IMG/VR virus record: IMGVR_UViG_3300045988_173968 | DNA: 64,000 nucleotides | Strand: one strand, 5' to 3' | DNA from: a virus | Shown here: one piece after another, positions 1 to 64,000 of the stretch | Layout of the letters: every line of letters starts with the position of its first letter | Position numbering within the stretch: the stretch's first letter is position 1 | Position numbers and translations under genes: made by a program | Notes under the pieces: generated by a model | What the model was told of the DNA's origin: nothing | Database searches by the model: none | Seen by the model: only the letters and a program-made list of their open reading frames with translations

Positions 1-66
1 CATGGTATACTCATAATAGTCGGTAAGCAGGGTCAGGTTGCGTTCACGGGTGATATAATCGCTCAT
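1..66 (-). CDS. 5' fragment (22 codons) of a nicotinate phosphoribosyltransferase-like gene that leaves the window; probable host flank
   Basis: ATG at 66-64 follows an AGGAGG. MSDYITRERNLTLLTDYYEYTM resembles the NAPRTase N-terminus (LLTDxYxxTM) as I recall it. Too short for certainty. Confidence 0.35.
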   Translation of the reverse strand, partial: MSDYITRERNLTLLTDYYEYTM

Positions 67-276
67 AAGTAATCCTCCTTTTGGAATAGATTTTTGTTTC
101 CGATGCATCTCTTTGTAGAGCTTCATTTCCCTTTATTCAAGCGGTTTTCTTCGCTTTTAGGCGAGCTTATTTCAGCTTGATTTGCCTAAATTCTATTGAG
201 AGATAGCATCCATTTTTTGCAATATTTTTTTCATCAATTTTTCACAGGTCTATATAGCTTTATGTCTTTATCGCGC

Positions 277-312
277 AAAAAGTTGTCAAAAAAGTTGTCA
301 AAAAAGTTGTCA
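277..312. repeat. Perfect 3 x 12-bp tandem repeat AAAAAGTTGTCA next to the integrase 3' end (candidate arm-type or att-proximal site)
   Basis: Read directly from the sequence: three identical adjacent 12-mers followed by AAA. The function is inferred. Confidence 0.8.
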
Positions 313-348
313 AAATTTCGCCCAATCTATATCGTTAAAAGCCCTTTT

Positions 349-1539
349 TCAACACACTAACGGTGTTCCTTCGCGCAGTCTTTCTACAGCCTCGAGCATC
401 TGTTTTTCTGCTTTTTCGTAGACCGTATGTGAGTAGACATTAAGGGTAATGCTCGCATCGGAATGACCCATCAAATATTGAAGTTCCTTTATCTCTACGC
501 CAGCATGTAGCATATTTGTGCAGAATGTATGACGGAAGATGTGTGGTGTAACTTCAAATAGTGGTTCATCAGGATGGGCTCTTCGATAGGCCAGCAAGGC
601 TCTCCTTATGAGCTTGTTGAAGTCGTCTCCTCCTCGTACAAGTCCTTCCTTCGTCCTGACGATAAAACCAGTATAACCGTCGATATATTGTTCGAATCCC
701 ATCTTACGCGCTTTTTCCACCAGCTGCTTCATGCTTTTTTCAACCTCAGTCGTCATGGGTATAAATCTTTTTCCTGAAGATGTCTTTGGTGGCCCAATAC
801 AGAACTCTGAATGAGTATTGCCTCTTAACAACTGGTGATCCACCTTGATTCTCCTATTTTCGAAATCCAAATCACCATATGTCAATCCACAAAACTCAGA
901 AATACGCATCCCCGTATTCAAAAGCACAAGACATTCATCATAGTATCTTGAATAATAAACGCTGTTTTTTATAAACTCCATCCATGATTTCTGCTGTTGT
1001 TTTGTCAATGCTTTTCTGTCGTGCTCTGGCCTTGCTACAATATCCGTACAGCTAAATGTCACTGGGTTTTTACGCACAACATCGTCATTTACGAGCATCT
1101 CGTATCCGCCTTTTAGAACTCTCCACACTTCTCTGAGCATCGCATAGGTTGCTCCATTGTTTCGAGCCGAAACAAACCATTCGAGTAAAGTGGATGGCTT
1201 GACAAATGCAGCTCTCATCGCGCCAAGTGATTCTCTTGATAGGCGATTTCTCGCTGTCCTATAACAGCATATGGTACTTCTTTTGCATGCGCCTCGCTTT
1301 ATCTCGAGCCATTTATCAATCATTTCAAGGATTGTGATGTCTCTTGCGTCATAGTCAATCCCGTCTCGAATGTCTTGTTCAATCTGCGCCTCTTTTTCTC
1401 GAAGCTCCTGCAAGGTTTCGGCATAAACATAGCCTCTTTTCCCTTTGCATGTTGTGTAACGATACTGGTATCTTCCGTCTTTTCTTTCATCTTCTCCTTT
1501 CCTCAATACTCGTCCTTTACTATCTTTTCTGCGTTCCAT
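349..1539 (-). CDS. int: Tyrosine integrase (Tn916/phage-integrase family)
   Basis: 396 aa. C-terminal catalytic region HIFRHTFCTN...LMGHSDASITLNVYSH has the R..H-x-x-R..H..Y pattern. TGA stop and no in-frame TAG. Confidence 0.9.
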   Translation of the reverse strand: MERRKDSKGRVLRKGEDERKDGRYQYRYTTCKGKRGYVYAETLQELREKEAQIEQDIRDGIDYDARDITILEMIDKWLEIKRGACKRSTICCYRTARNRLSRESLGAMRAAFVKPSTLLEWFVSARNNGATYAMLREVWRVLKGGYEMLVNDDVVRKNPVTFSCTDIVARPEHDRKALTKQQQKSWMEFIKNSVYYSRYYDECLVLLNTGMRISEFCGLTYGDLDFENRRIKVDHQLLRGNTHSEFCIGPPKTSSGKRFIPMTTEVEKSMKQLVEKARKMGFEQYIDGYTGFIVRTKEGLVRGGDDFNKLIRRALLAYRRAHPDEPLFEVTPHIFRHTFCTNMLHAGVEIKELQYLMGHSDASITLNVYSHTVYEKAEKQMLEAVERLREGTPLVC

Positions 1540-1561
1540 AGTTGGCTCCTTTCCCTTAACG

Positions 1562-1599
1562 GAGCCCCAATATGGGAATATTATACTACATTGGGGCTC
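1562..1599. other. 10-bp inverted repeat (GAGCCCCAAT...ATTGGGGCTC) between xis and int
   Basis: Perfect 10-bp arms with an 18-nt loop in the xis-int spacer. Role unknown (attenuator or binding site). Confidence 0.4.
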
Positions 1600-1616
1600 G
1601 TTTGTCCATCATGAGG

Positions 1617-1814
1617 TCATATTGAATATGCCTGAGCCAACCATTTTTCGCAGGGAACTCTCTTTATCAATCTCTTACTTCCCACAAACAGGACGAAGTT
1701 GCAATTCGGTTCATTGGTTATTTCCCGCAGCTTGCATATCCCAATCCCAAAGTAAGCCGCGGCTTCTTCAAGGGTCAGGTTTGACTTCTCCTAAATTGGC
1801 ACTGTACAATTCAT
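1617..1814 (-). CDS. xis: Excisionase (Tn916 Xis-like HTH) with an in-frame TAG at codon 8
   Basis: MNCTVPI[TAG]EKSNLTLEEAAAYFGIGICKLREI...LIKRVPCEKWL resembles Tn916 Xis ([22 protein letters not shown]) as recalled. TAG at 1793-1791, TGA stop. Not in the ORF track because TAG splits it. Confidence 0.7.
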
Positions 1815-1815
1815 A

Positions 1816-2259
1816 TTACTTCCTCCCTGTCGATCCAAACCCACCTCGAGATTCTTTATTAAGTCTTGTACATTCCTCAAAATCAATCGCAGGTTGGTGC
1901 TTCATAATTCTGAACTGTGCAACTCTGTCATTCATCTCAATTCGGCAGTCTCTCGTTGCATAGACTGGCAGTTTCCACTCGTCCTCGTCTCCGCAATATG
2001 ATTCATCTACAACTCCAACGGAGTTGGTCTGAATGATTCCATAGTTGCGGAATGTAGAACTGCGGGGTGCAATGTGCGCTTCATAGCCTTCCGGCAACGC
2101 CATGGCTATACCCAGCGGAATGAGCCTAAAATCGCCCGCCTTCATCTCAACCGTTTCCGCAGAACGCAGGTCAATCCAATCGCTTTTGCCATCTATGTAT
2201 TTGAGGTCATCAATATCCTTTGATAAATACTTGATTTTAATTGTTACCTTGTCTTCCAT
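1816..2259 (-). CDS. dut: dUTP diphosphatase (dUTPase)
   Basis: Motifs AGDFRLIPLG, PRSS, GVVDESYCGD and the C-terminal RGGFGSTG. Start taken at MEDKV (2259), just after the nrdG stop. Confidence 0.85.
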   Translation of the reverse strand: MEDKVTIKIKYLSKDIDDLKYIDGKSDWIDLRSAETVEMKAGDFRLIPLGIAMALPEGYEAHIAPRSSTFRNYGIIQTNSVGVVDESYCGDEDEWKLPVYATRDCRIEMNDRVAQFRIMKHQPAIDFEECTRLNKESRGGFGSTGRK

Positions 2260-2264
2260 CTTTT

Positions 2265-2759
2265 TTAGCCTTCTTTCCATAATACTAACTTGTTCTCTCT
2301 TATCGACACTTTTACATCTATCACATTCTGATTGCTGGAACCTACCCAATGCTTATCCGGTGACTTGAGTTCGTCTATGTATTCTCCGTCCACCAGGACA
2401 TCGATATTCTCAATACCCGGTTTTCGCTTCACAGTATCCCAACTGGAACCAGTGTAAACCCAAATGTTCTTGTTCGGGAATGCTTTTTTAACGGCATCAA
2501 TGAGACGCATTGTATCCCAAATATTTGCAAGGGACAGAGGGTCGCCGCCAGTCAATGTAATACCAGAACACCAGTCTTGCGATAGCGTATCACATATCAT
2601 GTTCTATTCTTTCTCTCCAAACTCTGAGCCGACATTAGCGTCCCATGTTTCCGGATTGAAACAATTTTTGCAATGATGTTCACAGCCGGAGACCCAGATC
2701 ACACATCTGAGCCCCGAGCCGTTATTCATGTTGCAGTTGTCAATCTTGATGTAATTCAT
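2265..2759 (-). CDS. nrdG: Anaerobic ribonucleotide reductase activating protein (radical SAM), read through one in-frame TAG
   Basis: The N-terminal segment carries CEHHCKNC (CxxxCxxC). TAG at 2606-2604 is in the same frame as track ORF 2265-2600 (GITLTGGDPL). The ATG overlaps the nrdD stop (TAATG). Confidence 0.8.
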
Positions 2760-4888
2760 TACATTGACTTCCTTTCAGCGAACTCTGCCAACTTATGGTC
2801 AGCATACATCGTTCTTCCCTTAACTTTGCTGTAACCTAAATATCCATTCATTCTTTCTATTCGTGTAATATTCGTGCTGCCACACTTGGGACATTCATCT
2901 TTGTCAATAAAGGAAGCTCCACAGTCTTCACAATAATCGAGTTGCATATTGATACCCTCGTAGAAACCCATCTTCATAGCTCGTCTGATGAGAGTTTTCA
3001 TTGCCTCCGTGTTGTAGTCGGTTGTATATCTGCAATACTGAATATTACCACCATTACAAAGATGGAACATTGGATATTCAATGTCTTGCTTTTGGATTGG
3101 GCTTATGTCTTCCCAAACTCCACAATGGAATGAGTTACTTGTGTATGGCCTATCAGAGACGCCTTTGATAATGCCATATTTTTTACGGAACTGTTCTATT
3201 TGGAGCCCGCAGAGACTTTCTGCAGGAGTACCGTACAAAGCATAGAGTATTCCATCTTCCTTTTTATATCTGTCGGCGTAAGTGTTAATGAATTTTAGTG
3301 TGTCAATTGCGAATGTATTATCCTCTGCAATGGATTTGCCACAGTACAATACACTGGCTTCATTCAGCGCTGTAATGCCAAAACTCATTGTCATCGGGCG
3401 CAGGAAGTCTTCACCAAGCTCCTGCTCTGGATCTAAACGACCGTTCAAGAATCCACCCTGACAAAAAGCCAGAGGATTGGTTCCTGCTTTCTTATGCGAC
3501 AGGTAACTGAATGTTCTCTTATGGATCGCTCTGCAAAGGTCGAGATAATAAGTGAGAACCTCGTAATAATCTTTGTTCTCCTGCTGAGCCTTTGCAACAA
3601 TCATTGGAAAGTGCAACGAGATTGCTCCCAAGTTGCAGCGTCCCTCATATACGGGTTTATCGTTCTCATCGGCGGGTTCCATACCGCCTCGTTCATACCA
3701 TGGACTTAAATTTGCCCGGCAACCCATTCTTGAAATAGTTACTCCATGTTTTTTATAGATGCTTGGAGCATACCCGTCGCCTGTACAACTGATGTAGTCA
3801 GGATACATGGCGGCTTTGCTACATTCGATTGCCTCATCAAACAGCCATTCGAGATCACCGCCTTCACCATGCAGGTTCTCATCATAGAAGAAACTCAGCT
3901 TAGGGAAAAGAACCGGGTGTTTGAAACCTGGCTTTCCCTGCCCGTCTCTTCTTACTGCCATACAGACTGATGAGAGCATTGTTTCAAATTTACTCGTTCC
4001 GAGTCCAAAAGAAATACTGGTAAAGGGATAATCTCCGCGGCTTGAAGCCACAGAATTGAATTTCATTTCCCAGCCTTGAAAACCCTGTTCAGCGTCTCTG
4101 GCCACCTTTCCAAACGCCCAGTTTTCAGCTGCCTTGCCGTCTTTGTGTGTGAGCGAAACATATTCATTGTAATATTTCTTGAAACTCATCTCGGCGTAAG
4201 GAGCGAGAAGCTTGTCGATCTCACTTATCGTAAACCCACCATACTGGCACGATGCTGCGTTCATTGCAATATCGCCTACAAGATCAAATGCCACATCAAG
4301 TGTTTTGGGCTCCTGGTAATCAAGGTTCCCCATGAAGAATCCGCCTTTGAGTACAGCTCCCATGTCAAAGAGGCAGCAATTGACACTATCCAGCCTGCTC
4401 CCTCTATCATGGATATAGATGTACCCTTCATTCATCGCCTGCCGTTCTTCGCTTGTAAGGAAAAACTTTTTATATAGTTCGCTATTCAGTTCGTTATACA
4501 CAATGGCTTTTTGGGTCGTCACCAATGCGGAATCAGCGTTGGCATTGCTTCTATCTCCTACGAAGCTAAGTGACAGTTTTTTGTTGTACACTCTATCAAG
4601 CATAGAAGCAAAAGAGGATTTGTTATCTCGATATTCTCTGTATGATTTAGCCACGGATGGGTTAACTGTATCAAGAGCACATTCTACTACATTGTGAACA
4701 ATGCTTACCGGCACCGGTTGCTCATACTCGGACATTCTTCGCTTCGCAAAAGCGACCACTTTGTCTTCTTCCTTATCGGTAAGGGTAACACAGACCCGCT
4801 CAGCACTCTTGCGAATTGCGTTCTTAATCTTTTGCGGTTCGAAATCTACAGTGTTACCGTTCTTCTTGAGCACAGAAAGCTTCTTCAT
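2759..4888 (-). CDS. nrdD: Anaerobic ribonucleoside-triphosphate reductase (class III)
   Basis: 709 aa. N-terminal ATP-cone (VLKKNGNTVDFEPQKI), a C-terminal Zn-ribbon (CEDCG...CPKCG) and the glycyl-radical motif RMNGYLGY. Confidence 0.9.
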   Translation of the reverse strand: MKKLSVLKKNGNTVDFEPQKIKNAIRKSAERVCVTLTDKEEDKVVAFAKRRMSEYEQPVPVSIVHNVVECALDTVNPSVAKSYREYRDNKSSFASMLDRVYNKKLSLSFVGDRSNANADSALVTTQKAIVYNELNSELYKKFFLTSEERQAMNEGYIYIHDRGSRLDSVNCCLFDMGAVLKGGFFMGNLDYQEPKTLDVAFDLVGDIAMNAASCQYGGFTISEIDKLLAPYAEMSFKKYYNEYVSLTHKDGKAAENWAFGKVARDAEQGFQGWEMKFNSVASSRGDYPFTSISFGLGTSKFETMLSSVCMAVRRDGQGKPGFKHPVLFPKLSFFYDENLHGEGGDLEWLFDEAIECSKAAMYPDYISCTGDGYAPSIYKKHGVTISRMGCRANLSPWYERGGMEPADENDKPVYEGRCNLGAISLHFPMIVAKAQQENKDYYEVLTYYLDLCRAIHKRTFSYLSHKKAGTNPLAFCQGGFLNGRLDPEQELGEDFLRPMTMSFGITALNEASVLYCGKSIAEDNTFAIDTLKFINTYADRYKKEDGILYALYGTPAESLCGLQIEQFRKKYGIIKGVSDRPYTSNSFHCGVWEDISPIQKQDIEYPMFHLCNGGNIQYCRYTTDYNTEAMKTLIRRAMKMGFYEGINMQLDYCEDCGASFIDKDECPKCGSTNITRIERMNGYLGYSKVKGRTMYADHKLAEFAERKSM

Positions 4889-5160
4889 TCTCCATACCCC
4901 CTCTCGATAAGGGTCATGATTGCGTAGTTGGCAAGGTCAAGCAGTGTGTCGTCTATTGACTCGTCATTAACCGCTGCGCTGCCATTTCGGACAAGATTCT
5001 TTACCCGCTGAAGCTTATCTTCGAGACGGATGCATGGCATCGTCATTCCATATTCAATGAATGACCTACCAAACGAGTCTCCATAATCTTTGTTTTTGCG
5101 CTCATATATGCCGTTGAGTTCTTTACAAATTCTTTCGTGTTTTCTAACTTTGTCTTCCAT
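4885..5160 (-). CDS. DUF1599-like small protein (often found beside thyX in phages)
   Basis: KNKDYGDSF...IRLEDKLQRVKNL...ESIDDTLLDLANYAIM pattern recalled for DUF1599. Start at MEDKV with an AAAGGGG RBS. Confidence 0.5.
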   Translation of the reverse strand: MEDKVRKHERICKELNGIYERKNKDYGDSFGRSFIEYGMTMPCIRLEDKLQRVKNLVRNGSAAVNDESIDDTLLDLANYAIMTLIERGYGE

Positions 5161-5165
5161 GAATA

Positions 5166-5882
5166 TTACCCCTTTCTCGGACTGCCGCAACTCATTTTAC
5201 CTTCTGGACAAGCGCCGGAGACACACGGTGCTCCTGCATGAGAGAACAAGATCGGAGCAACTTCTTTGCAAAGCCGAAGCATTTCATCCGCCAACGCCCT
5301 GATCTCATCCTGGGCACGATTGCAACATCTCTTATTGAAGAAATGCATCAGCTCTCTGGCATTCATTGTAACAATCAGCTTCGTTTCGCAGGCATTTGGA
5401 AGTACAGCTCTTGCGTTTTCTATAGCTATCTTCTCAGCCTTTTTTCGTTCCATTCCATTCGTCACCAAGTCAGCCGTAATTGCCGCTGTAAGCGTTTTGT
5501 ATGCCTCGAACGACTCATTTACCGCTTCATCGAAAAGCTCCTTATACATCGAATTTGAGGCTATAATGGGCGGCGTAATGTACTCAAAAGTGTCTCCAAG
5601 GTTCACATACCTCTGGCTCTGTACACTGAATGAAGCAATGCGGTGACGAGTGATCTGTGCCAATAAGGATCGGGATACGCCATCTACGGCGAATGTAAAT
5701 GATGCATGTTCAAGAGGACTCTCATGGCCGAGATCGGCAAGCATCTTAATAAACTTGTCAACATTTTCTTCGGTTAGCTTCTCGTAGATGCCACATGCAT
5801 CCGTTTTTGAGTAGCATAGCTTTGCTGCAGTTGTTATTAGTTTTTCTGGCTCAGGAGTATGTGCAAGCAACTGAACATTCAT
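5166..5882 (-). CDS. thyX: Flavin-dependent thymidylate synthase ThyX
   Basis: The ThyX signature RHRIASFSVQSQRY (RHRxxSxxxxSxR) and the typical LEHASFTF. Confidence 0.9.
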   Translation of the reverse strand: MNVQLLAHTPEPEKLITTAAKLCYSKTDACGIYEKLTEENVDKFIKMLADLGHESPLEHASFTFAVDGVSRSLLAQITRHRIASFSVQSQRYVNLGDTFEYITPPIIASNSMYKELFDEAVNESFEAYKTLTAAITADLVTNGMERKKAEKIAIENARAVLPNACETKLIVTMNARELMHFFNKRCCNRAQDEIRALADEMLRLCKEVAPILFSHAGAPCVSGACPEGKMSCGSPRKG

Positions 5883-6211
5883 TTAACTACCTCCAAATCA
5901 AGAACGCTAAACAACCACTTAATCTCGGAATGGTCTTCTTTAAGGCACACAATAAGAGGTCTGTCTTTGAACCTCTCATCATACTCAACCGTAAGTTCTT
6001 TGCCCTTATTTTCTTCAACGAAGTCTTTGTATCTCTGAGAAAGGTCATTCCACTTCACAGAGCCATGGATTCTATCATATCGAAGCCGCACCTTCGTTCC
6101 TTCCGGAATAGATGTTTCCGCCTTTTGACGGTCAACATCCATCAGCATCTGCTCAAGAAGCTTTCGTGCTTTTTTATTTTTAACAAGAGCTCGTTTCTGC
6201 TCTCTATTCAT
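5879..6211 (-). CDS. Hypothetical protein
   Basis: Track ORF. Start moved to MNREQK (6211), immediately after the Pol III stop. No family recognised. Confidence 0.5.
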   Translation of the reverse strand: MNREQKRALVKNKKARKLLEQMLMDVDRQKAETSIPEGTKVRLRYDRIHGSVKWNDLSQRYKDFVEENKGKELTVEYDERFKDRPLIVCLKEDHSEIKWLFSVLDLEVVK

Positions 6212-6212
6212 A

Positions 6213-9200
6213 TCATTCAACCCTTTCGTACTTAATGAGATACCAATATCCGCTTTGATTCTTTTGGACATCAGAAGCGTATATAATGTCTCCCTTGCTG
6301 ATTTTGTTCTTGTTATATGTAGCTGTTCTGATTGTTAATCTCGCATTCTTCCCTGTTCCCATTGAACGAGTAAAGCAGGCATAGCCCCATACATCACCGG
6401 AAGTTTTAGACTTTAATGGCACCAAATCGGTTACTATCAGCTTCCGTCTGTCTTCCGGTACTCCTGTCTTAATGTCGATATATCCAAGTATATCGAGCTG
6501 GTTTTGCATTTTAACTTTAAGGTTAATTTCAGAGATATTGAGGCTTTTGATATAGTCCTCGCATTCATGGAGAATAGCTGTCATATCCGTAATTGTGTAG
6601 GTTTTCAGCTCTTCGTTTTTCGCATTACGATCTGTTGCATGTCTGGCAACGATATGCTCCAACTCTGAACCAGCAAGCTTATCTTTGCGGATCGTCTTCA
6701 TTGTTCCCTGTTTAAAGAAATCAAACATCCGCATTATCCGAGACAGCTCTGCGCTATTCCCGAATTGCTGGAAATAATCAATTTGGATAAGCGGTGTTAC
6801 TTTTGCTTCCTTGATAGATCTCTCATTGAGCCAGCTCAGCACATCAACGAAATATTTAAAATCATTTTTGCTACACTGATATAATTCACGAGCGAGTGTC
6901 TTGCCAAAGCCTTTGACCGATGTAAGCGACTTGGTTATGATGCGTTTCTCCACATCTGCAATGGGAGCCCTGTTATCTTGTCCGTATCTATATGGCAAGA
7001 ACTTAATACCGAAGTATTCCTCAGCCTCTCTCTTAGCGTCTTGAGCCCTGTCTTTGTCGCCCTTTTCTTCCATCTGGTTTATGAAAACCTCGTAGAACTC
7101 AACCGGATGATGAGCTTTGAGCCAAGCGCCGTACAAGCTATCCAATGACACACAATAGGAGTGAGAGTTCGATGTAACGATGCCGGTTGCCGTGACAAAA
7201 TTGTGTGCCGGGTCTGACATTTCAACATCGTATGTAAGTTCTTCGCCCAACTTTTCAATAGTGGCAATCTTTTTGAGTAACGGCTGCGGGGATGCTTTAT
7301 CAATTTTGATTTGATAAACCATTTCGGGTGACATCCAGTAAAGCTCATCGCCAACAGATAATTCGTAGAGCTGCTTGTCGCCGCTTGGTGTCGGGAACTT
7401 GTGATTACCCGTACATTTAATGAACATGCCGTGACCATTTTCGAGCGTCACCTTATAAACTGGTTGTTTTCCTGCTGGACGAATGTCAACAATTTTGTTC
7501 TTCGCCAGCCCAGCTTTCCCAAAAGAGTAGCCGTATCCATAACCACGCCGAGCATATTCCATGTGGAGCGGATGTTCCTGGTCATGCATGGCTTTGTACA
7601 TTGTCTCTACGGTTTCCATGCGAGAGTCATACTTCATAATGAATGTGTCACCGGATACACAAGCGTTGAATGAATAACGGCTGGAGTCTTCGATAATTGT
7701 CCACAGGTCGCCCGCCAGCTTCTCTGCTTCTTTTCCTGGCTTCTTTTCGTCCCGAATGATCGCCGCCGCAAAGCCAGAGATGAATTTGTCTTTATATGAT
7801 AAGACCTTTTCTACTCTCTTTTTTGCTATATTTTTGATTGCCGTGTAACACTCCGACATAGGAATTCCTGCGTAATGTAGTGCTGCCATTTCCATCTCCT
7901 GATACAGGACGAAGCTGTTTGGCATTTCCTCTGTCTGGATTAGTTCGTCGAAAGATTTGACCCCGTACTTAAACGGCTGGCGGCTTTCGAATGTCTTGTA
8001 CATGCTTGCAAATCCAGGTCTTATTGCTGCCACAAATGCGCAAAGCTCCGAAATGTTGGTCGGGTGATACTTCGCAACGCGAGCTGTTGTGCCTGTTTTT
8101 TCGACCTGATTGATACCGATAGTTGCACCCTTGGCGTAAACATCCCATGCCGGATCATTCGGAGGACACATTTCTAAGAGCTCCGTTACGCTCGGAGGCT
8201 CCATTCCTATTCTGTCGAAGACCTTATACATCAGGTCTACAACCTTTACTGTAAGTAAATCATTCTTAAGAAAGTGATATTCTTCTGCCCAATGGCCGTC
8301 CATCAGGCAACAGAGATTGTCCTTGATCCTCACCAAGCCAATCTCCTCTCGAATACTTCCTTGATACAGGAGGTAGGAGCAAGGTGCAATACTCCAGCTT
8401 GATATCAAGCCTCGAAAATCATTGCTCTTATCGAATACCTCCCAATATTGTTTGTCGATGTATTTATGTACATCAATGTCTTCTTTTTCATCTTCATCTG
8501 CGTGTTTAAGAGCAGTTTCATATCTCTTTATCTGCTCAGACACTTCGTTGGCAAGCTCAAACGGGACACCCTGTGATTTTGCGTACAGTTTCCATGCGGC
8601 AGATGCCTTTGCTGTGCCGTATGCAATCATCGGATACGCATGGTCATCACCAAGAACCTGTTTTTGAGCCAAGGCAAATGGCTCCTGATTGTCTACATTA
8701 AAGTCAATATCGGGCAGAGATCCACTCTGCAATATTCTTTCTGTAGACATAAATCGTTCTGGGTACATCTTGACTGTAGCCGCAATGCGGTCTACTTCCG
8801 TAAAGCCAAGAAGCATATTCGTAACAAAGCTAACTGCACTGCCACGACCACTTTTCGTCAAATGACCGCCGTTTTTCTTGCCTTGCTTAATTACTTCGTG
8901 GTTAATGATAAAGTAGTCCGCCGTCTTAGTGTCAATTACGGTTTGAACTTCCTTTGCAATTTCATCAATGTAATGTTTCCGCTTTTCTGGAGGAATGCCT
9001 TTCGAATAAGCCTTAAATCCGTTCCTAATGAGCTGCTTATAGATTTCATCTCGTTCCTCTTGAGGTTTATCCAAATACAGAGACGGCATCTTGATATCTT
9101 TGTTGAATATCGGCGAGTCATACTCCTCAACTTGCAAAAACACATTCGTGTTCTCAATTGCTTCTCTTATCTCGCCGTCAGACAACACACACTGTTCTGC

Positions 9201-9917
9201 AAACCGTCGGTACGCTTCATCACCACCAGGATAGTCAAGATACCACCCTTCTTCTTGCGGATAAGTAAGACCTTTTGAAACAAGATAGTCTGTCCGGTCT
9301 TGCGCCTGTTTAGGATAGATATAATGACTATCACATCCCATGATAAGTGGTATCCCACTTTCTCTATGGATACGGATGATTCTTTTGTTCAGTTCCCGCT
9401 GCGACTCCGTATTGTGGTACTGAACCTCCAAATAGAAGTTGCGCCTAAAATGTCCGAACAATGCAGCAACAAAATTCTCGACATCTTCGTAATCCCAAAA
9501 CTTAATGCAAGCAGAAGTCACCCACACATCATCGGGTGGCAAAGAGAGAATCAGTTCTTTATCTAATCTTGCCTGTCCGTAGAAGCCTGTATCATTCGCT
9601 TCGGACATGACATTATTTAACGCTCTACGACCTTTCTCGTTCTTTGCTCCGATGAATATATGGCAGTTAGTACGGTCTTTCTCAAATCTGTCGTTGACCT
9701 AATAGGCTTCAACCGATTCAAGGAATTTGAGACCATATTTTTTAGCCACCTCGTAAGCCTCGATGTATCTCCCTTGGTATCCGTGTTCACACGAGGACAG
9801 AATGCCGTGGCCAAGCTCCACCGCTCTTTTGGCATAGTCCTCGTAGTTTACGGTACTATCGGAGATCCGAGGGTTTGTAAACCAAGAATGTTTGTGATAA
9901 TTCTGATAAACAAACAA
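6213..9917 (-). CDS. dnaE: DNA polymerase III alpha (DnaE-like) with N-terminal PHP domain, one in-frame TAG and a mini-intein
   Basis: Track ORFs 9699-9917 (PHP: NYHKHS...SCEHGY) and 6213-9608 are in one frame joined by TAG 9701-9699 (..SVEAY[TAG]VNDRF..). Shows IRPGFASMY and the FN/SHS motif split by the intein. TTG start. Confidence 0.85.
7167..7661 (-). other. Mini-intein (about 165 aa) inserted in the DnaE YSFN|SHS motif
   Basis: Starts CVSGDTFI (block A), has CTGNHKF (block B TxxH), and ends HNFVTATGIVTSN|S (blocks F/G). The flanks rejoin to SFNA-SHSYC. Confidence 0.7.
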
Positions 9918-9930
9918 TCATATGACCTCC

Positions 9931-11868
9931 TCACTTTCCGAATATCTCTTCTTCCGTATCAACAACTGGATACGGCACATGGTCTATGTATTCTGTAGTA
10001 TCCCAAGCGTAATTGTGCTCAAACTCTTCCGGCTTCGTAAAGAACCGCCGAGACGGCACATCGTAATATAAACCGCACTCGAGATTTGCTCGACCTCTTA
10101 AGCGGTCTTTCTGAACGCTAACGACCACATCGTATGGGCATGATGGCTTAACCCACCCGTCACCCTTTGCGTTTGGAATACCAGCCTTTTCTTTCTTTCC
10201 TATTCGTCTAAGGCTAATAGCTCTGTGCGCCAAATTGATTAAATTTGCCGTACCACTCAACTCATACAAGCCCACATTTTCCGTAAGGTCTTGCATCTTT
10301 CTCGGATGGCAAACCAATATAGTACAAACATTATATTTCATGCTAAATTGAATTAGCCAGTTGACGAGTTCGGTTTGTTTCTGCCACTTGTTGTCGTCGT
10401 TTGCACCGAGGTCAATAGTCGTCATGTTGTCAAGTAGAAACAGCTTGCTGCCGTACTTACGAACCGAATCTATCATCGAATCTTGTATCGATTTTACATC
10501 GTTGCTCCAATCGTCTTTATACAGCATGAGCTTTCCGCGATAGAAGTCGGATATTTTCTTCTTTGCCTCCGGCTTAACTCGGTAGTATGTAGCACCTTCT
10601 GGGCTAACATATTCCACGAGGTGGCGTCTCCCAGCCAATAGGTACATAAGCCAGTTGCGGCTCATCCACGCCGGCAGTTCCTTTGAATACACCCAGCAGT
10701 TTTTCTCTTGGTCGAGTGCTTGACAAATTAACTGGTAAAGAAAGGAAGTTTTGCCGGAGCCAGGTGTCCCTGAAATAATAGTAAAGCTTCCATAGAACAG
10801 CCTCATCAATTCTTTGTCCAAAGCATCAATGCCAAACCGAATGCCATCTATATCTGTTAGATCAACATCTTCTACATCAGCAAAATCGACGAGCGATGGA
10901 ACTGGGCTATCCTGAGCGTTGACAATAGCTTCTAAGACCTTATCTTTGCCGAAGAAGTAAAGCATCTCATTTATATCTTTTACGGAGTGTTTTTTGCCTT
11001 CTTCATCTTCGTAATATTCTGGGATATTGACAATCTTGCATCTCCAACTACCCAAACGAGGCACTACTTCTTTGACAAATTTTAAACCTGATTCATCGTT
11101 GTCGTGAGCAATAATGATTTCTTTGAACTGCTCCAACCAATCCTAGCATTCCGGAATCCAATGAGTGTTTCCGTCGCCGAGAGGAATTGAAACGGCATTG
11201 ATAAACCCCGCCTCAACCGCTGCAGCACAATCAAGCTCTCCACTTGTAATAAGCAACGGCTGATCGACATTGATGCGGTTCATATTAAACAATATTGGAG
11301 TTGTGTCCGCACCTTGTTGGCACCAGTTCTTATTTTCACCGTGTACTATTTTTCTCGTCGGACGGTATTTAACCATCGTAAGAGTATCGTTAAGGTCGTA
11401 GTAGTTAAATGCGATGTTTCCTTTAGAATCTTGGCGAATATCAAGATAGTCTACGGTTTCTTTGCTGATTTTTCGTTTTGCCAAATAAGCATACACAGCA
11501 TCCTTTACCTCGTTCTGCTCTGGTTTTGGATAGTTATACGACCGTTTTGTTCGAACGCCTAATTCGCCAAACCCGTAAGCTACGCCGGCAAGCTCAAACA
11601 ATTTTTGAACCGCTTGCATATATGTAAGACCCTGATGCATGAAAGCATCAATAACATCATAGTTTCTCCCGCAAGCTCCAAAGCAATGGCAGCTGTTTGT
11701 TTTAGATGAAAATATAAAGGATGGCGTATTCTCCGCATGGATTGGGCAACAGCAACGCTTATGCACCGAATCGAAATCCTTAACCCCAAAGCCATCCATA
11801 ATCAATTCAAAATTTCTGTCTCCAAGCTTTTCTTTTGCCTTTTCAATCAGTTCTCTCGGTACATTCAA
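9931..11868 (-). CDS. Bifunctional primase-helicase (Zn-finger primase, Toprim, P-loop helicase), read through one TAG
   Basis: CCCPIHAENTPSF..CHCFGACG zinc finger. The Toprim domain is split by TAG 11145-11143 (..HWIPEC[TAG]DWLEQF..AHDNDESG). Walker A GTPGSGKTS and Walker B LFLLDN. Confidence 0.8.
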
Positions 11869-12731
11869 TCATCACTCACCTCGTCTTTTGCTGCGTATGG
11901 GCAGTTTTTCGAAAATCCACAAAGGTTTTTGCAGTAAAACTCGTCTCGTTCCGCAGGATATTCCTCACAGTCACGAATATTTTTTACCGTAGTCCTTACC
12001 CAACTTTCTGCTTCCTCGTATGCGTCTTTATCAAATGGGAGCTCTACTGTTTTCTGTTTCCTAAACATTCCAAAGCAAAGCTTATCCGGGTATTTACCGT
12101 ATGTATTCTTGATGTTCCTTGCATAGAGATAAAGCTGTCTAGCGTATTTCTTCAGCTCTTCTTTATCCTTAAATTTTGCTTTACTCTTCCAATCCTAAAC
12201 TGTAATCTCTCCGGTGTTTTTGTCCTCAAGAATCAAGTCAATAAAGCCCTTGATGCGGAAGTCATCAAAATCATCCGTAAACTCATGCTCGGCATCAATG
12301 ATTTTCATGTTCTTAAAGCCGTCAAAATTCTCAAAGAAGCGAACACCATCGTTGAAGTATGACTCTTTCAGATCCACATATGCATTCCATGGGAAATCCT
12401 TAGTGATCTCTTTTTCAAATCTCTCTTTGAAAGAATCAACAAGCTCCCACTCAGCGAGATCACCCCGCTCATACTCTTCAAGGATTCCATGAACCATTGT
12501 GCCATATTGCGAGAATGCATTTTCCTCATTCACATATTTTGTAAAGAACGGGCAGTGTGTTCTCTCAATTGGAGACGACAACGGATCAAAGTCTGCCAAC
12601 GCATGCTCACAACACTGTTCTTCCCTATTAAAGGAGGAACACGCCTCACAACACTTGATGTAGTTGAGCAGATATCCATACTTGCATCCATTAAATGAGG
12701 ACAATTTTGAAAATGAATAGTTTTCTTTCAA
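11865..12731 (-). CDS. PD-(D/E)XK (Cas4/RecB-like) nuclease with a C-terminal Cys cluster, read through one TAG
   Basis: Track ORFs 12195-12731 and 11865-12068 share a frame. TAG 12197-12195 sits inside the motif GFIDLILEDK..ITV[TAG]DWKS. C-terminal CKNLCGFSKNCPY. Confidence 0.7.
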
Positions 12732-12796
12732 GCATTACTTCCTCCTTAACTAATGTGTCGTAATCGGCGGGGCAAAAGCCCCGCCTTTTTCATTCA

Positions 12797-13222
12797 TTAG
12801 AAGGGAAGCTCATTATCATCATCATCTTCCTGCACCGCAGGAGCAGGCTTAGCAGCCTTCGCAGGAGCAGTGTTGTCGCTGGTTGACTCACTCTTTGCCT
12901 TTGCCTCAGCAAAGCCGACTTCCTCTGCAACGATATCAGTTACGGTGCGCTTCTCACCATCTTTTTCGTAGGTGTTATTCTGGAGGCGACCCCAGATGTT
13001 AATTGCGTTGCCCTTCTTGAAATATTTTTCAATGAACTCAGCAGATGTGCCGAAGGCACTCACCCGAAAGAAGTCTGCTTCTGGATGCTCCTGTCCCTTA
13101 ACCAGACGGCGATTAACCGCCACTCTGAAATTTGCAACTTTATTGCCATTCTCGCCAATAACCTTTACTTCCGGGTCAGCGGTCAGCCGTGCGCCGCCCA
13201 GAAACACCTTATTATTCCACAT
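12797..13222 (-). CDS. ssb: Single-stranded DNA-binding protein
   Basis: OB-fold pattern (RLTADPEV..FRVAVNRR..DFFRVSAFG) and the acidic tip DDDDNELPF. Confidence 0.9.
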   Translation of the reverse strand: MWNNKVFLGGARLTADPEVKVIGENGNKVANFRVAVNRRLVKGQEHPEADFFRVSAFGTSAEFIEKYFKKGNAINIWGRLQNNTYEKDGEKRTVTDIVAEEVGFAEAKAKSESTSDNTAPAKAAKPAPAVQEDDDDNELPF

Positions 13223-14132
13223 CGTTATGTACCTCCGTCATATCACACATTGCCTTGTAAGTCTTTCTCGCCGTATCGATATCTGTAATCTTCTTATAGT
13301 TTGCTGTTCCGCAAGCTTCCATGATTGCAGCGCCGACATCAGCCTTTGGAATACCAGAAGCAATGAGCTCTTTTGCCTTAACATCAATCATCTCGATTGC
13401 CTTAGCAAGCTTATCTTCTGCACTAACCTCTGCTTTTACCGGCTTTGCCTTTGGCTCAACTTTCTCGCCGGAGTTTGCCCAGTCATAGATTTTCTCTCCA
13501 TCTTTCTCCGTAAGGACTTCATAGCGTCCCTCAAAAATGTGAGTGTTGTCCTTCATTGCATCCGCAACATGAGTGTCCTGAGCAAGGTTGAAAGTGACCG
13601 TGAAGTTGTACTCCGTATTGTCTCTCTGTTTGAAACCAATGCCAACTTTCTTCGGAGTCTGCTTACCATTCTTCTCTTCAAGGACATATTCGTCCTTGCC
13701 TCGAACGGTTGCAATAATATGGATTGGCGTCTGAAGAATCGTCTCCATAAATGCATCATGACGCGGTGTGATTTTTGCCCAGTTGGTATAACTATTGCCT
13801 GGCATTTTATTATGCGTTTCAAGACAATAATCCCACTCATGCGTTGCCGAGTCGATAATCAGAACACTGTATCCGCCATCCACCGCCTCGTTAATTGCTT
13901 CGATGTAACTCTCTGGCGTATGTACATCAAGCTGCAGATCATCGAAATCAAATTCATCTGCATAGTAGCGGATACGACCGTTCTCTGTATCAATCGCAGC
14001 TACTCGACCTCCTGCCTTATTGGCAATACCTTTTGCGAGTCTCAGCGCCGTATAGGTCTTACCGCTGCCGCTGGGGCCAGCAAGCAGAAGCTTAGTCCAC
14101 ACTTGCTCTCTTTTTGCTTTTTGGAAAGCCAT
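13212..14132 (-). CDS. Sak4-like / RecA-fold AAA ATPase (phage recombination mediator)
   Basis: Walker A LLAGPSGSGKT and Walker B VLIIDSATHEW. Sits next to ssb. Confidence 0.6.
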   Translation of the reverse strand: MAFQKAKREQVWTKLLLAGPSGSGKTYTALRLAKGIANKAGGRVAAIDTENGRIRYYADEFDFDDLQLDVHTPESYIEAINEAVDGGYSVLIIDSATHEWDYCLETHNKMPGNSYTNWAKITPRHDAFMETILQTPIHIIATVRGKDEYVLEEKNGKQTPKKVGIGFKQRDNTEYNFTVTFNLAQDTHVADAMKDNTHIFEGRYEVLTEKDGEKIYDWANSGEKVEPKAKPVKAEVSAEDKLAKAIEMIDVKAKELIASGIPKADVGAAIMEACGTANYKKITDIDTARKTYKAMCDMTEVHNDVE

Positions 14133-14147
14133 AAAATCAACTCCTTT

Positions 14148-14576
14148 TTATTTTTGACTGGATGAACCAGTTTCCTCTGGAACTAAAAACTCAAGAAAAT
14201 ATGTAGATCTGTTAGTTCTATTTTCATCAAAGTTCTGATATTTGTTATCCCTTAAATCTGGTGAATCGTCCATTGGGATAACATAGTCGCAAATGGGATC
14301 TTGTTCTTTAATTTTGAAGATTGAATTCTTTGGTCGAATTACGATATCAGTTACAATCCTTCTCTCCCTCAAGTAGTCAATCAGACGGACTTTAAGTATT
14401 GACTTCTTTTTTATCCCATTTGGCTTAATTGCGAGAACACCATGTTCGAGAAATGAGGATTTGTTACCAAGTGGCTTTGATTTACCATCATAAAAGATAG
14501 CCTCTCTGCCGCCTTTCAATGTAACAGAATCAAGATTCTCAAATTGAATCTCGATCAGCGAATGATCCCAAATCAT
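14148..14576 (-). CDS. Hypothetical protein
   Basis: Track ORF. Start moved to the ATG at 14576, which has a GAGGAGG RBS. No family recognised. Confidence 0.5.
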   Translation of the reverse strand: MIWDHSLIEIQFENLDSVTLKGGREAIFYDGKSKPLGNKSSFLEHGVLAIKPNGIKKKSILKVRLIDYLRERRIVTDIVIRPKNSIFKIKEQDPICDYVIPMDDSPDLRDNKYQNFDENRTNRSTYFLEFLVPEETGSSSQK

Positions 14577-14577
14577 G

Positions 14578-14808
14578 TTAATCGACCTCCTCAAGCTTTT
14601 CTATCAAGGTTTCAGGGTTCTTCGATTTTGCTATCTGTTTTAACTTGTCCGTCTTATCGTCGTACTCCAAAAGAAAATACATTGACCTGTCATATTGTTT
14701 CGTTGCGAGGAGCTTCATTTTTCCCATTGCCTCCTCATAGCGCGCAGCCAGAATAACCGAATCCTTAAAGAGCTTAACTTTTTTGACAACTTCGAAGTAG
14801 TTGCTCAT
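14578..14808 (-). CDS. Hypothetical protein
   Basis: Track ORF with ATGA overlap to the upstream gene and a TAA stop. Confidence 0.5.
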   Translation of the reverse strand: MSNYFEVVKKVKLFKDSVILAARYEEAMGKMKLLATKQYDRSMYFLLEYDDKTDKLKQIAKSKNPETLIEKLEEVD

Positions 14809-15104
14809 GAAAGCAATTCGATAACGGCTTCCAGGAAATCTCCAAAGCTAATTGCATCAGCAGCCTCGCATTCATCAACGCACTTGCAAGTGGAACTACT
14901 GGAACCGTACTTTTCTTCGTATTCTTTCTTGAGCTCCACAAGCTTCTTTTCCGCTTCCTCGATGTCTTTCTTCGCCTGGGTCTTAGCTTCTTCCAGCTCC
15001 TTTGCAACGCGGGCTTCCTCGGCGTGCTTTTTCTCACACTCCATAGCTTCCTTTTCATTCGGATAAGCCTTACCACAGGTGTCGCAATAGTAATTTACAT
15101 GCAT
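14805..15104 (-). CDS. Hypothetical Zn-ribbon / coiled-coil protein
   Basis: CDTCG..CEKKH followed by a K/E-rich helix. Start at MHVNYY, which has an RBS. Confidence 0.5.
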   Translation of the reverse strand: MHVNYYCDTCGKAYPNEKEAMECEKKHAEEARVAKELEEAKTQAKKDIEEAEKKLVELKKEYEEKYGSSSSTCKCVDECEAADAISFGDFLEAVIELLS

Positions 15105-15114
15105 AGTTTTTACC

Positions 15115-15291
15115 TCACTTTTCAATTATTTCAAAGATATGGCCTTCATCTCGTTTAGTGAAAACATATCTATCCCTGATTTTGTACTGGAGCTCGTCCT
15201 CCCAAGTAACTTCGTAGGCGGCTCCTCCCCTGAATACAAACTTCATTTCCGGATCTACAACCGTTGTTAAAAATCTCAGGTACTTTTTCAT
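15115..15291 (-). CDS. Hypothetical small protein (58 aa)
   Basis: MKKYLRFLTTVVDPEMKF.. Its ATG overlaps the glyA stop (ATGA). Below the track's size cutoff. Confidence 0.4.
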   Translation of the reverse strand: MKKYLRFLTTVVDPEMKFVFRGGAAYEVTWEDELQYKIRDRYVFTKRDEGHIFEIIEK

Positions 15292-16523
15292 GTTGAAAGT
15301 CCTCTGATTACTTCATCAATTTTGTGGGCAACTGCAATGAAATTCTCTTTTTCCCAACCCTTCGAAGTCATTGCAGCTGTACCGATTCGTACTCCACTTG
15401 TCTGCATAGGACTTCGTTTCTCATTCTGAACACAATTCTTATTCAGAGTAATTCCATTAGCATCAAGAGCGTCCTGAACCATACGACCTGAAACATTTGG
15501 ATGGGTTTTTGAGAAGTCAAGCAAGAATAAGTGATTGTCTGTTCCTCCGGTCACAACCTCATAGCCCATTTTAATGAACTCGTCGCACATAGCCTTACAA
15601 TTAGCAACAACTTTACCGATGTACTCTTTATACTCCGGCTTAAGACATTCTTCCGCTCCGCACGCTTTGCCATAAATCATGTTCATCAGTGAGCCTCCTT
15701 GTGTGCCAGGGAAAACTGCACTATCAACCTTTTTTGCATGCTCCGGCTTGCAAAAAATAAGCCCGCCTCTTGCCGACCGAAGTGTTTTCTGTGTTGTCGT
15801 AGTGATTACATCAGCAAAGCCAAAGGGTGTTGGATGATGCCCCGTTGCTATCAAACCCGCGATGTGAGCCATGTCTACCATGAAGAATGGGTTTTCATCA
15901 CCACACTCTTCGTCAATTATGTTTCTGATGCGCTCAAAATCAATAATTCTCGGATACGCTGATGCGCCGGCAAGAACAAGGTTCGGGTGGAACTCCTTGA
16001 TTTTTTGGCGAATATCGTCGTAGTCGATGAAGCCGTTTTCATCCACACCATACTCTACAATTTTGTACAGTTTCCCGCTGAAGTTTGCCGGTAATCCATG
16101 AGTTAAGTGACCACCGTTGGATAAACTCATCGAAAGGATCGTGTCCCCTGGTTTAATAAATGCTGCATATGCTGCTTCGTTCGCCTGGCTTCCACTGTGC
16201 GGCTGTACATTCACATGGTAGTTCGTGTTGAATAACCTTTGAAAAAGATATCTCGTGTAGAGCTCAAGCATGTCAACACAATCACAGCCACCGTAATATC
16301 TTCCGGTATTTCCAGTGTGGGTGTAGTCCGGGAACATGTCTTTGAAGCGCTCAACACTTTTCTTTTCCGGATAACCTTCGGCGTACTTATTCATGAACTC
16401 TGTCCCGCACGCCTTAATAACTCTTTCATCCGGAAAATTTTCCGAAGCAATTAGCTCCACAACTTCAAGTTGCCGCATTCGCTCGGCTTGAACAACTGCT
16501 TCTAAAAAGTTTTCTTTTGAAAT
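15288..16523 (-). CDS. glyA: Serine hydroxymethyltransferase (start uncertain: ATT at 16523, ATG at 16478, or ATG at 16586 through a TAG)
   Basis: ELIASENF, GYPEK..RYYGGC, HLTHG and TTTTQKTLRSARGG motifs. The conserved N-terminal helix (FLEAVVQAERMRQ) lies upstream of the track ATG. AAGGAGG sits 7 nt before an ATT codon. Confidence 0.85.
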   Translation of the reverse strand: MSKENFLEAVVQAERMRQLEVVELIASENFPDERVIKACGTEFMNKYAEGYPEKKSVERFKDMFPDYTHTGNTGRYYGGCDCVDMLELYTRYLFQRLFNTNYHVNVQPHSGSQANEAAYAAFIKPGDTILSMSLSNGGHLTHGLPANFSGKLYKIVEYGVDENGFIDYDDIRQKIKEFHPNLVLAGASAYPRIIDFERIRNIIDEECGDENPFFMVDMAHIAGLIATGHHPTPFGFADVITTTTQKTLRSARGGLIFCKPEHAKKVDSAVFPGTQGGSLMNMIYGKACGAEECLKPEYKEYIGKVVANCKAMCDEFIKMGYEVVTGGTDNHLFLLDFSKTHPNVSGRMVQDALDANGITLNKNCVQNEKRSPMQTSGVRIGTAAMTSKGWEKENFIAVAHKIDEVIRGLST

Positions 16524-16794
16524 AAAATTTCCTCCTTTACTACTTAATTGAAGATTCCCGTCCAGCTATCGTGTGTCAAAAATCATATGTATTTATCTCC
16601 TTTCATCGGATTAGAACAACAATCTATGTTCCAGAAAATTCGCCTGAGTTGAGTGGGCGAATTTTCGTCGAAGGCGGCCTGTCAAGTGAAAAATAAAATT
16701 TCGTGAAATTTTATTTTTCTAATTTATTTTGGCCAGCAATGCTTTACTTTTGATTAAACCAAAAAGCACTCAAACAATATGTAATAAGTAATGA

Positions 16795-17022
16795 CAACAT
16801 AGATTTGAGGGGAAATTCCCCTCTGTGGGTGGGCCAGGGTCGCATCGACCAGCCCGGTTGGACACTTGGCAGGCGTAGCATTCTCCTGCGTCCCTTTTGG
16901 CTCATAGAGCGTGCGGTTGCTACGAAATCTACCACCTCAAGTGCTGGTTTACTGCTTTTTAGTGTCGTGCAGTTCGACTCTCTCTAAATTGGAAATTTCC
17001 TTTTGGGCATGTTACTGCCCAA
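16795..17022 (-). ncRNA. Unclassified structured noncoding stretch immediately 3' of the CUA tRNA candidate
   Basis: No credible ORF. Helices seen by eye: TTGGGCA/TGCCCAA (17003-17022), CGTAGCA/TGCTACG, GGTGG/CCACC, and palindrome GAGGGGAAATTCCCCTC (16807-16823). Class unknown. Confidence 0.3.
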
Positions 17023-17100
17023 TGGCACGGGCCCCCGGACTCGAACCGGAATTGCATGGATTTAGAGGCCAGCATGTTTACCAATTACTTGCAGACCCGC
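17023..17100 (-). tRNA. Candidate amber-suppressor tRNA (anticodon CUA) with a non-canonical anticodon stem
   Basis: 7-bp acceptor stem (two G-U pairs), discriminator G plus encoded CCA, T-arm TCCGG-TTCGAGT-CCGGG, and a canonical 7-nt loop CU-CUA-AA. Only 3 Watson-Crick pairs in the anticodon stem and a weak D stem. Confidence 0.55.
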
Positions 17101-17122
17101 TTATGTAATAAAATCTGTCCGC

Positions 17123-17212
17123 TCAAAACAGCCAAAACCTTGCGAACACCGCAAAGTAAACAACTATCGTAATTGCGCCAGAGATCAGCGCAATCTTTAC
17201 ATGTTCGTTCAT
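17123..17212 (-). CDS. Small hydrophobic peptide (29 aa)
   Basis: MNEHVKIALISGAITIVVYFAVFARFWLF. ATGA overlap with the upstream gene. Confidence 0.3.
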   Translation of the reverse strand: MNEHVKIALISGAITIVVYFAVFARFWLF

Positions 17213-17493
17213 AAAATACACTCCTTTACTATTCTTTTATATCTTTCTGGATCTGACCTCTCCAGTTCAGCAAACGAAATCATATTGTCTTCTTTTTCAG
17301 GCTTGTACCTACCGGAGGCATCAAAAAAAGAGCCACTTATCCTTGCGGTAAAGTGACCCTCGACTTCATCATAAAAGATCTCTGCGTCCGGGAATCTTCC
17401 TTTTAAAATATATGCGAACTAATAGCAATTTCCAGCGAACCAGTGTTCGTCTGGTCTGAACCTCCGGCGAATAAATTCTTCTACCATAACCAT
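17209..17493 (-). CDS. Hypothetical protein read through one TAG
   Basis: MVMVEEFIRRRFRPDEHWFAGNCY[TAG]FAYILKGRFPDAEIFYDEVEGHF.. TAG at 17421-17419. RBS AGGAAG. TGA stop. Confidence 0.5.
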
Positions 17494-17515
17494 TCCTTTC
17501 TTCCTAGATGAGGCA

Positions 17516-18463
17516 CTATTTTGCCTCGTCTGGATAAAATGTTCTGATGTAGTTTGCGTAGTCGTATTTGGCGTATTTTCTTTTAGCCCATGCTCTTTTG
17601 TAATCCATTGAATCCCAATTTTGCTTGGAAGCAAAAATATTATAGCTGAGAATACCTGTCTCGTCTTCAATCTGCTTCGTTTCCCAGCATATCCCAGATA
17701 AATTGAGTGCGTTTGCAGATAGTTCAAAGCCTGTTTTTGATACACGTTTCCATACGGAGTTCATAAAATTCTTGAACTTTTCCTTATCTAGCGTATTCCA
17801 TGTTCTAATAAGCATTCCATTATCACATCTTTTTTGGGAGTTACAAACTTCTCCTTCTTTTCTATAAATATTGAAAAATTTTGCGTCCCTTGTTTTCAAA
17901 ACAAACGGAATTATACTCGGAGGAATTATGTGTGTCTCGCCGCCAGCAGTTAAGCTATTTTCTCCAACATCCTGAATCTTAATATTTAGAATATCATCCG
18001 TTGAAAATCCTTCGAAATATAGCCAAAGGATAGTTGCATATTGACACTCTGGCGTGCCCATGTGAATCGTAGGAAACCATTCAATGAACTTTCTTGAAAG
18101 TTCATAAGGTGATTTTACAAGCATTTTCCCTACATCTTTTTCATACAGTCGAAGCACCACGGCATCGCTACTTATAATGGATTTCTCTATATAACCTTTA
18201 CTTGTGCCATAAGCAAAATATTTCAACAGCGCTTTGTTTATTTCGCTTTGATATTGCGCCAAAACAGGTATTTTTTTATTCGCTTCCAGCAATTCATTTG
18301 TGGTAAAGAAAATAAGATCCTTGCCAAGCTGCTCTTCCGATGGGAAGAACTTTTTCAGCAATATTTCGCTTTTTTTAGCCTCTTTCGTATTAAGAGATGA
18401 ATAGAATTCCTGTTTTAACTCCATTTTGCTAATCCTCCTTGAGATTATGTAAGAGTATAGCAT
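17516..18463 (-). CDS. Hypothetical protein (315 aa), one of only three ORFs ending at TAG
   Basis: Track ORF. Ends at TAG 17518-17516. Read-through would add about 49 codons and overlap the next gene. Confidence 0.55.
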   Translation of the reverse strand: MLYSYIISRRISKMELKQEFYSSLNTKEAKKSEILLKKFFPSEEQLGKDLIFFTTNELLEANKKIPVLAQYQSEINKALLKYFAYGTSKGYIEKSIISSDAVVLRLYEKDVGKMLVKSPYELSRKFIEWFPTIHMGTPECQYATILWLYFEGFSTDDILNIKIQDVGENSLTAGGETHIIPPSIIPFVLKTRDAKFFNIYRKEGEVCNSQKRCDNGMLIRTWNTLDKEKFKNFMNSVWKRVSKTGFELSANALNLSGICWETKQIEDETGILSYNIFASKQNWDSMDYKRAWAKRKYAKYDYANYIRTFYPDEAK

Positions 18464-18511
18464 AAATTTGAGTTAAACTCAACTTATCTCCACTAAACAC
18501 TTTGCTTTCTC

Positions 18512-18895
18512 CTATACGGCAATTAAATCTTCTAAATTGAGAAACGAAATAGAGCTTGATGCCAATGTGTTTGCTTTAGCGATCTCTCTCATGTATTTAC
18601 CTGGTAATGAAGTAATATATTTCCCAAGCTTGTTTTTAGGGAAAGAGATGGGGTTTTCGCAAAGAGCTATGCTATCTCTTGGGAGCCCAGTCTCTCCTTT
18701 AGGTAAGAGAACATGAGTTGGCATTTTTGACTTTTTCAAAGCGGTTGTCAGTGGAATAAGAACAACATTCGGACTAAACTTATTTCCAAGGTCATTTTGC
18801 AAAACTATATGTGGTCTATTTCCCCCTTGTACTGTCCCATTGGTTTGTATATCCGCGAAAAAAACATCGCCAATTTTGATATTATCCTTTTCCAT
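18512..18895 (-). CDS. MazF/PemK-family toxin-like endoribonuclease with no obvious antitoxin
   Basis: GDVFFADI..GGNRPHIVLQND..VVLIPLTT matches the PemK/MazF fold pattern. Ends at TAG (18514-18512), and a TGA follows 11 codons later. Confidence 0.65.
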   Translation of the reverse strand: MEKDNIKIGDVFFADIQTNGTVQGGNRPHIVLQNDLGNKFSPNVVLIPLTTALKKSKMPTHVLLPKGETGLPRDSIALCENPISFPKNKLGKYITSLPGKYMREIAKANTLASSSISFLNLEDLIAV

Positions 18896-18943
18896 AAGAA
18901 CTAAACTCCTTTAATTTCTTGGTTTCTTTTTCTTCATGGCTTA

Positions 18944-18971
18944 ATAATATCATAAAAAAAAGTATTTGCAA
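18944..18971 (-). promoter_or_regulatory. Sigma70-like promoter upstream of the MazF-like gene
   Basis: Minus strand reads TTGCAA, 16 nt, TG-n-TATTAT (extended -10). Confidence 0.4.
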
Positions 18972-18980
18972 TACATAATA

Positions 18981-19010
18981 AAGAAACAGACCGTATTTAA
19001 ATACGGTCTG
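18981..19010 (-). terminator. Rho-independent terminator
   Basis: Palindrome CAGACCGTATTTAAATACGGTCTG followed by TTTCTTTATT on the minus strand. It overlaps the stop of 18997-19278. Confidence 0.6.
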
Positions 19011-19278
19011 TTCTCAATGTAGCAAATTTCCCATGCTTCCCATATAAACAATGTATATCTTCTCCCTGTGAAACCGCTTTCGATATATTAAATATCATAA
19101 AAACAGTCTTCATATTATCATCAAGTAAGCACAGATGGTTTTTGCTTTTTCCAACGATTTTAAAACCATAAACATCAAAAATTGCCGCATAACCAGCGTT
19201 ATAATCTTCAATGGTAATCGTCGTCTTCTTCCCTTTTGGTATGTATTCTTCTATTTCTTTCTCTCTAATCAATACCAT
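18997..19278 (-). CDS. Hypothetical protein
   Basis: Track ORF with a TAA stop. No family recognised. Confidence 0.5.
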   Translation of the reverse strand: MVLIREKEIEEYIPKGKKTTITIEDYNAGYAAIFDVYGFKIVGKSKNHLCLLDDNMKTVFMIFNISKAVSQGEDIHCLYGKHGKFATLRTDRI

Positions 19279-19297
19279 TCCCTCCCAAATGGCGATT

Positions 19298-20464
19298 TTA
19301 AACTATTCTCTGCGGCCAATAGAGCAGATTGCTTATCGGGAAATCTCTCCAGGTATATGGAACCTCAAAATCATTGGTTCCATCAAAATAAAACCGTTTG
19401 CACTCCCCCGTCTCCGTTGGCACAAACATCGCCCATTCATATGGCGGAATAACCTCCGTTTTACACATCGTCGGTTTCCACCCTTCTCTTCGCGCGATGT
19501 ACCTAATAGCCATCTCCCTTACTCTTTCGGGTTTATCCGGATAATCCATCGGAGCGAAATCCCACATGGTAATTAGGCGATTACGGCTATTAAGCACAAA
19601 GTCCTTTGTAAAGATTTCTTTGTATTTGCCGCGCAAATATCCTTTTCTCACAATAGCATATTTTTCGTCTAATAACTGATCATACAGACCCCGCAACTCC
19701 TCTTCTCTCTCCGGCCAGGGTTCTGCATATTTGTCGTCATTTATATAGTCCGAAAAATCCCCGTTGTAAGAAGCAAATGTTTCGATCTGCGGAGAAAATG
19801 TGTCCTCTTTGATGAGGTATGGCCTTGTATACCAATCCCGTCTATTGTCTTTATAAATTTTAGCGGTTTCTTTGTCCCTAAAATTATAGATTTCTTCCAT
19901 CGGGTTGTATGAAAATCTATAGGACTGATACATTATTGGCTGCCAGTTCTCATATTTAGCAATTGCGAATTTTGCTTTACCCAAAAAATGAAAGAAATGA
20001 TTTGGGCAGCAAGATTCATGCTCAAGGTATAGATACTTCTCAGCCTTTCCACCCATCCTAAAATCCGCGTCAGGCCCAAAAACCGAACGATATACTCTTT
20101 GAAGTTCTGCTGGGGAACGAATGGCATGAATATAATTGTCTCGAATCGGAAAGCAATAATTCTCACTTAGCCACGCTCTCGGGTTCGCTCCTACAGGTGT
20201 CCATCTTTCACGGGATGCAACAAGATTCATAGCTGCATTTAATAGAAAGTCATCAATAGCAACTGTATATTTCCCGTCTGTGTATTTAATAGCAGTTGCA
20301 ATTAAGACATCCTTATTCTCCTCAAGGAATCGCTCTCTCTCAGACGGTTGCATATTGCTTGGTGGAATTGTGGATAGTTTTTTAATCTTGCTTTGCTTTT
20401 CAGCTTTTTCTAAGATTGCGGCGCTTAGACCCATTGCCAAGAAAATATCTGAATAATCGCTCAT
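19298..20464 (-). CDS. Hypothetical protein (about 388 aa)
   Basis: Track ORF. Start moved to MSDYSD, which has a GGGAGGAG RBS. No family recognised. Confidence 0.55.
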   Translation of the reverse strand: MSDYSDIFLAMGLSAAILEKAEKQSKIKKLSTIPPSNMQPSERERFLEENKDVLIATAIKYTDGKYTVAIDDFLLNAAMNLVASRERWTPVGANPRAWLSENYCFPIRDNYIHAIRSPAELQRVYRSVFGPDADFRMGGKAEKYLYLEHESCCPNHFFHFLGKAKFAIAKYENWQPIMYQSYRFSYNPMEEIYNFRDKETAKIYKDNRRDWYTRPYLIKEDTFSPQIETFASYNGDFSDYINDDKYAEPWPEREEELRGLYDQLLDEKYAIVRKGYLRGKYKEIFTKDFVLNSRNRLITMWDFAPMDYPDKPERVREMAIRYIARREGWKPTMCKTEVIPPYEWAMFVPTETGECKRFYFDGTNDFEVPYTWRDFPISNLLYWPQRIV

Positions 20465-20533
20465 TGTCTCCTCCCAGAACATTCGTTCTTTATGCCTTTA
20501 ATTGTACTGCTAATTACCGTCTATGTCAACTGG

Positions 20534-20722
20534 TCAATCACACCAAAAAATATCTTCAATTTTCATATTAAGAGCTTTTGCGATCCGGCACATAGTTTTC
20601 AGAGTCGGGTCGCTTTGCCCATTTTCAATTTCGTTGATTTGTGTTTTGCTTACACCAGCAAGCTTTGCAAGTCCTCTGAGACTAACCCCTTTTTCTTCTC
20701 TAATTTCATGTAACTTGTTCAC
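20534..20722 (-). CDS. XRE/Cro-type helix-turn-helix regulator
   Basis: KGVSLRGLAKLAGVSKTQINEIENGQSDPTLKTMCRIAKAL is a classic HTH_3 pattern. Confidence 0.8.
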   Translation of the reverse strand: MNKLHEIREEKGVSLRGLAKLAGVSKTQINEIENGQSDPTLKTMCRIAKALNMKIEDIFWCD

Positions 20723-20798
20723 AATATCACCTCTTAGGATACCATACCCAATTTAGGTGACATCATTCTCTAATACGCTAATATTATTTTAGCATAAC

Positions 20799-20822
20799 AA
20801 TTGTCCGATTTCCCGGACAATT
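20799..20822. promoter_or_regulatory. Palindromic operator-like site AATTGTCCG-N6-CGGACAATT
   Basis: Perfect 9-bp inverted repeat in the AT-rich spacer upstream of the HTH gene. Confidence 0.4.
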
Positions 20823-20874
20823 AAGCTTCAATATGTAAAAATTTAATATAATTTATTGTTGCTAATAGCTAATT

Positions 20875-21102
20875 TTATACTGTTTTAGACAATTCCAACA
20901 ATATAAGATAGTTGCCAAACGATGGTTTTTGCCTTCCATATTTATATGCTTCAATTGTATTTTGATTTATACATGTCATTTCACTGATAGTCGATGGATA
21001 GTATAATCTATAAAGTTTACTCAAGTCCAAAATAACATCCTGCACATCTTTGGAATCATATTCTTTTTTCATTTCTACAAGATCCTTAAAGTTACAGTTC
21101 AT
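20875..21102 (-). CDS. Hypothetical protein
   Basis: Track ORF with a TAA stop. Confidence 0.45.
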   Translation of the reverse strand: MNCNFKDLVEMKKEYDSKDVQDVILDLSKLYRLYYPSTISEMTCINQNTIEAYKYGRQKPSFGNYLILLELSKTV

Positions 21103-21331
21103 CGCTATAAACCTCCTTTAATTTATATTGTGCTGTCTCAATGTGGTCAATGGCCGCCGCCATCAACTCGTAAGCGTCCTCCATCTCCATATATCTGTCA
21201 GAGTTCTAAAGATTTTCTGGCATGTTACTGATTGCGTCCTCTTCCTCGCCACATACCCGAGAAAGCTGTTGCTTAACATCAAGCAATCGGTCATTGATTT
21301 TCTCAAGTCTTGTCCGTCTTGACTTATTCAT
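21092..21331 (-). CDS. Hypothetical protein (79 aa) read through one TAG
   Basis: MNKSRRTRLEKINDRL..AISNMPENL[TAG]NSDRYMEMEDAYELMAAAIDHIE.. TAG at 21208-21206. RBS GGAGG. Absent from the track because it is split. Confidence 0.5.
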
Positions 21332-21382
21332 AAAATACCTCCAAAAAAAATGCACCCTTTTGGGTGCAAAATTAAACTTATT

Positions 21383-21817
21383 TTATTCTGGCGTTCCATT
21401 AAGAATATCTCTGGCGGATTCTTCATCGATGTGAAAAGTAAAGACCTCTGCTATTTCGATGTCGATATAGGTAGAACTCTCATTCTCAGCTGCGATCCAT
21501 ACGCTATCTGCCAAAGAAATAATATCCTTGAATGTCCCAAACAGCTTGTTCTCATCATCAAAGCAAAGAAGACACCCCCGGATTATTATTCCAGCGCTTA
21601 AATTAGGTAAACCAAAAACATACTCAAATTCATAATCAGGCTCTGCCTCTTCAATCTTCTTCGCCAACTTAACCATCTTCATATATTGAAGGTATTTGTC
21701 CGGATGGAAGATGTAAGCACCTTTTTTCTTCGCCTCATCGTCTATCCGTTTAATCTCGCCCATTACGGCATCAAACTCGCCGCTTTCCATTGCGGCCTCA
21801 AGTTCAAAGTTGTCCAA
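21383..21817 (-). CDS. Hypothetical protein
   Basis: Track ORF with a TAA stop. Confidence 0.5.
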   Translation of the reverse strand: MDNFELEAAMESGEFDAVMGEIKRIDDEAKKKGAYIFHPDKYLQYMKMVKLAKKIEEAEPDYEFEYVFGLPNLSAGIIIRGCLLCFDDENKLFGTFKDIISLADSVWIAAENESSTYIDIEIAEVFTFHIDEESARDILNGTPE

Positions 21818-21862
21818 ATCATCACGCTCCTTTATTTTATAATACCATAATCACGAAACATT

Positions 21863-22204
21863 TCAATAAGAAATGGGATTTCTTTTTGTCGCCCCGCATT
21901 TTTTGCATTGTAAAGTGAACCCTGCCGTATCTGCACCAACATACTCCCATTCGTGAATACAACCAAAATTCGTAGTGCCTGTATCTGTAGCAATGCAATC
22001 ACAGTGCGAGACCCATGGAGCATTTGCCCTGCCACACCTGGGGCATATCCAGCCATTCATAGGGAAGAGACCATTTATATTGCCGTAGGAACCTTCTGTA
22101 CTTCCGGAAGTAGCTATTTTAGTGTTTGCAGCACAATTATCGCACTCACCGTCACAATATTGCCATGAACTCCCACACTTTCGCAATTCTTTATCTTTAC
22201 CCAT
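21863..22204 (-). CDS. Hypothetical Cys-rich protein
   Basis: Track ORF with several CxxC pairs (CDGECDNC, CPRCG, CKKCG). Confidence 0.5.
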   Translation of the reverse strand: MGKDKELRKCGSSWQYCDGECDNCAANTKIATSGSTEGSYGNINGLFPMNGWICPRCGRANAPWVSHCDCIATDTGTTNFGCIHEWEYVGADTAGFTLQCKKCGATKRNPISY

Positions 22205-22216
22205 AACATCACTCCT

Positions 22217-22690
22217 TCAAAAAAACCTAATTTCCAACGCCGTTATTTCTCCATTTTGTTTATACGCAAAAACTCCGTATTCTCCGTCCCCATAACCAGA
22301 AGAGCTATAAAAACCATCCTCTGTCATCCATGCGTCTCCACTGCTGGTTTGCTCACAAAACCCATGCCATTCATCATCGCTGTAATCTGGCTTGTTGTGA
22401 GAAAAGCCGGCCATTCCAGCATCAACACCTATAGTCCCTATTTCTTTCATATCATTTTGCCTCGGAATATAACCATTGTGATAGATGCCAATTATTCCGA
22501 CGATTTTATATTCGAATGGTGTTTTATCCTCGTATTCACCTTTATCTGTGTGACACCAAATATAGCAATCATATTCTCCCTGTTTGATTTTCACATCGTT
22601 CATTCTACACCAAACATCTCTATCGTAGCATGGATCTGTGACATCGACGCTGCCGTGGAAATTCATAGTGCCAATTTTCTTTCTACGCAT
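22217..22690 (-). CDS. Hypothetical protein
   Basis: Track ORF with an AGGAGG RBS and a TGA stop. Confidence 0.5.
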   Translation of the reverse strand: MRRKKIGTMNFHGSVDVTDPCYDRDVWCRMNDVKIKQGEYDCYIWCHTDKGEYEDKTPFEYKIVGIIGIYHNGYIPRQNDMKEIGTIGVDAGMAGFSHNKPDYSDDEWHGFCEQTSSGDAWMTEDGFYSSSGYGDGEYGVFAYKQNGEITALEIRFF

Positions 22691-22755
22691 GATGATCCTC
22701 CTTTAGTTCTGTTGTTTTATTTCGTCAGCCTGGGTTAGACAGCCAAGATTGGTAC

Positions 22756-22784
22756 TTCCAAATTTGTTTTGAATCGTCTATAAT
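22756..22784 (+). promoter_or_regulatory. Sigma70-like promoter for the plus-strand small ORF
   Basis: TTCCAA, 17 nt, TATAAT. Confidence 0.4.
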
Positions 22785-22834
22785 AAATTTGCCATCGGGA
22801 AACCGGTGAGATTAAAAAGAAGGGGAATAATCCT

Positions 22835-23029
22835 ATGAAACAATTGATTCGTCGATTGGTAGTAGGGTTTACTGCCCTGTAGCTGGCATCATTCGCATTA
22901 GAAACGATTGCCGGCTATGGCATGATGGCAGTAAACCCTGCACTTGCATTGGTGATTTCAATCACCCGCTTGGTTTCCGAATTTACTTTGGCGATCCTGG
23001 CAATGGTTGAACATCTCTTTATGATGTAA
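22835..23029 (+). CDS. Small hydrophobic protein (64 aa) with an in-frame TAG
   Basis: MKQLIRRLVVGFTAL[TAG]LASFALETIAGYGMMAVNPALALVISITRLV.. TAG at 22880-22882. Followed by two hairpins, the second with a T-run. Confidence 0.4.
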
Positions 23030-23169
23030 GTGCCCTGCCCACCCCTGATGTCAACCCGTCAGGGGTGACTCTTTGTGTCCTGCCCGTCCCTGGCGTGTCC
23101 AAATCACATCGGGGACGACCTTTTTTCTTGGCTGCCTAAGCCAGACTGACGAATTACTGATCTAACTAA

Positions 23170-23679
23170 TTAGAAATGGCAATCAAACAAAACAACCGCC
23201 CAGTCCTCCGGCTTCTTCCTTATTTCATTGATAAGCTCATCGTTTATGATTGAATCACATTCTTCAGTATTAAAGAACGCTGAGTCAAAATCATATGCCC
23301 CAACGAGCAAACTGGAGATGCACTTTAGATGATAAGAAATCAATCCACCTTCTCCGAAACTTGACCTTGGACTATTCTTTATGATGTCCTCAATATTCAT
23401 GCTTGGACAATATTTCTTCAGGCTTTCAACATGGTGACGAAGTATATTCTCTTGCTGGTCTCTTACGACAAGAAGCTCGTCAATAATTTTATCCGGTTCG
23501 TCCCTACCCAGAATTACATTGCATGGATACTCGCTTTCCCATCTTCCAGCTGTGTCTGTTTCCCGCCAGTCGTATGCGTTATAATAATCTTCGGTTTCAC
23601 TTTTTGCAACGCTTCTAATCTCTTCAATGGTCTCATCCTTATCTTCGAGTTTAACTAGAATTCTGTGTAAAGCATGCAT
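23170..23679 (-). CDS. Hypothetical protein
   Basis: Track ORF with a TAA stop. Confidence 0.5.
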   Translation of the reverse strand: MHALHRILVKLEDKDETIEEIRSVAKSETEDYYNAYDWRETDTAGRWESEYPCNVILGRDEPDKIIDELLVVRDQQENILRHHVESLKKYCPSMNIEDIIKNSPRSSFGEGGLISYHLKCISSLLVGAYDFDSAFFNTEECDSIINDELINEIRKKPEDWAVVLFDCHF

Positions 23680-23694
23680 AATAAGACTTCCTCC

Positions 23695-23979
23695 TTATTG
23701 TTTATCCTTCCACTCATTAAATGTCAAAGGTACAAGATTTGTCTCGGGTTCCCACCCACTGAGCTGGTCGAAAGCAAACCGAGCGAGGTATACCAAATAC
23801 CGTTCCTCCGGCGCTACTGCGTCCTCGTCTGCGATACAGGCGTCATCCAATCGGATTCCGCTCTTGACCAGCCCCTTTGTTTTCTTTTCAACATAGTCGA
23901 TGGGGCCATCAGTCTCGTCAAAAGTTCTGTCTTCGTCAATGGAAAGATATGCTATTACTGTCCGCACATTCATTTTCAC
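23695..23979 (-). CDS. Hypothetical protein
   Basis: Track ORF with a TAA stop. Confidence 0.5.
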   Translation of the reverse strand: MKMNVRTVIAYLSIDEDRTFDETDGPIDYVEKKTKGLVKSGIRLDDACIADEDAVAPEERYLVYLARFAFDQLSGWEPETNLVPLTFNEWKDKQ

Positions 23980-23990
23980 TTTCTCCTATA

Positions 23991-24491
23991 TCAGCCGCAG
24001 CCGCACACATAAAGATCGTCATTGATCATCTTCTCGATCTCCGCCTCCGACAGGTCGGTAAGGCACTGAACTGCCTTGATGATCCGGCGATGAACCTCTT
24101 CTGCACTGTCCGGCTCGTTCTCCGTTCTGTGCCACGGCATAGAGGGAGGGTAATAGAAATACTCATTCCCGTCTCCGTCATCACAGAATGTGAGAGTGTC
24201 CGTATCATCACAGTGAGCCAGGAGGTCTCCGATGCGCCCGTCGAAGAAACTGTAGAGAATGTCTCTCAAGCTGACAGAGCCGGTTCCGTATGGTCTGTCC
24301 CACGCACAGGTCAGGCCCTCGAGATCAAGCTCTTCAAAGTTGCCCGTCCGTACCAGCTCGGCGATCTCCTCATTGCCCGGTAGCTGCTTATGCAGGAACC
24401 GAACCACTTTTTCCTTCGAGAGGTGCGGCTCAAGGCTGCTTGCGCAAAGACCGATCCCCTCTATCATCCAATAACACATACTCATTCTCAA
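23991..24491 (-). CDS. Hypothetical protein
   Basis: Track ORF with a TGA stop. Confidence 0.5.
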   Translation of the reverse strand: MRMSMCYWMIEGIGLCASSLEPHLSKEKVVRFLHKQLPGNEEIAELVRTGNFEELDLEGLTCAWDRPYGTGSVSLRDILYSFFDGRIGDLLAHCDDTDTLTFCDDGDGNEYFYYPPSMPWHRTENEPDSAEEVHRRIIKAVQCLTDLSEAEIEKMINDDLYVCGCG

Positions 24492-24655
24492 TCACTCCAA
24501 TCGTCCAACTCATCACAATCCGTTGCTTCAAAATCATCCGACCATTCGATATCTTCTTTCCCATATCCTTCGACTTTTTGATACGCATCCTGCTCGGAGT
24601 CTGCCTCGATTGTCACCCACCCGTAACGGGCAAATAATACTTGATACTTTGCCAT
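24488..24655 (-). CDS. Hypothetical acidic small protein (55 aa)
   Basis: MAKYQVLFARYGWVTIEADSEQDAYQKVEGYGKEDIEW.. Overlaps the downstream start. Confidence 0.4.
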   Translation of the reverse strand: MAKYQVLFARYGWVTIEADSEQDAYQKVEGYGKEDIEWSDDFEATDCDELDDWSD

Positions 24656-24668
24656 GTGAGTACCTCCT

Positions 24669-24887
24669 TTATCGTGTTTTCAGACCAATGTTATTTCTAA
24701 CAAGGTATTGCGCAATCTCTTCTGGATTGTCGTTTCCATTGTAATTAAAAAGAAGACCAGCGATGATTTCCGCATCGTCGTTTTGCGTTCGTTCAACCGC
24801 AAACCAGAAATAATCTCTAACAATACACTCACGGCGTTTAGCAACAGAACAATTCGAATCATTTTTGCAAAAATCACACTTATGCAT
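24669..24887 (-). CDS. Hypothetical protein
   Basis: Track ORF with a TAA stop. Confidence 0.45.
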   Translation of the reverse strand: MHKCDFCKNDSNCSVAKRRECIVRDYFWFAVERTQNDDAEIIAGLLFNYNGNDNPEEIAQYLVRNNIGLKTR

Positions 24888-25146
24888 GTTCTTGTCCTCC
24901 TATTGCTTCTAAACAAATTCTGCTTCTTACACACATGTCGTAGGCTTTTAGCGCAGCTATCAGAAATAGTTTTGTGTCTTCTCCCCATCCGATAATTTCA
25001 CATTGACGCTTTGCTTCCTCGCCGCTTTTCTGCAAAGCATGATCCAAGCAATTTACAAAGCTACAAGCACGATTTAAACTTGGGTAGAAAAAGCTGTTGT
25101 ACATCTCTGGTGTTTTCTGTAGCTCTGGATTATAGTCACCAATCAT
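24880..25146 (-). CDS. Hypothetical protein
   Basis: Track ORF that overlaps both neighbours. Confidence 0.45.
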   Translation of the reverse strand: MIGDYNPELQKTPEMYNSFFYPSLNRACSFVNCLDHALQKSGEEAKRQCEIIGWGEDTKLFLIAALKAYDMCVRSRICLEAIGGQEHA

Positions 25147-25328
25147 AAACCTACCTCTTCAAATAGCATTTGACGATATCTTTCAATCTCAAACTTTTTC
25201 GCATAGTCCTCGCTCATTTTATGAGCAAAAACAAAGACTTCAAATTTGTTAGGATATGCCGAATCACAACCCTCCTCCGCCACGAGTTTCGTACCATTGT
25301 GAAGATCAATAACTATCTTTTGAGCCAT
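25143..25328 (-). CDS. Hypothetical protein
   Basis: Track ORF with a TGA stop. Confidence 0.45.
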   Translation of the reverse strand: MAQKIVIDLHNGTKLVAEEGCDSAYPNKFEVFVFAHKMSEDYAKKFEIERYRQMLFEEVGL

Positions 25329-25531
25329 ATCAAATACCCCTTCTTTATTTATGATTCATCGAATTCTTCCCTTTTTCTTTTTTCGCAAAGAACTGTTTCC
25401 GCGCCTTCTTAGTCACACTACAATTGTGGCAAGCATTACGATCCTTACAGAACCAACAACCGTCTTGACCTGCCCACCACCAGTGTGGCATTGTCGGAGG
25501 TTTTCTCCATTTTTTCAAATGTCATTCCTCC

Positions 25532-26131
25532 TTAATGCTCCTTAAACACAACCTGTTCGCCCTTTTTTAATGACCAACAGCCACCAGAAATACAAGCACA
25601 TTCCGTACAATTACCGCCACACTTTTTTGCATCTTCTCGTGCAGTTGTTGTGCCGTCCCTATACAAAACATGTGCTTCAGGCAAATGAAAAGGGTTAACC
25701 ATTTTCAGGTCAACCCATGCGCTAAATATCATATGTAAATTAGGTGGAAGATCTCCAACATTATTAAGGTAGTAATTTACCAGTTCGTATTTCTTCGTGA
25801 AACAGAGGATTTCGCAATGCATATTCCTTACCGCAATCGAAACCATCTTAATGAGATAATCCCAGTCGGGTATATCCCCACTTACATGGAATCGAAAAAA
25901 CCTTGAAGTCATGATCGCTGCCTCTACTTCTCTCCAGTAGGTTTGCGGATCTTCTTCCAATATGGTAAGATTTCTGATGTACGAGTTTCTTACACTTGGT
26001 CGAAGTCGTTCAATCTTTTTGGCATAGCACTTCTTGTTACAACCACACTTGATGCAAGTTAGCCCAGATGGAAGTGAGACACTTTTTATCTCGCCAAGTT
26101 TGCTGTTTCCTTTGCTGATGCATACACCCAT
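25532..26131 (-). CDS. GP88-like phage protein (Cys-rich)
   Basis: N-terminal SLPSGLTCIKCGCNKKCYAKK and C-terminal CGGNCTECACISGGCW resemble the GP88 family as recalled. Confidence 0.4.
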   Translation of the reverse strand: MGVCISKGNSKLGEIKSVSLPSGLTCIKCGCNKKCYAKKIERLRPSVRNSYIRNLTILEEDPQTYWREVEAAIMTSRFFRFHVSGDIPDWDYLIKMVSIAVRNMHCEILCFTKKYELVNYYLNNVGDLPPNLHMIFSAWVDLKMVNPFHLPEAHVLYRDGTTTAREDAKKCGGNCTECACISGGCWSLKKGEQVVFKEH

Positions 26132-26148
26132 ATATCAAATCATCCCTT

Positions 26149-26343
26149 TCAAGCACTATAACGCTCAACCAGTAGCTCAAGTGTATAAATCTTTCTAATG
26201 ATCTCGGCTTTGTAAGTTGCAGGAATGGTTGTATCAGCACTGATATCTCTATACAAAGATATCAAATGATCCAGGTAGCTTACCTCGCAAGTTCTTTTAT
26301 ACTGGCACGGTCTATCGGCGCAGCAAGTATTTATATTTGCCAT
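26149..26343 (-). CDS. Hypothetical protein
   Basis: Track ORF with a TGA stop. Confidence 0.45.
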   Translation of the reverse strand: MANINTCCADRPCQYKRTCEVSYLDHLISLYRDISADTTIPATYKAEIIRKIYTLELLVERYSA

Positions 26344-26358
26344 GAGTTAATTCCTCCC

Positions 26359-26511
26359 TTACTTAAAAGTTTCCAATACAACTCGGCTAAGTTCATCTAT
26401 TACATCTTGAATAGAAGATCTATCTTCCTCAGATATTCCATGAACCTGTTCTAAATCCGCATTCAACTGTTTGATTAAAATCATGAAACGATACGATGCC
26501 CATGAATACAT
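26359..26511 (-). CDS. Hypothetical small protein (50 aa)
   Basis: MYSWASYRFMILIKQLNADLEQVHGISEEDRSSIQDV.. Fills the gap and ends just before the next RBS. Confidence 0.35.
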   Translation of the reverse strand: MYSWASYRFMILIKQLNADLEQVHGISEEDRSSIQDVIDELSRVVLETFK

Positions 26512-26530
26512 AAAGCTCTCCTTCTTAATA

Positions 26531-26554
26531 GAAAAGCAGCTCTTTCGGGCTGCT
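26531..26554 (-). terminator. Rho-independent terminator after 26566-27570
   Basis: AGCAGC-N8-GCTGCT followed by TTTT on the minus strand. Confidence 0.5.
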
Positions 26555-26565
26555 CTTCGATACTG

Positions 26566-27570
26566 TTATTTAATTTCCTTGAATGAAAATGAATTGTTTG
26601 TAGTAGGTAATGCGGGTGCTTCGCTCTTTACTTGCTCCACATTTATGCATACTGGCTTCCTAAAAAGCGCCGTAATATTGTTTTCAAAGTCCCTGTCCAT
26701 ATTATAAGCTCCCACATACCAGTGTTTATATTTCAATTTCTCTTGCAGCTCATCAAAGAAATTGGTGATGATATTAGGAGTATAAAATCCAGGAGCTAAA
26801 GAAAGATGAATATTGTTGGGGGCATAATAGGTCGCAACATAATCTACTTCCCAATTGTGCTTTGCAAGATTTTCTCTAGCGTGCTCTATTGTTTCTTCTG
26901 TTATATTTGAACCTTCAAATTCGATTGGAGTATTGATCTCTTTAAAGCACTCAATAGGAAAGCCTCCGCCAAATGTAAAGATTTTAACATCTTCAACTTC
27001 AATGACTTCCCCTTTGTCTATGAGAAAATCTTTTCCGAATTTTTTGTCCGAATAGTCAAGCTCCAACACTTTGGCATTTGCACCATTCCAAATTGTCTGT
27101 GAACCTTTTATGCCATCAGTTTGAACATTCCCGACATTAGCTACGAACGAACGATGAATTATACTTAGGCTATCGCTTAAACTAAGCCCACACGACAGAA
27201 CGAAAAGAGTGCTGTCATCATAATATGTATCATACTGCCCATACTTCTCATTAAAATCGCTATCATGCCAAGAAGAATAACCATCCCCAATAATCCAAAT
27301 ATCCGTTTTTTTCTTTCCCATAACAATATTGGTGGGAGAATAAGACAAGTATTTTTTCAAAAGAGATAATGGTGTATATTCAAAAGATGTCTTTCTAACT
27401 CGTTCAAAAATTTTCGGATCAAACGAGTCGTAAACCTTGCTCCATATCTTTAGTTTCTCAATTATCGGCATTGCTTCTTCCGCCGTAAGAAAGTTGATTC
27501 CGCCATCCAAAGATATCTTAGAATCATAAAATACCTCCGGTTCCTTCTCTTTTTTCTTAAACAACCTCAC
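26566..27570 (-). CDS. Hypothetical protein (334 aa)
   Basis: Track ORF with a TAA stop. No family recognised. Confidence 0.55.
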   Translation of the reverse strand: MRLFKKKEKEPEVFYDSKISLDGGINFLTAEEAMPIIEKLKIWSKVYDSFDPKIFERVRKTSFEYTPLSLLKKYLSYSPTNIVMGKKKTDIWIIGDGYSSWHDSDFNEKYGQYDTYYDDSTLFVLSCGLSLSDSLSIIHRSFVANVGNVQTDGIKGSQTIWNGANAKVLELDYSDKKFGKDFLIDKGEVIEVEDVKIFTFGGGFPIECFKEINTPIEFEGSNITEETIEHARENLAKHNWEVDYVATYYAPNNIHLSLAPGFYTPNIITNFFDELQEKLKYKHWYVGAYNMDRDFENNITALFRKPVCINVEQVKSEAPALPTTNNSFSFKEIK

Positions 27571-27650
27571 AACAACACCTCCAATATTTAAACTCTACCA
27601 TATTTTCACTTATTGAGCAACCCCATCATACCATAACAGATGTCCAATAA

Positions 27651-27857
27651 TCATCTCTCAGGAACCGCTGGAATAGGAATTCCATACTCAATAGCTGTAT
27701 CAAGCCACACCTTCTCGTTTTCTTCCAGCTCAGCAATTGCCTCCTCAGTTGTAGCGCCTTGCCCAACACAGCCTCTCAAGCTCTTGCTCATTGCAACATA
27801 GAACTCAGAACTGGTTTTATCATTGCTTATTTTTTCAACTTCATAATCGTAAATCAT
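27651..27857 (-). CDS. HicB-like (UPF0150) antitoxin-fold protein
   Basis: MIYDYEVEK..FYVAMSKSLRGCVGQGATTEEAIAELEENEKVWLDTAIEYGIPIP. Start at the ATG with an AAAGGAG RBS. No HicA partner seen. Confidence 0.5.
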   Translation of the reverse strand: MIYDYEVEKISNDKTSSEFYVAMSKSLRGCVGQGATTEEAIAELEENEKVWLDTAIEYGIPIPAVPER

Positions 27858-28083
27858 ATTTACTCCTTTATTCATGTTCTCGTTGATAAGCCTTCTTTTC
27901 TGAGATGCTGATGTTCTCAATGAGAAGAAAAGCATCTCAGAAAACTTGAAGGATTTCAAAGACCAGTATGAGCTGGGGCTCGTGGTTGGCAAGATTCGAG
28001 CCACAGCGATAGTACCGGTGTTGTCATATTCTTGATAAAACCTAAGAACCTTTTATATGTAAAAGAATTGCAACATGAATTAT

Positions 28084-28431
28084 TTACTTCTGGAACAACG
28101 CCAGAATATCGTTATAGACCTGAACAACAACATCTTTTGCAGCGTCTACGGCATCGTATGTTACATTTTTAGCTATAATCATCTTCATCACCGTTGCCGA
28201 AGATGGCAAGAGAATGAAAAGCACTGCACCGATGATGACAATAGTTAATCCTGTTTTCAGTTTCCTTTCTGCAGATTTTACTTCTTCCTTGCTGTCCGCT
28301 TCATCAAGAGACCATGAGCCGTAGCAAAGCAAAATAAATCCGATTATAATGCCAAAGATAAGCGCTCCCCACTTCAAGGTACTGGCACCGTCAATCAGAT
28401 AAAACGCCAAAGGGTTAATTACAGGTTCCAT
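28084..28431 (-). CDS. Membrane protein (3 predicted TM helices)
   Basis: Hydrophobic segments. Start at MEPVINP, adjacent to the upstream stop. Confidence 0.5.
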   Translation of the reverse strand: MEPVINPLAFYLIDGASTLKWGALIFGIIIGFILLCYGSWSLDEADSKEEVKSAERKLKTGLTIVIIGAVLFILLPSSATVMKMIIAKNVTYDAVDAAKDVVVQVYNDILALFQK

Positions 28432-28432
28432 T

Positions 28433-28801
28433 TTACTTCCTCCTATAAACAGTTTTATCGGCATAGATAGCTTCTTTACCATCTTCGCGCCAAACATCAC
28501 AATATTCAACAATAAACGAGTTCATCGCCCACCATACATGAGATATAAACGGCCCATTGAAGTCCATCTCCAGATTATTAAAGAGATAAATCTTTTTCTG
28601 CCCTGTCTTGAGATCCTCAAACTCATACCAAAAATCTACATGAAGCCCAGATTCGTCATCATACTGATAAAACTGAAATTTCTTCTGTCGCATAATAAAC
28701 CTGCCACGCCACAGATCGTCCTCCGCAATAGAATCATTTATGCTTTTGGCAACACGATTTGCTGACCGTATGTATTTTTTGATTTTAAGGCTTGTAATCA
28801 T
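28433..28801 (-). CDS. Hypothetical protein
   Basis: Track ORF with a TAA stop. Confidence 0.5.
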   Translation of the reverse strand: MITSLKIKKYIRSANRVAKSINDSIAEDDLWRGRFIMRQKKFQFYQYDDESGLHVDFWYEFEDLKTGQKKIYLFNNLEMDFNGPFISHVWWAMNSFIVEYCDVWREDGKEAIYADKTVYRRK

Positions 28802-28974
28802 TTAAGCACCACCCCGAAGCAAGTTGTAAGAACCTCGAGAATCGTCAGCAATACCATCGCTCCAGAAAAGCCAGCATTGATAACAGCCCAACGATAGCTA
28901 CTGTTGTCGTAATAGTTCTTTGTAAGAAGAACAGCCATAGTCGTCCACATCACTTGCAAAACAATCGTAATCAT
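28798..28974 (-). CDS. Small membrane protein (58 aa)
   Basis: MITIVLQVMWTTMAVLLTK..AGFSGAMVLLTILEVLTTCFGVVLK. ATGA overlaps at both ends. Confidence 0.4.
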   Translation of the reverse strand: MITIVLQVMWTTMAVLLTKNYYDNSSYRWAVINAGFSGAMVLLTILEVLTTCFGVVLK

Positions 28975-29162
28975 TTTTCACTCATCCTTTCTTCCTTGAA
29001 TATCCACTCGGTTTCATCTATGTATTTCATGCGGCACCAATAATCAAGACACCGATTATGCCGAAAATACTTTCCGCATTTTCGGCATTGGAATAAACTA
29101 TATCCTCTCACATATTTATATCTGCCTACAAATTGCATATCATGCCTGCAAAATATCCTCAC
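28971..29162 (-). CDS. Hypothetical Zn-ribbon protein
   Basis: CRHD..CRKCGKYFRHNRC. GTG start. Confidence 0.45.
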   Translation of the reverse strand: MRIFCRHDMQFVGRYKYVRGYSLFQCRKCGKYFRHNRCLDYWCRMKYIDETEWIFKEERMSEK

Positions 29163-29416
29163 AAATATTCCTCCAACTCAAATCCCTTGTGGCAAAATCC
29201 AGTTACATCGGAGATATAGCCAGAGATGGCTTCCTCATCTTCGATGTCATTGAGAATCGTGATTTCGTTTGGTAACTCAACGCCGTCGTCATCCTCCGGG
29301 CCAATATACCACTGAATGTTGACCGCCTTTCTCTGCGGGCATTCCGCTTCGCGCCACTCTCCCTCACACGCCCAGATTTCCGAACCGAAACCACGGTCAA
29401 ACTCCCATTCATAGAA
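29159..29416 (-). CDS. 85-codon acidic ORF with no canonical start, in frame with and directly after the TAA of the upstream gene
   Basis: FYEWEFDRGFGSEIWACEGEW...ISDVTGFCHKGFELEEYL has protein-like composition. The only nearby ATG (29412) is in another frame. Confidence 0.35.
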   Translation of the reverse strand, partial: FYEWEFDRGFGSEIWACEGEWREAECPQRKAVNIQWYIGPEDDDGVELPNEITILNDIEDEEAISGYISDVTGFCHKGFELEEYL

Positions 29417-30196
29417 TTAACCTTTTATATCTTTCCAGTAGCAGTAGAGACACCCGTGGGGGCATCTCGTCTTATGTTTCAGCAGTTCAGTTTTCCCTGC
29501 ATAACACATACAGCCCTTTCGTTGATAGCCAGCCCCGTTTGATTCTGCATCCTCAGAAAATCCAAGCAGATTGAGGTCGTAGTCTGAAATGCAGCCACAG
29601 GCAATCGGCTCCGTAAGACCAGGTTCTGCACAGGACTCAATTCGGAGAACTTTGCCGTTATCCAGCCCTTTCCAGAACTGCTTTGCTTGCCGCAGCATAT
29701 CGTCCACTTTTGAAAGCTGTGCTTGGGACGGAGCGAAACCGTTATCGCCATAGGGAAGCGGCAATCCAGCCTTTTTGAACCGGCTTCTTGCGTGTGGATA
29801 CATATCAATAACGCTCACTCTGTAGCGCTGAAATCCCATTTCCATAAAGGAAATCATTGTACGGTATGCAACTGAAAGTCCTTTCTCCGTGGGGATGATG
29901 GGGTCGATGCGAATGACGATTTTCTCCATCGGAAACCCAGCTTTGACCAGCTCCATAATTGCGGCAAACTCCTCGTATGGAGTAGGCACATTAGGTTCCA
30001 AAACTGAATGTCCATATCCAGTAATTGTTGTATGAACAACGAGCTTGTCCTTGTGTTCAAGAGCAGCATCGAAGAACTCTGGTGAAACGCACTTCGTAAT
30101 TAGGACAGCGGCATCAACATTGTCTAATTTCTCCTCCCAAGACAAGTCAACCCCTGCGTCGCCTGCCTCTGTAACTCCTATCTTATATAACGCCAT
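29417..30196 (-). CDS. DUF1848-family protein
   Basis: LEPNVP, RIDPIIP, SCAEP, QRKGCMC and the C-terminal CPHGCLYCYW match the recalled DUF1848 pattern. Confidence 0.55.
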   Translation of the reverse strand: MALYKIGVTEAGDAGVDLSWEEKLDNVDAAVLITKCVSPEFFDAALEHKDKLVVHTTITGYGHSVLEPNVPTPYEEFAAIMELVKAGFPMEKIVIRIDPIIPTEKGLSVAYRTMISFMEMGFQRYRVSVIDMYPHARSRFKKAGLPLPYGDNGFAPSQAQLSKVDDMLRQAKQFWKGLDNGKVLRIESCAEPGLTEPIACGCISDYDLNLLGFSEDAESNGAGYQRKGCMCYAGKTELLKHKTRCPHGCLYCYWKDIKG

Positions 30197-30202
30197 ATCA
30201 AA

Positions 30203-30541
30203 TTAACCTTTCATATCTTCTGAGTGAGTCACAAGATATTCCCACCAAATGCATTTACTCATGGAGCCGGTGCCAACAAGAGAAAGGCAAAATGTCTTGT
30301 TTTTACATTGATGACAAGCCGGTTTCAAAGCCTCGCTTACATCTTCAAAATCGCATACGAACCACGATTCATCCGAATCAAGGGTTATAAAAATTGAATA
30401 ACCGCCATCTTGCTTCCGGTATAATTCTATTGCCCAGATATCATTCTGCAATGCAACCGTGTCTGAGCTGCCGATAAACCCGATGCGTTCACGAGTTGCA
30501 AGCCATTCATCACGCTCATCTAATCTTGTTATCTCATGCAT
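30203..30541 (-). CDS. Hypothetical protein
   Basis: Track ORF with a TAA stop. Confidence 0.5.
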   Translation of the reverse strand: MHEITRLDERDEWLATRERIGFIGSSDTVALQNDIWAIELYRKQDGGYSIFITLDSDESWFVCDFEDVSEALKPACHQCKNKTFCLSLVGTGSMSKCIWWEYLVTHSEDMKG

Positions 30542-30681
30542 AAAATCACCCTTTCATGTTCTCCAACATTCCTGTTCTTTGTCCCACCGCTCAATTATTC
30601 TCGGCCTGTCAATGCTCGTTAAATACCACCTGTTCTTTCTCGTTCGGTTCTAACGCGCTGCACTCAACGGGTTCGTAGAAC

Positions 30682-30879
30682 TCATTTACCATAATGTCCG
30701 CACCATGCCTCCTTATAATTATTTTTCTGAAGCTCGTGTACTACATAGCCGATGTATCTCCGACAATCAGCTCCAAAGCTGGCAACACTCACCAGCGTTG
30801 AAACCTTAATATTGCTGTAATGGCGTTCACAGTCCTTGAATGGGCAACTAGTGTTATCACAGTATGTACGGTCTCCCAT
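30682..30879 (-). CDS. Hypothetical Cys-rich protein
   Basis: Track ORF with a TGA stop. Confidence 0.45.
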   Translation of the reverse strand: MGDRTYCDNTSCPFKDCERHYSNIKVSTLVSVASFGADCRRYIGYVVHELQKNNYKEAWCGHYGK

Positions 30880-30889
30880 ATTTCCTCCT

Positions 30890-31525
30890 TTACATCACAC
30901 GAAAATCTTCATATTTGATTTTCACAATGATGCGCTTGCCTGTGCGGTCTCGAAGCTCAACAGCCGGACGCCCAACAACGCCTTCCATAAATGCTGTGCC
31001 CATCGTGGACTTTGGATGTCCCTCAACAAAAGCAATTGCTTCGTCGATAGTACCCTCCAATACGATTGGAACTACATCAATACCAAGCATAGTTGCCGTC
31101 TGTTCTACCCACTGGCGTTCCTGATAGTTCTCTCCGACCAAAACATCAAAAAGGATAAAAGACACATCCTCCCGATAATTTCCGCCTTTTTGGATCTTCG
31201 GGCCATATCCCTCGCCAAACAGAATGACCTGTTTCTCGCCGTATGTCTGTTCAAACAGTTGCTCGACCTCCGGAGTCGAAAATGTATTGTTAAGGTACTC
31301 TAAGAGGAACTGCGGGATCGTAGCCTTGTCTGTTCTGCCAGCGAAGCTAATGTAGTGCCCATCCCAAATGACGCGAATATTGGTGCCGTCGAACTTCTCT
31401 GTGAACTGCCACTTGCTGTCCTTGAGATACTCCACGGCTTCGTTCCGCCAGTTGCCACGAATCAGCTTCTTTGTTCCGGTAGTGTCTCTGTTAAACACTG
31501 TTTCAATTTTGTTATACTCAACCAT
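30890..31525 (-). CDS. ATP-dependent RNA ligase-like nucleotidyltransferase
   Basis: Motif I TEKFDGTN (KxDGxN), FGEGYG, FILFDV, EGVVGRP, and motif V IIVKIK. Confidence 0.65.
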   Translation of the reverse strand: MVEYNKIETVFNRDTTGTKKLIRGNWRNEAVEYLKDSKWQFTEKFDGTNIRVIWDGHYISFAGRTDKATIPQFLLEYLNNTFSTPEVEQLFEQTYGEKQVILFGEGYGPKIQKGGNYREDVSFILFDVLVGENYQERQWVEQTATMLGIDVVPIVLEGTIDEAIAFVEGHPKSTMGTAFMEGVVGRPAVELRDRTGKRIIVKIKYEDFRVM

Positions 31526-31832
31526 TCTTATCCCCTCCTAAAACCTTCAATAAATCATCTTCAAAATTCTCAATTTCTACTGTTCTGAGGTCTTCAACAT
31601 CAATTAGATCGTCCTCAGTGAAGTCGTAGTATTCTAACTCCAAAGGGTCATCCATGTAAACAACTTCCCCAGAAACAATGGCATATGCATAACTGTCATA
31701 GATCCAACTCCAATTTCTTATACCCTCTTCTTTTAAGGCATCAATCAATTCAAGCCGCAAATCCAGACCCGATTTATTATGTTCGTTAAATCCGCGGATC
31801 GGATGCTTCTCCATTATTCTTACATCAAGCAT
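31518..31832 (-). CDS. GG-tail family small protein (tail ..FEDDLLKVLGG-DKNG)
   Basis: Shares an N-terminal fold with the next two ORFs (MLxVxLMxxxPxRG) and carries the C-terminal tail motif. Confidence 0.6.
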   Translation of the reverse strand: MLDVRIMEKHPIRGFNEHNKSGLDLRLELIDALKEEGIRNWSWIYDSYAYAIVSGEVVYMDDPLELEYYDFTEDDLIDVEDLRTVEIENFEDDLLKVLGGDKNG

Positions 31833-31834
31833 GC

Positions 31835-32113
31835 TTAACCTCCTAATAGAGTCATCAGCTCACTCTCAAATTGACAATCTTCATAATTTTCTACAAAGAG
31901 ATCCTCGAAAGTGATGTAGTCGAGATGATAACGACAAGCATCCACTACAATAAGGTTTTTCGGATTTATAAAATACATGAATTGAGAATTAAAATTCCAG
32001 TAAGTTGGGTTTATTACGCCTGCCTCTTTCAAAGCCTTTTGAAGCTCTTTAGCGTCATCTCTTTTTAATGGCCCACGAAGTGGTTTAACCCGCATCAAGT
32101 CAACATTTAGCAT
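31835..32113 (-). CDS. GG-tail family small protein (ends ..FESELMTLLGG)
   Basis: TAA stop directly after GG. Paralog of its neighbours. Confidence 0.6.
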   Translation of the reverse strand: MLNVDLMRVKPLRGPLKRDDAKELQKALKEAGVINPTYWNFNSQFMYFINPKNLIVVDACRYHLDYITFEDLFVENYEDCQFESELMTLLGG

Positions 32114-32115
32114 GT

Positions 32116-32391
32116 TTACACCCCCAATAGATTAAATAGTTCCTTTGAGAAATCCGGTATAGCGGGCTCAAAAAGATCGAGATACGAAATAAAATCACTC
32201 CGGTTTAATTCTGAACCACATCTAATATCAAGTCGATTGCCATTTATTTTGTATACAGATTTGTAGCTATCCATATGCCATCCGTCGAAATTGATTCCCG
32301 CATCTTTCATTGCTTCAAGTATTGCTTCTCTGTATATGCCTTGTGGACAGGTAATCCAGTTATTCCGCATCAAGTCAAGGTTTGCTTCCAT
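32116..32391 (-). CDS. GG-tail family small protein, degenerate tail (..FSKELFNLLGV)
   Basis: Paralog of 31835-32113. A truncated further copy (VLDIYLLRSHYFRGPL..) lies at about 32392-32466. Confidence 0.55.
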   Translation of the reverse strand: MEANLDLMRNNWITCPQGIYREAILEAMKDAGINFDGWHMDSYKSVYKINGNRLDIRCGSELNRSDFISYLDLFEPAIPDFSKELFNLLGV

Positions 32392-32479
32392 TTAAATCAA
32401 CTCCCATTGTTGTTCTTCCGTTAATGGCCCACGAAAATAATGGCTCCTAAGCAAATAAATGTCCAACACAATTAACTCC

Positions 32480-32766
32480 TCCTATTTATTGCAACCTGAG
32501 ATATCTGTTCCAAGTTTGGATCGCCTCTTCGTCGTCTTAAGTTGGGCTTCTGGCCCAATTAAGTCGGATTTGACTTAAGTTTGACTAGCCGAGGTGTGAA
32601 CTCCTGTACTGTTTATCGGACTTTGACCTAGTATATGACCTCGGGCAGCAAGCTGCCGGCTTCTCGCCTTCGCTAATCAGACTCCCTGGCGTCCTTCTTG
32701 CCCTCACAATGCGTTACAGCCGGTTATACCGAGCTGCTTTAGCAGTCGCTAAAAATATCGTTGCAA
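32480..32766 (-). ncRNA. Noncoding module X (about 287 nt) bounded by an 8-bp inverted repeat (ATTGCAAC...GTTGCAAT); retron-msr/msd-like
   Basis: No ORF. Its ends are shared with 36179-36479 (AAAAATATCGTTGCAA and TTGCAACCTGAGAT on the plus strand). Its interior motif GGTATAACCG..ACGCAT..CAAGA.G.ACGCC is shared with 35909-36175. A G follows the 5' repeat. Confidence 0.45.
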
Positions 32767-32775
32767 TTTTTTTAA

Positions 32776-32976
32776 TTATTTATTTTCTGAGAAAAGCTCG
32801 TCCACCGTGGAATCAAGAGCAGAAGCAATTTTCTGATAGTTCTCCAATCTGGAGCGAGTAAAGTTCTTTTCGATTTTGGAAACGGTAGCGGTACAGAGCC
32901 CAACCTTGTCGGCAAGGTCTTTCATGCCGTAGCCTTTCTCCATGCGCTTCTTCATCATTTCATAATTGTGTTTCAT
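32776..32976 (-). CDS. XRE-type helix-turn-helix regulator
   Basis: GYGMKDLADKVGLCTATVSKIEKN..LENYQKIASAL. Start at MKHNYE, which has an AAGGAGG RBS. Confidence 0.75.
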   Translation of the reverse strand: MKHNYEMMKKRMEKGYGMKDLADKVGLCTATVSKIEKNFTRSRLENYQKIASALDSTVDELFSENK

Positions 32977-33088
32977 AGTTAATACCTCCTTAAATGTTGA
33001 CAAGTTAGCAAAAATATACTACTATGGTCGTAGCACATTCTTTCTGTTTCATGGTGTGCCGCCGCCCTTCATGGGCGGCTCCTTTCTT

Positions 33089-33562
33089 TTATTCGTCCTC
33101 TTCGGTGTAATCTACCCAATAGATAGGGAGATTGATCCAATCTTCCTCACCGTCTGCCTTAGCATAAAAGAAGCCGCCCTCGCCAGATTCTCTAACTGTG
33201 GCAACTTCTTCCTCGGTAGCTTCGCGCCAATTTCCTTCGCCAAACTCGGCATTAAGTTCATTCTCGAGACACTCTTCAGAACAATATGTAACGCAATCGT
33301 CTTCGTTGTAGTATCCCTCGTTAATTTTTTCTCCACAGCAAGCGCAGGTCGTCTTAAAAACTGGGATTGCCAGGAATGCGTCAATTTTCTTTATGGCTTT
33401 GTTCAAATCAACTCCAGTGCTCTTGATTTGAATTGTCTTACCATCTTCCGCAAGGTATGCTTCCATACCCTCGCCTATCTCATCGGCGGAATAAATAGTT
33501 TCTTTATCTTCCATACCATTGAGTTTAAGATCAATGATCAGTCTGAGTTTTCTTGAAAACAT
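33089..33562 (-). CDS. Hypothetical protein with a Zn-ribbon
   Basis: Track ORF with CACCGE..YCSEEC. A GC hairpin lies after the stop. Confidence 0.5.
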   Translation of the reverse strand: MFSRKLRLIIDLKLNGMEDKETIYSADEIGEGMEAYLAEDGKTIQIKSTGVDLNKAIKKIDAFLAIPVFKTTCACCGEKINEGYYNEDDCVTYCSEECLENELNAEFGEGNWREATEEEVATVRESGEGGFFYAKADGEEDWINLPIYWVDYTEEDE

Positions 33563-33574
33563 TTCACATCCTCC

Positions 33575-33892
33575 TTAATTATCTAAAAGTGTTTGAAGCT
33601 CGTTTGAAAAATCATAGCCACCTGACGGATTTGACATTTCGATCAATTCCTCGATAGTGATAACTGGGTATGGCGAAAAAGTAATAAAAGTGCAAAACAT
33701 CTCAAGAAAGCCTCCGACTGCTTCTTTTATAAAATAACAATCGCCATCCCAACACATATAACATTGCAAAGATTTTTCGCCATCGTAAGCATCTACGGCA
33801 TGCTGCATTGTTGCCGCCCATTTGCCTATATCCCCGTGGAAGAACACCGCATATTCCTTGAGCAGATCCAGGTTAATATAGGGGTAATCCAT
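33575..33892 (-). CDS. GG-tail family relative, degenerate tail (..DFSNELQTLLDN)
   Basis: Paralog of 33905-34210 (both contain IEELIEMS / FVEMSSP followed by the tail). Confidence 0.5.
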   Translation of the reverse strand: MDYPYINLDLLKEYAVFFHGDIGKWAATMQHAVDAYDGEKSLQCYMCWDGDCYFIKEAVGGFLEMFCTFITFSPYPVITIEELIEMSNPSGGYDFSNELQTLLDN

Positions 33893-33904
33893 ACCATTCC
33901 CTCC

Positions 33905-34210
33905 TTATATTCCAAGCAACGCTGCAAGCTGTTCGGAGAAATCTTCCTGCGGAGAAGACATCTCAACGAATTCGTCCCATGTTATTACTGGTCTGTCTTC
34001 TTCAAAATTACACAAGTTTCTGCATAACATCGTATTATGCACGATATAATACACCGCTTTATCACAATTCCATTTCATGCCGCAACTCAAGAGACCCGTA
34101 TAACAACGAACAGAGTATTTCATCGTATCGACCATGGTTCTACTCCAATGGTCAATCTTCAGAGCATATGTCCTCAACAAATCCAAATCAACATAAAGAT
34201 ATTCCGGCAT
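33905..34210 (-). CDS. GG-tail family relative, degenerate tail (..DFSEQLAALLGI)
   Basis: Paralog of 33575-33892. Confidence 0.5.
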   Translation of the reverse strand: MPEYLYVDLDLLRTYALKIDHWSRTMVDTMKYSVRCYTGLLSCGMKWNCDKAVYYIVHNTMLCRNLCNFEEDRPVITWDEFVEMSSPQEDFSEQLAALLGI

Positions 34211-34212
34211 AC

Positions 34213-34455
34213 TTATACCCCCTGAATTCCAAGAATCACATATCCGTCTTTAACAAAATCCGGGTCGGACAACGCATAGCAGATACGCATTGTCACAGAC
34301 TTTCCGGTATATTCACCGTTATACTCTTTCAGAATCAGAATATCTCCCACACGGAAGTCTCTGTCGTACTTACGAACCTCAAAAGTCTTAACTCCGTTCA
34401 CTACATCTCTGTAGTACGGTGGCCAGATTTTTAATTCATGTATCTTCGGATTCAT
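34213..34455 (-). CDS. ASCH/PUA-like (DUF3850-like) domain protein
   Basis: MNPKIHELKIWPPYYRDVVNGVKTFEVRKYDRDFRVGDILILKEY matches the recalled ASCH/DUF3850 pattern. ATGA overlap with the upstream gene. Confidence 0.55.
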   Translation of the reverse strand: MNPKIHELKIWPPYYRDVVNGVKTFEVRKYDRDFRVGDILILKEYNGEYTGKSVTMRICYALSDPDFVKDGYVILGIQGV

Positions 34456-34721
34456 ACGGCTGCACCTCCTAACAGTGTCATAAGCTCTTCTTCGAAAGTG
34501 AAAGGCTCCTCTACTTGAACTTTTTCGAGGAATGCAGGAACAGCCCATTCGATTCTTTCCCTACCAGAGTTTTCATGAATACAGATGCGATACTCGCGGT
34601 CGCTGAAACCAATAACCTCAATAAACTCAACACAACTACTGCGCCGATATTTATCAAGTCTCCAGGGCAATCTTTGATGGTTTACGATTTGCACAACATC
34701 TCCAACTTGAAACTTTCTCAT
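34452..34721 (-). CDS. GG-tail family small protein (..FEEELMTLLGG-AAV), SH3/KOW-like N-terminus
   Basis: N-terminus is MRKFQVGDVVQIV. C-terminal tail motif with a 3-residue extension. Confidence 0.6.
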   Translation of the reverse strand: MRKFQVGDVVQIVNHQRLPWRLDKYRRSSCVEFIEVIGFSDREYRICIHENSGRERIEWAVPAFLEKVQVEEPFTFEEELMTLLGGAAV

Positions 34722-34733
34722 ATACTCCCCTCC

Positions 34734-35882
34734 TTACGCAGCAACATCGTCTGCCATCATCTTGATGACATCGCAATGATACTTTTTGTTGTACCAAGAG
34801 ATCACATAATCAAAATACTCAGGTTCCACATTGCTATAATAAGAAAGCTTGCCACGCAGAGTCATTACTTCTTCCGGCGGCCAGCCCTTACCATCTTTTC
34901 TTGCAACTATGTAGTTATTCAGCATTGCCTTGAACACCTTTTTATTCTCGTGTCCAACAGTGATTTTGTTGTCTTTGTTGATCATCAAACCAAGACACCA
35001 GTTTCGACCTGCTCTGCTGCCGTAATGTGTTTTTTCTTTCTTAATGGTGTATGGCGCATCGAACTTCTTAAATACATCGTTCATCATCTCGATGACGCCC
35101 ATGAACAAGAAACCTTTCTTGGAAGAAACCGTAGCATCATCGGCGTAACGAGTGTAGACAAAATCGTTAGTCTCGCTGGCTCTCAATCGTCGAGAGATTT
35201 CATGGTCGATGGGAATCATAATGACATTAGTAAGAAGCGGAGAAATCGGAGTTCCCTGCGGCAGTCCACCATCGAGGAAACAGAGAGAGATAGCATCTCG
35301 TAGCGCTTTCTCGCCATCCTCATATTTAACAACCTCGCAGAAAGGATAAATCACGGATAACATCCGCATTGTGAATTCCAGCGTAGTCGAACCAAAGAAA
35401 TTGCTCAAGTCCGTCTTGAGGTACCAATTACTGTTGTTTCTTTGATGTACTTTCAGCGCATCAGTAGTGCTTCTGCCCTTGATGTACGCAAAAGCAGCCG
35501 TATGATATAGAACCTTAAAATCATTCTCGAAGATTGCCTTGAGACTATACAGAGCTTGTTTCAGTTCGTCATCCGGCGCATCGATCTGACGCCAACCGCC
35601 GGATTTCTTTGGAATTTTGAAAGAATTATAATGTTCTCGCATGTTGTTCGCATCAAATTTCGGCTGGTAAGTACGATTAAAACTCTTCAGCTTCCCGATA
35701 AGATACGGTGCTCGCGCCATTTCTTTTAGCTCCTGGGGGAGCTTTTTGTATTCGTAGGTTCTTGTGGATGTCCCGAAGTCCACTCCGTTAATATACGGGC
35801 TGAGATTTTTCACACCAAAGAGAACATCCTCAAGGGTAAGTTGCTTCTTTGCTCTTGTCATAAATGTGGTTACATATGGCAT
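34734..35882 (-). CDS. Reverse transcriptase (retron-like or defence-RT-like, 382 aa)
   Basis: FKIPKKSGGWRQIDAP, YLKTDLSNFFGS, LPQGTPISPLLTN, YTRYADDATVS (YADD) and LGLMINKDNK. No maturase or endonuclease domains. Confidence 0.85.
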   Translation of the reverse strand: MPYVTTFMTRAKKQLTLEDVLFGVKNLSPYINGVDFGTSTRTYEYKKLPQELKEMARAPYLIGKLKSFNRTYQPKFDANNMREHYNSFKIPKKSGGWRQIDAPDDELKQALYSLKAIFENDFKVLYHTAAFAYIKGRSTTDALKVHQRNNSNWYLKTDLSNFFGSTTLEFTMRMLSVIYPFCEVVKYEDGEKALRDAISLCFLDGGLPQGTPISPLLTNVIMIPIDHEISRRLRASETNDFVYTRYADDATVSSKKGFLFMGVIEMMNDVFKKFDAPYTIKKEKTHYGSRAGRNWCLGLMINKDNKITVGHENKKVFKAMLNNYIVARKDGKGWPPEEVMTLRGKLSYYSNVEPEYFDYVISWYNKKYHCDVIKMMADDVAA

Positions 35883-35908
35883 ATAAAAACTCCTTTCTTT
35901 TGTGTCGA

Positions 35909-36175
35909 TAAAACAGTCTAAAACACTTTCCTGATGACGCTGGAGGCGCCTGAAGACTCGCTGTTCTGCTAGTTACGGCTTCTAGTGACGGCGTTCTAGA
36001 TGAAATAAGGCCATCTTGAGTGCAGCTTTCTAATGGTTTGAACCATTATTTGCCAGAAAAGATGATTCGAGCTCGCCAGTCGCTCCTGGATCAGCTCCGG
36101 CGTGCCTCTTGTCTGTGACTATGCGTACCATTCGGTTATACCAAAATGCGCTCAATGAGCTATAACACTGTTTTA
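35909..36175 (-). ncRNA. RT-proximal noncoding module Y2 bounded by a 9-bp inverted repeat (TAAAACAGT...ACTGTTTTA); best msr-msd or DRT-ncRNA candidate
   Basis: The 5' repeat is followed by G. The 3' repeat ends about 25 nt before the RT ATG. The interior is homologous to module X over about 55 nt. Confidence 0.5.
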
Positions 36176-36178
36176 CTT

Positions 36179-36479
36179 TTGCAACCTGAGATGTGTGCGA
36201 TGATCAGCTACTGAGCTCTGGAGACCGGCTCCTCGAGTTTACTGCTGTATTATGTTTGTCTTTACCGTGCGTTGGTTTCTGGATAAGCGGTGGATGTTAG
36301 CAGTTTTGCTTTCGCAGTTAACCTATATCTGTCTTGGTTAACGATGATGTTCCACTTCACCTCGCCTACGCCAGGTACCTGCAGGCTTCCTTCGTGGTAT
36401 CCCGTTCCTTTTCGCTGGCAATTCAGTACATTCGCTTAAAACGAAATGCTTTGTTTTGAAAACAAAAATATCGTTGCAA
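36179..36479 (-). ncRNA. Noncoding module Y1 (about 301 nt) bounded by a 9-bp inverted repeat (TTTTGCAAC...GTTGCAAAA)
   Basis: No ORF. Shares both termini with module X. Internal hairpins are visible (TTGTTTT/AAAACAA, GTTAACC/GGTTAAC, GGAG/CTCC). Confidence 0.4.
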
Positions 36480-36488
36480 AAAAATCAT

Positions 36489-37172
36489 TTAATAGGTATC
36501 AATGGCAAAATTAAAAGCGTCCACCAGAATAATCTTCTTAAGGACACCTTTATTTACAAAGTTTACGAAGTTGGAAACCCCAAAAGAAACGATAGTCCAA
36601 ATCGTTCCCGCAACTGAAAGAGATACATTGCAGGCAGATACAGGAGTTGCCGCTCTTGCTTCCTCCTCGGTAAACTCCATAGAGCGAAGCAGATTGTCCT
36701 GCATCTTAGGATCAGACCAGTTGGCTGCGTAGTGTTGAGCATCAGTAAGCCGTGTCCGGAAATCAAAGACAGCTTTGATGTTCATGTTTGTTGCGTTTTC
36801 CTTGACGATTCTCCGCCGAAGCTCAATGCTATCTACGCAGAGGAAAACATAGCCGCTCAGACGCTGCTTGTCATATCCCTTATCGAAGATTTTCAGCTCT
36901 GAATCGATATCTGGATTGATTTTATGAAGCATTTCGGCAACCGCCGCAGTCTTGGGCTTGCCAATATCCTCAGTCGTAAACATCTGATTGGCAAGGTTAT
37001 GTGCCTCAACGACATCGAAGTCGTAAAGAGAAATGTTCGTCAGCCCCAATCGGGCCAAACAAACCGCCAAAGTAGAACCGACGCTGCCACAGCCGATAAT
37101 ATGGATGCGGGTCTTCGCACACTTGTCTGGATTAAAGAACTCGAAGCTCTTTGACAAATCCATCATCTGCAT
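36489..37172 (-). CDS. ThiF/E1-like adenylyltransferase (Rossmann domain only, 227 aa)
   Basis: IHIIGCGSVGS (GxGxxG) followed by LYDFDVVEAHNLANQ. Overlaps the JAB gene by 41 nt. Confidence 0.75.
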   Translation of the reverse strand: MQMMDLSKSFEFFNPDKCAKTRIHIIGCGSVGSTLAVCLARLGLTNISLYDFDVVEAHNLANQMFTTEDIGKPKTAAVAEMLHKINPDIDSELKIFDKGYDKQRLSGYVFLCVDSIELRRRIVKENATNMNIKAVFDFRTRLTDAQHYAANWSDPKMQDNLLRSMEFTEEEARAATPVSACNVSLSVAGTIWTIVSFGVSNFVNFVNKGVLKKIILVDAFNFAIDTY

Positions 37173-38058
37173 ATTCCTCCTCTAAGTCAATATCTTCGGT
37201 AATTCCACCGCCTATAACCTCAGCTTTTACCGAGTTTTTGGTTTTGGAATAATCCTCACTTTCGTTTTTTTTATCCTGTTTCTTACCGTAGTTGCCATAC
37301 GGATAATCATAGTCGTCCCAAAAATCTTCCCATCGACTACCGCATCCTCCGTAACCACCATATCCGTAGTCATATGTGCCACTCTTTTTAGAGCTATTGT
37401 AAGCACCTGTACCATGATAGGTATATGTCTTTGCCTTTACGAGTTTTTTGGACTCCTCCAGGAACTCACCGTTATCGAACTCAATAGAGACATCTATATC
37501 TCCATTCTCATAAAGCACATTGTTAGCGAGGTCGTAAATCTTAGCATTGTGCTCGTTCTTTTTATTCCAAATCACAAACACCCAAAATGTATCAGGTGAG
37601 CTATTCCCTACCCTGGTTGCCTGGTCAGTGAGATCAGTACCACTCGGGCTTGTCCCCATATTTACATGGCTGTGACCTTGGAAACGGATACGGTTGTAGT
37701 CCTCATCGGGGATTTTCTCGAGAAAAGCTCTGTGCTCATCCTCATCCGTGTCCACATTCACACCAGTAACGACTTGCGGGTACACAAAAACATCTGAGAT
37801 TTTGAAGCCGGCATCACCCACTCTGTCTACATATCCATACCATGCTACCTCAGAGTCAAAATTGTTGACCAAAGTAATCATCTTGGAATAGGCTTCGGGG
37901 GTGAAAATAATCTTCGCTTTACCCGTCTTCTCGCTTTTGAACTCCTTGGTGTATGTAAACTTGCCACCCTCGAAGCTCTTAGCGGATGAGATCTTCTCCG
38001 TGAATTCTCGAATCATTTCCGCAATTGTCTCTTTGGGAATGTTAATCATTTTAGCCAT
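37132..38058 (-). CDS. JAB/JAMM (MPN+) metallopeptidase with a G/Y-rich C-terminal region
   Basis: E (SEVAWYGY) followed by GHSHVNMGTSPSGTD, which is HxH-x7-S-xx-D. The C-terminus ..DGFVKELRVL resembles the family tail without GG. Confidence 0.75.
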   Translation of the reverse strand: MAKMINIPKETIAEMIREFTEKISSAKSFEGGKFTYTKEFKSEKTGKAKIIFTPEAYSKMITLVNNFDSEVAWYGYVDRVGDAGFKISDVFVYPQVVTGVNVDTDEDEHRAFLEKIPDEDYNRIRFQGHSHVNMGTSPSGTDLTDQATRVGNSSPDTFWVFVIWNKKNEHNAKIYDLANNVLYENGDIDVSIEFDNGEFLEESKKLVKAKTYTYHGTGAYNSSKKSGTYDYGYGGYGGCGSRWEDFWDDYDYPYGNYGKKQDKKNESEDYSKTKNSVKAEVIGGGITEDIDLEEEYADDGFVKELRVL

Positions 38059-39403
38059 TCTTCAACACCTCCATAGCTTCTTTCACGGTATGCACCGAAC
38101 CATCCTCGAACTCAATGAAACGCTCATTAGAAGAGCAGATCTTTTCAATGAAATTGGCGCCAACCGTCGAGTCATCAAAGTTGATATTGTGAGTAGAACC
38201 AATAGCCTGTTCAACTGCCCCAAGGTAATTTCTCTCACCCATCATACGATCAATGATTCGAGCATTACCACCCATGCAATGGAAACCGCAGAGATGAGGG
38301 TGAGGCAGATAAGTCTTGAGCTCTGCCAGATTTGTCTCTCTTTTATCTGGTCTCAAGGTACCAGCAACATCCAAGACAAAATGTGCCCAGGTGCGAATCT
38401 TGAATTTCGGATTCTCCCCAAAGACGCTATCCAAGAACAGCTTCATATCATTTTTGGACTTGATGTTCTTCCGCTCGCCATAGTTGCCATAAAAATAGCT
38501 GTATTCGTTATTGAGGCAACGCTCGAAGCTATCCTCATCAAAAGAGTCCAAATAACCCTTGACATAAAAGGAGATAAGCTCTTCGTCCGCATCTTCCAGG
38601 ATGAGATCCTTGCACCGGAGAAAGAACTTGAGAAATTCCCCTTCGTTGCCATCATTACGGCGAATTTTTTCTTCAAGAGCCGCAATTTGCAGGGTGTTAA
38701 AATGGTCTTTGTCGTAAAGGTCATCGAGCTGCCGAAGAAGATTCTCTATGTTGCTCTTAATTCTCGTGTATTCACTTTTCATTCGCTCCAACGAACTCTT
38801 CTCGAATTTCACATCAATGTCACTGAGAGCAGAGCGGATGAACATCTCACGCAGGTCAAGACGGTCATACAGTTTCTGAGATGAATCAGCAAACATATTT
38901 TCATCATTGCGAGAAATCGATTTCACGAGATCAAGCTCGTCGTTGTCGAGAGGCTTGCCCGCAAAGGTCGCAGGGAAGAGCTTCTGCACAATGCAAGCCA
39001 ACATACGACCAAATGACGAATCGAGCTTTTCGCTGTAGATGATGGAACGATTATTGTTTTCATCAATAAATGCCCAACCGACATCTTTTTGTTTGGAAAC
39101 GAAAAGACTTACCGGCTCATTCTGCTTGTAGCCAGCCGCAATAATGTCGGATTTATTCTCGCCAAGCCAAGACAAAGCGTTTTCACCGGAAATCAAATAG
39201 ACCGTGTTCCGCTCAGTTGGAATTGCATAATTGCTTTTTGCAATTTGGAGGTTGTATGTATTTTCCTTATCTCTGGGGTAGACCAGTGCTCTCAAGACAT
39301 GAGAATAACACTCCTCTCCGCCGATTGGTGTTACTGGGATATTGGTGCAAATCGTAGAAAACTTGTTGTCCGTAAATGTTGTGTTGCGAATACTTCGAAT
39401 CAT
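38051..39403 (-). CDS. Hypothetical 450-aa protein, first gene of the JAB/E1 operon
   Basis: Overlaps the JAB start by 8 nt. Has a central coiled-coil-like region and the C-terminal motif HPHLCGFHCMGGN. No family recognised. Confidence 0.6.
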   Translation of the reverse strand: MIRSIRNTTFTDNKFSTICTNIPVTPIGGEECYSHVLRALVYPRDKENTYNLQIAKSNYAIPTERNTVYLISGENALSWLGENKSDIIAAGYKQNEPVSLFVSKQKDVGWAFIDENNNRSIIYSEKLDSSFGRMLACIVQKLFPATFAGKPLDNDELDLVKSISRNDENMFADSSQKLYDRLDLREMFIRSALSDIDVKFEKSSLERMKSEYTRIKSNIENLLRQLDDLYDKDHFNTLQIAALEEKIRRNDGNEGEFLKFFLRCKDLILEDADEELISFYVKGYLDSFDEDSFERCLNNEYSYFYGNYGERKNIKSKNDMKLFLDSVFGENPKFKIRTWAHFVLDVAGTLRPDKRETNLAELKTYLPHPHLCGFHCMGGNARIIDRMMGERNYLGAVEQAIGSTHNINFDDSTVGANFIEKICSSNERFIEFEDGSVHTVKEAMEVLKNG

Positions 39404-39436
39404 TTTACATTTCTCCTTTATATTTTATTTTATGAA

Positions 39437-39512
39437 TGGAGCTGGCGGACGGACTTGAACCCCCGACCTGATGCTTACAAAACATCTGCTCTACCAACTG
39501 AGCTACGCCAGC
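39437..39512 (-). tRNA. tRNA-Thr (anticodon UGU)
   Basis: GCTGGCG acceptor, GCTC-AGTTGGTA-GAGC D arm, anticodon loop TT-TGT-AA, GGTTCAAGTCC T arm, and CCA encoded. Confidence 0.85.
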
Positions 39513-39531
39513 AATGGTAACTAATTTGTGA

Positions 39532-40053
39532 TTAGGTTCCTTTGCGTGAAAGACGGCACGCAACAAATAAACCAATTGACATCACTATGGTATCCATCAC
39601 CGCTGCGACCATATTTTTCGGAATCTTTACTGCAAGGGGGATAGAAAAGAGCAAGCATTCGACAGCTGTTTTAACAACGCCGACGCCAAGTAAAACTGCC
39701 ACACCGGTTATTGCAATGTTTGACCCACACAAACTATCATTTTTCTGGTAGGCTTTCCCACAAATGATCCCAATCAGAACATTGCCAAGCATCCAACCAA
39801 GTGGAAACCAACCCGAAGAAAGCAAGCTTACGACAGTACACCCCGCACCGCCTACAATCGCGCCGCCAAGCATCCCGAACCTCATACAGCAAACCGCAAG
39901 CACTATATACCCAAGGTCAAGCGAAATATGGCCAATGCCAATCGGTATTTTGAGCACCATACTTACGACAACATACAGTGCAATACAAAGTGCAATTTGG
40001 CATATCCACATAGTGTTTTTTCTTATAGAATTTTCTTTAGTTGGTTTATTCAT
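39532..40053 (-). CDS. Polytopic membrane protein, ECF-transporter S-component-like
   Basis: 173 aa with about 5-6 hydrophobic helices. Size and topology resemble vitamin or queuosine-precursor S components. Weak call. Confidence 0.4.
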   Translation of the reverse strand: MNKPTKENSIRKNTMWICQIALCIALYVVVSMVLKIPIGIGHISLDLGYIVLAVCCMRFGMLGGAIVGGAGCTVVSLLSSGWFPLGWMLGNVLIGIICGKAYQKNDSLCGSNIAITGVAVLLGVGVVKTAVECLLFSIPLAVKIPKNMVAAVMDTIVMSIGLFVACRLSRKGT

Positions 40054-40399
40054 CAGTCGATTCTCCTTTCAACTTTTTACTGTCTACATATACCTCTATT
40101 GCCCTGTGATGCGCAAACTGCTCAAGAAGTTCGTCAAAAGATACACCATTCACTTTTGCGTCCACTTTCATTGCAGAAAATTGATCTTTATATTTCTTAA
40201 CCATGCTCTCTAAAGCGAGAAAATGTTCTTTGTCTTTCGGATAAAAAGCGATATCCTCAATGCAAACTTTGCTGATATCTTTTTCGTGGTAAATCGCTCT
40301 CAAACAATTTTTACATGGTTCATCCTCCGGCGATAATGAGAAGTTAATGCAATCACCGCAATAGACGGTAACTCCATTCACCTTAATTGGCTTTACCAT
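40046..40399 (-). CDS. Hypothetical protein
   Basis: Track ORF with a CGDC..CKNC Zn-ribbon. Confidence 0.5.
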   Translation of the reverse strand: MVKPIKVNGVTVYCGDCINFSLSPEDEPCKNCLRAIYHEKDISKVCIEDIAFYPKDKEHFLALESMVKKYKDQFSAMKVDAKVNGVSFDELLEQFAHHRAIEVYVDSKKLKGESTDE

Positions 40400-40423
40400 T
40401 AAAAATACCCCCTAAATTTTTAT

Positions 40424-40498
40424 TGGAGCTGAAGCCCAGACTTGAACTGGGAACCTGCGCTTTACGAGTGCGCCACTCTACCTTTGAGTTACTTCAGC
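40424..40498 (-). tRNA. tRNA-Thr (anticodon CGU)
   Basis: GCTGAAG acceptor, ACTC-AAAGGTA-GAGT D arm, loop CT-CGT-AA (A-A mismatch at the last stem pair), GGTTCAAGTC T arm, and CCA encoded. Confidence 0.75.
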
Positions 40499-40532
40499 AT
40501 ATTGCCCCTCCGAAGAGGGGCATGAGGTATTA

Positions 40533-40760
40533 TCAGGCGTTGGAGGTCTTCGCAATGCAGGACAGGCGGCAGGACTCAGTAATGCCGTAGGAGGCAAAGG
40601 ACTTGTCCATCTCACCGGCACGCAACGGAGTACCATCCAGCGCGGGGGTGGCGGTAGAATAATCTACATTGTTCTCATCGAGAACCTCTCGAATGGTCTT
40701 CTCAGCGTCTACGAGCAGAGTCTTACGATCCATGTTGTTAGTCAGAGTAATGCTTACCAT
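40533..40760 (-). CDS. Hypothetical 75-aa protein (possible beta-grasp-like fold; speculative)
   Basis: Track ORF with higher GC than its neighbours. A GC hairpin (40504-40521) follows the stop. Confidence 0.5.
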   Translation of the reverse strand: MVSITLTNNMDRKTLLVDAEKTIREVLDENNVDYSTATPALDGTPLRAGEMDKSFASYGITESCRLSCIAKTSNA

Positions 40761-40859
40761 AATTTTTTCTCCTTTGTTATGTAAATTTAATTTTTAGGGA
40801 CATAGTTGCGCCCCGCAGCGGTTAGCCACGGGGCTTGATTGTACTGTGCTGTTTACGGC

Positions 40860-41255
40860 TTACTGGACATCGATGGCAGCCTGAACGGAAGCAACCTCAG
40901 CCTCGATCTCGGTGAGAGTAGTACCAAGAGTCTCCTCCAGAGCATTCATCTTCAGGATGATGGCACCGAACTTGTCCTCAGCGTAGGTTTTAGCCTCGGC
41001 GGCAGACATACCGGTGGGGATCATCTCGGTGTAGGTCGCGTAGCCATTCTCGTCGTGAGAAGCGCTTACGAACACAACGCCATTCTTATTGGCGCTGGCA
41101 GTCTTAGTGCCAACATCAATGCTGAAAACGGGGTTCTTTTCTTTGTCGCGCAGAACCAGAGCATCGGGACGATACTTCTTAGTCTTACGCAGGGTCTCCA
41201 GCTTCAGGCCGGAAGTGAGTACGAGTGCGTCTCCATGGATAGTGATCTTAGTCAT
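40860..41255 (-). CDS. Hypothetical protein
   Basis: Start at MTKITIHG with an AAAGGAG RBS. Higher GC. No family recognised. Confidence 0.5.
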   Translation of the reverse strand: MTKITIHGDALVLTSGLKLETLRKTKKYRPDALVLRDKEKNPVFSIDVGTKTASANKNGVVFVSASHDENGYATYTEMIPTGMSAAEAKTYAEDKFGAIILKMNALEETLGTTLTEIEAEVASVQAAIDVQ

Positions 41256-41317
41256 AGTTTGACTCCTTTCGCCCATTTTGGGCATTAAAATTATTTATGT
41301 ATAACCCTGTCTGGGTT

Positions 41318-41605
41318 TTACAACGAAAGTATGTTCGAGAGCTGGTCAAAAAAATCTTCGTATGCAATTTCAGGCTCTATGCAGTCAACATAAAAACGGC
41401 GGTTGATTTCCTTCGCTCCAGGGATATCACAACTCCATAAGCCTTCAAGATTGTGATTATCGAACATGATCGAAACACAATTCGACTTACATACTTCAAC
41501 AACCTCACCAGCCTCTCCAATGAAATGACTTTCATCTAATCCGCTGTGTGGGTTTTTCTTAACAACAACCACTCTGTCGCCTACTTTGAATTTTGCCATT
41601 ATCAT
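41318..41605 (-). CDS. GG-tail family relative, degenerate tail (..EDFFDQLSNILSL), SH3/KOW-like N-terminus
   Basis: N-terminus is MAKFKVGDRVVVV. The tail helix is retained but GG is lost. Confidence 0.5.
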   Translation of the reverse strand: MIMAKFKVGDRVVVVKKNPHSGLDESHFIGEAGEVVEVCKSNCVSIMFDNHNLEGLWSCDIPGAKEINRRFYVDCIEPEIAYEDFFDQLSNILSL

Positions 41606-41829
41606 TCACCTCCAAATAATTTTAGTAATTCTTTCTCGAATGTTGGTTGTTCTTCCTCTGGCAAAAGGATAAGTTCATCCTTTGCAATTTCGTCTGCGGT
41701 CGGCATATAACAGTCTGCAGAATATGCAAATGTCCCTTCACACCTATTCTTACACGCCAAGTAATCGCAATTGTCAGGGTTGGCTGTTTCATTCTGACGG
41801 AATAGACAAAATTCATAAAAACAGTCCAT
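41602..41829 (-). CDS. GG-tail family small protein (..FEKELLKLFGG-E), Cys-rich N-terminus
   Basis: Tail motif with a 1-residue extension. Confidence 0.55.
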   Translation of the reverse strand: MDCFYEFCLFRQNETANPDNCDYLACKNRCEGTFAYSADCYMPTADEIAKDELILLPEEEQPTFEKELLKLFGGE

Positions 41830-41960
41830 TACTCAAGCTCCTCTTTCATTTTTTCATACAATTCGCTAAACCGCTTGCTCCACTTCCTTAGCCCGAAGAA
41901 AAAGCATACGCCCAGCACAATCCACAGACCGCTGGCGATGTTTATTAATAGATTATCCAT
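41829..41960 (-). CDS. Small membrane protein (43 aa)
   Basis: MDNLLINIASGLWIVLGVCFFFGLRKW.. Start and stop overlap both neighbours. Confidence 0.35.
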   Translation of the reverse strand: MDNLLINIASGLWIVLGVCFFFGLRKWSKRFSELYEKMKEELE

Positions 41961-42307
41961 CATTCTACCTCCTGCATCCAAAATTTACGACGGCAATCAG
42001 AGCATATCCGGTTTGAACAATTTCCGTATCTATCCCGACAATCAGCAGAAATGAGTTTTGGGCATAGCATCAAGCGCCCACATTTGTCAATTTCCGCCTC
42101 TGGATACTGTTCAAGAAACACGCTCTGCCTCGTCTTGCGTGGATGTGCAGCAGACCATTCCTCGACTATAGCAATCTGATCCGTAGCGTCCAGCGTTGAT
42201 ATGGTGGAAACCCCACAACCACCATTAGAAGCTGGGCACCCAGTACATTTATCACCAAAACTCTCGCACATCCTGTTGCGTTCCTCAATAAATTTTACAA
42301 CATCCAT
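41960..42307 (-). CDS. Hypothetical Cys-rich protein
   Basis: Track ORF. Start moved to MDVVKF, which has a GGAGG RBS. Confidence 0.5.
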   Translation of the reverse strand: MDVVKFIEERNRMCESFGDKCTGCPASNGGCGVSTISTLDATDQIAIVEEWSAAHPRKTRQSVFLEQYPEAEIDKCGRLMLCPKLISADCRDRYGNCSNRICSDCRRKFWMQEVE

Positions 42308-42445
42308 TGAATTTTCCTCCATTTGCACCCGTCGCACGCGCCATTATGTGCGTGTTTGTACTTCCCGCAGTATTGTCATAACTCGTTGATAAGCGCCTTG
42401 CGGTCTGACGCCAGCTACATTGAACTTTATCTCCCATAGAAAATT

Positions 42446-42751
42446 TCATTCGGTACTCCCTCCCAATAATTTAAGAAGTTCGTCCTCAAAGGATTCTATT
42501 GGAGCAACTAACCGGATCTCATTTTCAAGAACCCAGCGGCAATTAGGATTATAAGCGTCAAGCTCCCAAGTGGACTCATAGGCATCCTCGAATGAGATGC
42601 AAAATTTTGCATTCAATATTCCATTAACATTTTCCGGTTCATTGAAATTAACATCAATAACAGTTCCAACAGCGCCAATTAAATCGTCACACGCATAATC
42701 GTCGTATGCAATATTCTCAACAATTTCTACATTATCGCCTACTGAAAACAT
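42446..42751 (-). CDS. GG-tail family small protein (..FEDELLKLLGG-STE), SH3-like N-terminus
   Basis: N-terminus is MFSVGDNVEIV. Tail motif with a 3-residue extension. Confidence 0.6.
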   Translation of the reverse strand: MFSVGDNVEIVENIAYDDYACDDLIGAVGTVIDVNFNEPENVNGILNAKFCISFEDAYESTWELDAYNPNCRWVLENEIRLVAPIESFEDELLKLLGGSTE

Positions 42752-42849
42752 CTTCTTACCTCCTTTTCAAAAGTGGGGTTCTTCCCAGTCATGCACCCCT
42801 CGACTGCTTATTTGAAAGGAAAGGAGAAACACCATGAACAAGATGGTGT

Positions 42850-42899
42850 TGGGGGAAGGCTTGGGATTTGAACCCAACAATGCCTTTCGGCAACCTTCC
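42850..42899 (-). ncRNA. tRNA-like minihelix: acceptor stem, T arm and CCA, but no D or anticodon arms
   Basis: GGAAGGT / TGCC-GAAA-GGCA / TTG / TTGGG-TTCAAAT-CCCAA / GCCTTCC-C-CCA. An upstream GCCTTCC (about 42975-42981) could pair alternatively with the 5' strand. Confidence 0.4.
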
Positions 42900-43016
42900 G
42901 TATAGAGGCGGCTGTTGCACGCTGCGCACACGCATCGAAACCGCTAATCAGGGACTGTGCAAGCACCATCCCTTGGAAGGCAAACCCTTTGACGCAACAT
43001 TTAATTCTCACTTACT

Positions 43017-43103
43017 TGGCGGAGAGGATGGGATTCGAACCCATGGCTCTGACGAGTCACCGGTTTTCAAGACCGGCTCCTTAAACCGCTCGGACACCTC
43101 TCC
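43017..43103 (-). tRNA. tRNA-Ser (anticodon UGA), long variable arm
   Basis: GGAGAGG acceptor, loop CT-TGA-AA, long variable arm, GGGTTCGAATCCC T arm, and CCA encoded. Confidence 0.85.
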
Positions 43104-43560
43104 AGGTCTAGCTGGTTTTCTTGTTTCTCTCAAACCAGCAAAGCATCTATCTACGCAAGTTCAAACCGTAGCCATTGGATGAACTTTTTCTCGACCCGCA
43201 GGGTTAGATGCTTTACCCCGCTTGAACATTTTCGCAGTCCCTAGCGCCTCACCACAAAGTCTTTACTCTGTGGAGAGGTCTGAGCGTTAGGCAAGCTGTG
43301 TACACTATTGGCCAATTTATGCCATGCAATTAGCACTCGCCCTGCGGAATCGTACCGCACCCTCATAAACCGTACAGTATTAAGAATGGCCATTCCTACC
43401 CTCGGTGGTTTATGATTCGAACCTCGCTTTGCTGTACTGATGTAGTAATACGACTCGTGCCATCCAGCAGTTCACACGAGAAGTGTGGGTTGAAGATTTT
43501 TAATCGACCTTTTAGCTAGCTCTCACTTCTTGGATTAGCGCGACCCACAAATTGATATTT
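43104..43560 (-). ncRNA. Roughly 457-nt ORF-free structured spacer inside the tRNA array (large ncRNA candidate, class unknown)
   Basis: Only short, implausible ORFs. Many local helices. Short stretches recall RNase P or tRNA motifs (GGGTGCGGTA, GGTTCGAATC) but no complete known core could be built. Confidence 0.35.
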
Positions 43561-43629
43561 TGGTTTCGGGTGGACTTGAACCACCGACGCACTGGCTCCC
43601 AGCTGCTCTACCTCCTGAGCTACGAAACC
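43561..43629 (-). pseudogene. tRNA-like gene with a truncated anticodon arm (13 nt instead of 17)
   Basis: Normal acceptor (GGTTTCG), D arm (GCTC-AGGAGGTA-GAGC) and T arm (GGTGG-TTCAAGT-CCACC). The anticodon region is GCTGG-GAG-CCAGT, a 3-nt loop. No CCA encoded. Confidence 0.5.
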
Positions 43630-43744
43630 ATATTTAATTGGACAGTCTTTCTGAATCTAGTGTGCGCATTGCGCCTTCATCTCTCTCCGCAACTGTCCGG
43701 GATGCGTCAAATCCATCCGCGTGGCTGTCCCGGGAACAGCTAAT

Positions 43745-43820
43745 TGGTACGCCATCAGGGATTCGAACCCCGAACTAGCCGGATATAAGCCGGATACTCT
43801 GACCGTTGAGTTAATGGCGC
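43745..43820 (-). tRNA. tRNA-Ile (anticodon UAU)
   Basis: ACTC-AACGGTCA-GAGT D arm, loop CT-TAT-AT, GGGGTTCGAATCCC T arm, CCA encoded, and a G1-U72 wobble. Confidence 0.75.
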
Positions 43821-43846
43821 ATTTAAGCAGGCAAGCCTTGGCACCT

Positions 43847-44359
43847 CTAAACGAGGTGCCGCCTGTTGGTTCGATATGTATTGATTTCTTCTTGAAGCTC
43901 GTCCATGATGTCGGTAAGGATCTCCACATAGTTTTCATCTTGGCAGTAGCGATAAGCCACATCTTCAAGTTTCGAACCTGTGTACTTCCAGGAATCTGGA
44001 TTGTTGTATTCCAACAGCCCTTCCGCAATGAACCAGATACATTCTTCAACGGAGTCGAACGACCGGAAACTGCCATCATATTGACGCCAACCTCCGATGT
44101 TATTTTTCTCCTTGAAGTAGGTTGATGTTCCCCATCCGCTCTCCAATCCGAATTTTGCAAGTAAGTACAGCGGGTTTATTCCGTAATACTTCCCTGTTTC
44201 GAGGATTGTCCAAGCATATGGGGACAGCCCTTCTCGAAGATTTGTCAGTACATACTCGAATTCTTCCAATGTGTAGTCCGTTTCATCGGTAAAGACTTCG
44301 TACCCATACGCCGGAACTACTATCAGAAGCGCTAAGAGGATTGCAATGATTTTACGCAT
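43847..44359 (-). CDS. Secreted glucosaminidase (GH73/LytD-FlgJ-like) domain protein
   Basis: N-terminal signal peptide MRKIIAILLALLIVVPAYG. INPLYLLAKFGLESGWGTS..NNIGGW. Ends at TAG (43849-43847), and a TAA follows 8 codons later. Confidence 0.65.
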   Translation of the reverse strand: MRKIIAILLALLIVVPAYGYEVFTDETDYTLEEFEYVLTNLREGLSPYAWTILETGKYYGINPLYLLAKFGLESGWGTSTYFKEKNNIGGWRQYDGSFRSFDSVEECIWFIAEGLLEYNNPDSWKYTGSKLEDVAYRYCQDENYVEILTDIMDELQEEINTYRTNRRHLV

Positions 44360-44391
44360 TTAATACCTCCTGAATTTTTGCCCTTGCGGGC

Positions 44392-44468
44392 TGGTCGGGA
44401 TGACAGGATTTGAACCTGCGACCTCGTACTCCCAAGGCACGCGCTCTACCAAGCTGAGCCACATCCCG
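44392..44468 (-). tRNA. tRNA-Pro (anticodon UGG)
   Basis: CGGGATG acceptor, GCTC-AGCTTGGTA-GAGC D arm, CGTGC-CTTGGGA-GTACG anticodon arm, GCAGG-TTCAAAT-CCTGT T arm, and CCA encoded. Confidence 0.9.
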
Positions 44469-44639
44469 ATAAAGAAAGAGCCTGCGGTTTTTCTACGCCA
44501 CAGGCTCTTCCACAGAAAGGGGGCGATGCACATCCCTGCATCTGGGGCTCTTTTTCCGGCTTGCATTTCGCAAGTCGCCTCTCGCACGAGCAGTGCTAAG
44601 GTTATCTCGAAAGGAGGTGCGGGGGAATGACGACCCCCG

Positions 44640-44726
44640 TGGTGCCGCTGGCGGGATTTGAACCCGCACGATGTTTCCATCGAGGGATTTTAAGTCCCTT
44701 TCGTCTGCCAATTCCGTCACAGCGGC
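44640..44726 (-). tRNA. tRNA-Leu (anticodon UAA), long variable arm
   Basis: GCCGCTG acceptor, AGGGA-CTTAAAA-TCCCT anticodon arm, variable arm GATGGAAACATC, GCGGG-TTCAAAT-CCCGC T arm, and CCA encoded. Confidence 0.85.
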
Positions 44727-44729
44727 ATT

Positions 44730-45194
44730 TTAATCATCTCTTCTTGCGCACTTCCCATCAACAAAGTGATAATCTCCAGCATATGCACAATCAGCACAAT
44801 CGTTTGTCTCGTCACCGCCGAGAGGGCAAAGAAGATTCATAAGCTCATCCTCGAAATAGAATTTTTGTTTTAACTCCGGTCGATATTTCATAATGAAATC
44901 ATCAACAGGGATTACATACCATCCATCGTAAAGTTCAGTTTTCTGATAATATTCCAAGTAACAAAACGAACCCCACTTAAGGCTTCCATTTTGCATCACA
45001 AGGATAGCAACTGTATCACTGCTCATTCGACCGAATTGCTTCCCTATTGCCTCAATGTCACTCTTTGGGAAAACTCTGACTTCATGATCTTCAGACCAGT
45101 CATCTGGGCTCAAAACTCCGTCGAAGATTTCTACAAATTCCTCAACCGTAGTCTCTCGATTAAAGTAGACGAGGAGCTTCTTTTCAATTTCCAT
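44730..45194 (-). CDS. GG-tail family protein with an interrupted tail and a Cys-rich extension (..FEDELMNLLCPLGG-DETNDCADC..)
   Basis: N-terminal domain is paralogous to 45196-45558. Carries a 29-residue extension after GG. Confidence 0.6.
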   Translation of the reverse strand: MEIEKKLLVYFNRETTVEEFVEIFDGVLSPDDWSEDHEVRVFPKSDIEAIGKQFGRMSSDTVAILVMQNGSLKWGSFCYLEYYQKTELYDGWYVIPVDDFIMKYRPELKQKFYFEDELMNLLCPLGGDETNDCADCAYAGDYHFVDGKCARRDD

Positions 45195-45195
45195 T

Positions 45196-45558
45196 TCATC
45201 CTCCTATCAGTGCCATTAGTTCATCCTCAAAGATTATTGGTTCCCGTAGGTCGGGGCGAAAAACATCAATGAATTCATCGATAGTATAGACAGGCGCTCT
45301 TTCATAGCCGTGCTCCTTATACCAAGACAGAGAGCAATAACCTTCCCATTTGATGGGATCATCATCTGAAACAATAAGAGATATAGTATCATCCTCTCTT
45401 CCAGAATCAAGAATATTTCGAGCCACTACGGAATGTATATCGACTGCGAAGAACTTTTTCGTGCCATTTCTATCATAAACTTCTGACATCGCATCGAAGA
45501 ATTCCGATTCTGTCATCTGTCTATCGAAGTGAACGAGAATTAACCCAGTTTTATCCAT
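45196..45558 (-). CDS. GG-tail family protein (ends ..FEDELMALIGG)
   Basis: TGA stop directly after GG. Paralog of its neighbours. Confidence 0.6.
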   Translation of the reverse strand: MDKTGLILVHFDRQMTESEFFDAMSEVYDRNGTKKFFAVDIHSVVARNILDSGREDDTISLIVSDDDPIKWEGYCSLSWYKEHGYERAPVYTIDEFIDVFRPDLREPIIFEDELMALIGG

Positions 45559-45559
45559 T

Positions 45560-45880
45560 TTACCCTCCTAATAGTTGCATCAGCTCGTCCTCGAATGGCT
45601 CAGACTCTTTAATGCCAAGAAGCTCAAGGAACTGATCAAGGTTGATTTCAGTGTAACCTGATATATAATGGCTTCCCTGTGGAGTATGATAAAATTCATA
45701 GTTGGCATATCCAAGACATTTGAAATTACCATTAAACCGAAGCCCTACGCCTCTTTTAAACTTTGCTACAACATAATCATTACTACTAAAGAGAGATCTG
45801 TCTATTTTTACACCAGCAAACATTATTTCGTCTATAAGGTTCTCGTCGAGAGCCTCGTGCAAGACCAAAAGATATTTCAT
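45560..45880 (-). CDS. GG-tail family protein (ends ..FEDELMQLLGG)
   Basis: TAA stop directly after GG. Start at MKYLLVL, which has a GGAGGGG RBS. Confidence 0.6.
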   Translation of the reverse strand: MKYLLVLHEALDENLIDEIMFAGVKIDRSLFSSNDYVVAKFKRGVGLRFNGNFKCLGYANYEFYHTPQGSHYISGYTEINLDQFLELLGIKESEPFEDELMQLLGG

Positions 45881-46071
45881 CCCAACCCCTCCATGATAAT
45901 CCGCCTGCAAATCTGATCGACTTCAATTTCGGAATTGCAAGCGTACAGTTTCTCTTTGTCTTTCTTTTTGAGTTTAATGCGGAAGTCCTTGATCATTTCG
46001 AGCTTTTTTTCTATGTACTTCTCCTTATCGGAAGTGATTTTTATGACCTTGAAATGCACCTTTAATTGCAC
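45877..46071 (-). CDS. Hypothetical K/E-rich small protein
   Basis: Track ORF. The start codon is uncertain. Confidence 0.4.
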   Translation of the reverse strand: MQLKVHFKVIKITSDKEKYIEKKLEMIKDFRIKLKKKDKEKLYACNSEIEVDQICRRIIMEGLG

Positions 46072-46280
46072 CTCCTATGCAGGTAATGATGATTGTTGCC
46101 ATTAAGACAATCAGCGGAGAAGCCGCGATTAGAATTACATCAGTCATCGGCATACCCCATTTCCTCAAGGTCTTTGCGGGCTTCTTTGGTATCATCGGCG
46201 CTGAAAAGGAACACGCCGTCGCCGTACACTTCCACATGCCCTTGAACATATTTCATTGTGATGCTCATCGCAAAGCCTCC

Positions 46281-46580
46281 TTATTCAAATGTGTAGCCCC
46301 ATCCCGCAAGATTGAGAAATCCATCGTGAGGATTTTCAAATACATCAAGCTTAACCGGCTGTTGACACAGGAATGTGCCTGCATGATTAACAAATACTCT
46401 CTTTTCGAGTGTGCAGAAGTCGCCCTCATCTCCATGCCGTATATCATACGCATACCAGCCATCTGGAACTGTGTTTTTATCTACACGGCAGTTTGTGAAG
46501 AAGCCTCTTACCTCACGCTCTGTGTCCGGCGCTACTACAAAGGCTTGGTTTTCCTCCAGCGCCTCTTGAAATGTGATCAT
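46281..46580 (-). CDS. LPD28/YodL-like domain protein (family common on Firmicutes conjugative elements)
   Basis: VPDGWYAYDIRHGDEGDFCTLEKRVFVNHAGT matches the recalled pattern. Confidence 0.4.
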   Translation of the reverse strand: MITFQEALEENQAFVVAPDTEREVRGFFTNCRVDKNTVPDGWYAYDIRHGDEGDFCTLEKRVFVNHAGTFLCQQPVKLDVFENPHDGFLNLAGWGYTFE

Positions 46581-46583
46581 TTT

Positions 46584-46778
46584 TTAGTCCTCCCAGTTGT
46601 CCAAGAATGTTTCCCCGTCAATGAAATACCACTCATCGGCAACAAGAATATCTTCTTCATCGACGCCGTTTTCTATGAGAGATCGAACTCGAGCTGTCGC
46701 TTTTTCGGTGAATTCCACCCGTTCTACCCGGAGGTGGTTATCCTCCGGGTCTGGGTAGATGATGTAGTAGGTGTACAT
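46584..46778 (-). CDS. Hypothetical protein
   Basis: Track ORF with a TAA stop. Confidence 0.45.
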   Translation of the reverse strand: MYTYYIIYPDPEDNHLRVERVEFTEKATARVRSLIENGVDEEDILVADEWYFIDGETFLDNWED

Positions 46779-47005
46779 TACGCTTTCATCACCGCCTTAA
46801 ACATGTAAGGGGTGCGCTCTCCGAGCAGACCACGATAGTCGCTCTCCTTATAGACACCATTCTCCCATTTTTCCTCACGCTGCTTGCGCTCGGCTTCGGT
46901 GAAAGGGGTCATGTTCAGACCGTAGCAGAACTTGCTGTTGTTGCCGGCAGCTTTTTCTGCCTTTTCCTTAAGGATAATTTCTGCGTTGCGGGTTCTCTTT
47001 TCCAT
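46778..47005 (-). CDS. Hypothetical protein
   Basis: Track ORF. Start at MEKRTR (TAATG overlap with the upstream stop). Confidence 0.45.
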   Translation of the reverse strand: MEKRTRNAEIILKEKAEKAAGNNSKFCYGLNMTPFTEAERKQREEKWENGVYKESDYRGLLGERTPYMFKAVMKA

Positions 47006-47328
47006 TATGCGTACCTCCATGTGTTCAAAAAATGTGTGTATTTCTCGATGAGATCATCGGGAATGCTTACGAAATCTTCTTCGCCCAGCCCACAGATAAA
47101 GACCGAACCGAAGATGATGTCCTTTACTGCTCCGGCTTCATCAGCCATCATCAGGCAGGCTTTGCTGCCATCGAATTTTCCCTCCTCATTGCAGATGAGT
47201 GCAACGGGGTCGTCAAACGGGAATATTGCCTCTATGGGGCCTTTTACGATTTCCTGCATAGATTTGAGGCTGCCGTCGACCTCAACGATCTGGGGCTTTC
47301 TATGCGGCTCTAACGCAAGAATTTTCAC
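47005..47328 (-). CDS. DUF3846-like protein
   Basis: MKILALEPHRKPQIVEVDGSLKSMQEIVKGPIEAIFPFDDPVALICNEEGK..GSVFICGLGEEDF matches the recalled DUF3846 pattern. Confidence 0.5.
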   Translation of the reverse strand: MKILALEPHRKPQIVEVDGSLKSMQEIVKGPIEAIFPFDDPVALICNEEGKFDGSKACLMMADEAGAVKDIIFGSVFICGLGEEDFVSIPDDLIEKYTHFLNTWRYA

Positions 47329-47332
47329 CCTA

Positions 47333-47581
47333 TCACTCCTCCTCTCGGAGATACAGGACTTCTCCGGTACTGTTGTCCGTGAGGGCGTTCAATCCTTTAA
47401 TCGGGACAATGACTTTACAGCCGGCAAGGTTGATGTATGCGGCGTTTACCTTGCCCTCGTCGGATTTCTTGATGAGCATGAGCATCGGCTCACTCAGCAC
47501 AACCACACAGCCGTGGTAACAAGCTGTGATGCCATTGGGAAGAATGTGGATACCGGTCTGTACGAATTCATTGATTGTCAT
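47333..47581 (-). CDS. Hypothetical protein
   Basis: Track ORF with a TGA stop. Confidence 0.45.
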   Translation of the reverse strand: MTINEFVQTGIHILPNGITACYHGCVVVLSEPMLMLIKKSDEGKVNAAYINLAGCKVIVPIKGLNALTDNSTGEVLYLREEE

Positions 47582-47678
47582 TTTTGCTTACTCCTTTCAG
47601 TCTCTGCGCTCAAGGCGCTTTTCGCTTATTATTTTCTCGCTTATTCGGGCTTCGCCCTCATTGCGTTCGAGATGTATC

Positions 47679-47702
47679 AAAAAAGCACCCTTTGTGGGTG
47701 CT
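47679..47702 (-). terminator. Rho-independent terminator after 47720-47971
   Basis: AGCACCC-N5-GGGTGCT followed by TTTTTT on the minus strand. Confidence 0.6.
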
Positions 47703-47719
47703 AATTTTGCATTTGATTT

Positions 47720-47971
47720 TTACGCCTCAACGACAGTCCAGCTTTTGCCGGAAGCCGTATCGACCACTTTTTTGATTTTTCTTGCGTTAAACACGGATAC
47801 CGCCCCATCATCAAAAGTGAACGCAACCGCATTTGCGGAGCTGCTGAAGCTGAACCGCTTTACGGTTGAAAATTCTTTTGTCTTTTTAGTACAGTCGGTC
47901 AGGACGATACCTTTTGCCATAGGCGCATCAAGTCCTCCAAGGATTGCGCCGTAATCAGTTTTTAGGAACAT
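47720..47971 (-). CDS. Hypothetical protein
   Basis: Track ORF with an AGGAGGAG RBS. Confidence 0.5.
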   Translation of the reverse strand: MFLKTDYGAILGGLDAPMAKGIVLTDCTKKTKEFSTVKRFSFSSSANAVAFTFDDGAVSVFNARKIKKVVDTASGKSWTVVEA

Positions 47972-47995
47972 TTTTGCTCACTCCTCCTAAATGCT

Positions 47996-48115
47996 TCAGC
48001 CAAAAGCGGCGAACATTACGAACACAAATCCCCAGAAGAAAGCCCCTCCGAGGATCACTCCAAGGACGATTTTTACCCAGTCCATCAGGGTAAAATCCTT
48101 TGTTGCTTCAAGCAT
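47996..48115 (-). CDS. Small membrane protein (39 aa)
   Basis: MLEATKDFTLMDWVKIVLGVILGGAFFWGFVFVMFAAFG with a GGAGG RBS. Confidence 0.4.
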   Translation of the reverse strand: MLEATKDFTLMDWVKIVLGVILGGAFFWGFVFVMFAAFG

Positions 48116-48291
48116 GATTTTTACCTCCATACAGACTATTGCTCCAAACAGGCTTAATAGCATTTTTGCCATCTGGAATGCTTGCTTTCAGCCGCTTTTA
48201 CGCCTAAACAATTGGCATAAAAGCGTTGCCCGATACCCGGCACGAGGAGCCATCAAGCATGGGTATCTTTTCGCTCATTAAGGGATAAAGC

Positions 48292-48323
48292 AAAGCCCCG
48301 ACAGCATAAGCCATCGGGGCTTT
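48292..48323 (-). terminator. Terminator hairpin after 48336-49274 (probably bidirectional)
   Basis: GCCCCG-N14-CGGGGC flanked by an A-run and a T-run. Confidence 0.55.
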
Positions 48324-48335
48324 TCCCATTCGTTT

Positions 48336-49274
48336 TTACGCGGCAGCTTTAGCGGACTTCTTGCCTTTGCCGCCTTTGCCCTTTTTGGGAGCGGGCGCGG
48401 GGGTAGCGGCAGCCTCAGCCTTTGCAACAGCAGCCTTTTCCTCAGCAACCTTAGCAGCAGCCTCAGCCTTAGCAGCCTTTTCATCGGCATTTTTCTTAGA
48501 CCATTCATCAGCGGTGAGACCCTTAATCTCATCGAGCTTTTTCTGGGCATCATCGACTTTCTTCTGGAATTGGGCGATTTTGGCATCGCAGATATCGGAG
48601 AGAGCCTTAAACTCTGCCTTTACAGCTTCAGAGGAATTTTTTGCAGCACGAACCTCATAGGCGGATTTGTTGGCTTTTTCCGCTTCAATGTTGGCATTAT
48701 TCTTGCGAATAGTGCCTACGAGCTTATTCAGGGCACGGAGAAACTCACGCTCATTATCAGTCATAACCTCGGCTTGGTTCATACGGATACCGAGAATGGT
48801 TTCAACCTTATTGCGGAAAATGCCCTCGGGTACGGTTGCCCAGACCTTTTGCGCAACAAAATTTTCGTCCATATCGGTGTTCACAGCATTCGCCTGAAAT
48901 CTCTGAACGACGGTCATCAGATCCTCAATGTCGCGGGGGTGGACGATAATGCGTCTCTGATCCTTTTCTGCTTCACCCCAGTCCAAAATCTGACGCCACA
49001 GGTCAAAAACCTTGTTGCGACGCTCTTTCAGAGCCTTTTCATGCTCCATGGGATTGGTCATGAAGTCCTTAGACTTGCCATAGCGAACATAGTCGCAGAG
49101 TGCCTCATACAGGACAGAAATGCTATCCTTGTAGATGGCAAACTGACTTTCAGTCACATTGTTCAGAATAGCCGCCTCAGACTTGATTGCACCACGGTTT
49201 CCATTGTCATAGGCGCTCAGCAGAGCATCGTGCATCCAGTTAATGCAGTGAACTTTCTTTTCAGTGTTAGCCAT
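48336..49274 (-). CDS. Hypothetical protein with an A/K/E-rich, histone-H1-like C-terminal tail
   Basis: Start at MANTEKK, which has a GAAAGAGG RBS. The C-terminus is AKAEAAAKVAEEKAAVAKAEAAATPAPAPKKGKGGKGKK. Confidence 0.55.
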   Translation of the reverse strand: MANTEKKVHCINWMHDALLSAYDNGNRGAIKSEAAILNNVTESQFAIYKDSISVLYEALCDYVRYGKSKDFMTNPMEHEKALKERRNKVFDLWRQILDWGEAEKDQRRIIVHPRDIEDLMTVVQRFQANAVNTDMDENFVAQKVWATVPEGIFRNKVETILGIRMNQAEVMTDNEREFLRALNKLVGTIRKNNANIEAEKANKSAYEVRAAKNSSEAVKAEFKALSDICDAKIAQFQKKVDDAQKKLDEIKGLTADEWSKKNADEKAAKAEAAAKVAEEKAAVAKAEAAATPAPAPKKGKGGKGKKSAKAAA

Positions 49275-49462
49275 AATAATACCTCTTTCATCAAAATGCG
49301 TGCTATTGCACATTTTCTTATGCTCGAACACTCATGAGCATACCAATGCCCCCAATGGCAAGCATCAGGGGCACGCCGTATGCTCACGAATAAGCCCTCA
49401 GAGGTATTCACGATTAGAGCCATCAGGACAATCATTTTCGCTTGCTCACCGTGTTCGCGGCG

Positions 49463-49660
49463 CTCAAGCCATTAGCGCAGGTTCGGATCAACTTAATGCC
49501 ATATGGTCTGCAAGATTGTTCATCAGGTTCCAACCAATCCTACCCATCAAGCCATTCTCAAGCACGAGATTTTTCACTCGCTCGATACTCTCGCATCGCT
49601 CAAGTGTTCATTGATAAAGAGGTGGTTTTCTCCATCTCGCCTCAGCATTTCCTCAAGCCG
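49463..49660. repeat. Dispersed iteron-like repeats CTCAAG(C/T)(C/A/G) (5 copies; TCAAGCCATT occurs twice) in an ORF-poor region
   Basis: Copies start at about 49463, 49547, 49557, 49599 and 49652. The region lies at the strand-switch point. Confidence 0.4.
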
Positions 49661-50103
49661 AGTTTAGGTTATGCAGGCATAAACCTCTGGGCATTTTCAC
49701 CATCTGCTCCAGCGACGGCCTCGAGCTTAAACCACTTCCCAGCGGGTTTCATAGGTCACGCGGTTGTGGCGCTTTTGGCTTGTTTTTTGTTTCCCCCGCC
49801 GCCCGCCGCTTGCTTTCGTTTCGCGGCGGGGCGGGGCGGGGGGCTTTCGCTGTGGGGGCTTGCGCCCCGCACCTACTATGTATTTGAAACGCACATAACC
49901 GACATACTAATTTTGCTATATTTATATAACAGTTTTGTTATATACGCACCGCCCCATATACGCGCGGGCGGAAAAGTGCCTGCAATCGCTTGCAAGGCGG
50001 CAAATTTGCGCCGTGCGCGGTTTTTGTGCGCGGCGCGTAAAATTTTACGATTGAAACAGAAAGCCGCCGTAAAACGCATTCACGGCGGCGCGGCGAAAGG
50101 CAT

Positions 50104-50133
50104 AAAAAAAGCCCCCCGCAAAAAGCGGGGGGC
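50104..50133 (-). terminator. Strong rho-independent terminator after the Ala-rich gene
   Basis: GCCCCCCGC-AAAAA-GCGGGGGGC followed by a T7 run on the minus strand. Confidence 0.7.
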
Positions 50134-50144
50134 GGGGGGTAAAA

Positions 50145-51029
50145 TTAGAGGGTAAAGGCGGCGCGGGCGGCGGTGAAAATTCTTTCAATCATCTTTTGTT
50201 CCGCGCCTGAAAGCGCTTTCATATTGCGGGCGGCCCCATTGTATGCGGCCCATGCTTTTTCGCGGGGGATTTTACCCTTGCAATAGCTTTCAATCCATTC
50301 CACGACGGCGGCGCACTCCGCGGCTGTTTCCGTATTATCGCGGGCTTTCAGATTGACAATATAGATATTGCTATCGTCATCATCGGCGGCGGGTGCATAG
50401 TCCATTTTAACGGCCTGAGCGCGGGCGGCGTTGATATTGCGCCATACTGCTTTCATTCCCTCTTTCAGTATATCGGCGTCGGGGGCGGCGGTGAGCATTG
50501 CGACAATGGCGTCTTGTACCATATCGCAACAGATACCGCCCGCCATATACGCGGCTATGCTTCCGTCATTCCATGCGGCGGCGGCGGTGCTTTCGCGGTT
50601 TGCGCGGGCGGCTTTCGCTATCTTGCTTTCAGCTTTCATGCGTACTTTCGCGCGGCTATCGGCTTTCGCGGCTTTCACGGCGGGGGCACTGTTTTTGGGG
50701 GCGCGGATTGCCTTGCAAGCCTTTTCCGCTTTCGCTTTCGCGTTTACGGCGGCGGTATTCATGCGGCGCACTTTATACCGCGCGGCTTTCGTTCCATAAT
50801 GGGCGGCGGCCGTTTCCATGCGTTTCACATAGGCGGCGGCGCGGCATAATTCATTGTAGTACTCACGCATTGTTTCCGCGCCATTGCTTTCGGCTTTCCC
50901 GCCGCGATACAAATATCGAACGGCGTACATTGTCGCTTTCAGCCCATAGTAGTAGGGGCGGGCATTGATGGCGGCGGGGGTAACAGTTTCGCGGGCGGTG
51001 CTTTCGGTTTTGTTCATGTTCTCTTTCAT
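50145..51029 (-). CDS. Ala-rich hypothetical protein in a GC-rich island
   Basis: Track ORF. Start at MKENMNK, which has an AAAGGAA RBS. Composition differs sharply from the rest of the window. Confidence 0.5.
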   Translation of the reverse strand: MKENMNKTESTARETVTPAAINARPYYYGLKATMYAVRYLYRGGKAESNGAETMREYYNELCRAAAYVKRMETAAAHYGTKAARYKVRRMNTAAVNAKAKAEKACKAIRAPKNSAPAVKAAKADSRAKVRMKAESKIAKAARANRESTAAAAWNDGSIAAYMAGGICCDMVQDAIVAMLTAAPDADILKEGMKAVWRNINAARAQAVKMDYAPAADDDDSNIYIVNLKARDNTETAAECAAVVEWIESYCKGKIPREKAWAAYNGAARNMKALSGAEQKMIERIFTAARAAFTL

Positions 51030-51488
51030 GGTATTCCTTTCTTTCGTGCCTTTCGCCTTTTGGGGCTGTTTGGCATTGTGCATGGTTATTTGGTATCCGC
51101 CCCCATGCGGGCGGTATTTTGGGCGGGGGATTATCCCCCTTGCCTATTGTATCAGTTTTCCGCACCCATTGCAATACCCTTTTTGCAGATATTCACACGC
51201 CCCATTTTCACATTTTGGGGTATGGGGGGGTATTTTTCACCGCATACCCCGCCGCTTTTGCCCAGCCAGATGCTAGCTGTTCATTCCCGTTCAGTCAATT
51301 CACTAATCCCCTCACCCATAGCGAAAAAGCCCAGTTTCAACGCAAAAACAGCCACTACACCAATTAAACCTTACAGAGAAAAAATACCACTTTTCAGTGG
51401 CAAACTTCAAAAAATCCCGTTTCACCGGTAACAACCGTATATTTATACGGCAAATTCTCCAAACGCCATATACAAATACCTTTTTTGA

Positions 51489-51497
51489 TGATATAAT
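51489..51497 (+). promoter_or_regulatory. Extended -10 promoter element (TG-a-TATAAT) upstream of the recombinase
   Basis: TGATATAAT lies about 35 nt upstream of the ATG at 51532. Confidence 0.35.
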
Positions 51498-51531
51498 ATA
51501 CTCAGAAACTAAGGTTCAAGGAGGTACATAT

Positions 51532-52326
51532 ATGGAGAGAATTGCAAAGGTTGAGTTAGAGGAAATCGAAGAGAAGGAGCTTGCGGAGAGCAAAGCAGCT
51601 GAGCCTATTAAGGACAAGGAAGACATTCGCCGTATATCGGAGTATCTGGTAGAGCAAGGCCGGTACAGAGACAACATGCTGTTTATTGTAGGGATCAATG
51701 TAGGACTGAGAGTTAGCGACCTGATAGAGCTACGGTTCAGTGACTTTATTGATGCCGATGGCAAGTACAAGACAGAGTTTGATGTATTTGAGCATAAGAC
51801 TCGCAAGAGCCGCAAGAACCCAAAGAATAGACGGATAGGTATTAACGAAGCAGTGGTTTGGGCTATTGATGAATACCTGAACAATGAAGCCCGCAAGGGC
51901 AATAAAATAAAACTAAATGAATATTTATTTCCGGCGACCAGGAGCGACACAGAGACTGGGCATATAAACCGGAAAACTGTGGACATGATGATTAAGGGAG
52001 TTATTAAGGATTTAGGTATTCAGGTTAAGGCAAGCACACACACCTTACGCAAGACATTCGGGTATCAGATGATGGAAGCAGCTCCGGTTGGCAAAAAGGA
52101 AGCTACTCTGTTACTGCTTCAGGAGATTTACGGGCATTCCGACAGCCGTACAACTAGACGATACATTGGCATTACTCAGGATGATATTACGGATGCGTAC
52201 TTGGGATTAAACCTTGGATTAGGCCCAAGACTGCAAAAGTGGTATGAAGGCCACCCCGCCAATGAACAAGGTGATCAAGTGAAATTTATTGATTTTTGTT
52301 CAGGAAAAAATGTGATTAACGGATAA
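51532..52326 (+). CDS. Tyrosine recombinase (small XerC/D-like site-specific recombinase)
   Basis: GLRVSDLIELRFSDF (catalytic R), HTLRKTFGYQM (H-x-x-R) and IYGHSDSRTTRRYIG (H..Y). Start at MERIAKV, which has a GGAGG RBS. Confidence 0.8.
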   Translation: MERIAKVELEEIEEKELAESKAAEPIKDKEDIRRISEYLVEQGRYRDNMLFIVGINVGLRVSDLIELRFSDFIDADGKYKTEFDVFEHKTRKSRKNPKNRRIGINEAVVWAIDEYLNNEARKGNKIKLNEYLFPATRSDTETGHINRKTVDMMIKGVIKDLGIQVKASTHTLRKTFGYQMMEAAPVGKKEATLLLLQEIYGHSDSRTTRRYIGITQDDITDAYLGLNLGLGPRLQKWYEGHPANEQGDQVKFIDFCSGKNVING

Positions 52327-52598
52327 TAGCCCATATTTTTTGCATTCTAACTGCAAAATTTGCAAACTGGTTGCAAAAAATTTTTAGAAAACCGCTTGAT
52401 CAATAGGCTTTACGGTACCTGTCCCTTAAAAGGAAATTATAAAGGCTAACAGTTTAACGAAAAATGGGCAAGGGTACATACGCAGGAAGAGGACGCTACC
52501 ATACCACTTGCCCCCAAGCCCCCATTGTATGTGCATGGTGGATACTGTACGCCAATGGAGGACAGTCATTATTATCTTTCGAGGACATATGTTTGTCC

Positions 52599-53846
52599 AT
52601 GAAATACACTTTTGGAAAGAAGGAATGTTTATTGAAGACAGTAAAAGTCTGCGACTCTATCATGGGCTCAGGCAAGACGAGTGCAGCGATACGGATGATG
52701 AACGAGGAAAGGGATAAGAGATTCATCTTTATTACTCCGTTCCTTGCTGAAGCTGACCGCATCGCAGAGGAATGCGAAAGCAGAGGTTTTACGGTTCCTG
52801 TTAAGGTTAAGGGCAGGAAACAGGAATGTCTGCACCAACTGTTGCGGGAAAAGAGGAATGTGTCCACCACTCACGCACTGTTTCTGGACAGTACGGAGGA
52901 GACTATCCGGTTAATTGAAGAAGGCGGATACACATTAGTTCTCGACGAGGTACTTGAACTGTTCGAGAGCAAGGACATCTCGGAGGACGATGTGAACCTG
53001 TTGCAGATTGGCGGAGTAATTGAGATTAAGGAGAACGGTTCTGTTGTCTGGCTAAACGAAGAGTATGATGGTGTGTTTGCGGACTATAAGGAGATGGCAC
53101 TGACTGGCGAACTTTATTACATCAATGATCGGCTGATGTTTTACTCCTATCCTGCTGATGTACTTAAGGCGTTTGAGGAAGTGTATGTGCTAACTTACAT
53201 GTTCGCCGCCCAGACACAAAGATACTACTTTGACATGCGCGGTATTGGTTATGAGTACATCGGAACAAAGAAGCTGCCGGACGGGGGGTACATTTTCACC
53301 GAACGGGCGGAGGTACCTGAGTACGCTAGACACCTTAAGGAAAAGATACATATTGTGGACAGTGAGAAGATGAACAGTGTAGGTAATGGGAAGTATGCCT
53401 TGTCTATGAGATAGTTCCAAGAGAGAGCCGAGCCGGAAGCCGTCGAGCAGATTAAAAAGAACCTACTAAATTATTTTCAAGCAATTAGTGGTTCCAAGGC
53501 ATCTGACCGCTTGTGGGCAACATACAACGTTTCCAAGGATAAGTTGCAGGGGCGTTATGGTCAAAGCTTTCTCTCCTTCAACTCTCGTGCGACAAATAGC
53601 TACAGAGACAAGACCTGTCTGGCGTATCTAGTAAATGTATTTATGAATCCATTTGAGTACAACTTCTTTACGGCGCAGGGCGTCCAGCCAGACCAAGATG
53701 GGTATGCACTGTCTGTTATGGCTCAGTGGATCTGGCGGTCGGCTATCCGCGAGGGCAAAGACATTGAGATTTACATACCGTCCAAGCGAATGCGAGACCT
53801 GTTGATTGCATGGTGCGATAGACTGGAGAAGGGAGAGATGCGGTAA
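52599..53846 (+). CDS. P-loop NTPase (helicase- or ATPase-like) read through one TAG
   Basis: Walker A IMGSGKTS and Walker B TLVLDEV. TAG at 53412-53414 joins track ORFs 52464-53414 and 53511-53846 in one frame. Start uncertain. Confidence 0.55.
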
Positions 53847-53847
53847 T

Positions 53848-54240
53848 ATGGAGCCTGCTTATAAGATATTGGCCGTTGAGTTTGATGAAACCATCTTCCG
53901 GCGAGACCTGAAGACATGGAAGTACGAAGCCAACTGGGAAGTCGTACAGTACATACGGCAAAAAGCCAAAGAGGGCTGGGACATCGTTCTGATAACAAAC
54001 CGTTTCAATAAGTGGACACTGAATGAGGCAATTAAGCTGTGTGAAAATGTTGATATACGGTTTTCTGAGATCAACGATAACCCATGGTGGGTGTATGCCA
54101 TTAAGGGACAGCCAAATAAGATTTACTGGAATGAGCTAATTGACCGCTGGGGTTTCCATGAGGCGAAAGGTTGCGAGATTCCCGAAGGATTTGACGAGAA
54201 CTGGGGGTTAGAAGATGAGACGAAAAATATTAGCAGTTGA
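53848..54240 (+). CDS. HAD-like phosphatase-fold protein (paralog 1)
   Basis: ILAVEFDETIF (DxDxT-like). Paralog of the next gene. Confidence 0.45.
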   Translation: MEPAYKILAVEFDETIFRRDLKTWKYEANWEVVQYIRQKAKEGWDIVLITNRFNKWTLNEAIKLCENVDIRFSEINDNPWWVYAIKGQPNKIYWNELIDRWGFHEAKGCEIPEGFDENWGLEDETKNISS

Positions 54241-54562
54241 TTTTGATGACACTTTGTTTTGGACAGATTACTACAGTTATGAATACGAGCCGAACTGGCC
54301 GGTGATCAATTATGTCCGTAAGCGCCAGAAAGAAGGGTGGATCATCATCCTGTGGACTTGTCGGTATAGAGAGGAAGCTGTGGCAGAAGCAGTAGCAAAG
54401 TGTGAAGAGTACGGGATTAAACCTGACTATGTAAATGAAAACGCCGCCCAAACGATTGAGCGGTATGGCGACCCAAGAAAAATTTTGTGTGACGAGCTGA
54501 TTGATGATACGGTTCGGCACACGGTAAAGGAGATTTATAAGAATGTAGGGAATCTATTATGA
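54215..54562 (+). CDS. HAD-like phosphatase-fold protein (paralog 2)
   Basis: ILAVDFDDTLF (DxDxT). Confidence 0.5.
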   Translation: MRRKILAVDFDDTLFWTDYYSYEYEPNWPVINYVRKRQKEGWIIILWTCRYREEAVAEAVAKCEEYGIKPDYVNENAAQTIERYGDPRKILCDELIDDTVRHTVKEIYKNVGNLL

Positions 54563-54593
54563 AAGCAATGACGGTACCTCTCGGAAGATTGGG

Positions 54594-54755
54594 ATGGTGA
54601 GTAAGTTTGATGACTATTGGGATATAGTCAAAAAGGACTTCGCTGTACGAGGGATAACTCCGTACTATTACCGCTACTGGGGCGATGAGAACGAGATGAC
54701 TGTTGATTTCGGGAGCTGGTCAACATTCATTAAGGTGCGGAAGGAGGAACCGTGA
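54594..54755 (+). CDS. Hypothetical small protein (53 aa)
   Basis: MVSKFDDYWDIVKKDFAVRGITPYYYRYWG.. Its stop overlaps the next start. Confidence 0.35.
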   Translation: MVSKFDDYWDIVKKDFAVRGITPYYYRYWGDENEMTVDFGSWSTFIKVRKEEP

Positions 54756-55324
54756 TGAACTACTATATTGCTGACACCCACTTTGGGCACCGCAATATCA
54801 TCAACTTTGATGGTCGCCCTTTCCACGACATTACTGAAATGAAGCTTGCGTTGATTGCTCGCTGGAATAAACGAGTTACCAGCGAGGATACCGTATTTAT
54901 CCTTGGCGACTTTTGCTGGGGTAAGGCCCCGGAGTGGATAGAACTGCTTTCTGCTTTGAACGGCAATAAGGTTCTCATTCGTGGCAACCACGACCTGCGA
55001 AATATGCCGGCTGAGCTTCGTCATATGTTTGCCGATGTGAAGGACTACAAGGAGGTAAAGGACGGGGATAGACTGGTCATTATGTGCCACTACCCTATCC
55101 CCTGCTATAAAAAGGACTATGACCCGAATGTATACATGCTCCACGGACATGTCCACGAAACGCAGGAGTGGGCTCACACTCACACCATTGTGAGCTTTAT
55201 GAAAGAATCCAATCCGGGAAAGTATCAAGGTAATGTGTACAATGTCGGAGCAATGATGGATTACATGGACTACACTCCAAGAATTCTGGACGAAATCATT
55301 GCCGGAGGAAGCAAATATTATTAA
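54755..55324 (+). CDS. Calcineurin-like metallophosphoesterase
   Basis: IADTHFGH, ILGDFCW, IRGNHD, CHYP and LHGHVH. Confidence 0.8.
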   Translation: MNYYIADTHFGHRNIINFDGRPFHDITEMKLALIARWNKRVTSEDTVFILGDFCWGKAPEWIELLSALNGNKVLIRGNHDLRNMPAELRHMFADVKDYKEVKDGDRLVIMCHYPIPCYKKDYDPNVYMLHGHVHETQEWAHTHTIVSFMKESNPGKYQGNVYNVGAMMDYMDYTPRILDEIIAGGSKYY

Positions 55325-55342
55325 GAAAGGACTACATAAATT

Positions 55343-55603
55343 ATGAAGTACCGAAAGCTCCCTGTTGTAATCGAAGCATTTAAGCTCGGATCTCAGCCAA
55401 CTCCCCCATGGTTCCTTAACGCTGTACGGGATGGTCGCGTACAGATGCACTACGATGAGAAATTGTGGTGTGAGGTAAATACGCTGGAAGGTATTATGAC
55501 AGCTTCCCAGTGTGAAGACTACATAGTGCAAGGCATAGACGGCGAACTCTATCCTTGCAAAGCAAACATATTTGAGAAAACATATGAGGAGGTCGTTGAA
55601 TGA
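55343..55603 (+). CDS. PGDYG-like domain phage protein
   Basis: [28 protein letters not shown] matches the recalled pattern. Confidence 0.45.
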
Positions 55604-56103
55604 GTGTAGTTTGTGCGAGAAAGTATGAAGATAAAATAATTATGGCTGCTGACTCGATTCTTTGCCAAGGCGATATGAAACGCACAAAAGGGGATGTCGT
55701 AAAGCTTCGCTCTATCAATGGAATGGGGATTGGCGGATGTGGGATGGCGCAGGAGATTAGCCTTATGTTTCGGTTTGCTGATACTCACCTCCCATCTTCC
55801 GCTACAGAAGCTGGAATGCAGGATTTTATCGTTGAGTTTTCCAAATAGAAGCATGGTTACGATGGAGATTATAGTGTCGAAAATGTATATCTGATTACAT
55901 ACAAGGGCCATTTATTCTGTGTTGAAGATTTTCTCGTTTATGAGGTGAAAGAATACGAAGCTATCGGAGCCGGAATGTATTACGGTTTGACTGCTTTGTA
56001 TCTTGGACACACGCCAAGAGAAGCCGTAAAAGTATCGTGTGACCTGTGCTGCTATGTGGCAGAGCCAATTATTGAGGTAGAGTTCCCGAGAGAGGAGGAA
56101 TGA
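55600..56103 (+). CDS. Hypothetical protein (possible Ntn-hydrolase or proteasome-like fold) read through one TAG
   Basis: Track ORF 55600-55848 continues in frame after TAG 55846-55848 (..EFSK[TAG][18 protein letters not shown]..) to a TGA at 56101. Confidence 0.45.
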
Positions 56104-56205
56104 CCAAGTGGATAACGATTACATCGTCGATGTGAATACTCGGGACGGCAGCCGATTTATGGCTGAGTAGAATGAGTACATAGAAGAATGGGAGGGTGAG
56201 CAACA

Positions 56206-59013
56206 GTGAGCTTAACTGACCAGATAAATATCTATGCCGTAGATTCTGACGCATTCTACAACGAGGAAGAACGGGATATCAGTATTCAGCTCAATAATCT
56301 GCGCACCAGAAAGAAGAATTTGAAAGAGGAGTTACGAATTGCTGAGCAGTTTCTGGGTGGTTCCCTTCCGGAGAAGTCATAGGCTACCCGATATCGTGAG
56401 ATATACCGGTTGCGTAAGGAAATTGAGATTGACCCGCCTACACAGGATGTGGTTGAGATTCTCAATGAGCAAATTGCTACCTTGACCCCTATTATCACGG
56501 GGCTCAAAAACGAGCTTAAGGATAAACTGGAGAGCCATTCCGGAATTCGCGCCCTTGACCCTCGTGCGCTCTCCCCTAAAAATGTTATATCGGTGTTTGA
56601 ATCCGCCATGACAAGAGTGTTTGGCTTCGAGAAGGATCAGTTATACGATGATGTAATTGTTGTTCGGGCGTATTACTACGAGGTGCTGAAAGACATCATG
56701 CGGGATGGATTTCTTCACAATGGTGAGCGGTATGTGGTGTTTACGGCATCCGCAGGACAGATCCGAACCAAAAGAACCGTCTTTGTTAAGGAATCTCTGC
56801 TTGAGAAGCATCGTCTGACACTCATGTGTGGGCTTACGGTTGACCATATCAATGAGCTGGGCGGTGTCAATGTCAATAAGTATCTGGCTTATTTGGCTTT
56901 GAGTAACTCTGCCACTGATATTTGGGAAGGGTTCGATATTGATAAGTCCATCGTTGTAGAAGACTTTGAGACGCTCGTAAATGGCACCGTAGACTACATT
57001 GATGGTACTACATATGAAATCACTCGCAAGGAAATGGGCGTTCCCATAACGCACACAGATGGCTGTGGAATGATGCTGCCGAGCATCAGTTGGAAGAACA
57101 TGATGGTGCGGCTCCCATGGGTAAAGGGATTGCTCGCCTCTTTCGACTTCAAGAAGTTCATTCGAGAGGCTAATGAGAGAGAACCGGAGATAAACCATGG
57201 TCTCGTCAGAGATATCTACGGCAAAGAATGGGATATTCTGCGAGACGATATCCGTTGTATTTTCACTAAGAGTCAGTTCAAAATGTAGAAATATTACGAC
57301 AATTGGCAGGATTATGTCGATAAATTTAAACATTATGGGTGTCTGGCGTGTAAGTGCAACGAAGAAGAGAGCTTCATCCCCAACGCCAAACTGAACTACC
57401 AGATGTTGCAGACTCTGACCGATATATCAGATGAGGAGTTGCGGGCTCTCGCTGAAAAGTCAGTCAAAAAGCTGGACAACATTGCAGCGGATAAGGATAC
57501 CATGCTCCGAGTATTTGGTGTTAAGGACAGCAACCGAGAGAAGAATCACTTTCAGAAATGTGTCGGTATCTATAATGAACTTCTCTGCCAGGAGTATTCC
57601 AAGGAAACCTTAAAACAGATAAAAAAGAGCCTCGTCAATGACTATCGGGCGGGAAAATTTGATGTTGATGGCAAATATCTGTTTATTATTCCGGATCTGT
57701 ACGCATTTTGCGAGCATCTGTTCCTTGGCATTGAAGTGCCGCAGGGGCTGCTTAAGGACGGTGAAGTGTCGGCAAGAGTGTTCGCCAAGCGGGAGAAGCT
57801 GGATTGCCTGCGGAGTCCACACCTCTACCGCGAGCATGGTGTTCGCCGTAATGTGGTCAACGAGGATACGAAGAAGTGGTTCCGTACTGATGCTCTTTAT
57901 ACAAGCTCTTATGATTTAATTAGCAAATTATTGCAATTCGATTGCGACGGAGATAAGAGCTTAGTGGTCGCTGACGAACTATTTGTCAGCATAGCAGAAC
58001 GAAACATGCATGGTATTGTCCCCCTCTATTACGAGATGGCGAAGGCGGGACAGATGCATATTGACAATATGAAGATCTACGATGGTTTGCAGGCTGCCTA
58101 CAGCGGTGGCAATATCGGTGAGATCAGCAATACTATTACGAAGATTTGGAACAGTGGCGAAATGACGCAGGATAAACTTGATGTGATTAAGTGGTTATGC
58201 TTCGAGAATAATGCAACAATTGATTACGCAAAAACATTGTAGAAGCCCATCCGCCCACATTATGTTGATAAAGCCATTAAATCCTGCGCCAACTATAAGC
58301 CACCCCAATTCTTTATTTACGCTAAAGATAAAACCCAGGAACAAGTAGAACCACGCAATGACAGCATCGTCAACAAGTTGTTTGACATTATCCCCGATAA
58401 GAGAATGCGTTTTACGGCTGCCAACCTCGGGAAGTTCGATTATAAGGTACTGATGCGAAATCCCATCGTTTCTATTGACCCTCGTGTCATTGAGAAATTC
58501 AAAGATCTTGACGCCAGAAAGAACTTGTCTTTGTCTTACGGTTCCAACGAGGAGAACTATGCATTCTTCCGTACAACCGTTAGATGTGAGCTGTATGCTA
58601 TTAACCCGAATGTGAACGCCGTCTGTGATATGCTTGTGGCTCACTTCTTCCGGGACAAGAAAAGTAAGAGCCTTAATACATTCTGGCTGTGCTATGGTGA
58701 CATAGTGTTCCAGAATATTCGAAACAACATCGAGAAAGATTACATACAGTGCAGTTGCTGCGGCAAACGGTTCTGGAGAACCTCTTATAAGAACCAGATT
58801 TGCGAGGCATGCATTGAGAAGATGTCTAATCCAAATCTGCCAAAACCAATTAGATACAAGGTAAAGGTCTGCATTGATTGTGGTAAAGAGTTCAAGACAG
58901 TTTCTACCGCAAGACGAGCTTGTCGTTGCACCGAGTGTAGCAAAATACGGAAGAGGAAAAATACAGCTAAGCGCGTATCACTCTTCCGGAGCAAAGAAAG
59001 TAACGCTTTATAA
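56206..59013 (+). CDS. YonO-like single-subunit two-barrel RNA polymerase (935 aa) read through three TAGs
   Basis: Three track ORFs (56410-57288, 57403-58242, 58378-59013) plus a 5' segment share one frame, joined by TAGs at 56380, 57286 and 58240. Metal-binding motif QFDCDGDK (DxDGD). C-terminal Zn ribbons. GTG start. Confidence 0.6.
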
Positions 59014-59234
59014 AAAAAGCGAGAAGTCCATAAAACCGCTTAAAATAAGGCTTTTTTGTCTCCGTTATTATTTAAAAATGCCGAAAAGTGCCTATTTCAA
59101 CGCATTTATCGGCATTTTCATTAAATTACAATACGGGAGGCTAATGGGCGAATTGTATGAATGTGAAGCCGCTTGTTCCCCACACTCTGGGCGGAGCAGC
59201 AACTCCGCCCGGTCAGCCACACCCGCCCACCGTT

Positions 59235-59300
59235 GGCGGCAATACAAATGAACGGCTCGATAAATACCGTCCGCTTACCACCACCGGCGGCAATACAAAT
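59235..59300. repeat. Two 15-bp direct repeats GGCGGCAATACAAAT (59235-59249 and 59286-59300) in the 470-nt spacer after the RNAP gene
   Basis: Read directly from the sequence. Each is preceded by CCACCG. Function unknown. Confidence 0.6.
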
Positions 59301-59484
59301 TGGTGGTTTAAAACAGAACAGGACTTCCTGGCACGCGCTGCAAGGCAGTGAAACACAGGGAGACATTTTGCTTAAAAGGGAGCGGTGCGCGTACACTGCT
59401 CCCCTATTCTTTATCTGCTATGGGATGGCTGACCAATAAACAGCCAAGGCTATATGCCGTAATATTTAAGGAGATTAAATTAAA

Positions 59485-59688
59485 GTGTTTAAGATCGGAA
59501 AAGATGAAGTAAAGGCGGTGCAGAAGCTTGCACCAAAAAACAAACTCAAGGTGTTGTCTCGCCGCAAGAATTCCAGAGGGCATACATACCTCGTTCTTGA
59601 TGATGATTATGATACCCTGCGCGTTCTCTCAAGCCTTCGTGGCAAGTCTATCCGAGACATCCTGGCGGACGAGTACCGCTACATTTAA
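59485..59688 (+). CDS. Hypothetical protein
   Basis: Track ORF with a GTG start and an AAGGAG RBS. Confidence 0.45.
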   Translation: MFKIGKDEVKAVQKLAPKNKLKVLSRRKNSRGHTYLVLDDDYDTLRVLSSLRGKSIRDILADEYRYI

Positions 59689-59699
59689 GGAGGTCTGGC

Positions 59700-60983
59700 A
59701 TGATAGATTTCAAGAGAAAGGAAAACGAAACAGAAAATCAGTACCTGTGGCGGGTTGGCGTAGCTATTGAAAATGGTTCTGCTGGACTGACATAGGATGA
59801 GGCTGCTCCGCTTATCAATAAGGAATGGCGCGAAGATGAATCTGAATATCGTACATCTTCTGCTTACCGTAAGCCGGTGCAGTATGCCCTCCGTTTTATG
59901 GAGGACGGTGTGTTTGATGGCAAGAAGGATGGATTGTCCGAAGAACTAATCGAACAGAAATACGAGCTGACCAAGGAGCGTATGCGTCTGCGTGATGAGC
60001 GTCGAGCAATCAACGACCGCCTGCGGTCTGCCGCTCGCTTAGATCACCGTCTGGATTACCTCGGTGAACTTATTGAGAGCAATGGCCATGCGTCTTTTGG
60101 CAATATCCAGTTGCCGGAGCAGAGAACTATCAATCGCCGTAAGGCTGACATTATTGTTTCTTTGGCTGATTTGCACATCGGCGCATCATACTATAATTAT
60201 AATGGTGTGTATGACAGCGAGATGGCAAAGAAACGGCTTGTAGAATACTTGTCGTATGTCAAGGAAATAAAGGATACACACGACCCAGAGAATTGCCACA
60301 TCGTAATTCTCGGTGATTGCATTTCCGGCAATATACATAAGAATCTATCCGTTACGAATGGCGAGAGTGTTGTAGCACAGATTCAGCTCATGTGCGACTA
60401 TGTGAGCGAGTTCTGCGGCAGAGTTGGCGAGATGTTCGGTCAGACTGGCGGCAATGTAACTATTCATTGTGTTGCTGGAAACCATACTCGTCTCGATAAG
60501 AAGGAAGATGCTCTTCACGACGAGCGCCTGGATGATTTACTTCTTTGGTATCTGAGCAGATTCTTTGCAAAGGTTCCCAATGTGTCCGTTTCCGAAGAGC
60601 GCCTCGATAACGGGATTGACCAATTCATTATTCGTGGTCGTAGCTATGTCGCAGTGCATGGCGATTTCGACGGCTTCAACGAAGCTGGCGTATCCAAACT
60701 GGCGATGTTCCTTGGGTACAAACCAAATGTTGTACTGTATGGGCACAGGCACTTCCCTGCCATGACAGAATGTTCCGATGTGGTAATGGTGCAGAGCGGC
60801 AGCTTGGGCGGTAGCGGGGATCAGTTCACACTGGAGCATCGGATGCGTTCAATGCCTGCTCAGTCCGTTCTCGTTGTTAATAGCGATGGCGTTGTTGCTC
60901 ATTATCCTGTTAAGCTTGGTATTATTCCCTGTCTCTCCTACGACCTGGAAAAGTATCCTGCGGAGGAGGATGATATCCTGTGA
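59700..60983 (+). CDS. Protein with an N-terminal HTH-like region and a C-terminal Mre11/SbcD-like metallophosphoesterase domain, read through one TAG
   Basis: ATG at 59700 with a TAAGGAGG RBS. TAG at 59793-59795 (..SAGLT[TAG]DEAAPLINKEW..) is in frame with track ORF 59877-60983 (LADLHIG, ILGDCISG, VAGNHTR, YGHRH). Confidence 0.6.
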
Positions 60984-61303
60984 ACAAACATAAATTCATA
61001 CGCTATGTATCCGACGAAACAAGGATTCGCGTGAACGAGTGCGATTATATGGTCAACGCTATTCTCCGGTGTATTAAGGATGTGTTAGCAACCGGCGAAG
61101 ATCTCTACTTAAATGACTTTGGCAAATTCATTGTCGAGCGTCGAGACCCAAGGAAGTGCATTCTGCCAGATGGCGCTGAGTGTATGGCACCTGGCAAGAT
61201 CATTATTAAGTTTCGACCTTCGGTTTCTTTGAAGGAAGAAATGGAATATGTCCCTAATCCTGAAAATCTTCGCAAGAACGGTGGCGGAGACGCAGCTAAA
61301 TAA
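60980..61303 (+). CDS. HU/IHF-family DNA-binding protein
   Basis: LNDFGKFIVERRDPRKCILPDG..APGKIIIKFRPSVSLK matches the HU beta-arm pattern. Confidence 0.7.
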   Translation: MNKHKFIRYVSDETRIRVNECDYMVNAILRCIKDVLATGEDLYLNDFGKFIVERRDPRKCILPDGAECMAPGKIIIKFRPSVSLKEEMEYVPNPENLRKNGGGDAAK

Positions 61304-61390
61304 ATGTCTGGTGAACTTGTATTAAAGGTGTACCCTACCTTAGTGGGAGCTAAAAAAGCGGTGTTGCTCAGCCGAAATTGGGCAGAGTGA

Positions 61391-61418
61391 GGGAGCGTCC
61401 GAAATGGCGCTCCCTTTT
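61391..61418 (+). terminator. Rho-independent terminator after the HU-like gene
   Basis: GGGAGCG-N10-CGCTCCC followed by TTTT. Confidence 0.65.
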
Positions 61419-61446
61419 CATATGAGCGATTAAGAGGAGTGATTAA

Positions 61447-62574
61447 ATGACCGCACCTACAAAGAGGAGCCTTAAGCCAGCGATTGGTGCGGCTAAGGAA
61501 CCTGCTTTTGAAAAGCGAAATGAAAAGTACGAATGTGTTTGCTGCCACGAAGAAAAGAAGCCTACTGATTTCTACAAATCCCCTACTGCGGCGTTTTGGG
61601 ACTACCCCGGCAGCATTACACTTGTGTGCAAGCAATGCGTCCGTAAGCAGTTTGATCGTGATGTGGATCAATACGGTCTTGACAATGCAATTATGTTTAC
61701 CTGCTATCGTCTTGACCAGCCATATATCAAGTCAACTGCAGAGGATGTTAAGGTCAACACAAACCCGTTTGATATTGGTGTTTACCTTGGCTCTGTTTCT
61801 CGTGCTGCCTATACCGGCAAATCTTTCGCGTGGTCTCTCCTTTCCGGAGAAATTAACCGTGACGATGACAATAGTGTCAAGGAAGAGAGAGAAGATAAAT
61901 GGTCTAAGCGAGACCGCCAGAATATGAACTATGTCATATCGATTATTGGGTATGACCCGTTTGATGACGCTGGCCTTAGTAATATGGACAGAAAGTATTG
62001 CTACAATGTCCTTTCATCTTACCTTAATACACCTTATATTACGGACGATTCTCACAAGATGCAGTCCGTTATCCAGCTTACCAATACATTGTTGCAGGTT
62101 CGCAAGATTGACGAAGCAATCAACAGAGAGCAGCTGAAGGCAAACACTAATACCGATACTCTCACCAATATGGTCATGGCGAGAAAGAACCTGCAGACCA
62201 TTGTAAATGCCATTGTAAAAGACAACAATATTGCCTCGCAGTATTCCAAGGAAAAGACCGGCGGGGAAAATACCTTGACCGGCAAGATGCGGGAGCTAAC
62301 CAATAATGGCTATGAAGCAATGAAGGTTAATCTATTTGATATTAAAACCTCTGAGGCTATGAAGCAAATCGCTGATCTTAGTAACTCGAGCATCATGGAA
62401 CAGCTCTCTCTAGATGCCAACGACTATACCGAAATGCTGAAAGAGCAACGCACCATGCTGACTGACCTGCGAGAAAAGGCGGATGCGCTTGAGGAGGAAA
62501 ATAGACAGCTCAAGAATAATCTTGAAAATCTGATTTCGGAATCATCAGCTAAGAGAAAGCGTGGTGGTTCATAA
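61447..62574 (+). CDS. Hypothetical protein immediately upstream of the large terminase (possible small terminase)
   Basis: Position, TAATG coupling to terL, an N-terminal Zn-ribbon (CVCC..CKQC) and a C-terminal coiled coil. Confidence 0.4.
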   Translation: MTAPTKRSLKPAIGAAKEPAFEKRNEKYECVCCHEEKKPTDFYKSPTAAFWDYPGSITLVCKQCVRKQFDRDVDQYGLDNAIMFTCYRLDQPYIKSTAEDVKVNTNPFDIGVYLGSVSRAAYTGKSFAWSLLSGEINRDDDNSVKEEREDKWSKRDRQNMNYVISIIGYDPFDDAGLSNMDRKYCYNVLSSYLNTPYITDDSHKMQSVIQLTNTLLQVRKIDEAINREQLKANTNTDTLTNMVMARKNLQTIVNAIVKDNNIASQYSKEKTGGENTLTGKMRELTNNGYEAMKVNLFDIKTSEAMKQIADLSNSSIMEQLSLDANDYTEMLKEQRTMLTDLREKADALEEENRQLKNNLENLISESSAKRKRGGS

Positions 62575-64000
62575 TGGAAATTTATGTGCCAACTACACCA
62601 TCCGAATGGTCTCAGCGCAAGGTCGAGGAATATGAAAAGGCGGCAAAAGTAATCAATTAGGGGCGAGAAAACCCTGTTCGCTTTGCGGAGGAAGTGTTCG
62701 GCATTGCCATGATCGACTATCAGAAGTGGTCTTTCATGGAGAGCTGGTGGCGGCCATATGTTCTTTGGCTCTGTAGCCGTTCAGCCGGTAAGACAACCGA
62801 GGCTGCAATCTTCTTGCAAACGAAGTGCTTCCTTATACCGAACTATACGGTCTGGATCTTTACAAACAGCGCCGGTCAGTCTATTGAGTGCTTCAAGAAA
62901 ATCGAGGATATCGCCTTGCAGAAGATTCCTTCATTTAGAACCTGTACGGACATCTTCGCTTCCGAAATCGAGAGAAACTCCAATTCCCCTACTGGGTTTA
63001 TTCATGACCCTGCGGGTCATCACTTCTCTCTGTTTAATAATTCTGGTGTGACTACCCTGTCTTCAAACCTTAACGCCATTCGTGGTAAGCGTGGTTCTAT
63101 ATTCTACGACGAGACTGGTTGGATGGGCAAAGAAGAATTTGCAACCACTGAACCATTCGCTTCACAGGACGCGAGTTGGGGTATCGGCGTCTCTAAAGGC
63201 CCTAAGTATTACGAGCCGCAGGCGATGCCTTTGCAGAGACTGTACGCTAGTTCCGCAAGTGATGTGACATATCCGTTTTACGAGAAGTATCGTGATTTCT
63301 CTAAGAAAATGATTCTTGGGCATCCTGACTACTTCGTTTGCGATATCAACGCTAACACTATTTTAGATTTCTCTACTCTTAATGGCGAACAGATCCCTTC
63401 TCACTTACAGCGAGAAGAAATCATCCGAAAGATGGACGAAGACCCGGATATGGCAGAGCGCGAATACTTCAACAAATTCTCAAAAGGCGGCGCTCAAAAC
63501 AGTGTTGTCCGTATGGAGACAATGATCCGGAACTCTTTTGTTTATCCTCCGGTTATGTGCAACGATACTGGTAAGCGTAAATTCATCTTTACATATGACC
63601 CTGCTCGCAACTTCGATGGAAGTGTCCTTTCTATTTTTGAGCTTATTGAGGACGAAAAAGTTGGATTGAAGTTGCGGTATGTGCGGTGTATTTCCTTTGT
63701 CGATACAGAAACGCGCAAGAAAACTCCATTGCCGATGAACGAGCAGGTCAAAATAATCAAAAAACTGCTCGTTGATTACAACGGGCCGAACGCTGCTGAC
63801 TGGGAAAATATCGAGGTTTATATCGATGCCGGTGCCGGTGGTGGCGGTATCTCTGCCGTGGCTGATAACCTTATGGAGGATTGGGAAGACAGTTCCGGGC
63901 AGGTGCATCGTGGCATGGTTGATCCGGAACATAAACAGTATGAGACTTCCAGGGCAAATTATCCTAATGCTCTTCCCTGCATTCATCTGATTGAACCTGC
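62574..64000 (+). CDS. terL: Terminase large subunit (3' end outside the window) read through one TAG
   Basis: Walker A CSRSAGKTT, Walker B SIFYDETGW, and a nuclease region YIDAGAGGGG. TAG at 62658-62660 (..AKVIN[TAG]GRENPVRF..). Absent from the ORF track because it is split and open-ended. Confidence 0.75.

Follow-up and report, generated by a model that had tools for sequence, protein, structure and literature searches.

In-frame TAG codons in conserved genes of an SPbeta-like prophage and a candidate phage tRNA(CUA) that probably decodes UAG as tryptophan

Conserved phage genes in the window, i.e. the whole 64,000-nucleotide stretch analysed here (IMG/VR record IMGVR_UViG_3300045988_173968), are crossed by in-frame TAG triplets, which raises the question of whether TAG is translated in this element and, if so, as which amino acid. 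The DNA covers the left-hand 64 kb of an SPbeta-like prophage that resides in the genome of Angelakisella sp., a gut bacterium. Host DNA starts at about position 78 (the start of NAPRTase), and the host uses the standard code, 14 flanking host genes being intact under translation table 11. The reading favoured here, to which a rough probability of 0.78 is given, is that a phage tRNA(CUA) decodes UAG as tryptophan inside this standard-code host, TAG being used both as a sense and as a stop codon.

Reading of TAG as a sense codon

All 15 triplets named in the preliminary description were found to be TAG in the frame and on the strand given there (Table 1), and the frames around them are bounded by TAA or TGA only. 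The view that the genes are intact across TAG held for 14 of the 15, which are crossed by single alignments (Pfam, PHROG or tblastn). For the remaining triplet, in a 64-aa membrane-like ORF, searches of Pfam, PHROG and by tblastn gave no supporting homology. In xis, the Pfam Tn916-Xis stretch (aa 4-65) spans the TAG (at aa 10), and the YonO-like single-subunit RNA polymerase aligned to SPbeta YonO as one tblastn piece (aa 2-869) spanning all three of its TAGs. As proposed earlier, the TAG of the primase-helicase lies within the Toprim domain; that of the PD-(D/E)XK nuclease, placed earlier inside the D-x-K motif, directly precedes the D of D-W-K.

Table 1. Positions of TAG codons and of other features relevant to their reading
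Feature	Coordinates	Strand	Gene or ORF	Remarks
Tyrosine integrase	349..1539	-		at prophage end; zero TAG; stop TGA
xis TAG	1791..1793	-	1617-1814	codon 8; ATG start; ribosome-binding site GGGAGGAAG
nrdG TAG	2604..2606	-	2265-2759	codon 52; spanned by Pfam Fer4_12 13-147
DNA polymerase III alpha TAG	9699..9701	-	6213-9917	codon 73; spanned by Pfam PHP 7-168
Primase-helicase TAG	11143..11145	-	9931-11868	codon 242; spanned by Pfam Toprim_2 207-285
PD-(D/E)XK nuclease TAG	12195..12197	-	11865-12731	codon 179; spanned by Pfam PDDEXK_1 70-278
Candidate suppressor tRNA, anticodon CUA	17023..17100	-		ARAGORN only at lowered threshold -ps90
YunG-like gene TAG	17419..17421	-	17209-17493	codon 25; spanned by Pfam 19-85 and PHROG 18-71
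MrpR/YopR-like repressor, TAG stop	17516..18463	-		Pfam MrpR_N_CB; stop 17516-17518
MazF/PemK toxin, TAG stop	18512..18895	-		Pfam PemK_toxin; stop 18512-18514; next stop 11 codons on
phrog_4068 gene TAG	21206..21208	-	21092-21355	codon 50; spanned by PHROG 9-80
Claimed TAG, 64-aa membrane-like ORF	22880..22882	+	22835-23029	candidate only
Middle block	23100..52400	.		52 mostly small genes and 6 tRNA genes; 112 TGG, no credible internal TAG
Endolysin-domain-like gene, TAG stop	43847..44359	-		next stop 8 codons on
YonV-like helicase TAG	53412..53414	+	52464-53846	codon 317; spanned by phrog_2467 58-450
HslV-family peptidase-like gene TAG	55846..55848	+	55600-56103	codon 83; spanned by phrog_1040 1-166
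YonO-like RNA polymerase TAG 1	56380..56382	+	56206-59013	codon 59; column variable, mostly A
YonO-like RNA polymerase TAG 2	57286..57288	+	56206-59013	codon 361; W in SPbeta YonO (QFKMWKYYDSW); relatives Y, W or H
YonO-like RNA polymerase TAG 3	58240..58242	+	56206-59013	codon 679; column Y 14, W 11, F 3
YonJ-like metallophosphoesterase/exonuclease TAG	59793..59795	+	59700-60983	codon 32; spanned by tblastn alignments in relatives
terL (YonF-like) TAG	62658..62660	+	62574 to window end	codon 29; spanned by phrog_2 7-429

Conserved residues resume directly after each TAG. For 10 of the 15 TAGs, more than 10 codons separate the TAG from the next in-frame start codon, and because no restart codon is near, expression of the halves as separate genes is impossible there. 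Neither in-frame TAA or TGA codons nor frameshifts were found in the TAG-bearing genes, and public code-11 annotations break up exactly these genes (nrdG into pieces of 51 and 111 aa). The TAGs are identical in the independent IMG/VR, ENA and Logan assemblies, therefore assembly errors can be excluded. They are also retained among relatives, namely in four close relatives for the YunG-like gene, in three for the HslV-family peptidase-like gene, in close relatives for terL, and in alleles of only 65% identity for the phrog_4068 gene (L132, L133 and L136). With TAG treated as sense, 51 TAA and 37 TGA ends were counted over 88 complete gene calls, and three genes are best read as ending at TAG, in agreement with the earlier count. 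Coding density hardly discriminates, rising from 0.794 under table 11 to 0.809 with TAG as sense, a gain of 1.5 points. Read-through of TAG as a sense codon in conserved phage genes is strongly supported by these alignments.

The residue at TAG positions and a candidate decoding tRNA

Log-odds calculated over 10 TAG columns were +33.3 bits for tryptophan, -10.3 for tyrosine and -15.6 for glutamine. The columns are overwhelmingly tryptophan or aromatic, glutamine occurring in 4 of 142 distinct homologue contexts. Tryptophan is found in 17 of 18 distinct contexts for Pol III alpha (motif EAYWVKDR), in 9 of 10 for the primase-helicase (CWxWLQQF), in 9 of 10, SPbeta included, for the YonJ-like gene, and in SPbeta YonV and 5 of 9 contexts for the YonV-like helicase. 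It also stands at the TAG position in SPbeta YonO (codon 361), in the terL of relative L060 (WGRAHPV), and in Tn916 Xis, PDB 1y6u (IPIWERY vs VPIxEKS here), and the xis of relative L084. Three columns disfavour it: that of the nuclease, a site unfit for tryptophan because its homologues mostly carry V (9 of 14), that of nrdG, which varies among relatives (M or Q), and that of RNA polymerase codon 59 (A).

Exchanges among 29 near-identical relatives (2,662 polymorphic codon sites) point in the same direction. TAG alternates with TGG at eight sites and with CAG at one, while TGG never alternates with TGA; TAG is the commonest exchange partner of TGG, as expected of a synonymous codon. TGG replaces TAG in the YonV-like helicase of one close relative and at codon 679 of the RNA polymerase in two near-identical ones. 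These data argue for tryptophan and not glutamine at TAG. The part of the earlier interpretation in which TAG is read as sense in intact conserved genes was retained, while its 'code-15-like' label (TAG = Gln) was not borne out.

In the candidate suppressor tRNA the acceptor stem is 7 bp long and the variable loop 5 nt; G18G19, U33, A37, a canonical T-loop GGTTCGAGTCC, G73 as discriminator and an encoded CCA are present. Its anticodon stem holds only three Watson-Crick pairs, with mismatches C27.U43 and C31.U39; an unpaired 27-43 has been reported to increase UAG read-through by CUA-anticodon tRNAs (PMC13092985). The gene was not detected by the default ARAGORN run, scored 15.5 bits against the Rfam tRNA model (gathering score 29) and was predicted to fold no more stably than shuffled sequence. 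All recoded relatives for which the fetched DNA includes this locus carry it, and the fetched relatives without recoding lack it. In 15 further relative stretches, some of them from the same contig, it is 100% identical, and a variant occurs in the 16th (L136). This variant carries six differences with the anticodon loop unchanged; five are in stems and all are pair-preserving (one compensatory pair, three wobble-compatible, one at a position already unpaired), a covariation that comprises two distinct sequences only. The tRNA is more conserved than its flanks, its 100-nt bin being the sole invariant one from 15.2 to 17.5 kb. Sequence profiles for Trp, Glu and Asn score alike, which leaves its isotype ambiguous. 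A search for a CCA-anticodon paralogue found none, a second CUA tRNA was not detected in roughly 20 kb of additional prophage sequence, and neither an HDV-like nor a theta ribozyme was detected beside the gene.

Distribution of TAG and weighing of other readings

In two enzyme modules, about 10% of the tryptophan codons are TAG, against none of 170 in the middle block and structural genes (middle block vs TAG-bearing modules, Fisher test p = 3.6e-4). Genes for excision, nucleotide metabolism and replication lie in the first module (1.6-23 kb), and those of the YonV-like helicase, YonO RNA polymerase, YonJ-like nuclease and terminase in the second (52-64 kb). At two of the gene ends TAG is conserved as well. 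The MrpR/YopR-like repressor has a second in-frame TAG four codons on (17504-17506), read-through of both adding 49 aa, and this tandem end is retained in alleles 51-57% identical. The TAG stop of MazF is retained in alleles 63-68% identical; in the relatives L081 and L084, which are not recoded, the homologous genes stop at TGA or TAA. UAG is thus sense in some genes and stop in others, and its meaning would depend on the availability of the phage tRNA.

The following mechanism is proposed. Tryptophan codons would have drifted from TGG to TAG in the two enzyme modules, with the tRNA(CUA) at 17023-17100 as the putative UAG decoder, charged with tryptophan by a TrpRS. The host enzyme would be the simplest candidate, because the genes scanned in the window (the 15 TAG-bearing ones and about 30 others, mostly of at least 140 aa) include neither a TrpRS nor a release factor. 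Suppression would compete with host RF1, which would explain the avoidance of TAG in abundant structural proteins and its tolerance in low-copy enzymes. The tRNA may, in addition, act as a gate for lytic functions.

Glutamine charging of the tRNA(CUA), which would give TAG the meaning it has in crAss-like, Lak and phAss-1 phages (code 15, TAG = Gln), has precedent on its side, no other TAG reassignment having yet been described in phages with standard-code hosts (bioRxiv 10.1101/2021.08.26.457843, Borges et al.; PMC9523058; PMC10607447). Glutamine was seen in four homologue columns. Anticodon U35, a strong GlnRS determinant in E. coli, speaks for it too; in that bacterium a tRNA-Trp given a CUA anticodon is charged mostly with Gln by GlnRS. 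The log-odds given above are nevertheless strongly against glutamine, which would be non-conservative at the invariant tryptophans of polymerase, primase, terminase and Xis. The only CAG exchange, against eight with TGG, is at codon 3 of a gene and may precede the true start. Gln-synonymous drift had ample chance with 255 CAG and 169 CAA codons in the window. This reading is regarded as improbable. Insertion of another amino acid or a mixture (e.g. Tyr, or near-cognate read-through), with a host factor or a tRNA beyond the window as decoder and the 17023-17100 locus uninvolved, is unlikely as well, if the least so of the alternatives. Tyrosine exceeds tryptophan in two RNA polymerase columns, two TAG/TAY polymorphisms exist, the tRNA is structurally marginal and the DNA examined is part of the prophage. 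Yet tyrosine never appears in the invariant-tryptophan columns, both TAY polymorphisms (codons 5 and 25) are N-terminal or poorly aligned, and the variable arm of bacterial tRNA-Tyr is long, whereas that of the tRNA found here has 5 nt. The presence of this tRNA in all recoded relatives covering the locus, its pair-preserving variation and the failure to find a further CUA tRNA in the roughly 20 kb of additional prophage sequence also count against an outside decoder.

Two other explanations dispense with translation of UAG. A-to-I mRNA editing would turn UAG into UIG, read as UGG, and would equally yield tryptophan at TAG sites and TAG/TGG interchange; bacterial TadA can edit some mRNAs. The 15 TAGs, however, have no common sequence or hairpin context, none has the TadA-target TACG core, and the conserved CUA tRNA, confined to the recoded clade, would be left unexplained, which makes editing slightly less probable still than glutamine. 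Genuine stops, produced by nonsense mutation as the prophage decays or belonging to naturally split genes, are the least probable of all. TAG can arise from TGG by one transition, a classic type of nonsense mutation, and relative L122 resembles a deletion remnant, but decay would have to have left no TGA, TAA or frameshift, although TGG to TGA is equally easy. The same TAGs recur in alleles 65-99% identical and in many samples, conserved residues continue past them without a restart codon, and contigs of 60-106 kb were also recovered as viral contigs.

Comparison with known systems

Decoding of UAG as tryptophan by a phage tRNA would set this prophage apart from the code-15 gut phages (crAss-like, Lak, Garnet and phAss-1 group), which use glutamine. 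Common to both are TAGs in essential genes, a phage tRNA(CUA), a standard-code host and the lack of a phage aminoacyl-tRNA synthetase (here among the genes scanned), and the integrases of Garnet and Topaz prophages are likewise without the recoded codon. The preliminary description had seen the pattern of published recoded phages, from which both density and gene distribution differ (14 codons in about 17,700; TAG in enzyme genes, structural genes free). Recoding is about 10 times sparser than in code-15 phages, with 14 genes carrying mostly one TAG each, and published recoded phages gain roughly 20 points of coding density (PMC11210395). In code-15 phages TAG is concentrated in late genes and those for structure and lysis, whereas here structural genes are TAG-free and three genes end at TAG.

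The assignment appears to resemble code 32 (UAG = Trp), and phage stop-codon recoding with tryptophan in this form would be new. NCBI translation table 32 describes the Balanophoraceae plastid, where the code also works via a CUA-anticodon tRNA (bioRxiv 10.64898/2026.01.09.698701). That system belongs to an organelle that has lost pRF1 and in which UAG has ceased to terminate, whereas here a virus resides in a standard-code cell and some genes still end at UAG. The plastid tRNA is clearly a duplicate of nuclear tRNA-Trp, in contrast to the ambiguous isotype and missing paralogue of the phage tRNA. Jade and Agate phages (code 4, TGA to Trp) are similar in that a stop codon one transition from TGG is captured by a phage suppressor tRNA. 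Their codon is UGA instead of UAG, and some Jade phages bring TrpRS and RF1, neither of which was among the genes scanned here. Among 180 phage amber-suppressor tRNAs, 19.4% were computationally typed as Trp, the 'rarely reported code 32' (Kienbeck et al. 2024, PMC10879173), which hints at the existence of UAG = Trp phages. Those tRNA-Sup(CUA) are theta-ribozyme-associated and typed by isotype prediction only, and code 15 was concluded without alignment evidence (PMC10879173).

A further comparison is with SPbeta (Spbetavirus), whose YonO RNA polymerase is 47.6% identical to the one here across 93% of the length. The order of the homologues of YonV, YonJ, YonG, YonF, YonD, YonB, YomX, YomW, YomV and YomU is common to both, and both are temperate, with a large genome and a repressor like MrpR/YopR. 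The SPbeta host is Bacillus, that of the present prophage a Clostridia gut anaerobe, and SPbeta carries TGG at the three alignable tryptophan-bearing TAG positions (YonO codon 361, YonV and YonJ).

In-frame TAG codons in intact genes

Each of the 15 in-frame TAG triplets listed in the preliminary description was found in the frame assigned to it, inside an open frame bounded by TAA or TGA only. The accompanying claim that the two halves form one gene held for 14 of these sites, where homology alignments run across the TAG, and found no support for the site at 22880, located in a 64-aa membrane-like ORF. In xis, nrdG, the PD-(D/E)XK nuclease and the YunG-like gene, and within the Pol III alpha PHP and primase-helicase Toprim domains, the codon is spanned by a single Pfam domain alignment; single PHROG alignments span it in the 21208 gene, the HslV-like peptidase gene, terL and the YonV-like helicase. 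The RNA-polymerase-like gene could be aligned with SPbeta YonO in one tblastn piece (residues 2-869) including all three of its TAGs, and the site at 59793 is spanned by alignments in relatives. At ten of the 15 sites, no in-frame start codon follows the TAG within 10 codons. In public table-11 annotations these same genes are broken up, giving nrdG as 51+111 aa, Pol III alpha as 72+1131, the primase-helicase as 241+401 and YonO in four pieces. The TAGs are genuine and not assembly errors, as they recur in independent IMG/VR, ENA and Logan assemblies. The TAGs at 16568, 23988, 27597, 33021/33024 and 54546 were left out, being N-terminal in greedy gene calls and upstream of plausible starts. 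No common sequence motif surrounds the 15 TAGs; a purine follows at position +4 in 12 of them, compared to 62% for TGG, a difference that is not significant.

The comparison of coding density proposed as a check gave a slightly higher value with TAG as a sense codon (0.809 versus 0.794) and barely discriminates between the codes; mean protein length was 204 aa, against 183 aa with TAG as a stop. The clear gain in coding density or gene length by which prodigal-gv, Mgcod and the 5-10% rule recognize a recoded phage is missing here, and this phage is probably overlooked by density-based screens.

A YonO-type single-subunit RNA polymerase, an MrpR-type repressor and late genes in the Yon/Yom order mark the prophage as an SPbeta-like temperate phage. 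Megablast of the 52-64 kb region against cultured phages gave no match, and a PDB search with the HslV-like protein returned nothing usable. Since a scan of genome contigs with the anticodon-arm pattern of the candidate suppressor tRNA yielded only unrelated Acidimicrobiia loci, lacking a CUA tRNA, the host was identified by exact look-up of the flanking proteins. The NAPRTase, uridine phosphorylase and MgtE genes adjoining the integration site are exact matches to proteins of Angelakisella sp. The host flank has a G+C content of 53.7% (phage, 43%), and the standard code leaves all 14 of its genes intact, each with a TAA or TGA stop.

Coordinates of the features discussed (positions in the window unless a related contig is named)
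Feature	Position	Strand	Remarks
TAG module 1	1.6-23 kb		Excision, nucleotide-metabolism and replication arm
Nucleotide-metabolism genes	2265-6271 and 15288-16478	-	NrdD, NrdG, ThyX (Thy1), dUTPase, DUF1599, full-length serine hydroxymethyltransferase (SHMT)
Mini-intein	7167-7661	-	165 aa (C...HNFVTATGIVTSN, then S), interrupting Pol III alpha behind the finger domain; weak match to Pfam Intein_splicing
DUF3800-XI RNA motif	16809-16856	-	Rfam orphan motif, above gathering score
skipping-rope RNA motif	16861-16945	-	Rfam orphan motif, above gathering score
Candidate tRNA(CUA)	17023-17100	-	78 nt; intergenic, between YunG-like and SHMT genes
MrpR/YopR-like repressor	17516-18463	-	Ends in TAG
MazF toxin	18512-18895	-	Ends in TAG
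Repressor-MazF region	17516-18895	-	35-52 variable sites per 100 nt among relatives
Small-gene block	23-52 kb
Reverse transcriptase	34734-35882	-	Pfam RVT_1, phrog_2825
Non-coding stretch	35883-36488		~600 nt, upstream of the reverse transcriptase
tRNA-like element	43561-43629	-	Within the phage tRNA cluster; 50.8 bits versus Rfam tRNA
Endolysin-domain gene	43847-44359	-	Ends in TAG
Second tyrosine recombinase	51397-52326	+	Phage_integrase; mid-prophage, where gene orientation switches
TAG module 2	52-64 kb		YonV-like gene to terL
IS605-family OrfB/TnpB (Cas12f1-like TNB) insertion	~16780-17915 of L126 and L128		Between YonD-like and YonB-like structural genes
Rearranged segment	5300-9800 of L122		Host genes, helicase half of primase-helicase, 72-aa Pol III alpha N-terminal fragment, nrdG, dUTPase, integrase

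Pol III alpha, nrdD and YonO carry extra insertions in close relatives. In Pol III alpha, match lengths of 2574 and 2972 nt were found compared to 2037 nt, with a LAGLIDADG ORF in contig L124, where nrdD is also split; YonO contains about 280 extra nt in L001, L002 and L068, and an HNH ORF in L130. These insertions look like mobile introns or inteins. The reverse transcriptase locus could be a retron-like or other RT-based element carried by the prophage. The counterpart of the second tyrosine recombinase aligns with in-frame TAA, TGA and TAG in some relatives, which can indicate that it is decaying there. The IS605-family insertion is missing from L127, L129 and L130, and the metagenomic contig L122 is either a prophage deletion remnant or an assembly chimera.

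The amino acid at TAG positions

Homologues came from 110 related viral contigs, collected for the surroundings of their YonO and Pol III alpha genes, and then from further contigs, and the codon opposite each TAG was read in relatives of less than 85% identity. Trp stands opposite codon 73 of Pol III alpha in 17 of 18 distinct contexts (motif EAYWVKDR), opposite primase codon 242 in 9 of 10 (CWxWLQQF), opposite codon 32 of the YonJ-like gene in 9 of 10 and at the YonV-like site in about half; the column at terL codon 29 is likewise Trp (WGRxHPV). Two conserved YonO sites are aromatic, one with Y/W/F and the other with Y/W/H. Cultured SPbeta has W at YonO codon 361 as well as at the YonV and YonJ sites, and the solved Xis of Tn916 has W opposite the TAG of xis. 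Log-odds summed over ten columns in the manner of Codetta amounted to +33.3 bits for W, -10.3 for Y and -15.6 for Q. At three sites the column does not agree with Trp: V for the nuclease, M/Q for nrdG and A for codon 59 of YonO. Local sequence is variable or unusual in each case.

Polymorphism among 29 near-identical relatives, comprising 2,662 polymorphic codon sites, was used as an independent test. TAG and TGG exchange at eight sites, in both directions; exchange between TGG and TGA never occurs, and CAG and TAG exchange once, at codon 3 of a gene. As TGG can mutate to TGA as easily as to TAG, and 255 CAG codons are present in the window, such an asymmetry is expected if TAG and TGG are synonymous, but neither from gene decay nor from a Gln code. 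The code-15 assignment (TAG = Gln) suggested earlier is thus not borne out by either the column scores or the exchanges. Both the Trp columns and the interchange with TGG are present, and this comparative evidence argues that TAG is read as Trp, as in code 32. Pyrrolysine decoding was also considered and rejected: the sites are Trp positions and no scanned protein resembles a Pyl enzyme. In relatives L090 and L097 (Pol III alpha ~56% identical), belonging to a clade without this tRNA(CUA), two or three TAGs occur in frame within the nuclease and ThyX alignments, where they face M, Q or gaps; they may represent a separate recoding event or an alignment artefact.

A candidate suppressor tRNA

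With default searches (ARAGORN, and Rfam at its gathering threshold) six ordinary tRNAs and no CUA suppressor were detected. After the ARAGORN threshold was slightly lowered, a tRNA with anticodon CUA was found. It has a 7-bp acceptor stem, G18G19, a canonical T-loop, U33, A37, a 5-nt variable loop, discriminator G (G73) and an encoded CCA. The D-stem contains one mismatch and the anticodon stem only three standard pairs, with C27.U43 and C31.U39 unpaired, and these two weak stems account for the Rfam score of 15.5 bits. ARAGORN labels it "Pyl" merely because of the CTA anticodon. Judged by the standard of tRNA-Pyl (6-bp anticodon stem, 3-nt variable loop, small D-loop, no G18G19/T-psi-C, accompanying pylSBCD), this identity was rejected given the 11-nt D-loop with GG, the T-loop and the variable loop. 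A seventh Rfam tRNA match, the tRNA-like element with perfect acceptor, D and T arms, was dismissed as a suppressor, since its anticodon loop has just 3 nt (GAG) and provides no anticodon that could be used; ARAGORN reports it at a low threshold only, and with an "anticodon" of four bases.

Wherever the DNA fetched from a recoded relative includes this locus, the tRNA(CUA) is there, even where the adjoining immunity region has diverged to ~70%, and is missing from the fetched non-recoded relatives, some with large tRNA arrays including tRNA-Trp(CCA). Between 15.2 and 17.5 kb, every 100-nt bin except its own contains variable sites. All copies are identical except for one metagenomic variant (L136), which differs at six positions and retains the CUCUAAA loop. 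The changes include one compensatory G-C to A-U in the anticodon stem, three one-sided wobble-compatible changes in the D and T stems, and one at the already unpaired 27.43. Comparative evidence from two distinct sequences is supportive, though not decisive, of a functional tRNA. In a 2026 study, opening of the 27-43 pair raised UAG read-through by CUA-anticodon tRNAs (PMC13092985), so weakness of the anticodon stem could be functional here.

A Trp identity would agree with G73 and the short variable loop. In isotype typing against 666 tRNAs from related phages (pairwise and with per-isotype HMMs), Trp, Glu and Asn profiles scored alike. Neither a CCA-anticodon paralogue nor any other paralogue was found in IMG/VR, nor any tRNA at the equivalent position in sister clades; folding energy relative to shuffled sequence and promoter/terminator scans around the gene gave no informative signal. 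Neither a TrpRS nor a release factor was seen among the scanned genes, which comprised the TAG-bearing genes and about 30 others, mostly of at least 140 aa. We infer that this tRNA is the decoder and that its identity is Trp. About 80 nt downstream, on the same strand, the skipping-rope and DUF3800-XI motifs lie back to back, with no HDV-like or theta ribozyme detected at 16809-16945.

Distribution of TAG and comparison with known systems

About 84 kb of the prophage was inspected, consisting of the window and ~20 kb read in relatives. TAG represents 14 of the 143 Trp codons (~10%) in the two modules, none of the 112 in the small-gene block and none of the 58 in the downstream structural genes (20 kb, read in relatives), giving p = 1.2e-5 in a combined Fisher test of modules against TAG-free regions. 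The integrase also contains no TAG. The count of gene ends made earlier was reproduced: 51 genes stop at TAA and 37 at TGA, and for three more TAG is the most plausible stop (3 per ~88 genes, versus 7-13% in non-recoded relatives). In the repressor the terminal TAG is followed by a second one four codons on. The three TAG endings are conserved, those of the repressor and MazF in alleles only 51-68% identical, and the MazF homologues of L081 and L084, relatives that are not recoded, stop at TGA or TAA. The repressor-MazF region is the most divergent among relatives otherwise 94-99% identical, retains both TAG terminators and looks like an immunity-type swap.

UAG thus has two uses in this genome. 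Complete reassignment, with RF1 lost or neutralized, is unlikely, as UAG still ends three phage genes. We infer that suppression competes with host RF1 and is incomplete: low-copy enzymes would tolerate partial suppression, and abundant structural proteins, like genes that are expressed when the tRNA(CUA) is lacking, would be under selection to avoid TAG. A stronger and speculative version, in which the tRNA(CUA) gates the lytic programme and read-through alters the repressor, would make UAG a conditional codon within the lysis-lysogeny switch. With scarce tRNA(CUA), UAG would correctly end the MrpR-like repressor and MazF, and Xis, the replication enzymes, the YonO RNA polymerase and the terminase would be truncated, keeping lytic functions silent. 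Once the tRNA accumulates, the truncated enzymes would be completed with Trp and the repressor, with its conserved TAG-NNN(3)-TAG ending, would be read through, a 49-aa extension disabling it. We regard such a switch as rather doubtful. Because the prophage is integrated, gating of lytic functions by a code switch would be directly testable if the host or a surrogate can be cultured.

Two elements of amber recoding in general are present, in-frame TAGs within conserved genes at 14 of the 15 sites and a putative phage CUA-tRNA, though of weak score. In published phages recoded via suppressor tRNAs, TAG is assigned to Gln and TGA to Trp, or to Gly where the host uses code 25. The largest survey, by Borges et al., found only TAG-to-Gln and TGA-to-Trp where phage and host codes differ, and attributed both to properties of GlnRS and TrpRS (bioRxiv 10.1101/2021.08.26.457843). 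Code 15 was confirmed by metaproteomics (PMC9523058), and TAG = Gln was also the assignment given for the phAss-1 group, neighbouring phages of gut Clostridia (PMC10607447). UAG is read as Trp in Balanophora plastids (table 32), with loss of pRF1 and a tRNA-Trp(CUA) that is a duplicate (bioRxiv 10.64898/2026.01.09.698701). No phage paper on TAG/UAG-to-Trp was found in the full-text literature, the sole phage-related hint being one sentence reporting that tRNAscan typed 19.4% of 180 phage tRNA-Sup(CUA) genes as Trp, which its authors took no further (PMC10879173).

A phage reading UAG as Trp would break the rule of Borges et al., would mean that the rare code-32 assignment arose in nature a second time, independently, and would add comparative-sequence support to the unexplored hint of a Trp-like character in a fifth of phage amber-suppressor tRNAs. 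For genetic-code expansion, an amber suppressor that naturally inserts Trp and has an unusual 3-bp anticodon stem would also be of interest. Recoding can evidently be sparse, with one codon per gene in low-copy enzymes only, and detectors based on coding density then hardly register it, so it is probably more prevalent than estimated. The general suppressor-tRNA mechanism appears to be the same as in the published recoded phages, but here the amino acid differs, recoding is unusually sparse and restricted to enzymes, coding density rises by only 1.5 points and the codon still serves as a terminator.

Follow-up and report, generated by a model that had tools for sequence, protein, structure and literature searches.

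Among phages whose genetic code differs from that of the host, only the reassignments of TAG to glutamine and of TGA to tryptophan have been described (Borges et al., preprint, 10.1101/2021.08.26.457843). Glutamine is the reading so far assumed for all TAG-recoded phages; the relatives examined here indicate tryptophan instead. A phrase search of the literature for UAG read as Trp returned a single case, NCBI genetic code 32 of Balanophoraceae plastids, and no report of TAG to Trp in a phage was found in the literature search. A study by Peters et al. from 2022 reportedly provides a precedent for TAG-recoded phages. In E. coli, amber suppressors derived from tRNA-Trp are mischarged with Gln; on one of them, su7 (supU), which is tRNA-Trp carrying the anticodon CUA, GlnRS places mainly Gln.

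The stretch of DNA analysed here (64,000 nucleotides, below called the window) covers the left-hand 64 kb of a prophage. The whole temperate phage measures about 106 kb and sits beside pncB in the genome of its host, a member of the Ruminococcaceae from the human gut that is uncultured and follows the standard code. The junction with the host lies at the start of the window:

Positions 1 to 63, minus strand: 5' end of host pncB, at the prophage-host junction.

This pncB is 99% identical to that of uncultured Ruminococcaceae bacterium UMGS979. Genes for RF1 (prfA), RF2 (prfB), TrpRS and gatB were found in the host, and a search for glnS (GlnRS) gave no match above the cut-off in the matched host MAG, which is incomplete. 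A search for a phage-encoded TrpRS or release factor found none. We consider the best explanation of the data as a whole, at a probability of roughly 0.8, to be that TAG is a sense codon in this prophage and is read at least predominantly as tryptophan.

The TAG sites are real sense positions in intact, selected genes. At least 15 in-frame TAGs lie in such genes in the window, homology continues across the sites, variation among relatives in the TAG-containing ORFs falls mainly at third codon positions, and most of the TAGs are fixed in 4-6 related genomes. A sequence-only reading had quoted seven peptide contexts with TAG, all of which are present with the TAG at the place given. Among the ORFs of 90 aa or more that the standard code gives on the coding strands, 70 in all, only 8 have a TAG stop, and 6 of these are read through. 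Usage is sparing, with about 15 TAGs in the window and about 20 in comparable genes of a complete relative, corresponding to about 9% of all Trp codons. The integrase gene has no TAG.

One gene behaves differently at its end:

Positions 17504 to 18463, minus strand: recombinase-like gene (MrpR_N_CB), ending in tandem TAGs (17516-17518 and 17504-17506).

Immediately after the tandem TAGs come the RBS and start codon (ATG) of the following gene, which is overlapped by the 49-codon extension past them; the extension looks non-coding, so that TAG here looks like a terminator. Since the host has RF1 and this gene appears to end in tandem TAG, the decoding of TAG may be partial, an incomplete reassignment. 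That TAG goes undecoded altogether, so that the genes are defective, yield two separate working halves or depend on some bypass, has next to no probability. The weak call of the suppressor tRNA described below, the host RF1 and this apparent TAG stop speak for it. Against it, every relative has TAGs interrupting Pol III, primase, RNA polymerase and terL, variation biased to third positions continues before and after the TAGs, TAG stops are strongly depleted (at most 2 of the 70 ORFs), and the aligned columns are highly non-random.

At the following sites the residues aligned to TAG in homologs favour tryptophan:

Positions 1617 to 1814, minus strand: xis, a Tn916-type excisionase; TAG at codon 8 (1791-1793).
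Positions 9931 to 11868, minus strand: primase-helicase (Pfam); TAG at codon 242 (11143-11145).
Positions 17209 to 17493, minus strand: small gene of 94 aa; TAG at 17419-17421.
Positions 18479 to 18895, minus strand: MazF/PemK-like protein (Pfam PemK_toxin); TAG at codon 128 (18512-18514).
Positions 55600 to 56103, plus strand: HslV/Ntn-like protein of 167 aa; TAG at codon 83 (55846-55848).
Positions 59700 to 60983, plus strand: metallophosphoesterase with an N-terminal HTH-like segment; TAG at codon 32 (59793-59795).
Positions 62574 to 64000, plus strand, running off the window: terL; TAG at codon 29 (62658-62660).

The xis column holds W100, Y6, H3, F3 and C3 in 115 rows, together with five TAGs printed as Q; the proposed match of VPI[TAG]EK to the Trp of Tn916 Xis is borne out by PDB 1Y6U, which has W at this position. 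The codon 83 column of the HslV-like protein (136 representatives) contains W100, Y16 and F12 and no Q. Trp is found in 8/8 distant relatives of the MazF-like protein and in 4/4 distant homologs of the 94-aa protein (CCYWFCYIL). For primase codon 242 the counts are W61, F17 and Y1 among database proteins (W 61/79), and W46, F16, Y6 and L6 among viral loci (W 46/75). The segment GLT[TAG]DEAAPLINKEW, likened earlier to the (S/T)W start of an HTH, has W in 33 of 35 distant relatives, and VIN[TAG]GRENPV of terL, thought to lie at an aromatic or hydrophobic position, aligns with W7, Y2 and F1 (W 7/10). Further TAG sites, found in relatives, also favour W (13/13 and 19/29).

Other sites are mixed, rich in Tyr or Gln-like:

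Positions 6213 to 9917, minus strand: DNA polymerase III alpha with an intein-like insert; TAG at codon 73 (9699-9701).
Positions 11865 to 12731, minus strand: PD-(D/E)XK nuclease (Pfam PDDEXK_1); TAG at codon 179 (12195-12197).
Positions 52464 to 53846, plus strand: P-loop/DEAD-like ATPase; TAG at codon 317 (53412-53414).
Positions 56206 to 59013, plus strand: YonO-like single-subunit RNA polymerase (PF05183); TAG at codons 59, 361 and 679 (56380, 57286, 58240).
Positions 2759 to 4888, minus strand: nrdD; codon 257 is TGG in the window and TAG in a relative (G006).
Positions 2265 to 2759, minus strand: nrdG, anaerobic RNR activase (Pfam Fer4_12, E = 4.5e-44); TAG at codon 52 (2604-2606).
Positions 21092 to 21328, minus strand: small protein with TAG within a PENLQ motif (21206-21208), a counter-example to Trp.

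For the EAY[TAG]V context of Pol III, V, L or F had been expected in homologs; Leu is indeed frequent (L47, I4), but W13 also occurs and the nearest homologs have W. The nuclease site ITV[TAG]DWKS, described as usually hydrophobic, is only partly so, the column being variable (T29, C18, Q11, L4, V4, R3). The ATPase column holds W15 and S18, but the S rows have W one residue off, a gap-placement effect. In the RNA polymerase, codon 59 is variable (A38), codon 361 aligns with Y47, W21 and H10, and codon 679 with Y72 and F6. Of the two sites that had been called Gln-like, MPENL[TAG]NS is truly Gln-conserved (Q in 10/11 bacterial homologs, R in one), with the TAG fixed in the window and three relatives (G002, G004, G005) and the C-terminal half of the protein conserved, whereas the nrdG column is variable (Q7, D3, E2, M2, I2, V1, A1; Q 7/18).

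In the homologs, then, the residue opposite TAG is mainly Trp or another aromatic one. For the 15 TAG sites of the window that have homolog data, W leads at 7, while Y and Q lead at 2 each; the summed log-odds, taken over homolog rows that are not independent, are +24.7 to +29.3 for W, -13.3 to -2.0 for Y and -26.9 to -11.0 for Q. On these alignments Trp is the single best assignment, leading Tyr by more than 30 and Gln by 40 to 50 log-odds units. The pattern that would have refuted the sequence-only reading, columns dominated by Gln or without a conserved residue, is not seen at most sites.

Codon exchanges among close relatives (81-99% identical in nucleotides) point the same way. TAG and TGG replace each other at about nine in-frame sites: nrdD 257; Pol III 932 (TGG in the window, TAG in G004 and G005; column Y39, W10, nearest homologs W); primase 392 (TGG in the window, TAG in G004; column W77, F2); ATPase 317 (TAG in the window and G005, TGG in G002, G003 and G004); RNA polymerase 679 (TGG in G003 and G004) and 342 (TGG in the window, TAG in L328); xis 8 (TGG in the near-identical relative L333); a structural gene of G002; and one N-terminal site. 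Three of the 15 window TAG codons are TGG in a relative, and none is CAR or TAY. For comparison, CAA and CAG interchange at 39/306 Gln codons and TAT and TAC at 70/574 Tyr codons, so that the exchange of TAG with TGG is about as frequent as synonymous changes usually are; where TGG is replaced, it is most often by TAG (4 events, vs 3 for TTG). The homolog alignments and the codon swaps together support the earlier suggestion that Gln should not be assumed, several TAGs being at Trp or aromatic positions.

A tyrosine reading, by a supF-like suppressor that accepts Tyr, would account for the sites in distant homologs that count against Trp, i.e. the two RNA polymerase sites (Tyr in 72/78 rows at codon 679 and 47/78 at codon 361) and nrdD 257 (Tyr in PDB homologs), and for Pol III 932 (39/53); moreover TAG is one transversion from TAY, and at one site the relatives carry TAT, TAG or TTT. 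We nevertheless regard it as very unlikely. Besides its log-odds, Tyr is rare or absent in the xis (6/115), HslV-like (16/136), phosphoesterase (0/35) and MazF-like (0/8) columns, and a single TAG-TAY swap was seen despite 574 Tyr codons.

A glutamine reading (code 15), as in crAss-like and other TAG-recoded phages, has published precedent (Borges et al., preprint, 10.1101/2021.08.26.457843), and Q is found at the PENLQ site, in the nrdG column and in 11/70 rows of the nuclease. It is also how TAG appears in public protein records of this clade, albeit these Q residues are artefacts of translation with table 15. Nine columns contain no genuine Q: xis (115 rows), HslV-like (136), phosphoesterase (35), primase (75), MazF-like (8), terL (10), ATPase (33) and RNA polymerase 361 and 679 (78 each). 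Only two swaps with CAG/CAA were seen, both at doubtful N-terminal sites (codon 3 and an uncertain start region). Together with the log-odds and a phage tRNA unlike host tRNA-Gln, this makes Gln as the sole meaning highly improbable, even more so than Tyr.

The tRNA in question is the following:

Positions 17023 to 17100, minus strand: candidate suppressor tRNA, anticodon CUA, with G1·U72, G73, encoded CCA and a 5-nt variable loop.

The G73 and weak 1-72 pair noticed in the sequence-only reading are thus present. The call is weak: ARAGORN reports the tRNA only below its default threshold (-ps90), the Rfam tRNA model gives 15.5 bits (E = 3.5), and there are mismatches in the D stem and anticodon stem. 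It is 100% identical in four relatives, and it is the only CUA candidate in a complete 106-kb relative. Its anticodon arm is Trp-like, with the loop CUCUAAA, vs CUCCAAA in host tRNA-Trp. Of the host tRNAs, tRNA-Trp is the nearest, but only just: over 46 compared positions the candidate shares 30 with host tRNA-Trp, 29 with tRNA-Gly and 18 with host tRNA-Gln. U35 removes a major identity element of bacterial TrpRS. In host tRNA-Tyr the variable arm is long and position 73 is A; a bacterial tRNA-Tyr origin is excluded by the short variable loop of the phage tRNA.

These features also bear on ambiguous decoding, in which a suppressor of dual Trp/Gln identity, similar to su7, would insert a mixture of both residues at each TAG, so that TAG could settle at conserved Trp and conserved Gln positions alike. 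The conserved Gln at PENL[TAG], next to TAGs at conserved Trp elsewhere, keeps this mixed decoding a candidate. U35, G73 and a weak 1-72 pair, all present here, are features used by E. coli GlnRS, and since 16 of 61 genomes sampled from the host's family have GlnRS, it may be present in some hosts of the phage clade. The proposal that G73 and the weak pair fit either Trp or Gln identity holds for a GlnRS of the E. coli type. In this host, tRNA-Gln has U1-A72 and A73, with 0/15 acceptor positions in common with the phage tRNA, and gatB without detectable GlnRS makes Gln charging less likely. As only one site clearly demands Gln, and about nine swaps with TGG stand against two with CAG or CAA, we judge mixed decoding unlikely, albeit the least so of the alternatives.

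For tryptophan as the main meaning of TAG, the following mechanism may be envisaged. The tRNA with anticodon CUA would be produced in the lytic cycle; it would be derived from, or mimic, tRNA-Trp, with U for C at position 35 of the anticodon loop, with G73 and U72, and with G3-G5 pairing with C68-C70. Host TrpRS would charge it, and the charged tRNA would compete with host RF1 at TAG. Because the host apparently makes Gln-tRNA via GatCAB and has no detectable GlnRS, Gln mischarging as in E. coli would not occur. In lysogeny, without the tRNA, TAG would still terminate, so that translation of Xis, of the enzymes of replication, of the phage RNA polymerase and of terL would stop short, while the TAG-free integrase could still be completed. 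New TAG codons could arise from TGG by transition, and from TAY by transversion at Tyr sites that tolerate Trp. If true, TAG to Trp would be a new viral genetic code, mistranslated by current pipelines.

Compared with the TAG-recoded gut phages of table 15 (crAss-like, Lak, Garnet and others), the phage is similar in that its host uses the standard code, in-frame TAGs occur in lytic-cycle genes and not in the integrase, TAG is avoided as terminator and a candidate tRNA(CUA) is phage-encoded; the proposed gating of lytic genes by recoding can be extended to this phage as well. It differs in that the residue aligned to TAG is Trp or another aromatic and not Gln, in its low TAG density (about 0.1% of codons), in having no phage RF2, and in TAGs spread over excision, replication, transcription and packaging genes instead of being concentrated late. 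With su7 the tRNA would share its proposed origin, along with the anticodon loop, G73 and the weak 1-72 pair; unlike su7, its evolutionary signal is mostly Trp in a host showing no GlnRS, and its body is far more diverged from tRNA-Trp, with stem mismatches. Code 32 has the same assignment, TAG to Trp, but concerns a whole organelle, the plastid of parasitic plants, whose genome is extremely AT-rich, whereas here the reading would be transient, imposed by a virus on a cell that retains RF1. In the TGA to Trp phages (table 4; Jade, Agate and zeta crAss-like) a stop codon is likewise read as Trp via a phage suppressor tRNA, presumed to be charged by host or phage TrpRS. In the present phage no TrpRS or RF1 operon was found, and the codon is TAG instead of TGA, so that the anticodon would be changed at position 35 and not at position 34.

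Comparison with close and distant relatives points to TAG being read mainly as Trp in this phage, a reading to which we assign a probability of about 0.8 from sequence comparison. All seven peptide contexts quoted in the sequence-only reading were found in the window, with TAG where it had been placed, and read-through of TAG joins split ORFs into full-length proteins.

Proteins made full-length by read-through of TAG
Pol III alpha: 1234 aa
Primase-helicase: 645 aa
PD-(D/E)XK nuclease: 288 aa
DEAD-like ATPase: 460 aa
YonO-like RNA polymerase (RNAP): 935 aa, three TAGs
Phosphoesterase: 427 aa
terL: also made full-length

Greedy ORF sets were dropped, since they contained wrong frames and many spurious TAG "swaps". 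To exclude wrong frames, ORFs were kept when the variation among relatives was significantly concentrated at third codon positions, which gave 36 ORFs with 11,398 compared codons in the window. These ORFs hold 15 in-frame TAG codons, most of them fixed across all relatives and spanned by homology. Of the standard-code ORFs on the coding strands, 70 are 90 aa or longer; they terminate in TAA (41), TGA (21) or TAG (8), and for six of the eight ending in TAG read-through could be demonstrated; TAG is thus a rare sense codon and nearly absent as terminator. The recombinase-like gene (17516-18463, minus strand) ends in TAG-N9-TAG, two in-frame TAGs at 17504-17518 that directly precede the RBS and ATG (17493) of the next gene. 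The tail beyond them overlaps this next gene and appears to be non-coding, and the tandem TAG seems to act as a doubled terminator, as would fit suppression that is partial or limited to times of tRNA expression. Lineages that are only 81-82% identical still have the TAGs of xis, RNAP and the HslV-like gene at the same positions, which hints at selection for TAG itself. One such second lineage, represented by ENA and Logan contigs (L330-L332), has TAG at the same xis codon in an Xis that is 82% identical, and a different gene order (nrdG, small ORF, dUTPase, xis).

The sequence-only reading had questioned Gln as the encoded residue, since several TAGs seemed to fall at Trp or hydrophobic positions, and had proposed that aligned residues be tabulated. 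This was done with about 150 IMG/VR phage loci at 46-62% protein identity, seeded by RNA polymerase and primase alignments, together with protein-database matches (xis, HslV-like), PDB entries and, for one small protein, homologs from 401 genomes of the host's order.

Residues of distant homologs aligned to TAG
xis, codon 8: W100, Y6, H3, F3, C3 (W in 100/115)
HslV-like, codon 83: W100, Y16, F12 and seven others (W in 100/136)
Phosphoesterase, codon 32: W33, N1, S1 (W in 33/35)
Primase, codon 242: W46, F16, Y6, L6; database proteins W61, F17, Y1 (W in 61/79)
MazF-like, codon 128: W in 8/8
Small ORF 17209-17493: W in 4/4
terL, codon 29: W7, Y2, F1
ATPase, codon 317: W15, S18; in the S rows W lies one residue off, a gap artefact
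Pol III, codon 73: L47, W13, I4; all nearest homologs have W
RNAP, codon 361: Y47, W21, H10
RNAP, codon 679: Y72, F6
RNAP, codon 59: A38, variable column
Nuclease, codon 179: T29, C18, Q11, variable column
nrdG, codon 52: Q in 7/18, variable column
Small ORF 21092-21328: Q10, R1

The doubt about Gln was justified: Trp is the commonest aligned residue at seven of the 15 sites and Gln at only two. TAG aligns with conserved Trp, with one exception at a conserved Gln, and the TAG columns are not dominated by Gln. When log-odds against background were summed over the 15 sites, with each column limited to 20 effective rows, Trp scored +24.7 to +29.3, Tyr -13.3 to -2.0, Phe -21 to -10 and Gln -26.9 to -11.0; an earlier calculation on 12 sites gave the same order of residues. 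TAG sites present only in relatives were aligned with Trp in 13/13, 19/29 and 9/20 homologs, respectively. A PDB alignment of nrdG gave nothing informative at the TAG position.

The exception at a conserved Gln is the TAG at 21206-21208 in a small protein, which is fixed in the clade, with the C-terminal half of the protein still conserved, and which stands in a conserved PENLQ motif where 10 of 11 bacterial homologs have Gln. Either Trp is tolerated at this position or some Gln is inserted. Mixed decoding of TAG as Trp and Gln would account for the site; we consider it improbable.

Close relatives offer a separate line of evidence for Trp. At the left end of the window the following features are found.

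1-63, minus strand: start of host pncB
about 279-314: three copies of the repeat AAAAAGTTGTCA, ahead of the integrase and within the junction region (1-348)
349-1539: integrase, following the pncB start and itself followed by a Tn916-type xis

This arrangement identifies the left end as a prophage junction, and the repeat region before the integrase may be an att region or contain arm-type sites. In roughly the first 46 kb of the window the genes are on the minus strand, and beyond 52.4 kb they are on the plus strand; the G+C content of the window is 43.7%. A provirus relative has a pncB that matches the one of the uncultured Ruminococcaceae bacterium UMGS979 at 99% identity; the MAG of this bacterium (G007), found by scanning a genome collection with the host pncB flank, served as host stand-in. 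The same kind of scan with terL as query returned no relative, and megablast of the right arm against INPHARED phages gave no match. The comparison set consisted of this matched host MAG and five IMG/VR relatives, the close ones being 91-99% identical in DNA and one of them, G002 (106,237 bp), rated complete.

Among near-identical genomes, TAG and a synonymous sense codon are expected to interchange freely. Such interchange was observed between TAG and TGG at about nine sites: nrdD 257, Pol III 932, primase 392, ATPase 317, RNAP 679, RNAP 342, xis 8 (TGG in a contig with an Xis 98% identical), a structural gene of G002, and one N-terminal site. With the window as reference, a relative has TGG in place of TAG at three of the 15 TAG codons, and CAG, CAA, TAT or TAC at none; as a yardstick, synonymous changes affect 39 of 306 Gln codons (CAA/CAG) and 70 of 574 Tyr codons (TAT/TAC). 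Seen from the other side, the most frequent alternative to TGG is TAG, with four events versus three for TTG. The exchange with CAG or CAA that translation table 15 (TAG as Gln) would predict was seen only at two doubtful sites, one at codon 3 of an ORF, the other where the start of a second ORF is uncertain. Pure Gln, which leads two of the homolog columns, is a reading we hold to be extremely unlikely.

One site varies between TAT, TAG and TTT among the relatives, pointing to an aromatic residue at that position. Moreover, Tyr is found in distant homologs at several of the swap sites, namely nrdD 257 (PDB), Pol III 932 and RNAP 679, which suggests a path TAY to TAG to TGG where either aromatic residue is accepted. 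Tyr as the residue encoded by TAG would agree with the Tyr-rich RNAP columns, but with its negative log-odds sum and no exchange with TAT or TAC at the window's TAG codons it is given very little credence.

Some of the same genes also differ in length among the relatives. Pol III alpha (6213-9917, minus strand) contains an intein-like insert (CVSGDT...VTSNS), relatives carry an extra 0.5-0.9 kb in this gene at window position 8708/8709, and the primase is 974 aa long in G002 as compared with 645 aa in the window. The replication genes thus appear to gain and lose self-splicing or homing elements. In relatives L002, L004 and L328 the RNAP gene is split by an insertion of 0.28-1 kb at the catalytic DxDGD motif (site 57942/57943), and the database proteins of such insertion-bearing relatives end in ...LLQFDKQSQSN; the window copy is uninterrupted.

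Public proteins of the clade show Gln at TAG sites, in the primase (P0122-P0128), RNAP (P0002-P0004) and Xis (P0243-P0247). The contigs behind these records match them only when TAG is translated as Gln, and hence the five Gln residues in the Xis column are TAGs. The Gln in the clade's public records almost certainly stands at positions that are truly Trp, including invariant Trp residues in Xis, primase and others. TAG-aware gene callers use table 15, and the error is inherited by alignments, by structure predictions and by the databases used for metaproteomic searches.

With default settings, ARAGORN and Rfam detect six or seven window tRNAs, and no TAG-reading tRNA is among them. The tRNA(CUA) candidate put forward in the sequence-only reading is indeed present, as a weak call that ARAGORN makes only at a lowered threshold (-ps90) and to which the Rfam tRNA model gives 15.5 bits (E = 3.5) against a gathering score of 29.

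17023-17100, minus strand: tRNA candidate with anticodon CUA, 78 nt

Seven pairs, G1·U72 and U6·G67 among them, make up the acceptor stem of the candidate, which also has G73, an encoded CCA, a good T arm and a variable loop of 5 nt. Mismatches occur in the D stem and at either end of the anticodon stem. Four relatives carry the candidate unchanged but are too close for this to be informative, and in the complete relative's genome it is the sole CUA candidate. A pattern search of IMG/VR confined it to the same narrow clade, and neither a CUA tRNA nor in-frame TAG was found among the distant relatives. Directly 3' of the candidate and 5' of the phage SHMT gene lie a skipping-rope RNA (43 bits) and a DUF3800-XI RNA (44.7 bits), at 16809-16945 on the minus strand, both above the Rfam gathering scores.

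A tRNA-like gene at 43561-43629 (minus strand; 50.8 bits with the Rfam tRNA model; arm GCUGG-GAG-CCAGU), kept with small differences in all five relatives, was rejected as suppressor, because in every relative its anticodon loop is only 3-4 nt long; it cannot read codons as tRNAs normally do. Its role may be that of a decoy, a primer or a processing signal. A RAGATH-36-like RNA (43221-43362, minus strand; 55.5 bits, below the gathering score of 70; E = 2e-9) lies inside the tRNA cluster.

The acceptor stem, discriminator, anticodon arm and T arm of the CUA candidate were compared with those of 27 class I host tRNAs. The best match was tRNA-Trp with 30 of 46 positions, closely followed by tRNA-Gly (29/46). 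Common to the candidate and host tRNA-Trp are U72, G3-G5:C68-C70, U6·G67, G73 and the stem core UGG/CCA, and their anticodon loops read CUCUAAA and CUCCAAA, respectively. Host tRNA-Gln, which has U1-A72 and A73, came near the bottom (18/46, with 0/15 in the acceptor stem). A bacterial tRNA-Tyr is excluded by G73 and by the shortness of the variable loop; the host's tRNA-Tyr has A73 and a long variable arm. When some 240 tRNAs from related phages were aligned globally with the candidate, Gln, Trp and Asn came out close together, with no clear isotype.

The host MAG encodes both RF1 (prfA, 512 bits) and RF2 (prfB, 530 bits), and the host is therefore on the standard code. Three general features of recoding are found together here: in-frame TAG in selected genes, depletion of TAG as terminator, and a standard-code host. 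Also in the MAG are GatB (562 bits) and two class Ib synthetases whose sizes match TyrRS and TrpRS; no GlnRS was found above cut-off in this incomplete assembly, and within the host's family 16 of the 61 genomes sampled have GlnRS. Neither a TrpRS nor a release factor was found in the complete phage relative. In E. coli the amber suppressor su7, derived from tRNA-Trp, is charged largely with Gln, because GlnRS recognises U35 and G73. GatCAB, on the other hand, relies on the U1-A72 pair of tRNA-Gln. A tRNA-Trp-like CUA tRNA with G1·U72 in a host that lacks GlnRS would thus have no obvious route to Gln. Translation of TAG as Trp is likely to proceed via the putative phage tRNA(CUA), charged by host TrpRS and competing with RF1.

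More tentatively, and at slightly less than even odds, we propose that this temperate phage of a GlnRS-less Clostridia host uses a new viral code, in which a highly diverged tRNA-Trp-like suppressor is charged by host TrpRS despite U35, TAG is read as Trp only after induction, and the synthetase set of the host decides the residue. During lysogeny TAG would terminate translation and thereby silence xis, replication, the phage RNA polymerase and terL, and after induction the tRNA would turn TAG into Trp. By extension, a phage amber suppressor would insert Gln in hosts with GlnRS and Trp in those without. If this is true, the assigned amino acid is tied to the host's aminoacyl-tRNA synthetase repertoire, which is testable, and genetic-code expansion could make use of a natural amber suppressor from Clostridia that is charged by TrpRS.

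A literature phrase search for UAG or TAG read as Trp, with most subscription journals outside its coverage, returned only the plastids of Balanophoraceae, and no case was found by a search on Codetta and phages or in the zeta-crAss paper. Papers predicting phage recoding treat recoding of TAG as equivalent to table 15, and in phages with a code unlike that of their host only TAG to Gln and TGA to Trp are reported to have been observed (Borges et al. preprint, 10.1101/2021.08.26.457843). Stop-codon recoding in phages is already known; the reading of TAG as Trp, if true, would on the literature searched represent a code new to both viruses and bacteria.

Follow-up and report, generated by a model that had tools for sequence, protein, structure and literature searches.

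A non-canonical tRNA gene with a CUA anticodon as a probable tryptophan-inserting amber suppressor in a TAG-recoded phage lineage

A tRNA-shaped gene on the minus strand (positions 17,023 to 17,100) of the virus record IMGVR_UViG_3300045988_173968, whose analysed stretch of 64,000 nucleotides is called the window here, quite likely represents a functional, non-canonical amber suppressor of the tryptophan type that implements a code in which TAG stands for tryptophan. With somewhat less assurance, it is also probable that a whole lineage of gut phages with genomes of roughly 108 kb uses UAG as a tryptophan codon by means of this one tRNA, which is unpaired at both ends of its anticodon stem. 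Relatives of the RNA polymerase of the phage are found in prophages of Oscillospiraceae, 'Clostridiales bacterium CCNA10', Paenibacillus and Halalkalibacter, and for this reason the host probably belongs to the Bacillota. The lineage as a whole is probably temperate.

When TAG was taken as a sense codon, open reading frame pieces lying in the same frame merged into whole proteins, and Pfam domains crossed in-frame TAG codons in at least five genes. In-frame TAGs inside conserved domains were found in genes for a DnaE-type polymerase, a primase-helicase, a PD-(D/E)XK nuclease, a helicase and a YonO-like RNA polymerase. TAG is translated by this phage, and the domains running over it uphold the premise of the preliminary description, made from the letters of the window, that the phage is TAG-recoded. 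On the minus strand, the PHP domain (aa 7-168) of the DnaE-type polymerase (gene 6213-9917) crosses a TAG at aa 73 (9699-9701), the Toprim_2 domain (aa 184-262) of the primase-helicase (gene 9931-11799) crosses one at aa 219 (11143-11145), and the PDDEXK_1 domain (aa 70-278) of the nuclease crosses one at aa 179 (12195-12197), just ahead of the DWK motif. The nuclease TAG is kept in four relatives. A further minus-strand TAG, kept in all relatives, is codon 25 of a YunG-like protein (17419-17421; Pfam Phage_YunG-like, aa 19-85), whose gene adjoins the tRNA gene on its upstream side. On the plus strand, in-frame TAGs stand at aa 317 of a DEAD-like helicase (gene 52464-53846; TAG at 53412-53414, TGG in close relatives) and, in the gene 59700-60983 for a calcineurin-like phosphoesterase, at aa 32 (59793-59795). 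The YonO-like two-barrel RNA polymerase (gene 56206-59013, plus strand) is likewise crossed by its Pfam domain. Three TAGs (56380-56382, 57286-57288 and, at aa 679, 58240-58242) split it into pieces of one frame, and the second of them precedes the catalytic DCDGD motif. As in-frame TAGs are kept in independent assemblies, they are not sequencing errors.

The automatic gene set contains 26 in-frame TAGs, about 14 of which are located in credible genes, and 204 TGG codons. Credible TAGs mostly occur once per gene, NrdG being another of the genes concerned, and in-frame TAGs cluster in replication and transcription genes. Both tyrosine integrases are free of TAG, and the structural module of a near-identical relative has only four in-frame TAGs (three in the C-terminal third of small open reading frames, one early in a protein of 1744 aa), hence it is almost TAG-free. 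Some genes, for example a 315-aa MrpR-like gene, may still end in TAG. Recoding of TAA or TGA was considered and rejected, since the same-frame neighbours separated by these codons look like separate genes.

For the identification of the amino acid, TAG columns were aligned with homologues taken from loci around RNA polymerase and SHMT genes, and the DnaE column was compared with 120 database homologues. Tryptophan accounts for 112 of the 116 residues found at DnaE aa 73 in these 120 sequences, where the motif EAYWVKD corresponds to EAY-TAG-VND in the window. Read with TAG as tryptophan, the peptide across this site is ...FLESVEAYWVNDR (with the residue left as X, ...VEAY-X-VNDR), and the helicase peptide becomes ...YALSMRWFQER. 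At aa 317 of the helicase all 41 homologues carry tryptophan, as do all 40 phosphoesterase homologues with a sense codon at aa 32. RNA polymerase aa 679 shows tyrosine in 47 homologues, tryptophan in 25 and phenylalanine in four, aa 361 of the same protein is mostly tyrosine or tryptophan, and aa 219 of the primase-helicase is tyrosine in the three homologues found. Glutamine is nearly absent from the tryptophan-dominated columns and from RNA polymerase aa 679.

Codon exchange among relatives at 75-99% identity agrees with these columns. TAG and TGG replace each other, in both directions, at four sites in credible genes. The window has TGG at helicase aa 196 and TAG at helicase aa 317 and RNA polymerase aa 679, while three relatives (L149, L150 and L216) have TAG at the first and TGG at the other two; at aa 3 of a 394-aa protein the window has TGG and eight relatives have TAG. 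No exchange of TAG with TAY was observed in any credible gene of the relatives compared, and the sole exchange with CAG affects codon 3 of a doubtful plus-strand open reading frame (47991-48281). A tyrosine identity was rejected in spite of the tyrosines in two RNA polymerase columns, on account of the columns with invariant tryptophan and the missing TAG/TAY exchange; it is also unlikely since the tRNA at 17023-17100 is of class I with G73. Glutamine was rejected because of the tryptophan columns and the TAG/TGG exchanges. Judged by aligned columns and codon exchange, TAG thus corresponds to tryptophan and not to glutamine. One database protein (P0001), 96% identical to the YunG-like protein, does show glutamine at aa 25, yet the DNA from which it derives (L227) has TAG there, and the glutamine stems from a gene caller that applies code 15. 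A homologue search with the YunG-like protein returned nothing but this translation artefact.

Other possible readers of UAG were searched for in the window and beyond it. Relaxed ARAGORN found no further tRNA with a stop anticodon in the window. The same phage is represented, at approximately 95-99% identity, by five IMG/VR contigs and six metagenome contigs. The walk along the near-identical contig 3300045988_150250 began at the RNA polymerase gene and reached the contig end, corresponding to 47.6-104.5 kb in window coordinates, and that along contig 160855 extended to 107.7 kb. The walked parts of both contained no tRNA at any ARAGORN threshold and no combination of a CUA loop with a T loop. 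The gene at 17023-17100 is therefore the only CUA tRNA found across about 108 kb, which make up the genome but for a few kb at its ends. Pfam analysis of the larger proteins together with a motif scan did not reveal a phage tryptophanyl-tRNA synthetase (TrpRS) or release factor; the one match to the GGQ motif belongs to a fibre-like protein.

The minus strand of 17023-17100 reads GCGGGTC TG CAAG TAATTGGTAAA CATG CTGGC CTCTAAA TCCAT GCAAT TCCGG TTCGAGT CCGGG GGCCCGT G CCA. This gives an acceptor stem of 7 bp, two pairs of which are G.U in the ARAGORN drawing, the discriminator G73, an encoded CCA, a T arm of TCCGG/TTCGAGT/CCGGG and a variable loop of 5 nt. U8, G18G19, G53-C61, the T54-T55-C56 loop, a purine at position 37 and the 3' CCA are all present. 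The anticodon CUA (positions 34-36; 17063-17065, minus strand) stands in the loop C32 U33 C U A A37 A38. In the anticodon arm (17056-17072, minus strand) the core pairs U28-A42, G29-C41 and G30-C40, as drawn by ARAGORN, are the only Watson-Crick pairs, and they are flanked by C27.U43 at the top and C31.U39 at the bottom, both unpaired. The D stem is interrupted by an A.A mismatch, nucleotide 26 is missing and position 14 is U rather than A, so that the gene departs from a canonical tRNA, which has an anticodon stem of 5 bp, a paired D stem, nucleotide 26 and A14. Every element listed in the preliminary description (the acceptor stem, G73, CCA, the T arm, the CUCUAAA loop, and the C-U and A-A mismatches) was recovered from the sequence, and the alternative fold that it had offered, a bulged stem of 6 bp with a 9-nt loop, is the minimum-energy structure given by ViennaRNA.

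Standard tRNA finders miss this gene, probably because the anticodon stem is unpaired at both ends. ARAGORN did not call it with default settings but only in the relaxed mode (-ps). The Rfam model RF00005, whose gathering score is 29, scored it at 15.5 bits (E-value 0.6-4.5 even in a short search) and gave 51-67 bits to the six canonical tRNAs of the window (39-45 kb). Two degenerate tRNA-like pieces are also located in the window, at 43561-43629 and 42850-42899. The folding-energy z-score of the gene was +0.48, which means that its stability does not exceed that of shuffled sequence. Judged by sequence statistics, the tRNA match of 17023-17100 is no better than chance; what makes it significant is its context, together with conservation and covariation, and the raw match contributes nothing to this. 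The label tRNA-Pyl was rejected, as ARAGORN prints it for any CTA anticodon. The gene also lacks the hallmarks of tRNA-Pyl (an anticodon stem of 6 bp, a variable loop of 3 nt, a small D loop devoid of G18G19, and neighbouring pyl genes), having G18G19, a TTCGAGT T loop and a variable loop of 5 nt, and no Pyl-related domain occurs among the Pfam matches. A tmRNA or an intron-containing tRNA was likewise rejected, since ARAGORN with the options -m and -i gave nothing further.

The sequence of 17023-17100 is identical at the loci L001-L005, L069-L073, L227-L231 and L233, and differs only in L232. In about a dozen related assemblies the gene is invariant, and its flanks vary. Across six of these genomes, no variable column was found in 100 nt comprising the 78-nt tRNA and the 22-nt leader (17101-17122, minus strand) that extends from the stop codon of a 29-codon open reading frame to the tRNA 5' end. 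In the same six genomes the neighbouring coding sequence showed 3-8% variable columns and the downstream spacer 20%. This pattern argues for purifying selection or a structural constraint on the tRNA gene. More distant homologues were looked for in several ways. An exact 20-mer and a loose pattern of D loop, CUA loop and T loop returned from IMG/VR only identical copies and 63 unrelated CUA tRNAs; 75 SHMT-linked loci of more distant phages contained syntenic tRNA arrays, some with ordinary CUA tRNAs and none with a homologue; searches of a genome collection and, at DNA level, of the INPHARED phages gave no match. A metagenome scan for diverged homologues yielded L232 as the single variant allele.

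L232 differs from the window by six substitutions, all in stems; the loops are unchanged and no pair is broken. A11 is replaced by G, changing A-U into G.U. The pair G29-C41 has become A-U through compensatory changes on both sides. U43 is replaced by A, which turns C27.U43 into C.A and leaves it unpaired as before. In the T stem, the first pair changes from U.G to C-G and the second from C-G to U.G. In simulations, pairing was preserved to this extent with P = 0.016 when the six substitutions were confined to stems, and with P = 0.14 when they were placed anywhere in the tRNA. The terminal mismatches of the anticodon stem (27-43 and 31-39) are present in both alleles, which suggests that they are kept rather than tolerated. 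Covariation among homologues had been named at the outset as a check on the gene, and the changes in L232 do keep the cloverleaf, including one G-C to A-U replacement; as they come from a single variant allele, they support function without being conclusive.

These observations bear on the best-surviving alternative, according to which 17023-17100 is a decaying tRNA pseudogene and UAG is read by a host suppressor, by an undetected tRNA or through low-level natural readthrough. The low Rfam score, the missing default call, the positive z-score and three mismatched pairs would all fit decay, as would the presence of other degenerate tRNA-like pieces in the same window. Decay should break pairs, yet about a dozen assemblies show no change in the gene beside a spacer with 20% variable columns, and all six changes of L232 preserve pairing. 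Moreover, UAG has to be decoded for essential genes of replication and transcription, and no other CUA tRNA was found in the 108 kb, so that this alternative is regarded as unlikely. The preliminary description had left it undecided whether the gene is functional with unusual geometry or decayed; conservation and L232 favour the former and speak against the latter. By its own terms, the suppressor reading was to be given up in the absence of a predictor call combined with a better CUA tRNA elsewhere: the default call is indeed missing from both ARAGORN and Rfam, but a better CUA tRNA was found neither in the window nor in the approximately 45 kb of a near-identical genome beyond it.

Several features of the tRNA point to the tryptophan type. 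Its loop CUCUAAA equals the loop CUCCAAA of phage tRNA-Trp genes with C35 changed to U. From the bacterial tryptophan identity set (PMC9976931, PMC12135181), in which G73 is a major determinant, it has G73, C34, A36, G3-C70, G4-C69 and G5-C68. It departs from the set at C35, A1-U72 and G2-C71, in place of which it has U35, G1.U72 and C2-G71; C35 is a major determinant for TrpRS and G2-C71 a determinant in B. subtilis (PMC9976931, PMC12135181). U35 in place of C35 is required for the reading of UAG. Covariance models for tryptophan and glutamine were built from tRNA genes of related phages, and 17023-17100 scored 42.7 bits with the former and 31.0 bits with the latter, in which the anticodon arm was mis-aligned. 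The difference of +11.7 is the largest among the tRNAs of the window; as the other canonical tRNAs score 29-47 bits on the tryptophan model, the evidence from the models is moderate. No isotype could be assigned from whole-sequence similarity to 526 phage tRNAs, about 50 of the 78 positions being identical to many isotypes.

According to the second alternative, the tRNA does work as an amber suppressor but inserts glutamine, following the ordinary code 15 of crAss-like and other recoded phages. G73, the weak 1-72 pair, G3-C70 and U35 are determinants for GlnRS, pipelines already translate the TAG of this phage as glutamine (P0001 being a case), and TAG to glutamine is the only meaning of TAG reported for phages (10.1101/2021.08.26.457843). 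An amber suppressor derived from E. coli tRNA-Trp is, in addition, charged with glutamine (PMC9976931), and charging with tryptophan in the present case would therefore depend on the host enzyme. This alternative is nevertheless considered highly improbable, given the tryptophan counts of 112/116, 41/41 and 40/40 in TAG columns nearly devoid of glutamine, the TAG/TGG exchanges among relatives beside a single TAG/CAG exchange in a doubtful reading frame, the glutamine model that fits 11.7 bits worse with its anticodon arm mis-aligned, and the absence of G10, G2-C71, G36 and U38 of the glutamine identity set.

The minus strand carries the genes of roughly the first 50 kb, and the plus strand those that follow. 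In the order of transcription, the tRNA gene lies directly upstream of the TAG-containing replication genes of the minus strand. Directly after its CCA, a hairpin UUGGGCA-GUAACA-UGCCCAA without a U tract could be drawn (17003-17022, minus strand). The block of 33 nt holding it (16990-17022) has one variable column among the six relatives, and L229 carries a substitution in the hairpin loop. This hairpin is possibly a 3' processing or stabilising structure. A scan for promoters and terminators around the tRNA gene gave nothing above background, and the hairpin was not called as a terminator. Two structured RNAs, the skipping-rope and DUF3800-XI RNAs, lie downstream of the tRNA gene. In another tRNA-like gene of the phage the anticodon loop is almost missing, and the phage carries an RNA ligase and a reverse transcriptase along with two integrases.

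Given this neighbourhood, 17023-17100 might be a non-decoding tRNA-like element (a processing mark for the skipping-rope and DUF3800-XI RNAs, a decoy for host anticodon nucleases, an integration-site mimic or a reverse-transcriptase primer), as could be suspected from its place directly upstream of these two structured RNAs and from the loop-poor tRNA-like gene, ligase, reverse transcriptase and integrases just mentioned. This is very unlikely indeed. A perfect U33-CUA-A37A38 loop in the one lineage in need of UAG decoding would be a coincidence, of about 1 in 64 if only the anticodon is counted. Several relatives have lost the skipping-rope RNA and have an unchanged tRNA, and the combination of invariant loops with co-varying stems is what a decoding tRNA should show.

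For the favoured reading, a tryptophan-type amber suppressor, we infer from the features described above that the gene is expressed, that its RNA is processed and charged by TrpRS, and that the short stem is of benefit. The gene would be transcribed on the minus strand, probably jointly with the YunG-like gene and the 29-codon open reading frame, and the transcript would be processed to a 78-nt tRNA in which CCA is already encoded. The host tryptophanyl-tRNA synthetase would charge it, as suggested by the match of G73, C34, A36, G3-C70, G4-C69 and G5-C68 to the identity set. Its CUA anticodon would pair cognately with UAG, and the sparse in-frame UAGs in DnaE, the primase-helicase, the nuclease, NrdG, the helicase, the RNA polymerase, the phosphoesterase and others would thereby be read as tryptophan. 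The unpaired C27.U43 and C31.U39 would then represent a retained feature and not damage. By analogy with the tRNAs discussed below, the weak anticodon stem probably makes the tRNA a better competitor of release factor 1.

When the top anticodon-stem pair of tRNA-Trp is unpaired, the reading of stop codons is known to increase, as with the C.U mismatch of Blastocrithidia and the C27A mutation of E. coli (a 2026 study, PMC13092985). According to work cited in the same paper, a CUA-bearing tRNA-Thr with a G27.A43 mismatch suppresses UAG better than the fully paired version, and unpaired mutants of tRNA-Trp-CUA read even UAA. Bacterial tRNAs whose anticodon stem is other than 4 or 5 bp amount to 0.2% (PMC13092985), which makes the three-pair stem of 17023-17100 extreme. 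Among the closest systems are the tRNA-Trp genes with stems of 4 bp in Blastocrithidia, Condylostoma and Ca. Zinderia, and the C27A variant of E. coli, which are likewise of the tryptophan type with an unpaired top pair. The Blastocrithidia tRNA even shares the C.U mismatch with the window gene, and reads a stop codon as tryptophan. However, these tRNAs keep the CCA anticodon and read UGA as a near-cognate codon, while the phage gene has a CUA anticodon cognate to UAG; and their lower four pairs are intact, while the phage gene is also unpaired at 31-39 and has three pairs left. E. coli Su+7, as far as it is described in the cited work, has a tRNA-Trp body in which C35 is changed to U, giving CUA as in the phage gene, and in the Su+7 mutants and the G27.A43 variant of tRNA-Thr2 with CUA, again going by that account, the unpaired 27-43 improves or broadens stop-codon reading. 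The Su+7 and tRNA-Thr2 variants are laboratory mutants, whereas the phage tRNA is natural, and Su+7 is mostly charged with glutamine in E. coli, whereas the phage tRNA appears to stand for tryptophan. The preliminary description had foreseen neither tryptophan as the inserted residue nor the tRNA-Trp precedent for the odd stem.

Among phages, those with Sup-CTA genes (crAss-like phages, Lak, Topaz and phAss-1; code 15) also combine a CUA tRNA of their own with in-frame TAGs in conserved genes. They resemble the present phage in its probable standard-code Bacillota host and in the lack of a detected phage synthetase or release factor. Like 17023-17100, their Sup-CTA genes stand on the 5' side of the recoded block, a position typical of such genes (10.1101/2022.06.29.495998). 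In code-15 phages TAG means glutamine, as in phAss-1, which infects Bacillota (PMC10607447), but the TAG columns here are tryptophan. Recoding also falls on late and lysis genes in those phages, in line with the late-gene bias of described recoded phages (10.1101/2021.08.26.457843), but here on early replication and transcription genes with about one TAG each. The anticodon stems of 68 other phage CUA tRNAs are mostly regular, unlike that of 17023-17100, which standard detectors miss.

A survey of recoded phages observed only glutamine for TAG and tryptophan for TGA (10.1101/2021.08.26.457843). If the reading proposed for 17023-17100 is true, TAG to tryptophan would be a further, third phage code beside these two. 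A phrase search of the literature returned no report of TAG or UAG as tryptophan for a phage or a bacterium. To our knowledge, the plastid code of the Balanophoraceae (NCBI table 32) is the only natural code with this assignment. It concerns a plant plastid with genome-wide reassignment in an unrelated lineage, and not a virus imposing its code on a standard-code host.

In about half of the TAG-recoded phages, a Sup-CTA gene is not detected (10.1101/2021.08.26.457843), and the authors of Mgcod have suggested that non-canonical tRNAs escape prediction (10.1101/2022.06.29.495998). The locus at 17023-17100 offers a concrete example for this missing-suppressor problem. It also provides a natural test case, in a bacterial virus and for UAG, of whether shortening of the anticodon stem promotes the reading of stop codons. 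The recoding of early rather than late genes departs from the lysis-timer model of other recoded phages and, if the proposed reading is true, would let the entire early programme depend on the suppressor. For genetic-code engineering, a natural and compact amber suppressor delivering tryptophan would also be of interest. As tools hard-wire TAG to glutamine, proteins of such phages are already mistranslated in databases, P0001 being an example.

The main tRNA (17023-17100, minus strand), the 78-nt gene with a CUA anticodon, is closely flanked on both sides. Upstream, a hydrophobic ORF of 29 codons, MNEHVKIALISGAITIVVYFAVFARFWLF, could be located at 17123-17212 on the minus strand; its start codon and the stop codon of the YunG-like gene overlap as ATGA, and the tRNA begins 22 nt past the end of the ORF. 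Directly downstream of the tRNA, two RNAs with scores exceeding the Rfam threshold were identified as a tandem pair on the minus strand, i.e. a skipping-rope RNA (16861-16945, 43 bits) and a DUF3800-XI RNA (16809-16856, 44.7 bits). The skipping-rope copy is cleanly missing from the related phages L003/L072 and from those of the L231-L233 type. At 17584-19203 lies a cassette encoding a 315-aa MrpR-like protein and a MazF/PemK toxin, and most close relatives carry unrelated sequence in its place. Three 63%-identical alleles of the MazF gene share the same in-frame TAG, situated 10 codons from the end, and have a conserved tail beyond it.

Genes for tRNA-Trp(CCA) were found in L165, L175, L183 (18709-18783, for example) and L184, phages with 62-63% RNA polymerase identity. 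In all four, a U27.U43 mismatch tops the anticodon stem, and the RNAalifold consensus for 12 phage tRNA-Trp genes has an anticodon stem of just 4 bp. Many related large gut phages have an SHMT gene in or beside a tRNA array, as seen in the region upstream of SHMT in L074-L148, and several of these arrays gave unusual calls, among them 'anticodons' of 2 or 4 nt and a tRNA-Ile(AAT).

The window itself contains a second odd tRNA-like gene at 43561-43629 on the minus strand, with an Rfam score of 50.8 bits and good acceptor, D and T arms. Its anticodon arm, GCTGG-GAG-CCAGT, is a stem whose loop has just 3 nt, which leaves it without a usable anticodon; ARAGORN with default settings made no call for this gene. 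Within the tRNA cluster on the same strand, a RAGATH-36-like RNA was also detected (43221-43362), scoring 55.5 bits against a gathering score of 70. A partial tRNA-like match of 50 nt (42850-42899, minus strand), scored at 21-23 bits by each of the two home-made tRNA models, may be a tRNA fragment. Genes for an RNA ligase (30890-31525), a reverse transcriptase (RVT_1, 34734-35882) and a ThiF/E1-like protein with, after it, two proteins for which no family match was obtained (together 36489-39403), all on the minus strand, may function in tRNA repair or anti-defence.

The public record of P0001, the database match of the YunG-like protein (DNA L227; ENA ERZ28639104 scaffold_54662), gives Q for the TAG of this phage, a result of gene calling under code 15. 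Phage proteins in which TAG = Trp are thus stored with a wrong residue.

The YonO-like RNA polymerase gene (56206-59013, plus strand) of the close relatives L149, L150 and L216 (10654-10938) has a 283-bp insertion, which could be an intron or mobile insertion; it is absent from the window, the matching point being 57942/57943. The DnaE-type polymerase (6213-9917, minus strand) gave a weak match to an intein-splicing domain at approximately aa 803-915 (22.5 bits, under the cut-off). Most database homologues of its N-terminal part have a length of about 403 aa, suggesting that the gene is split or interrupted in relatives.
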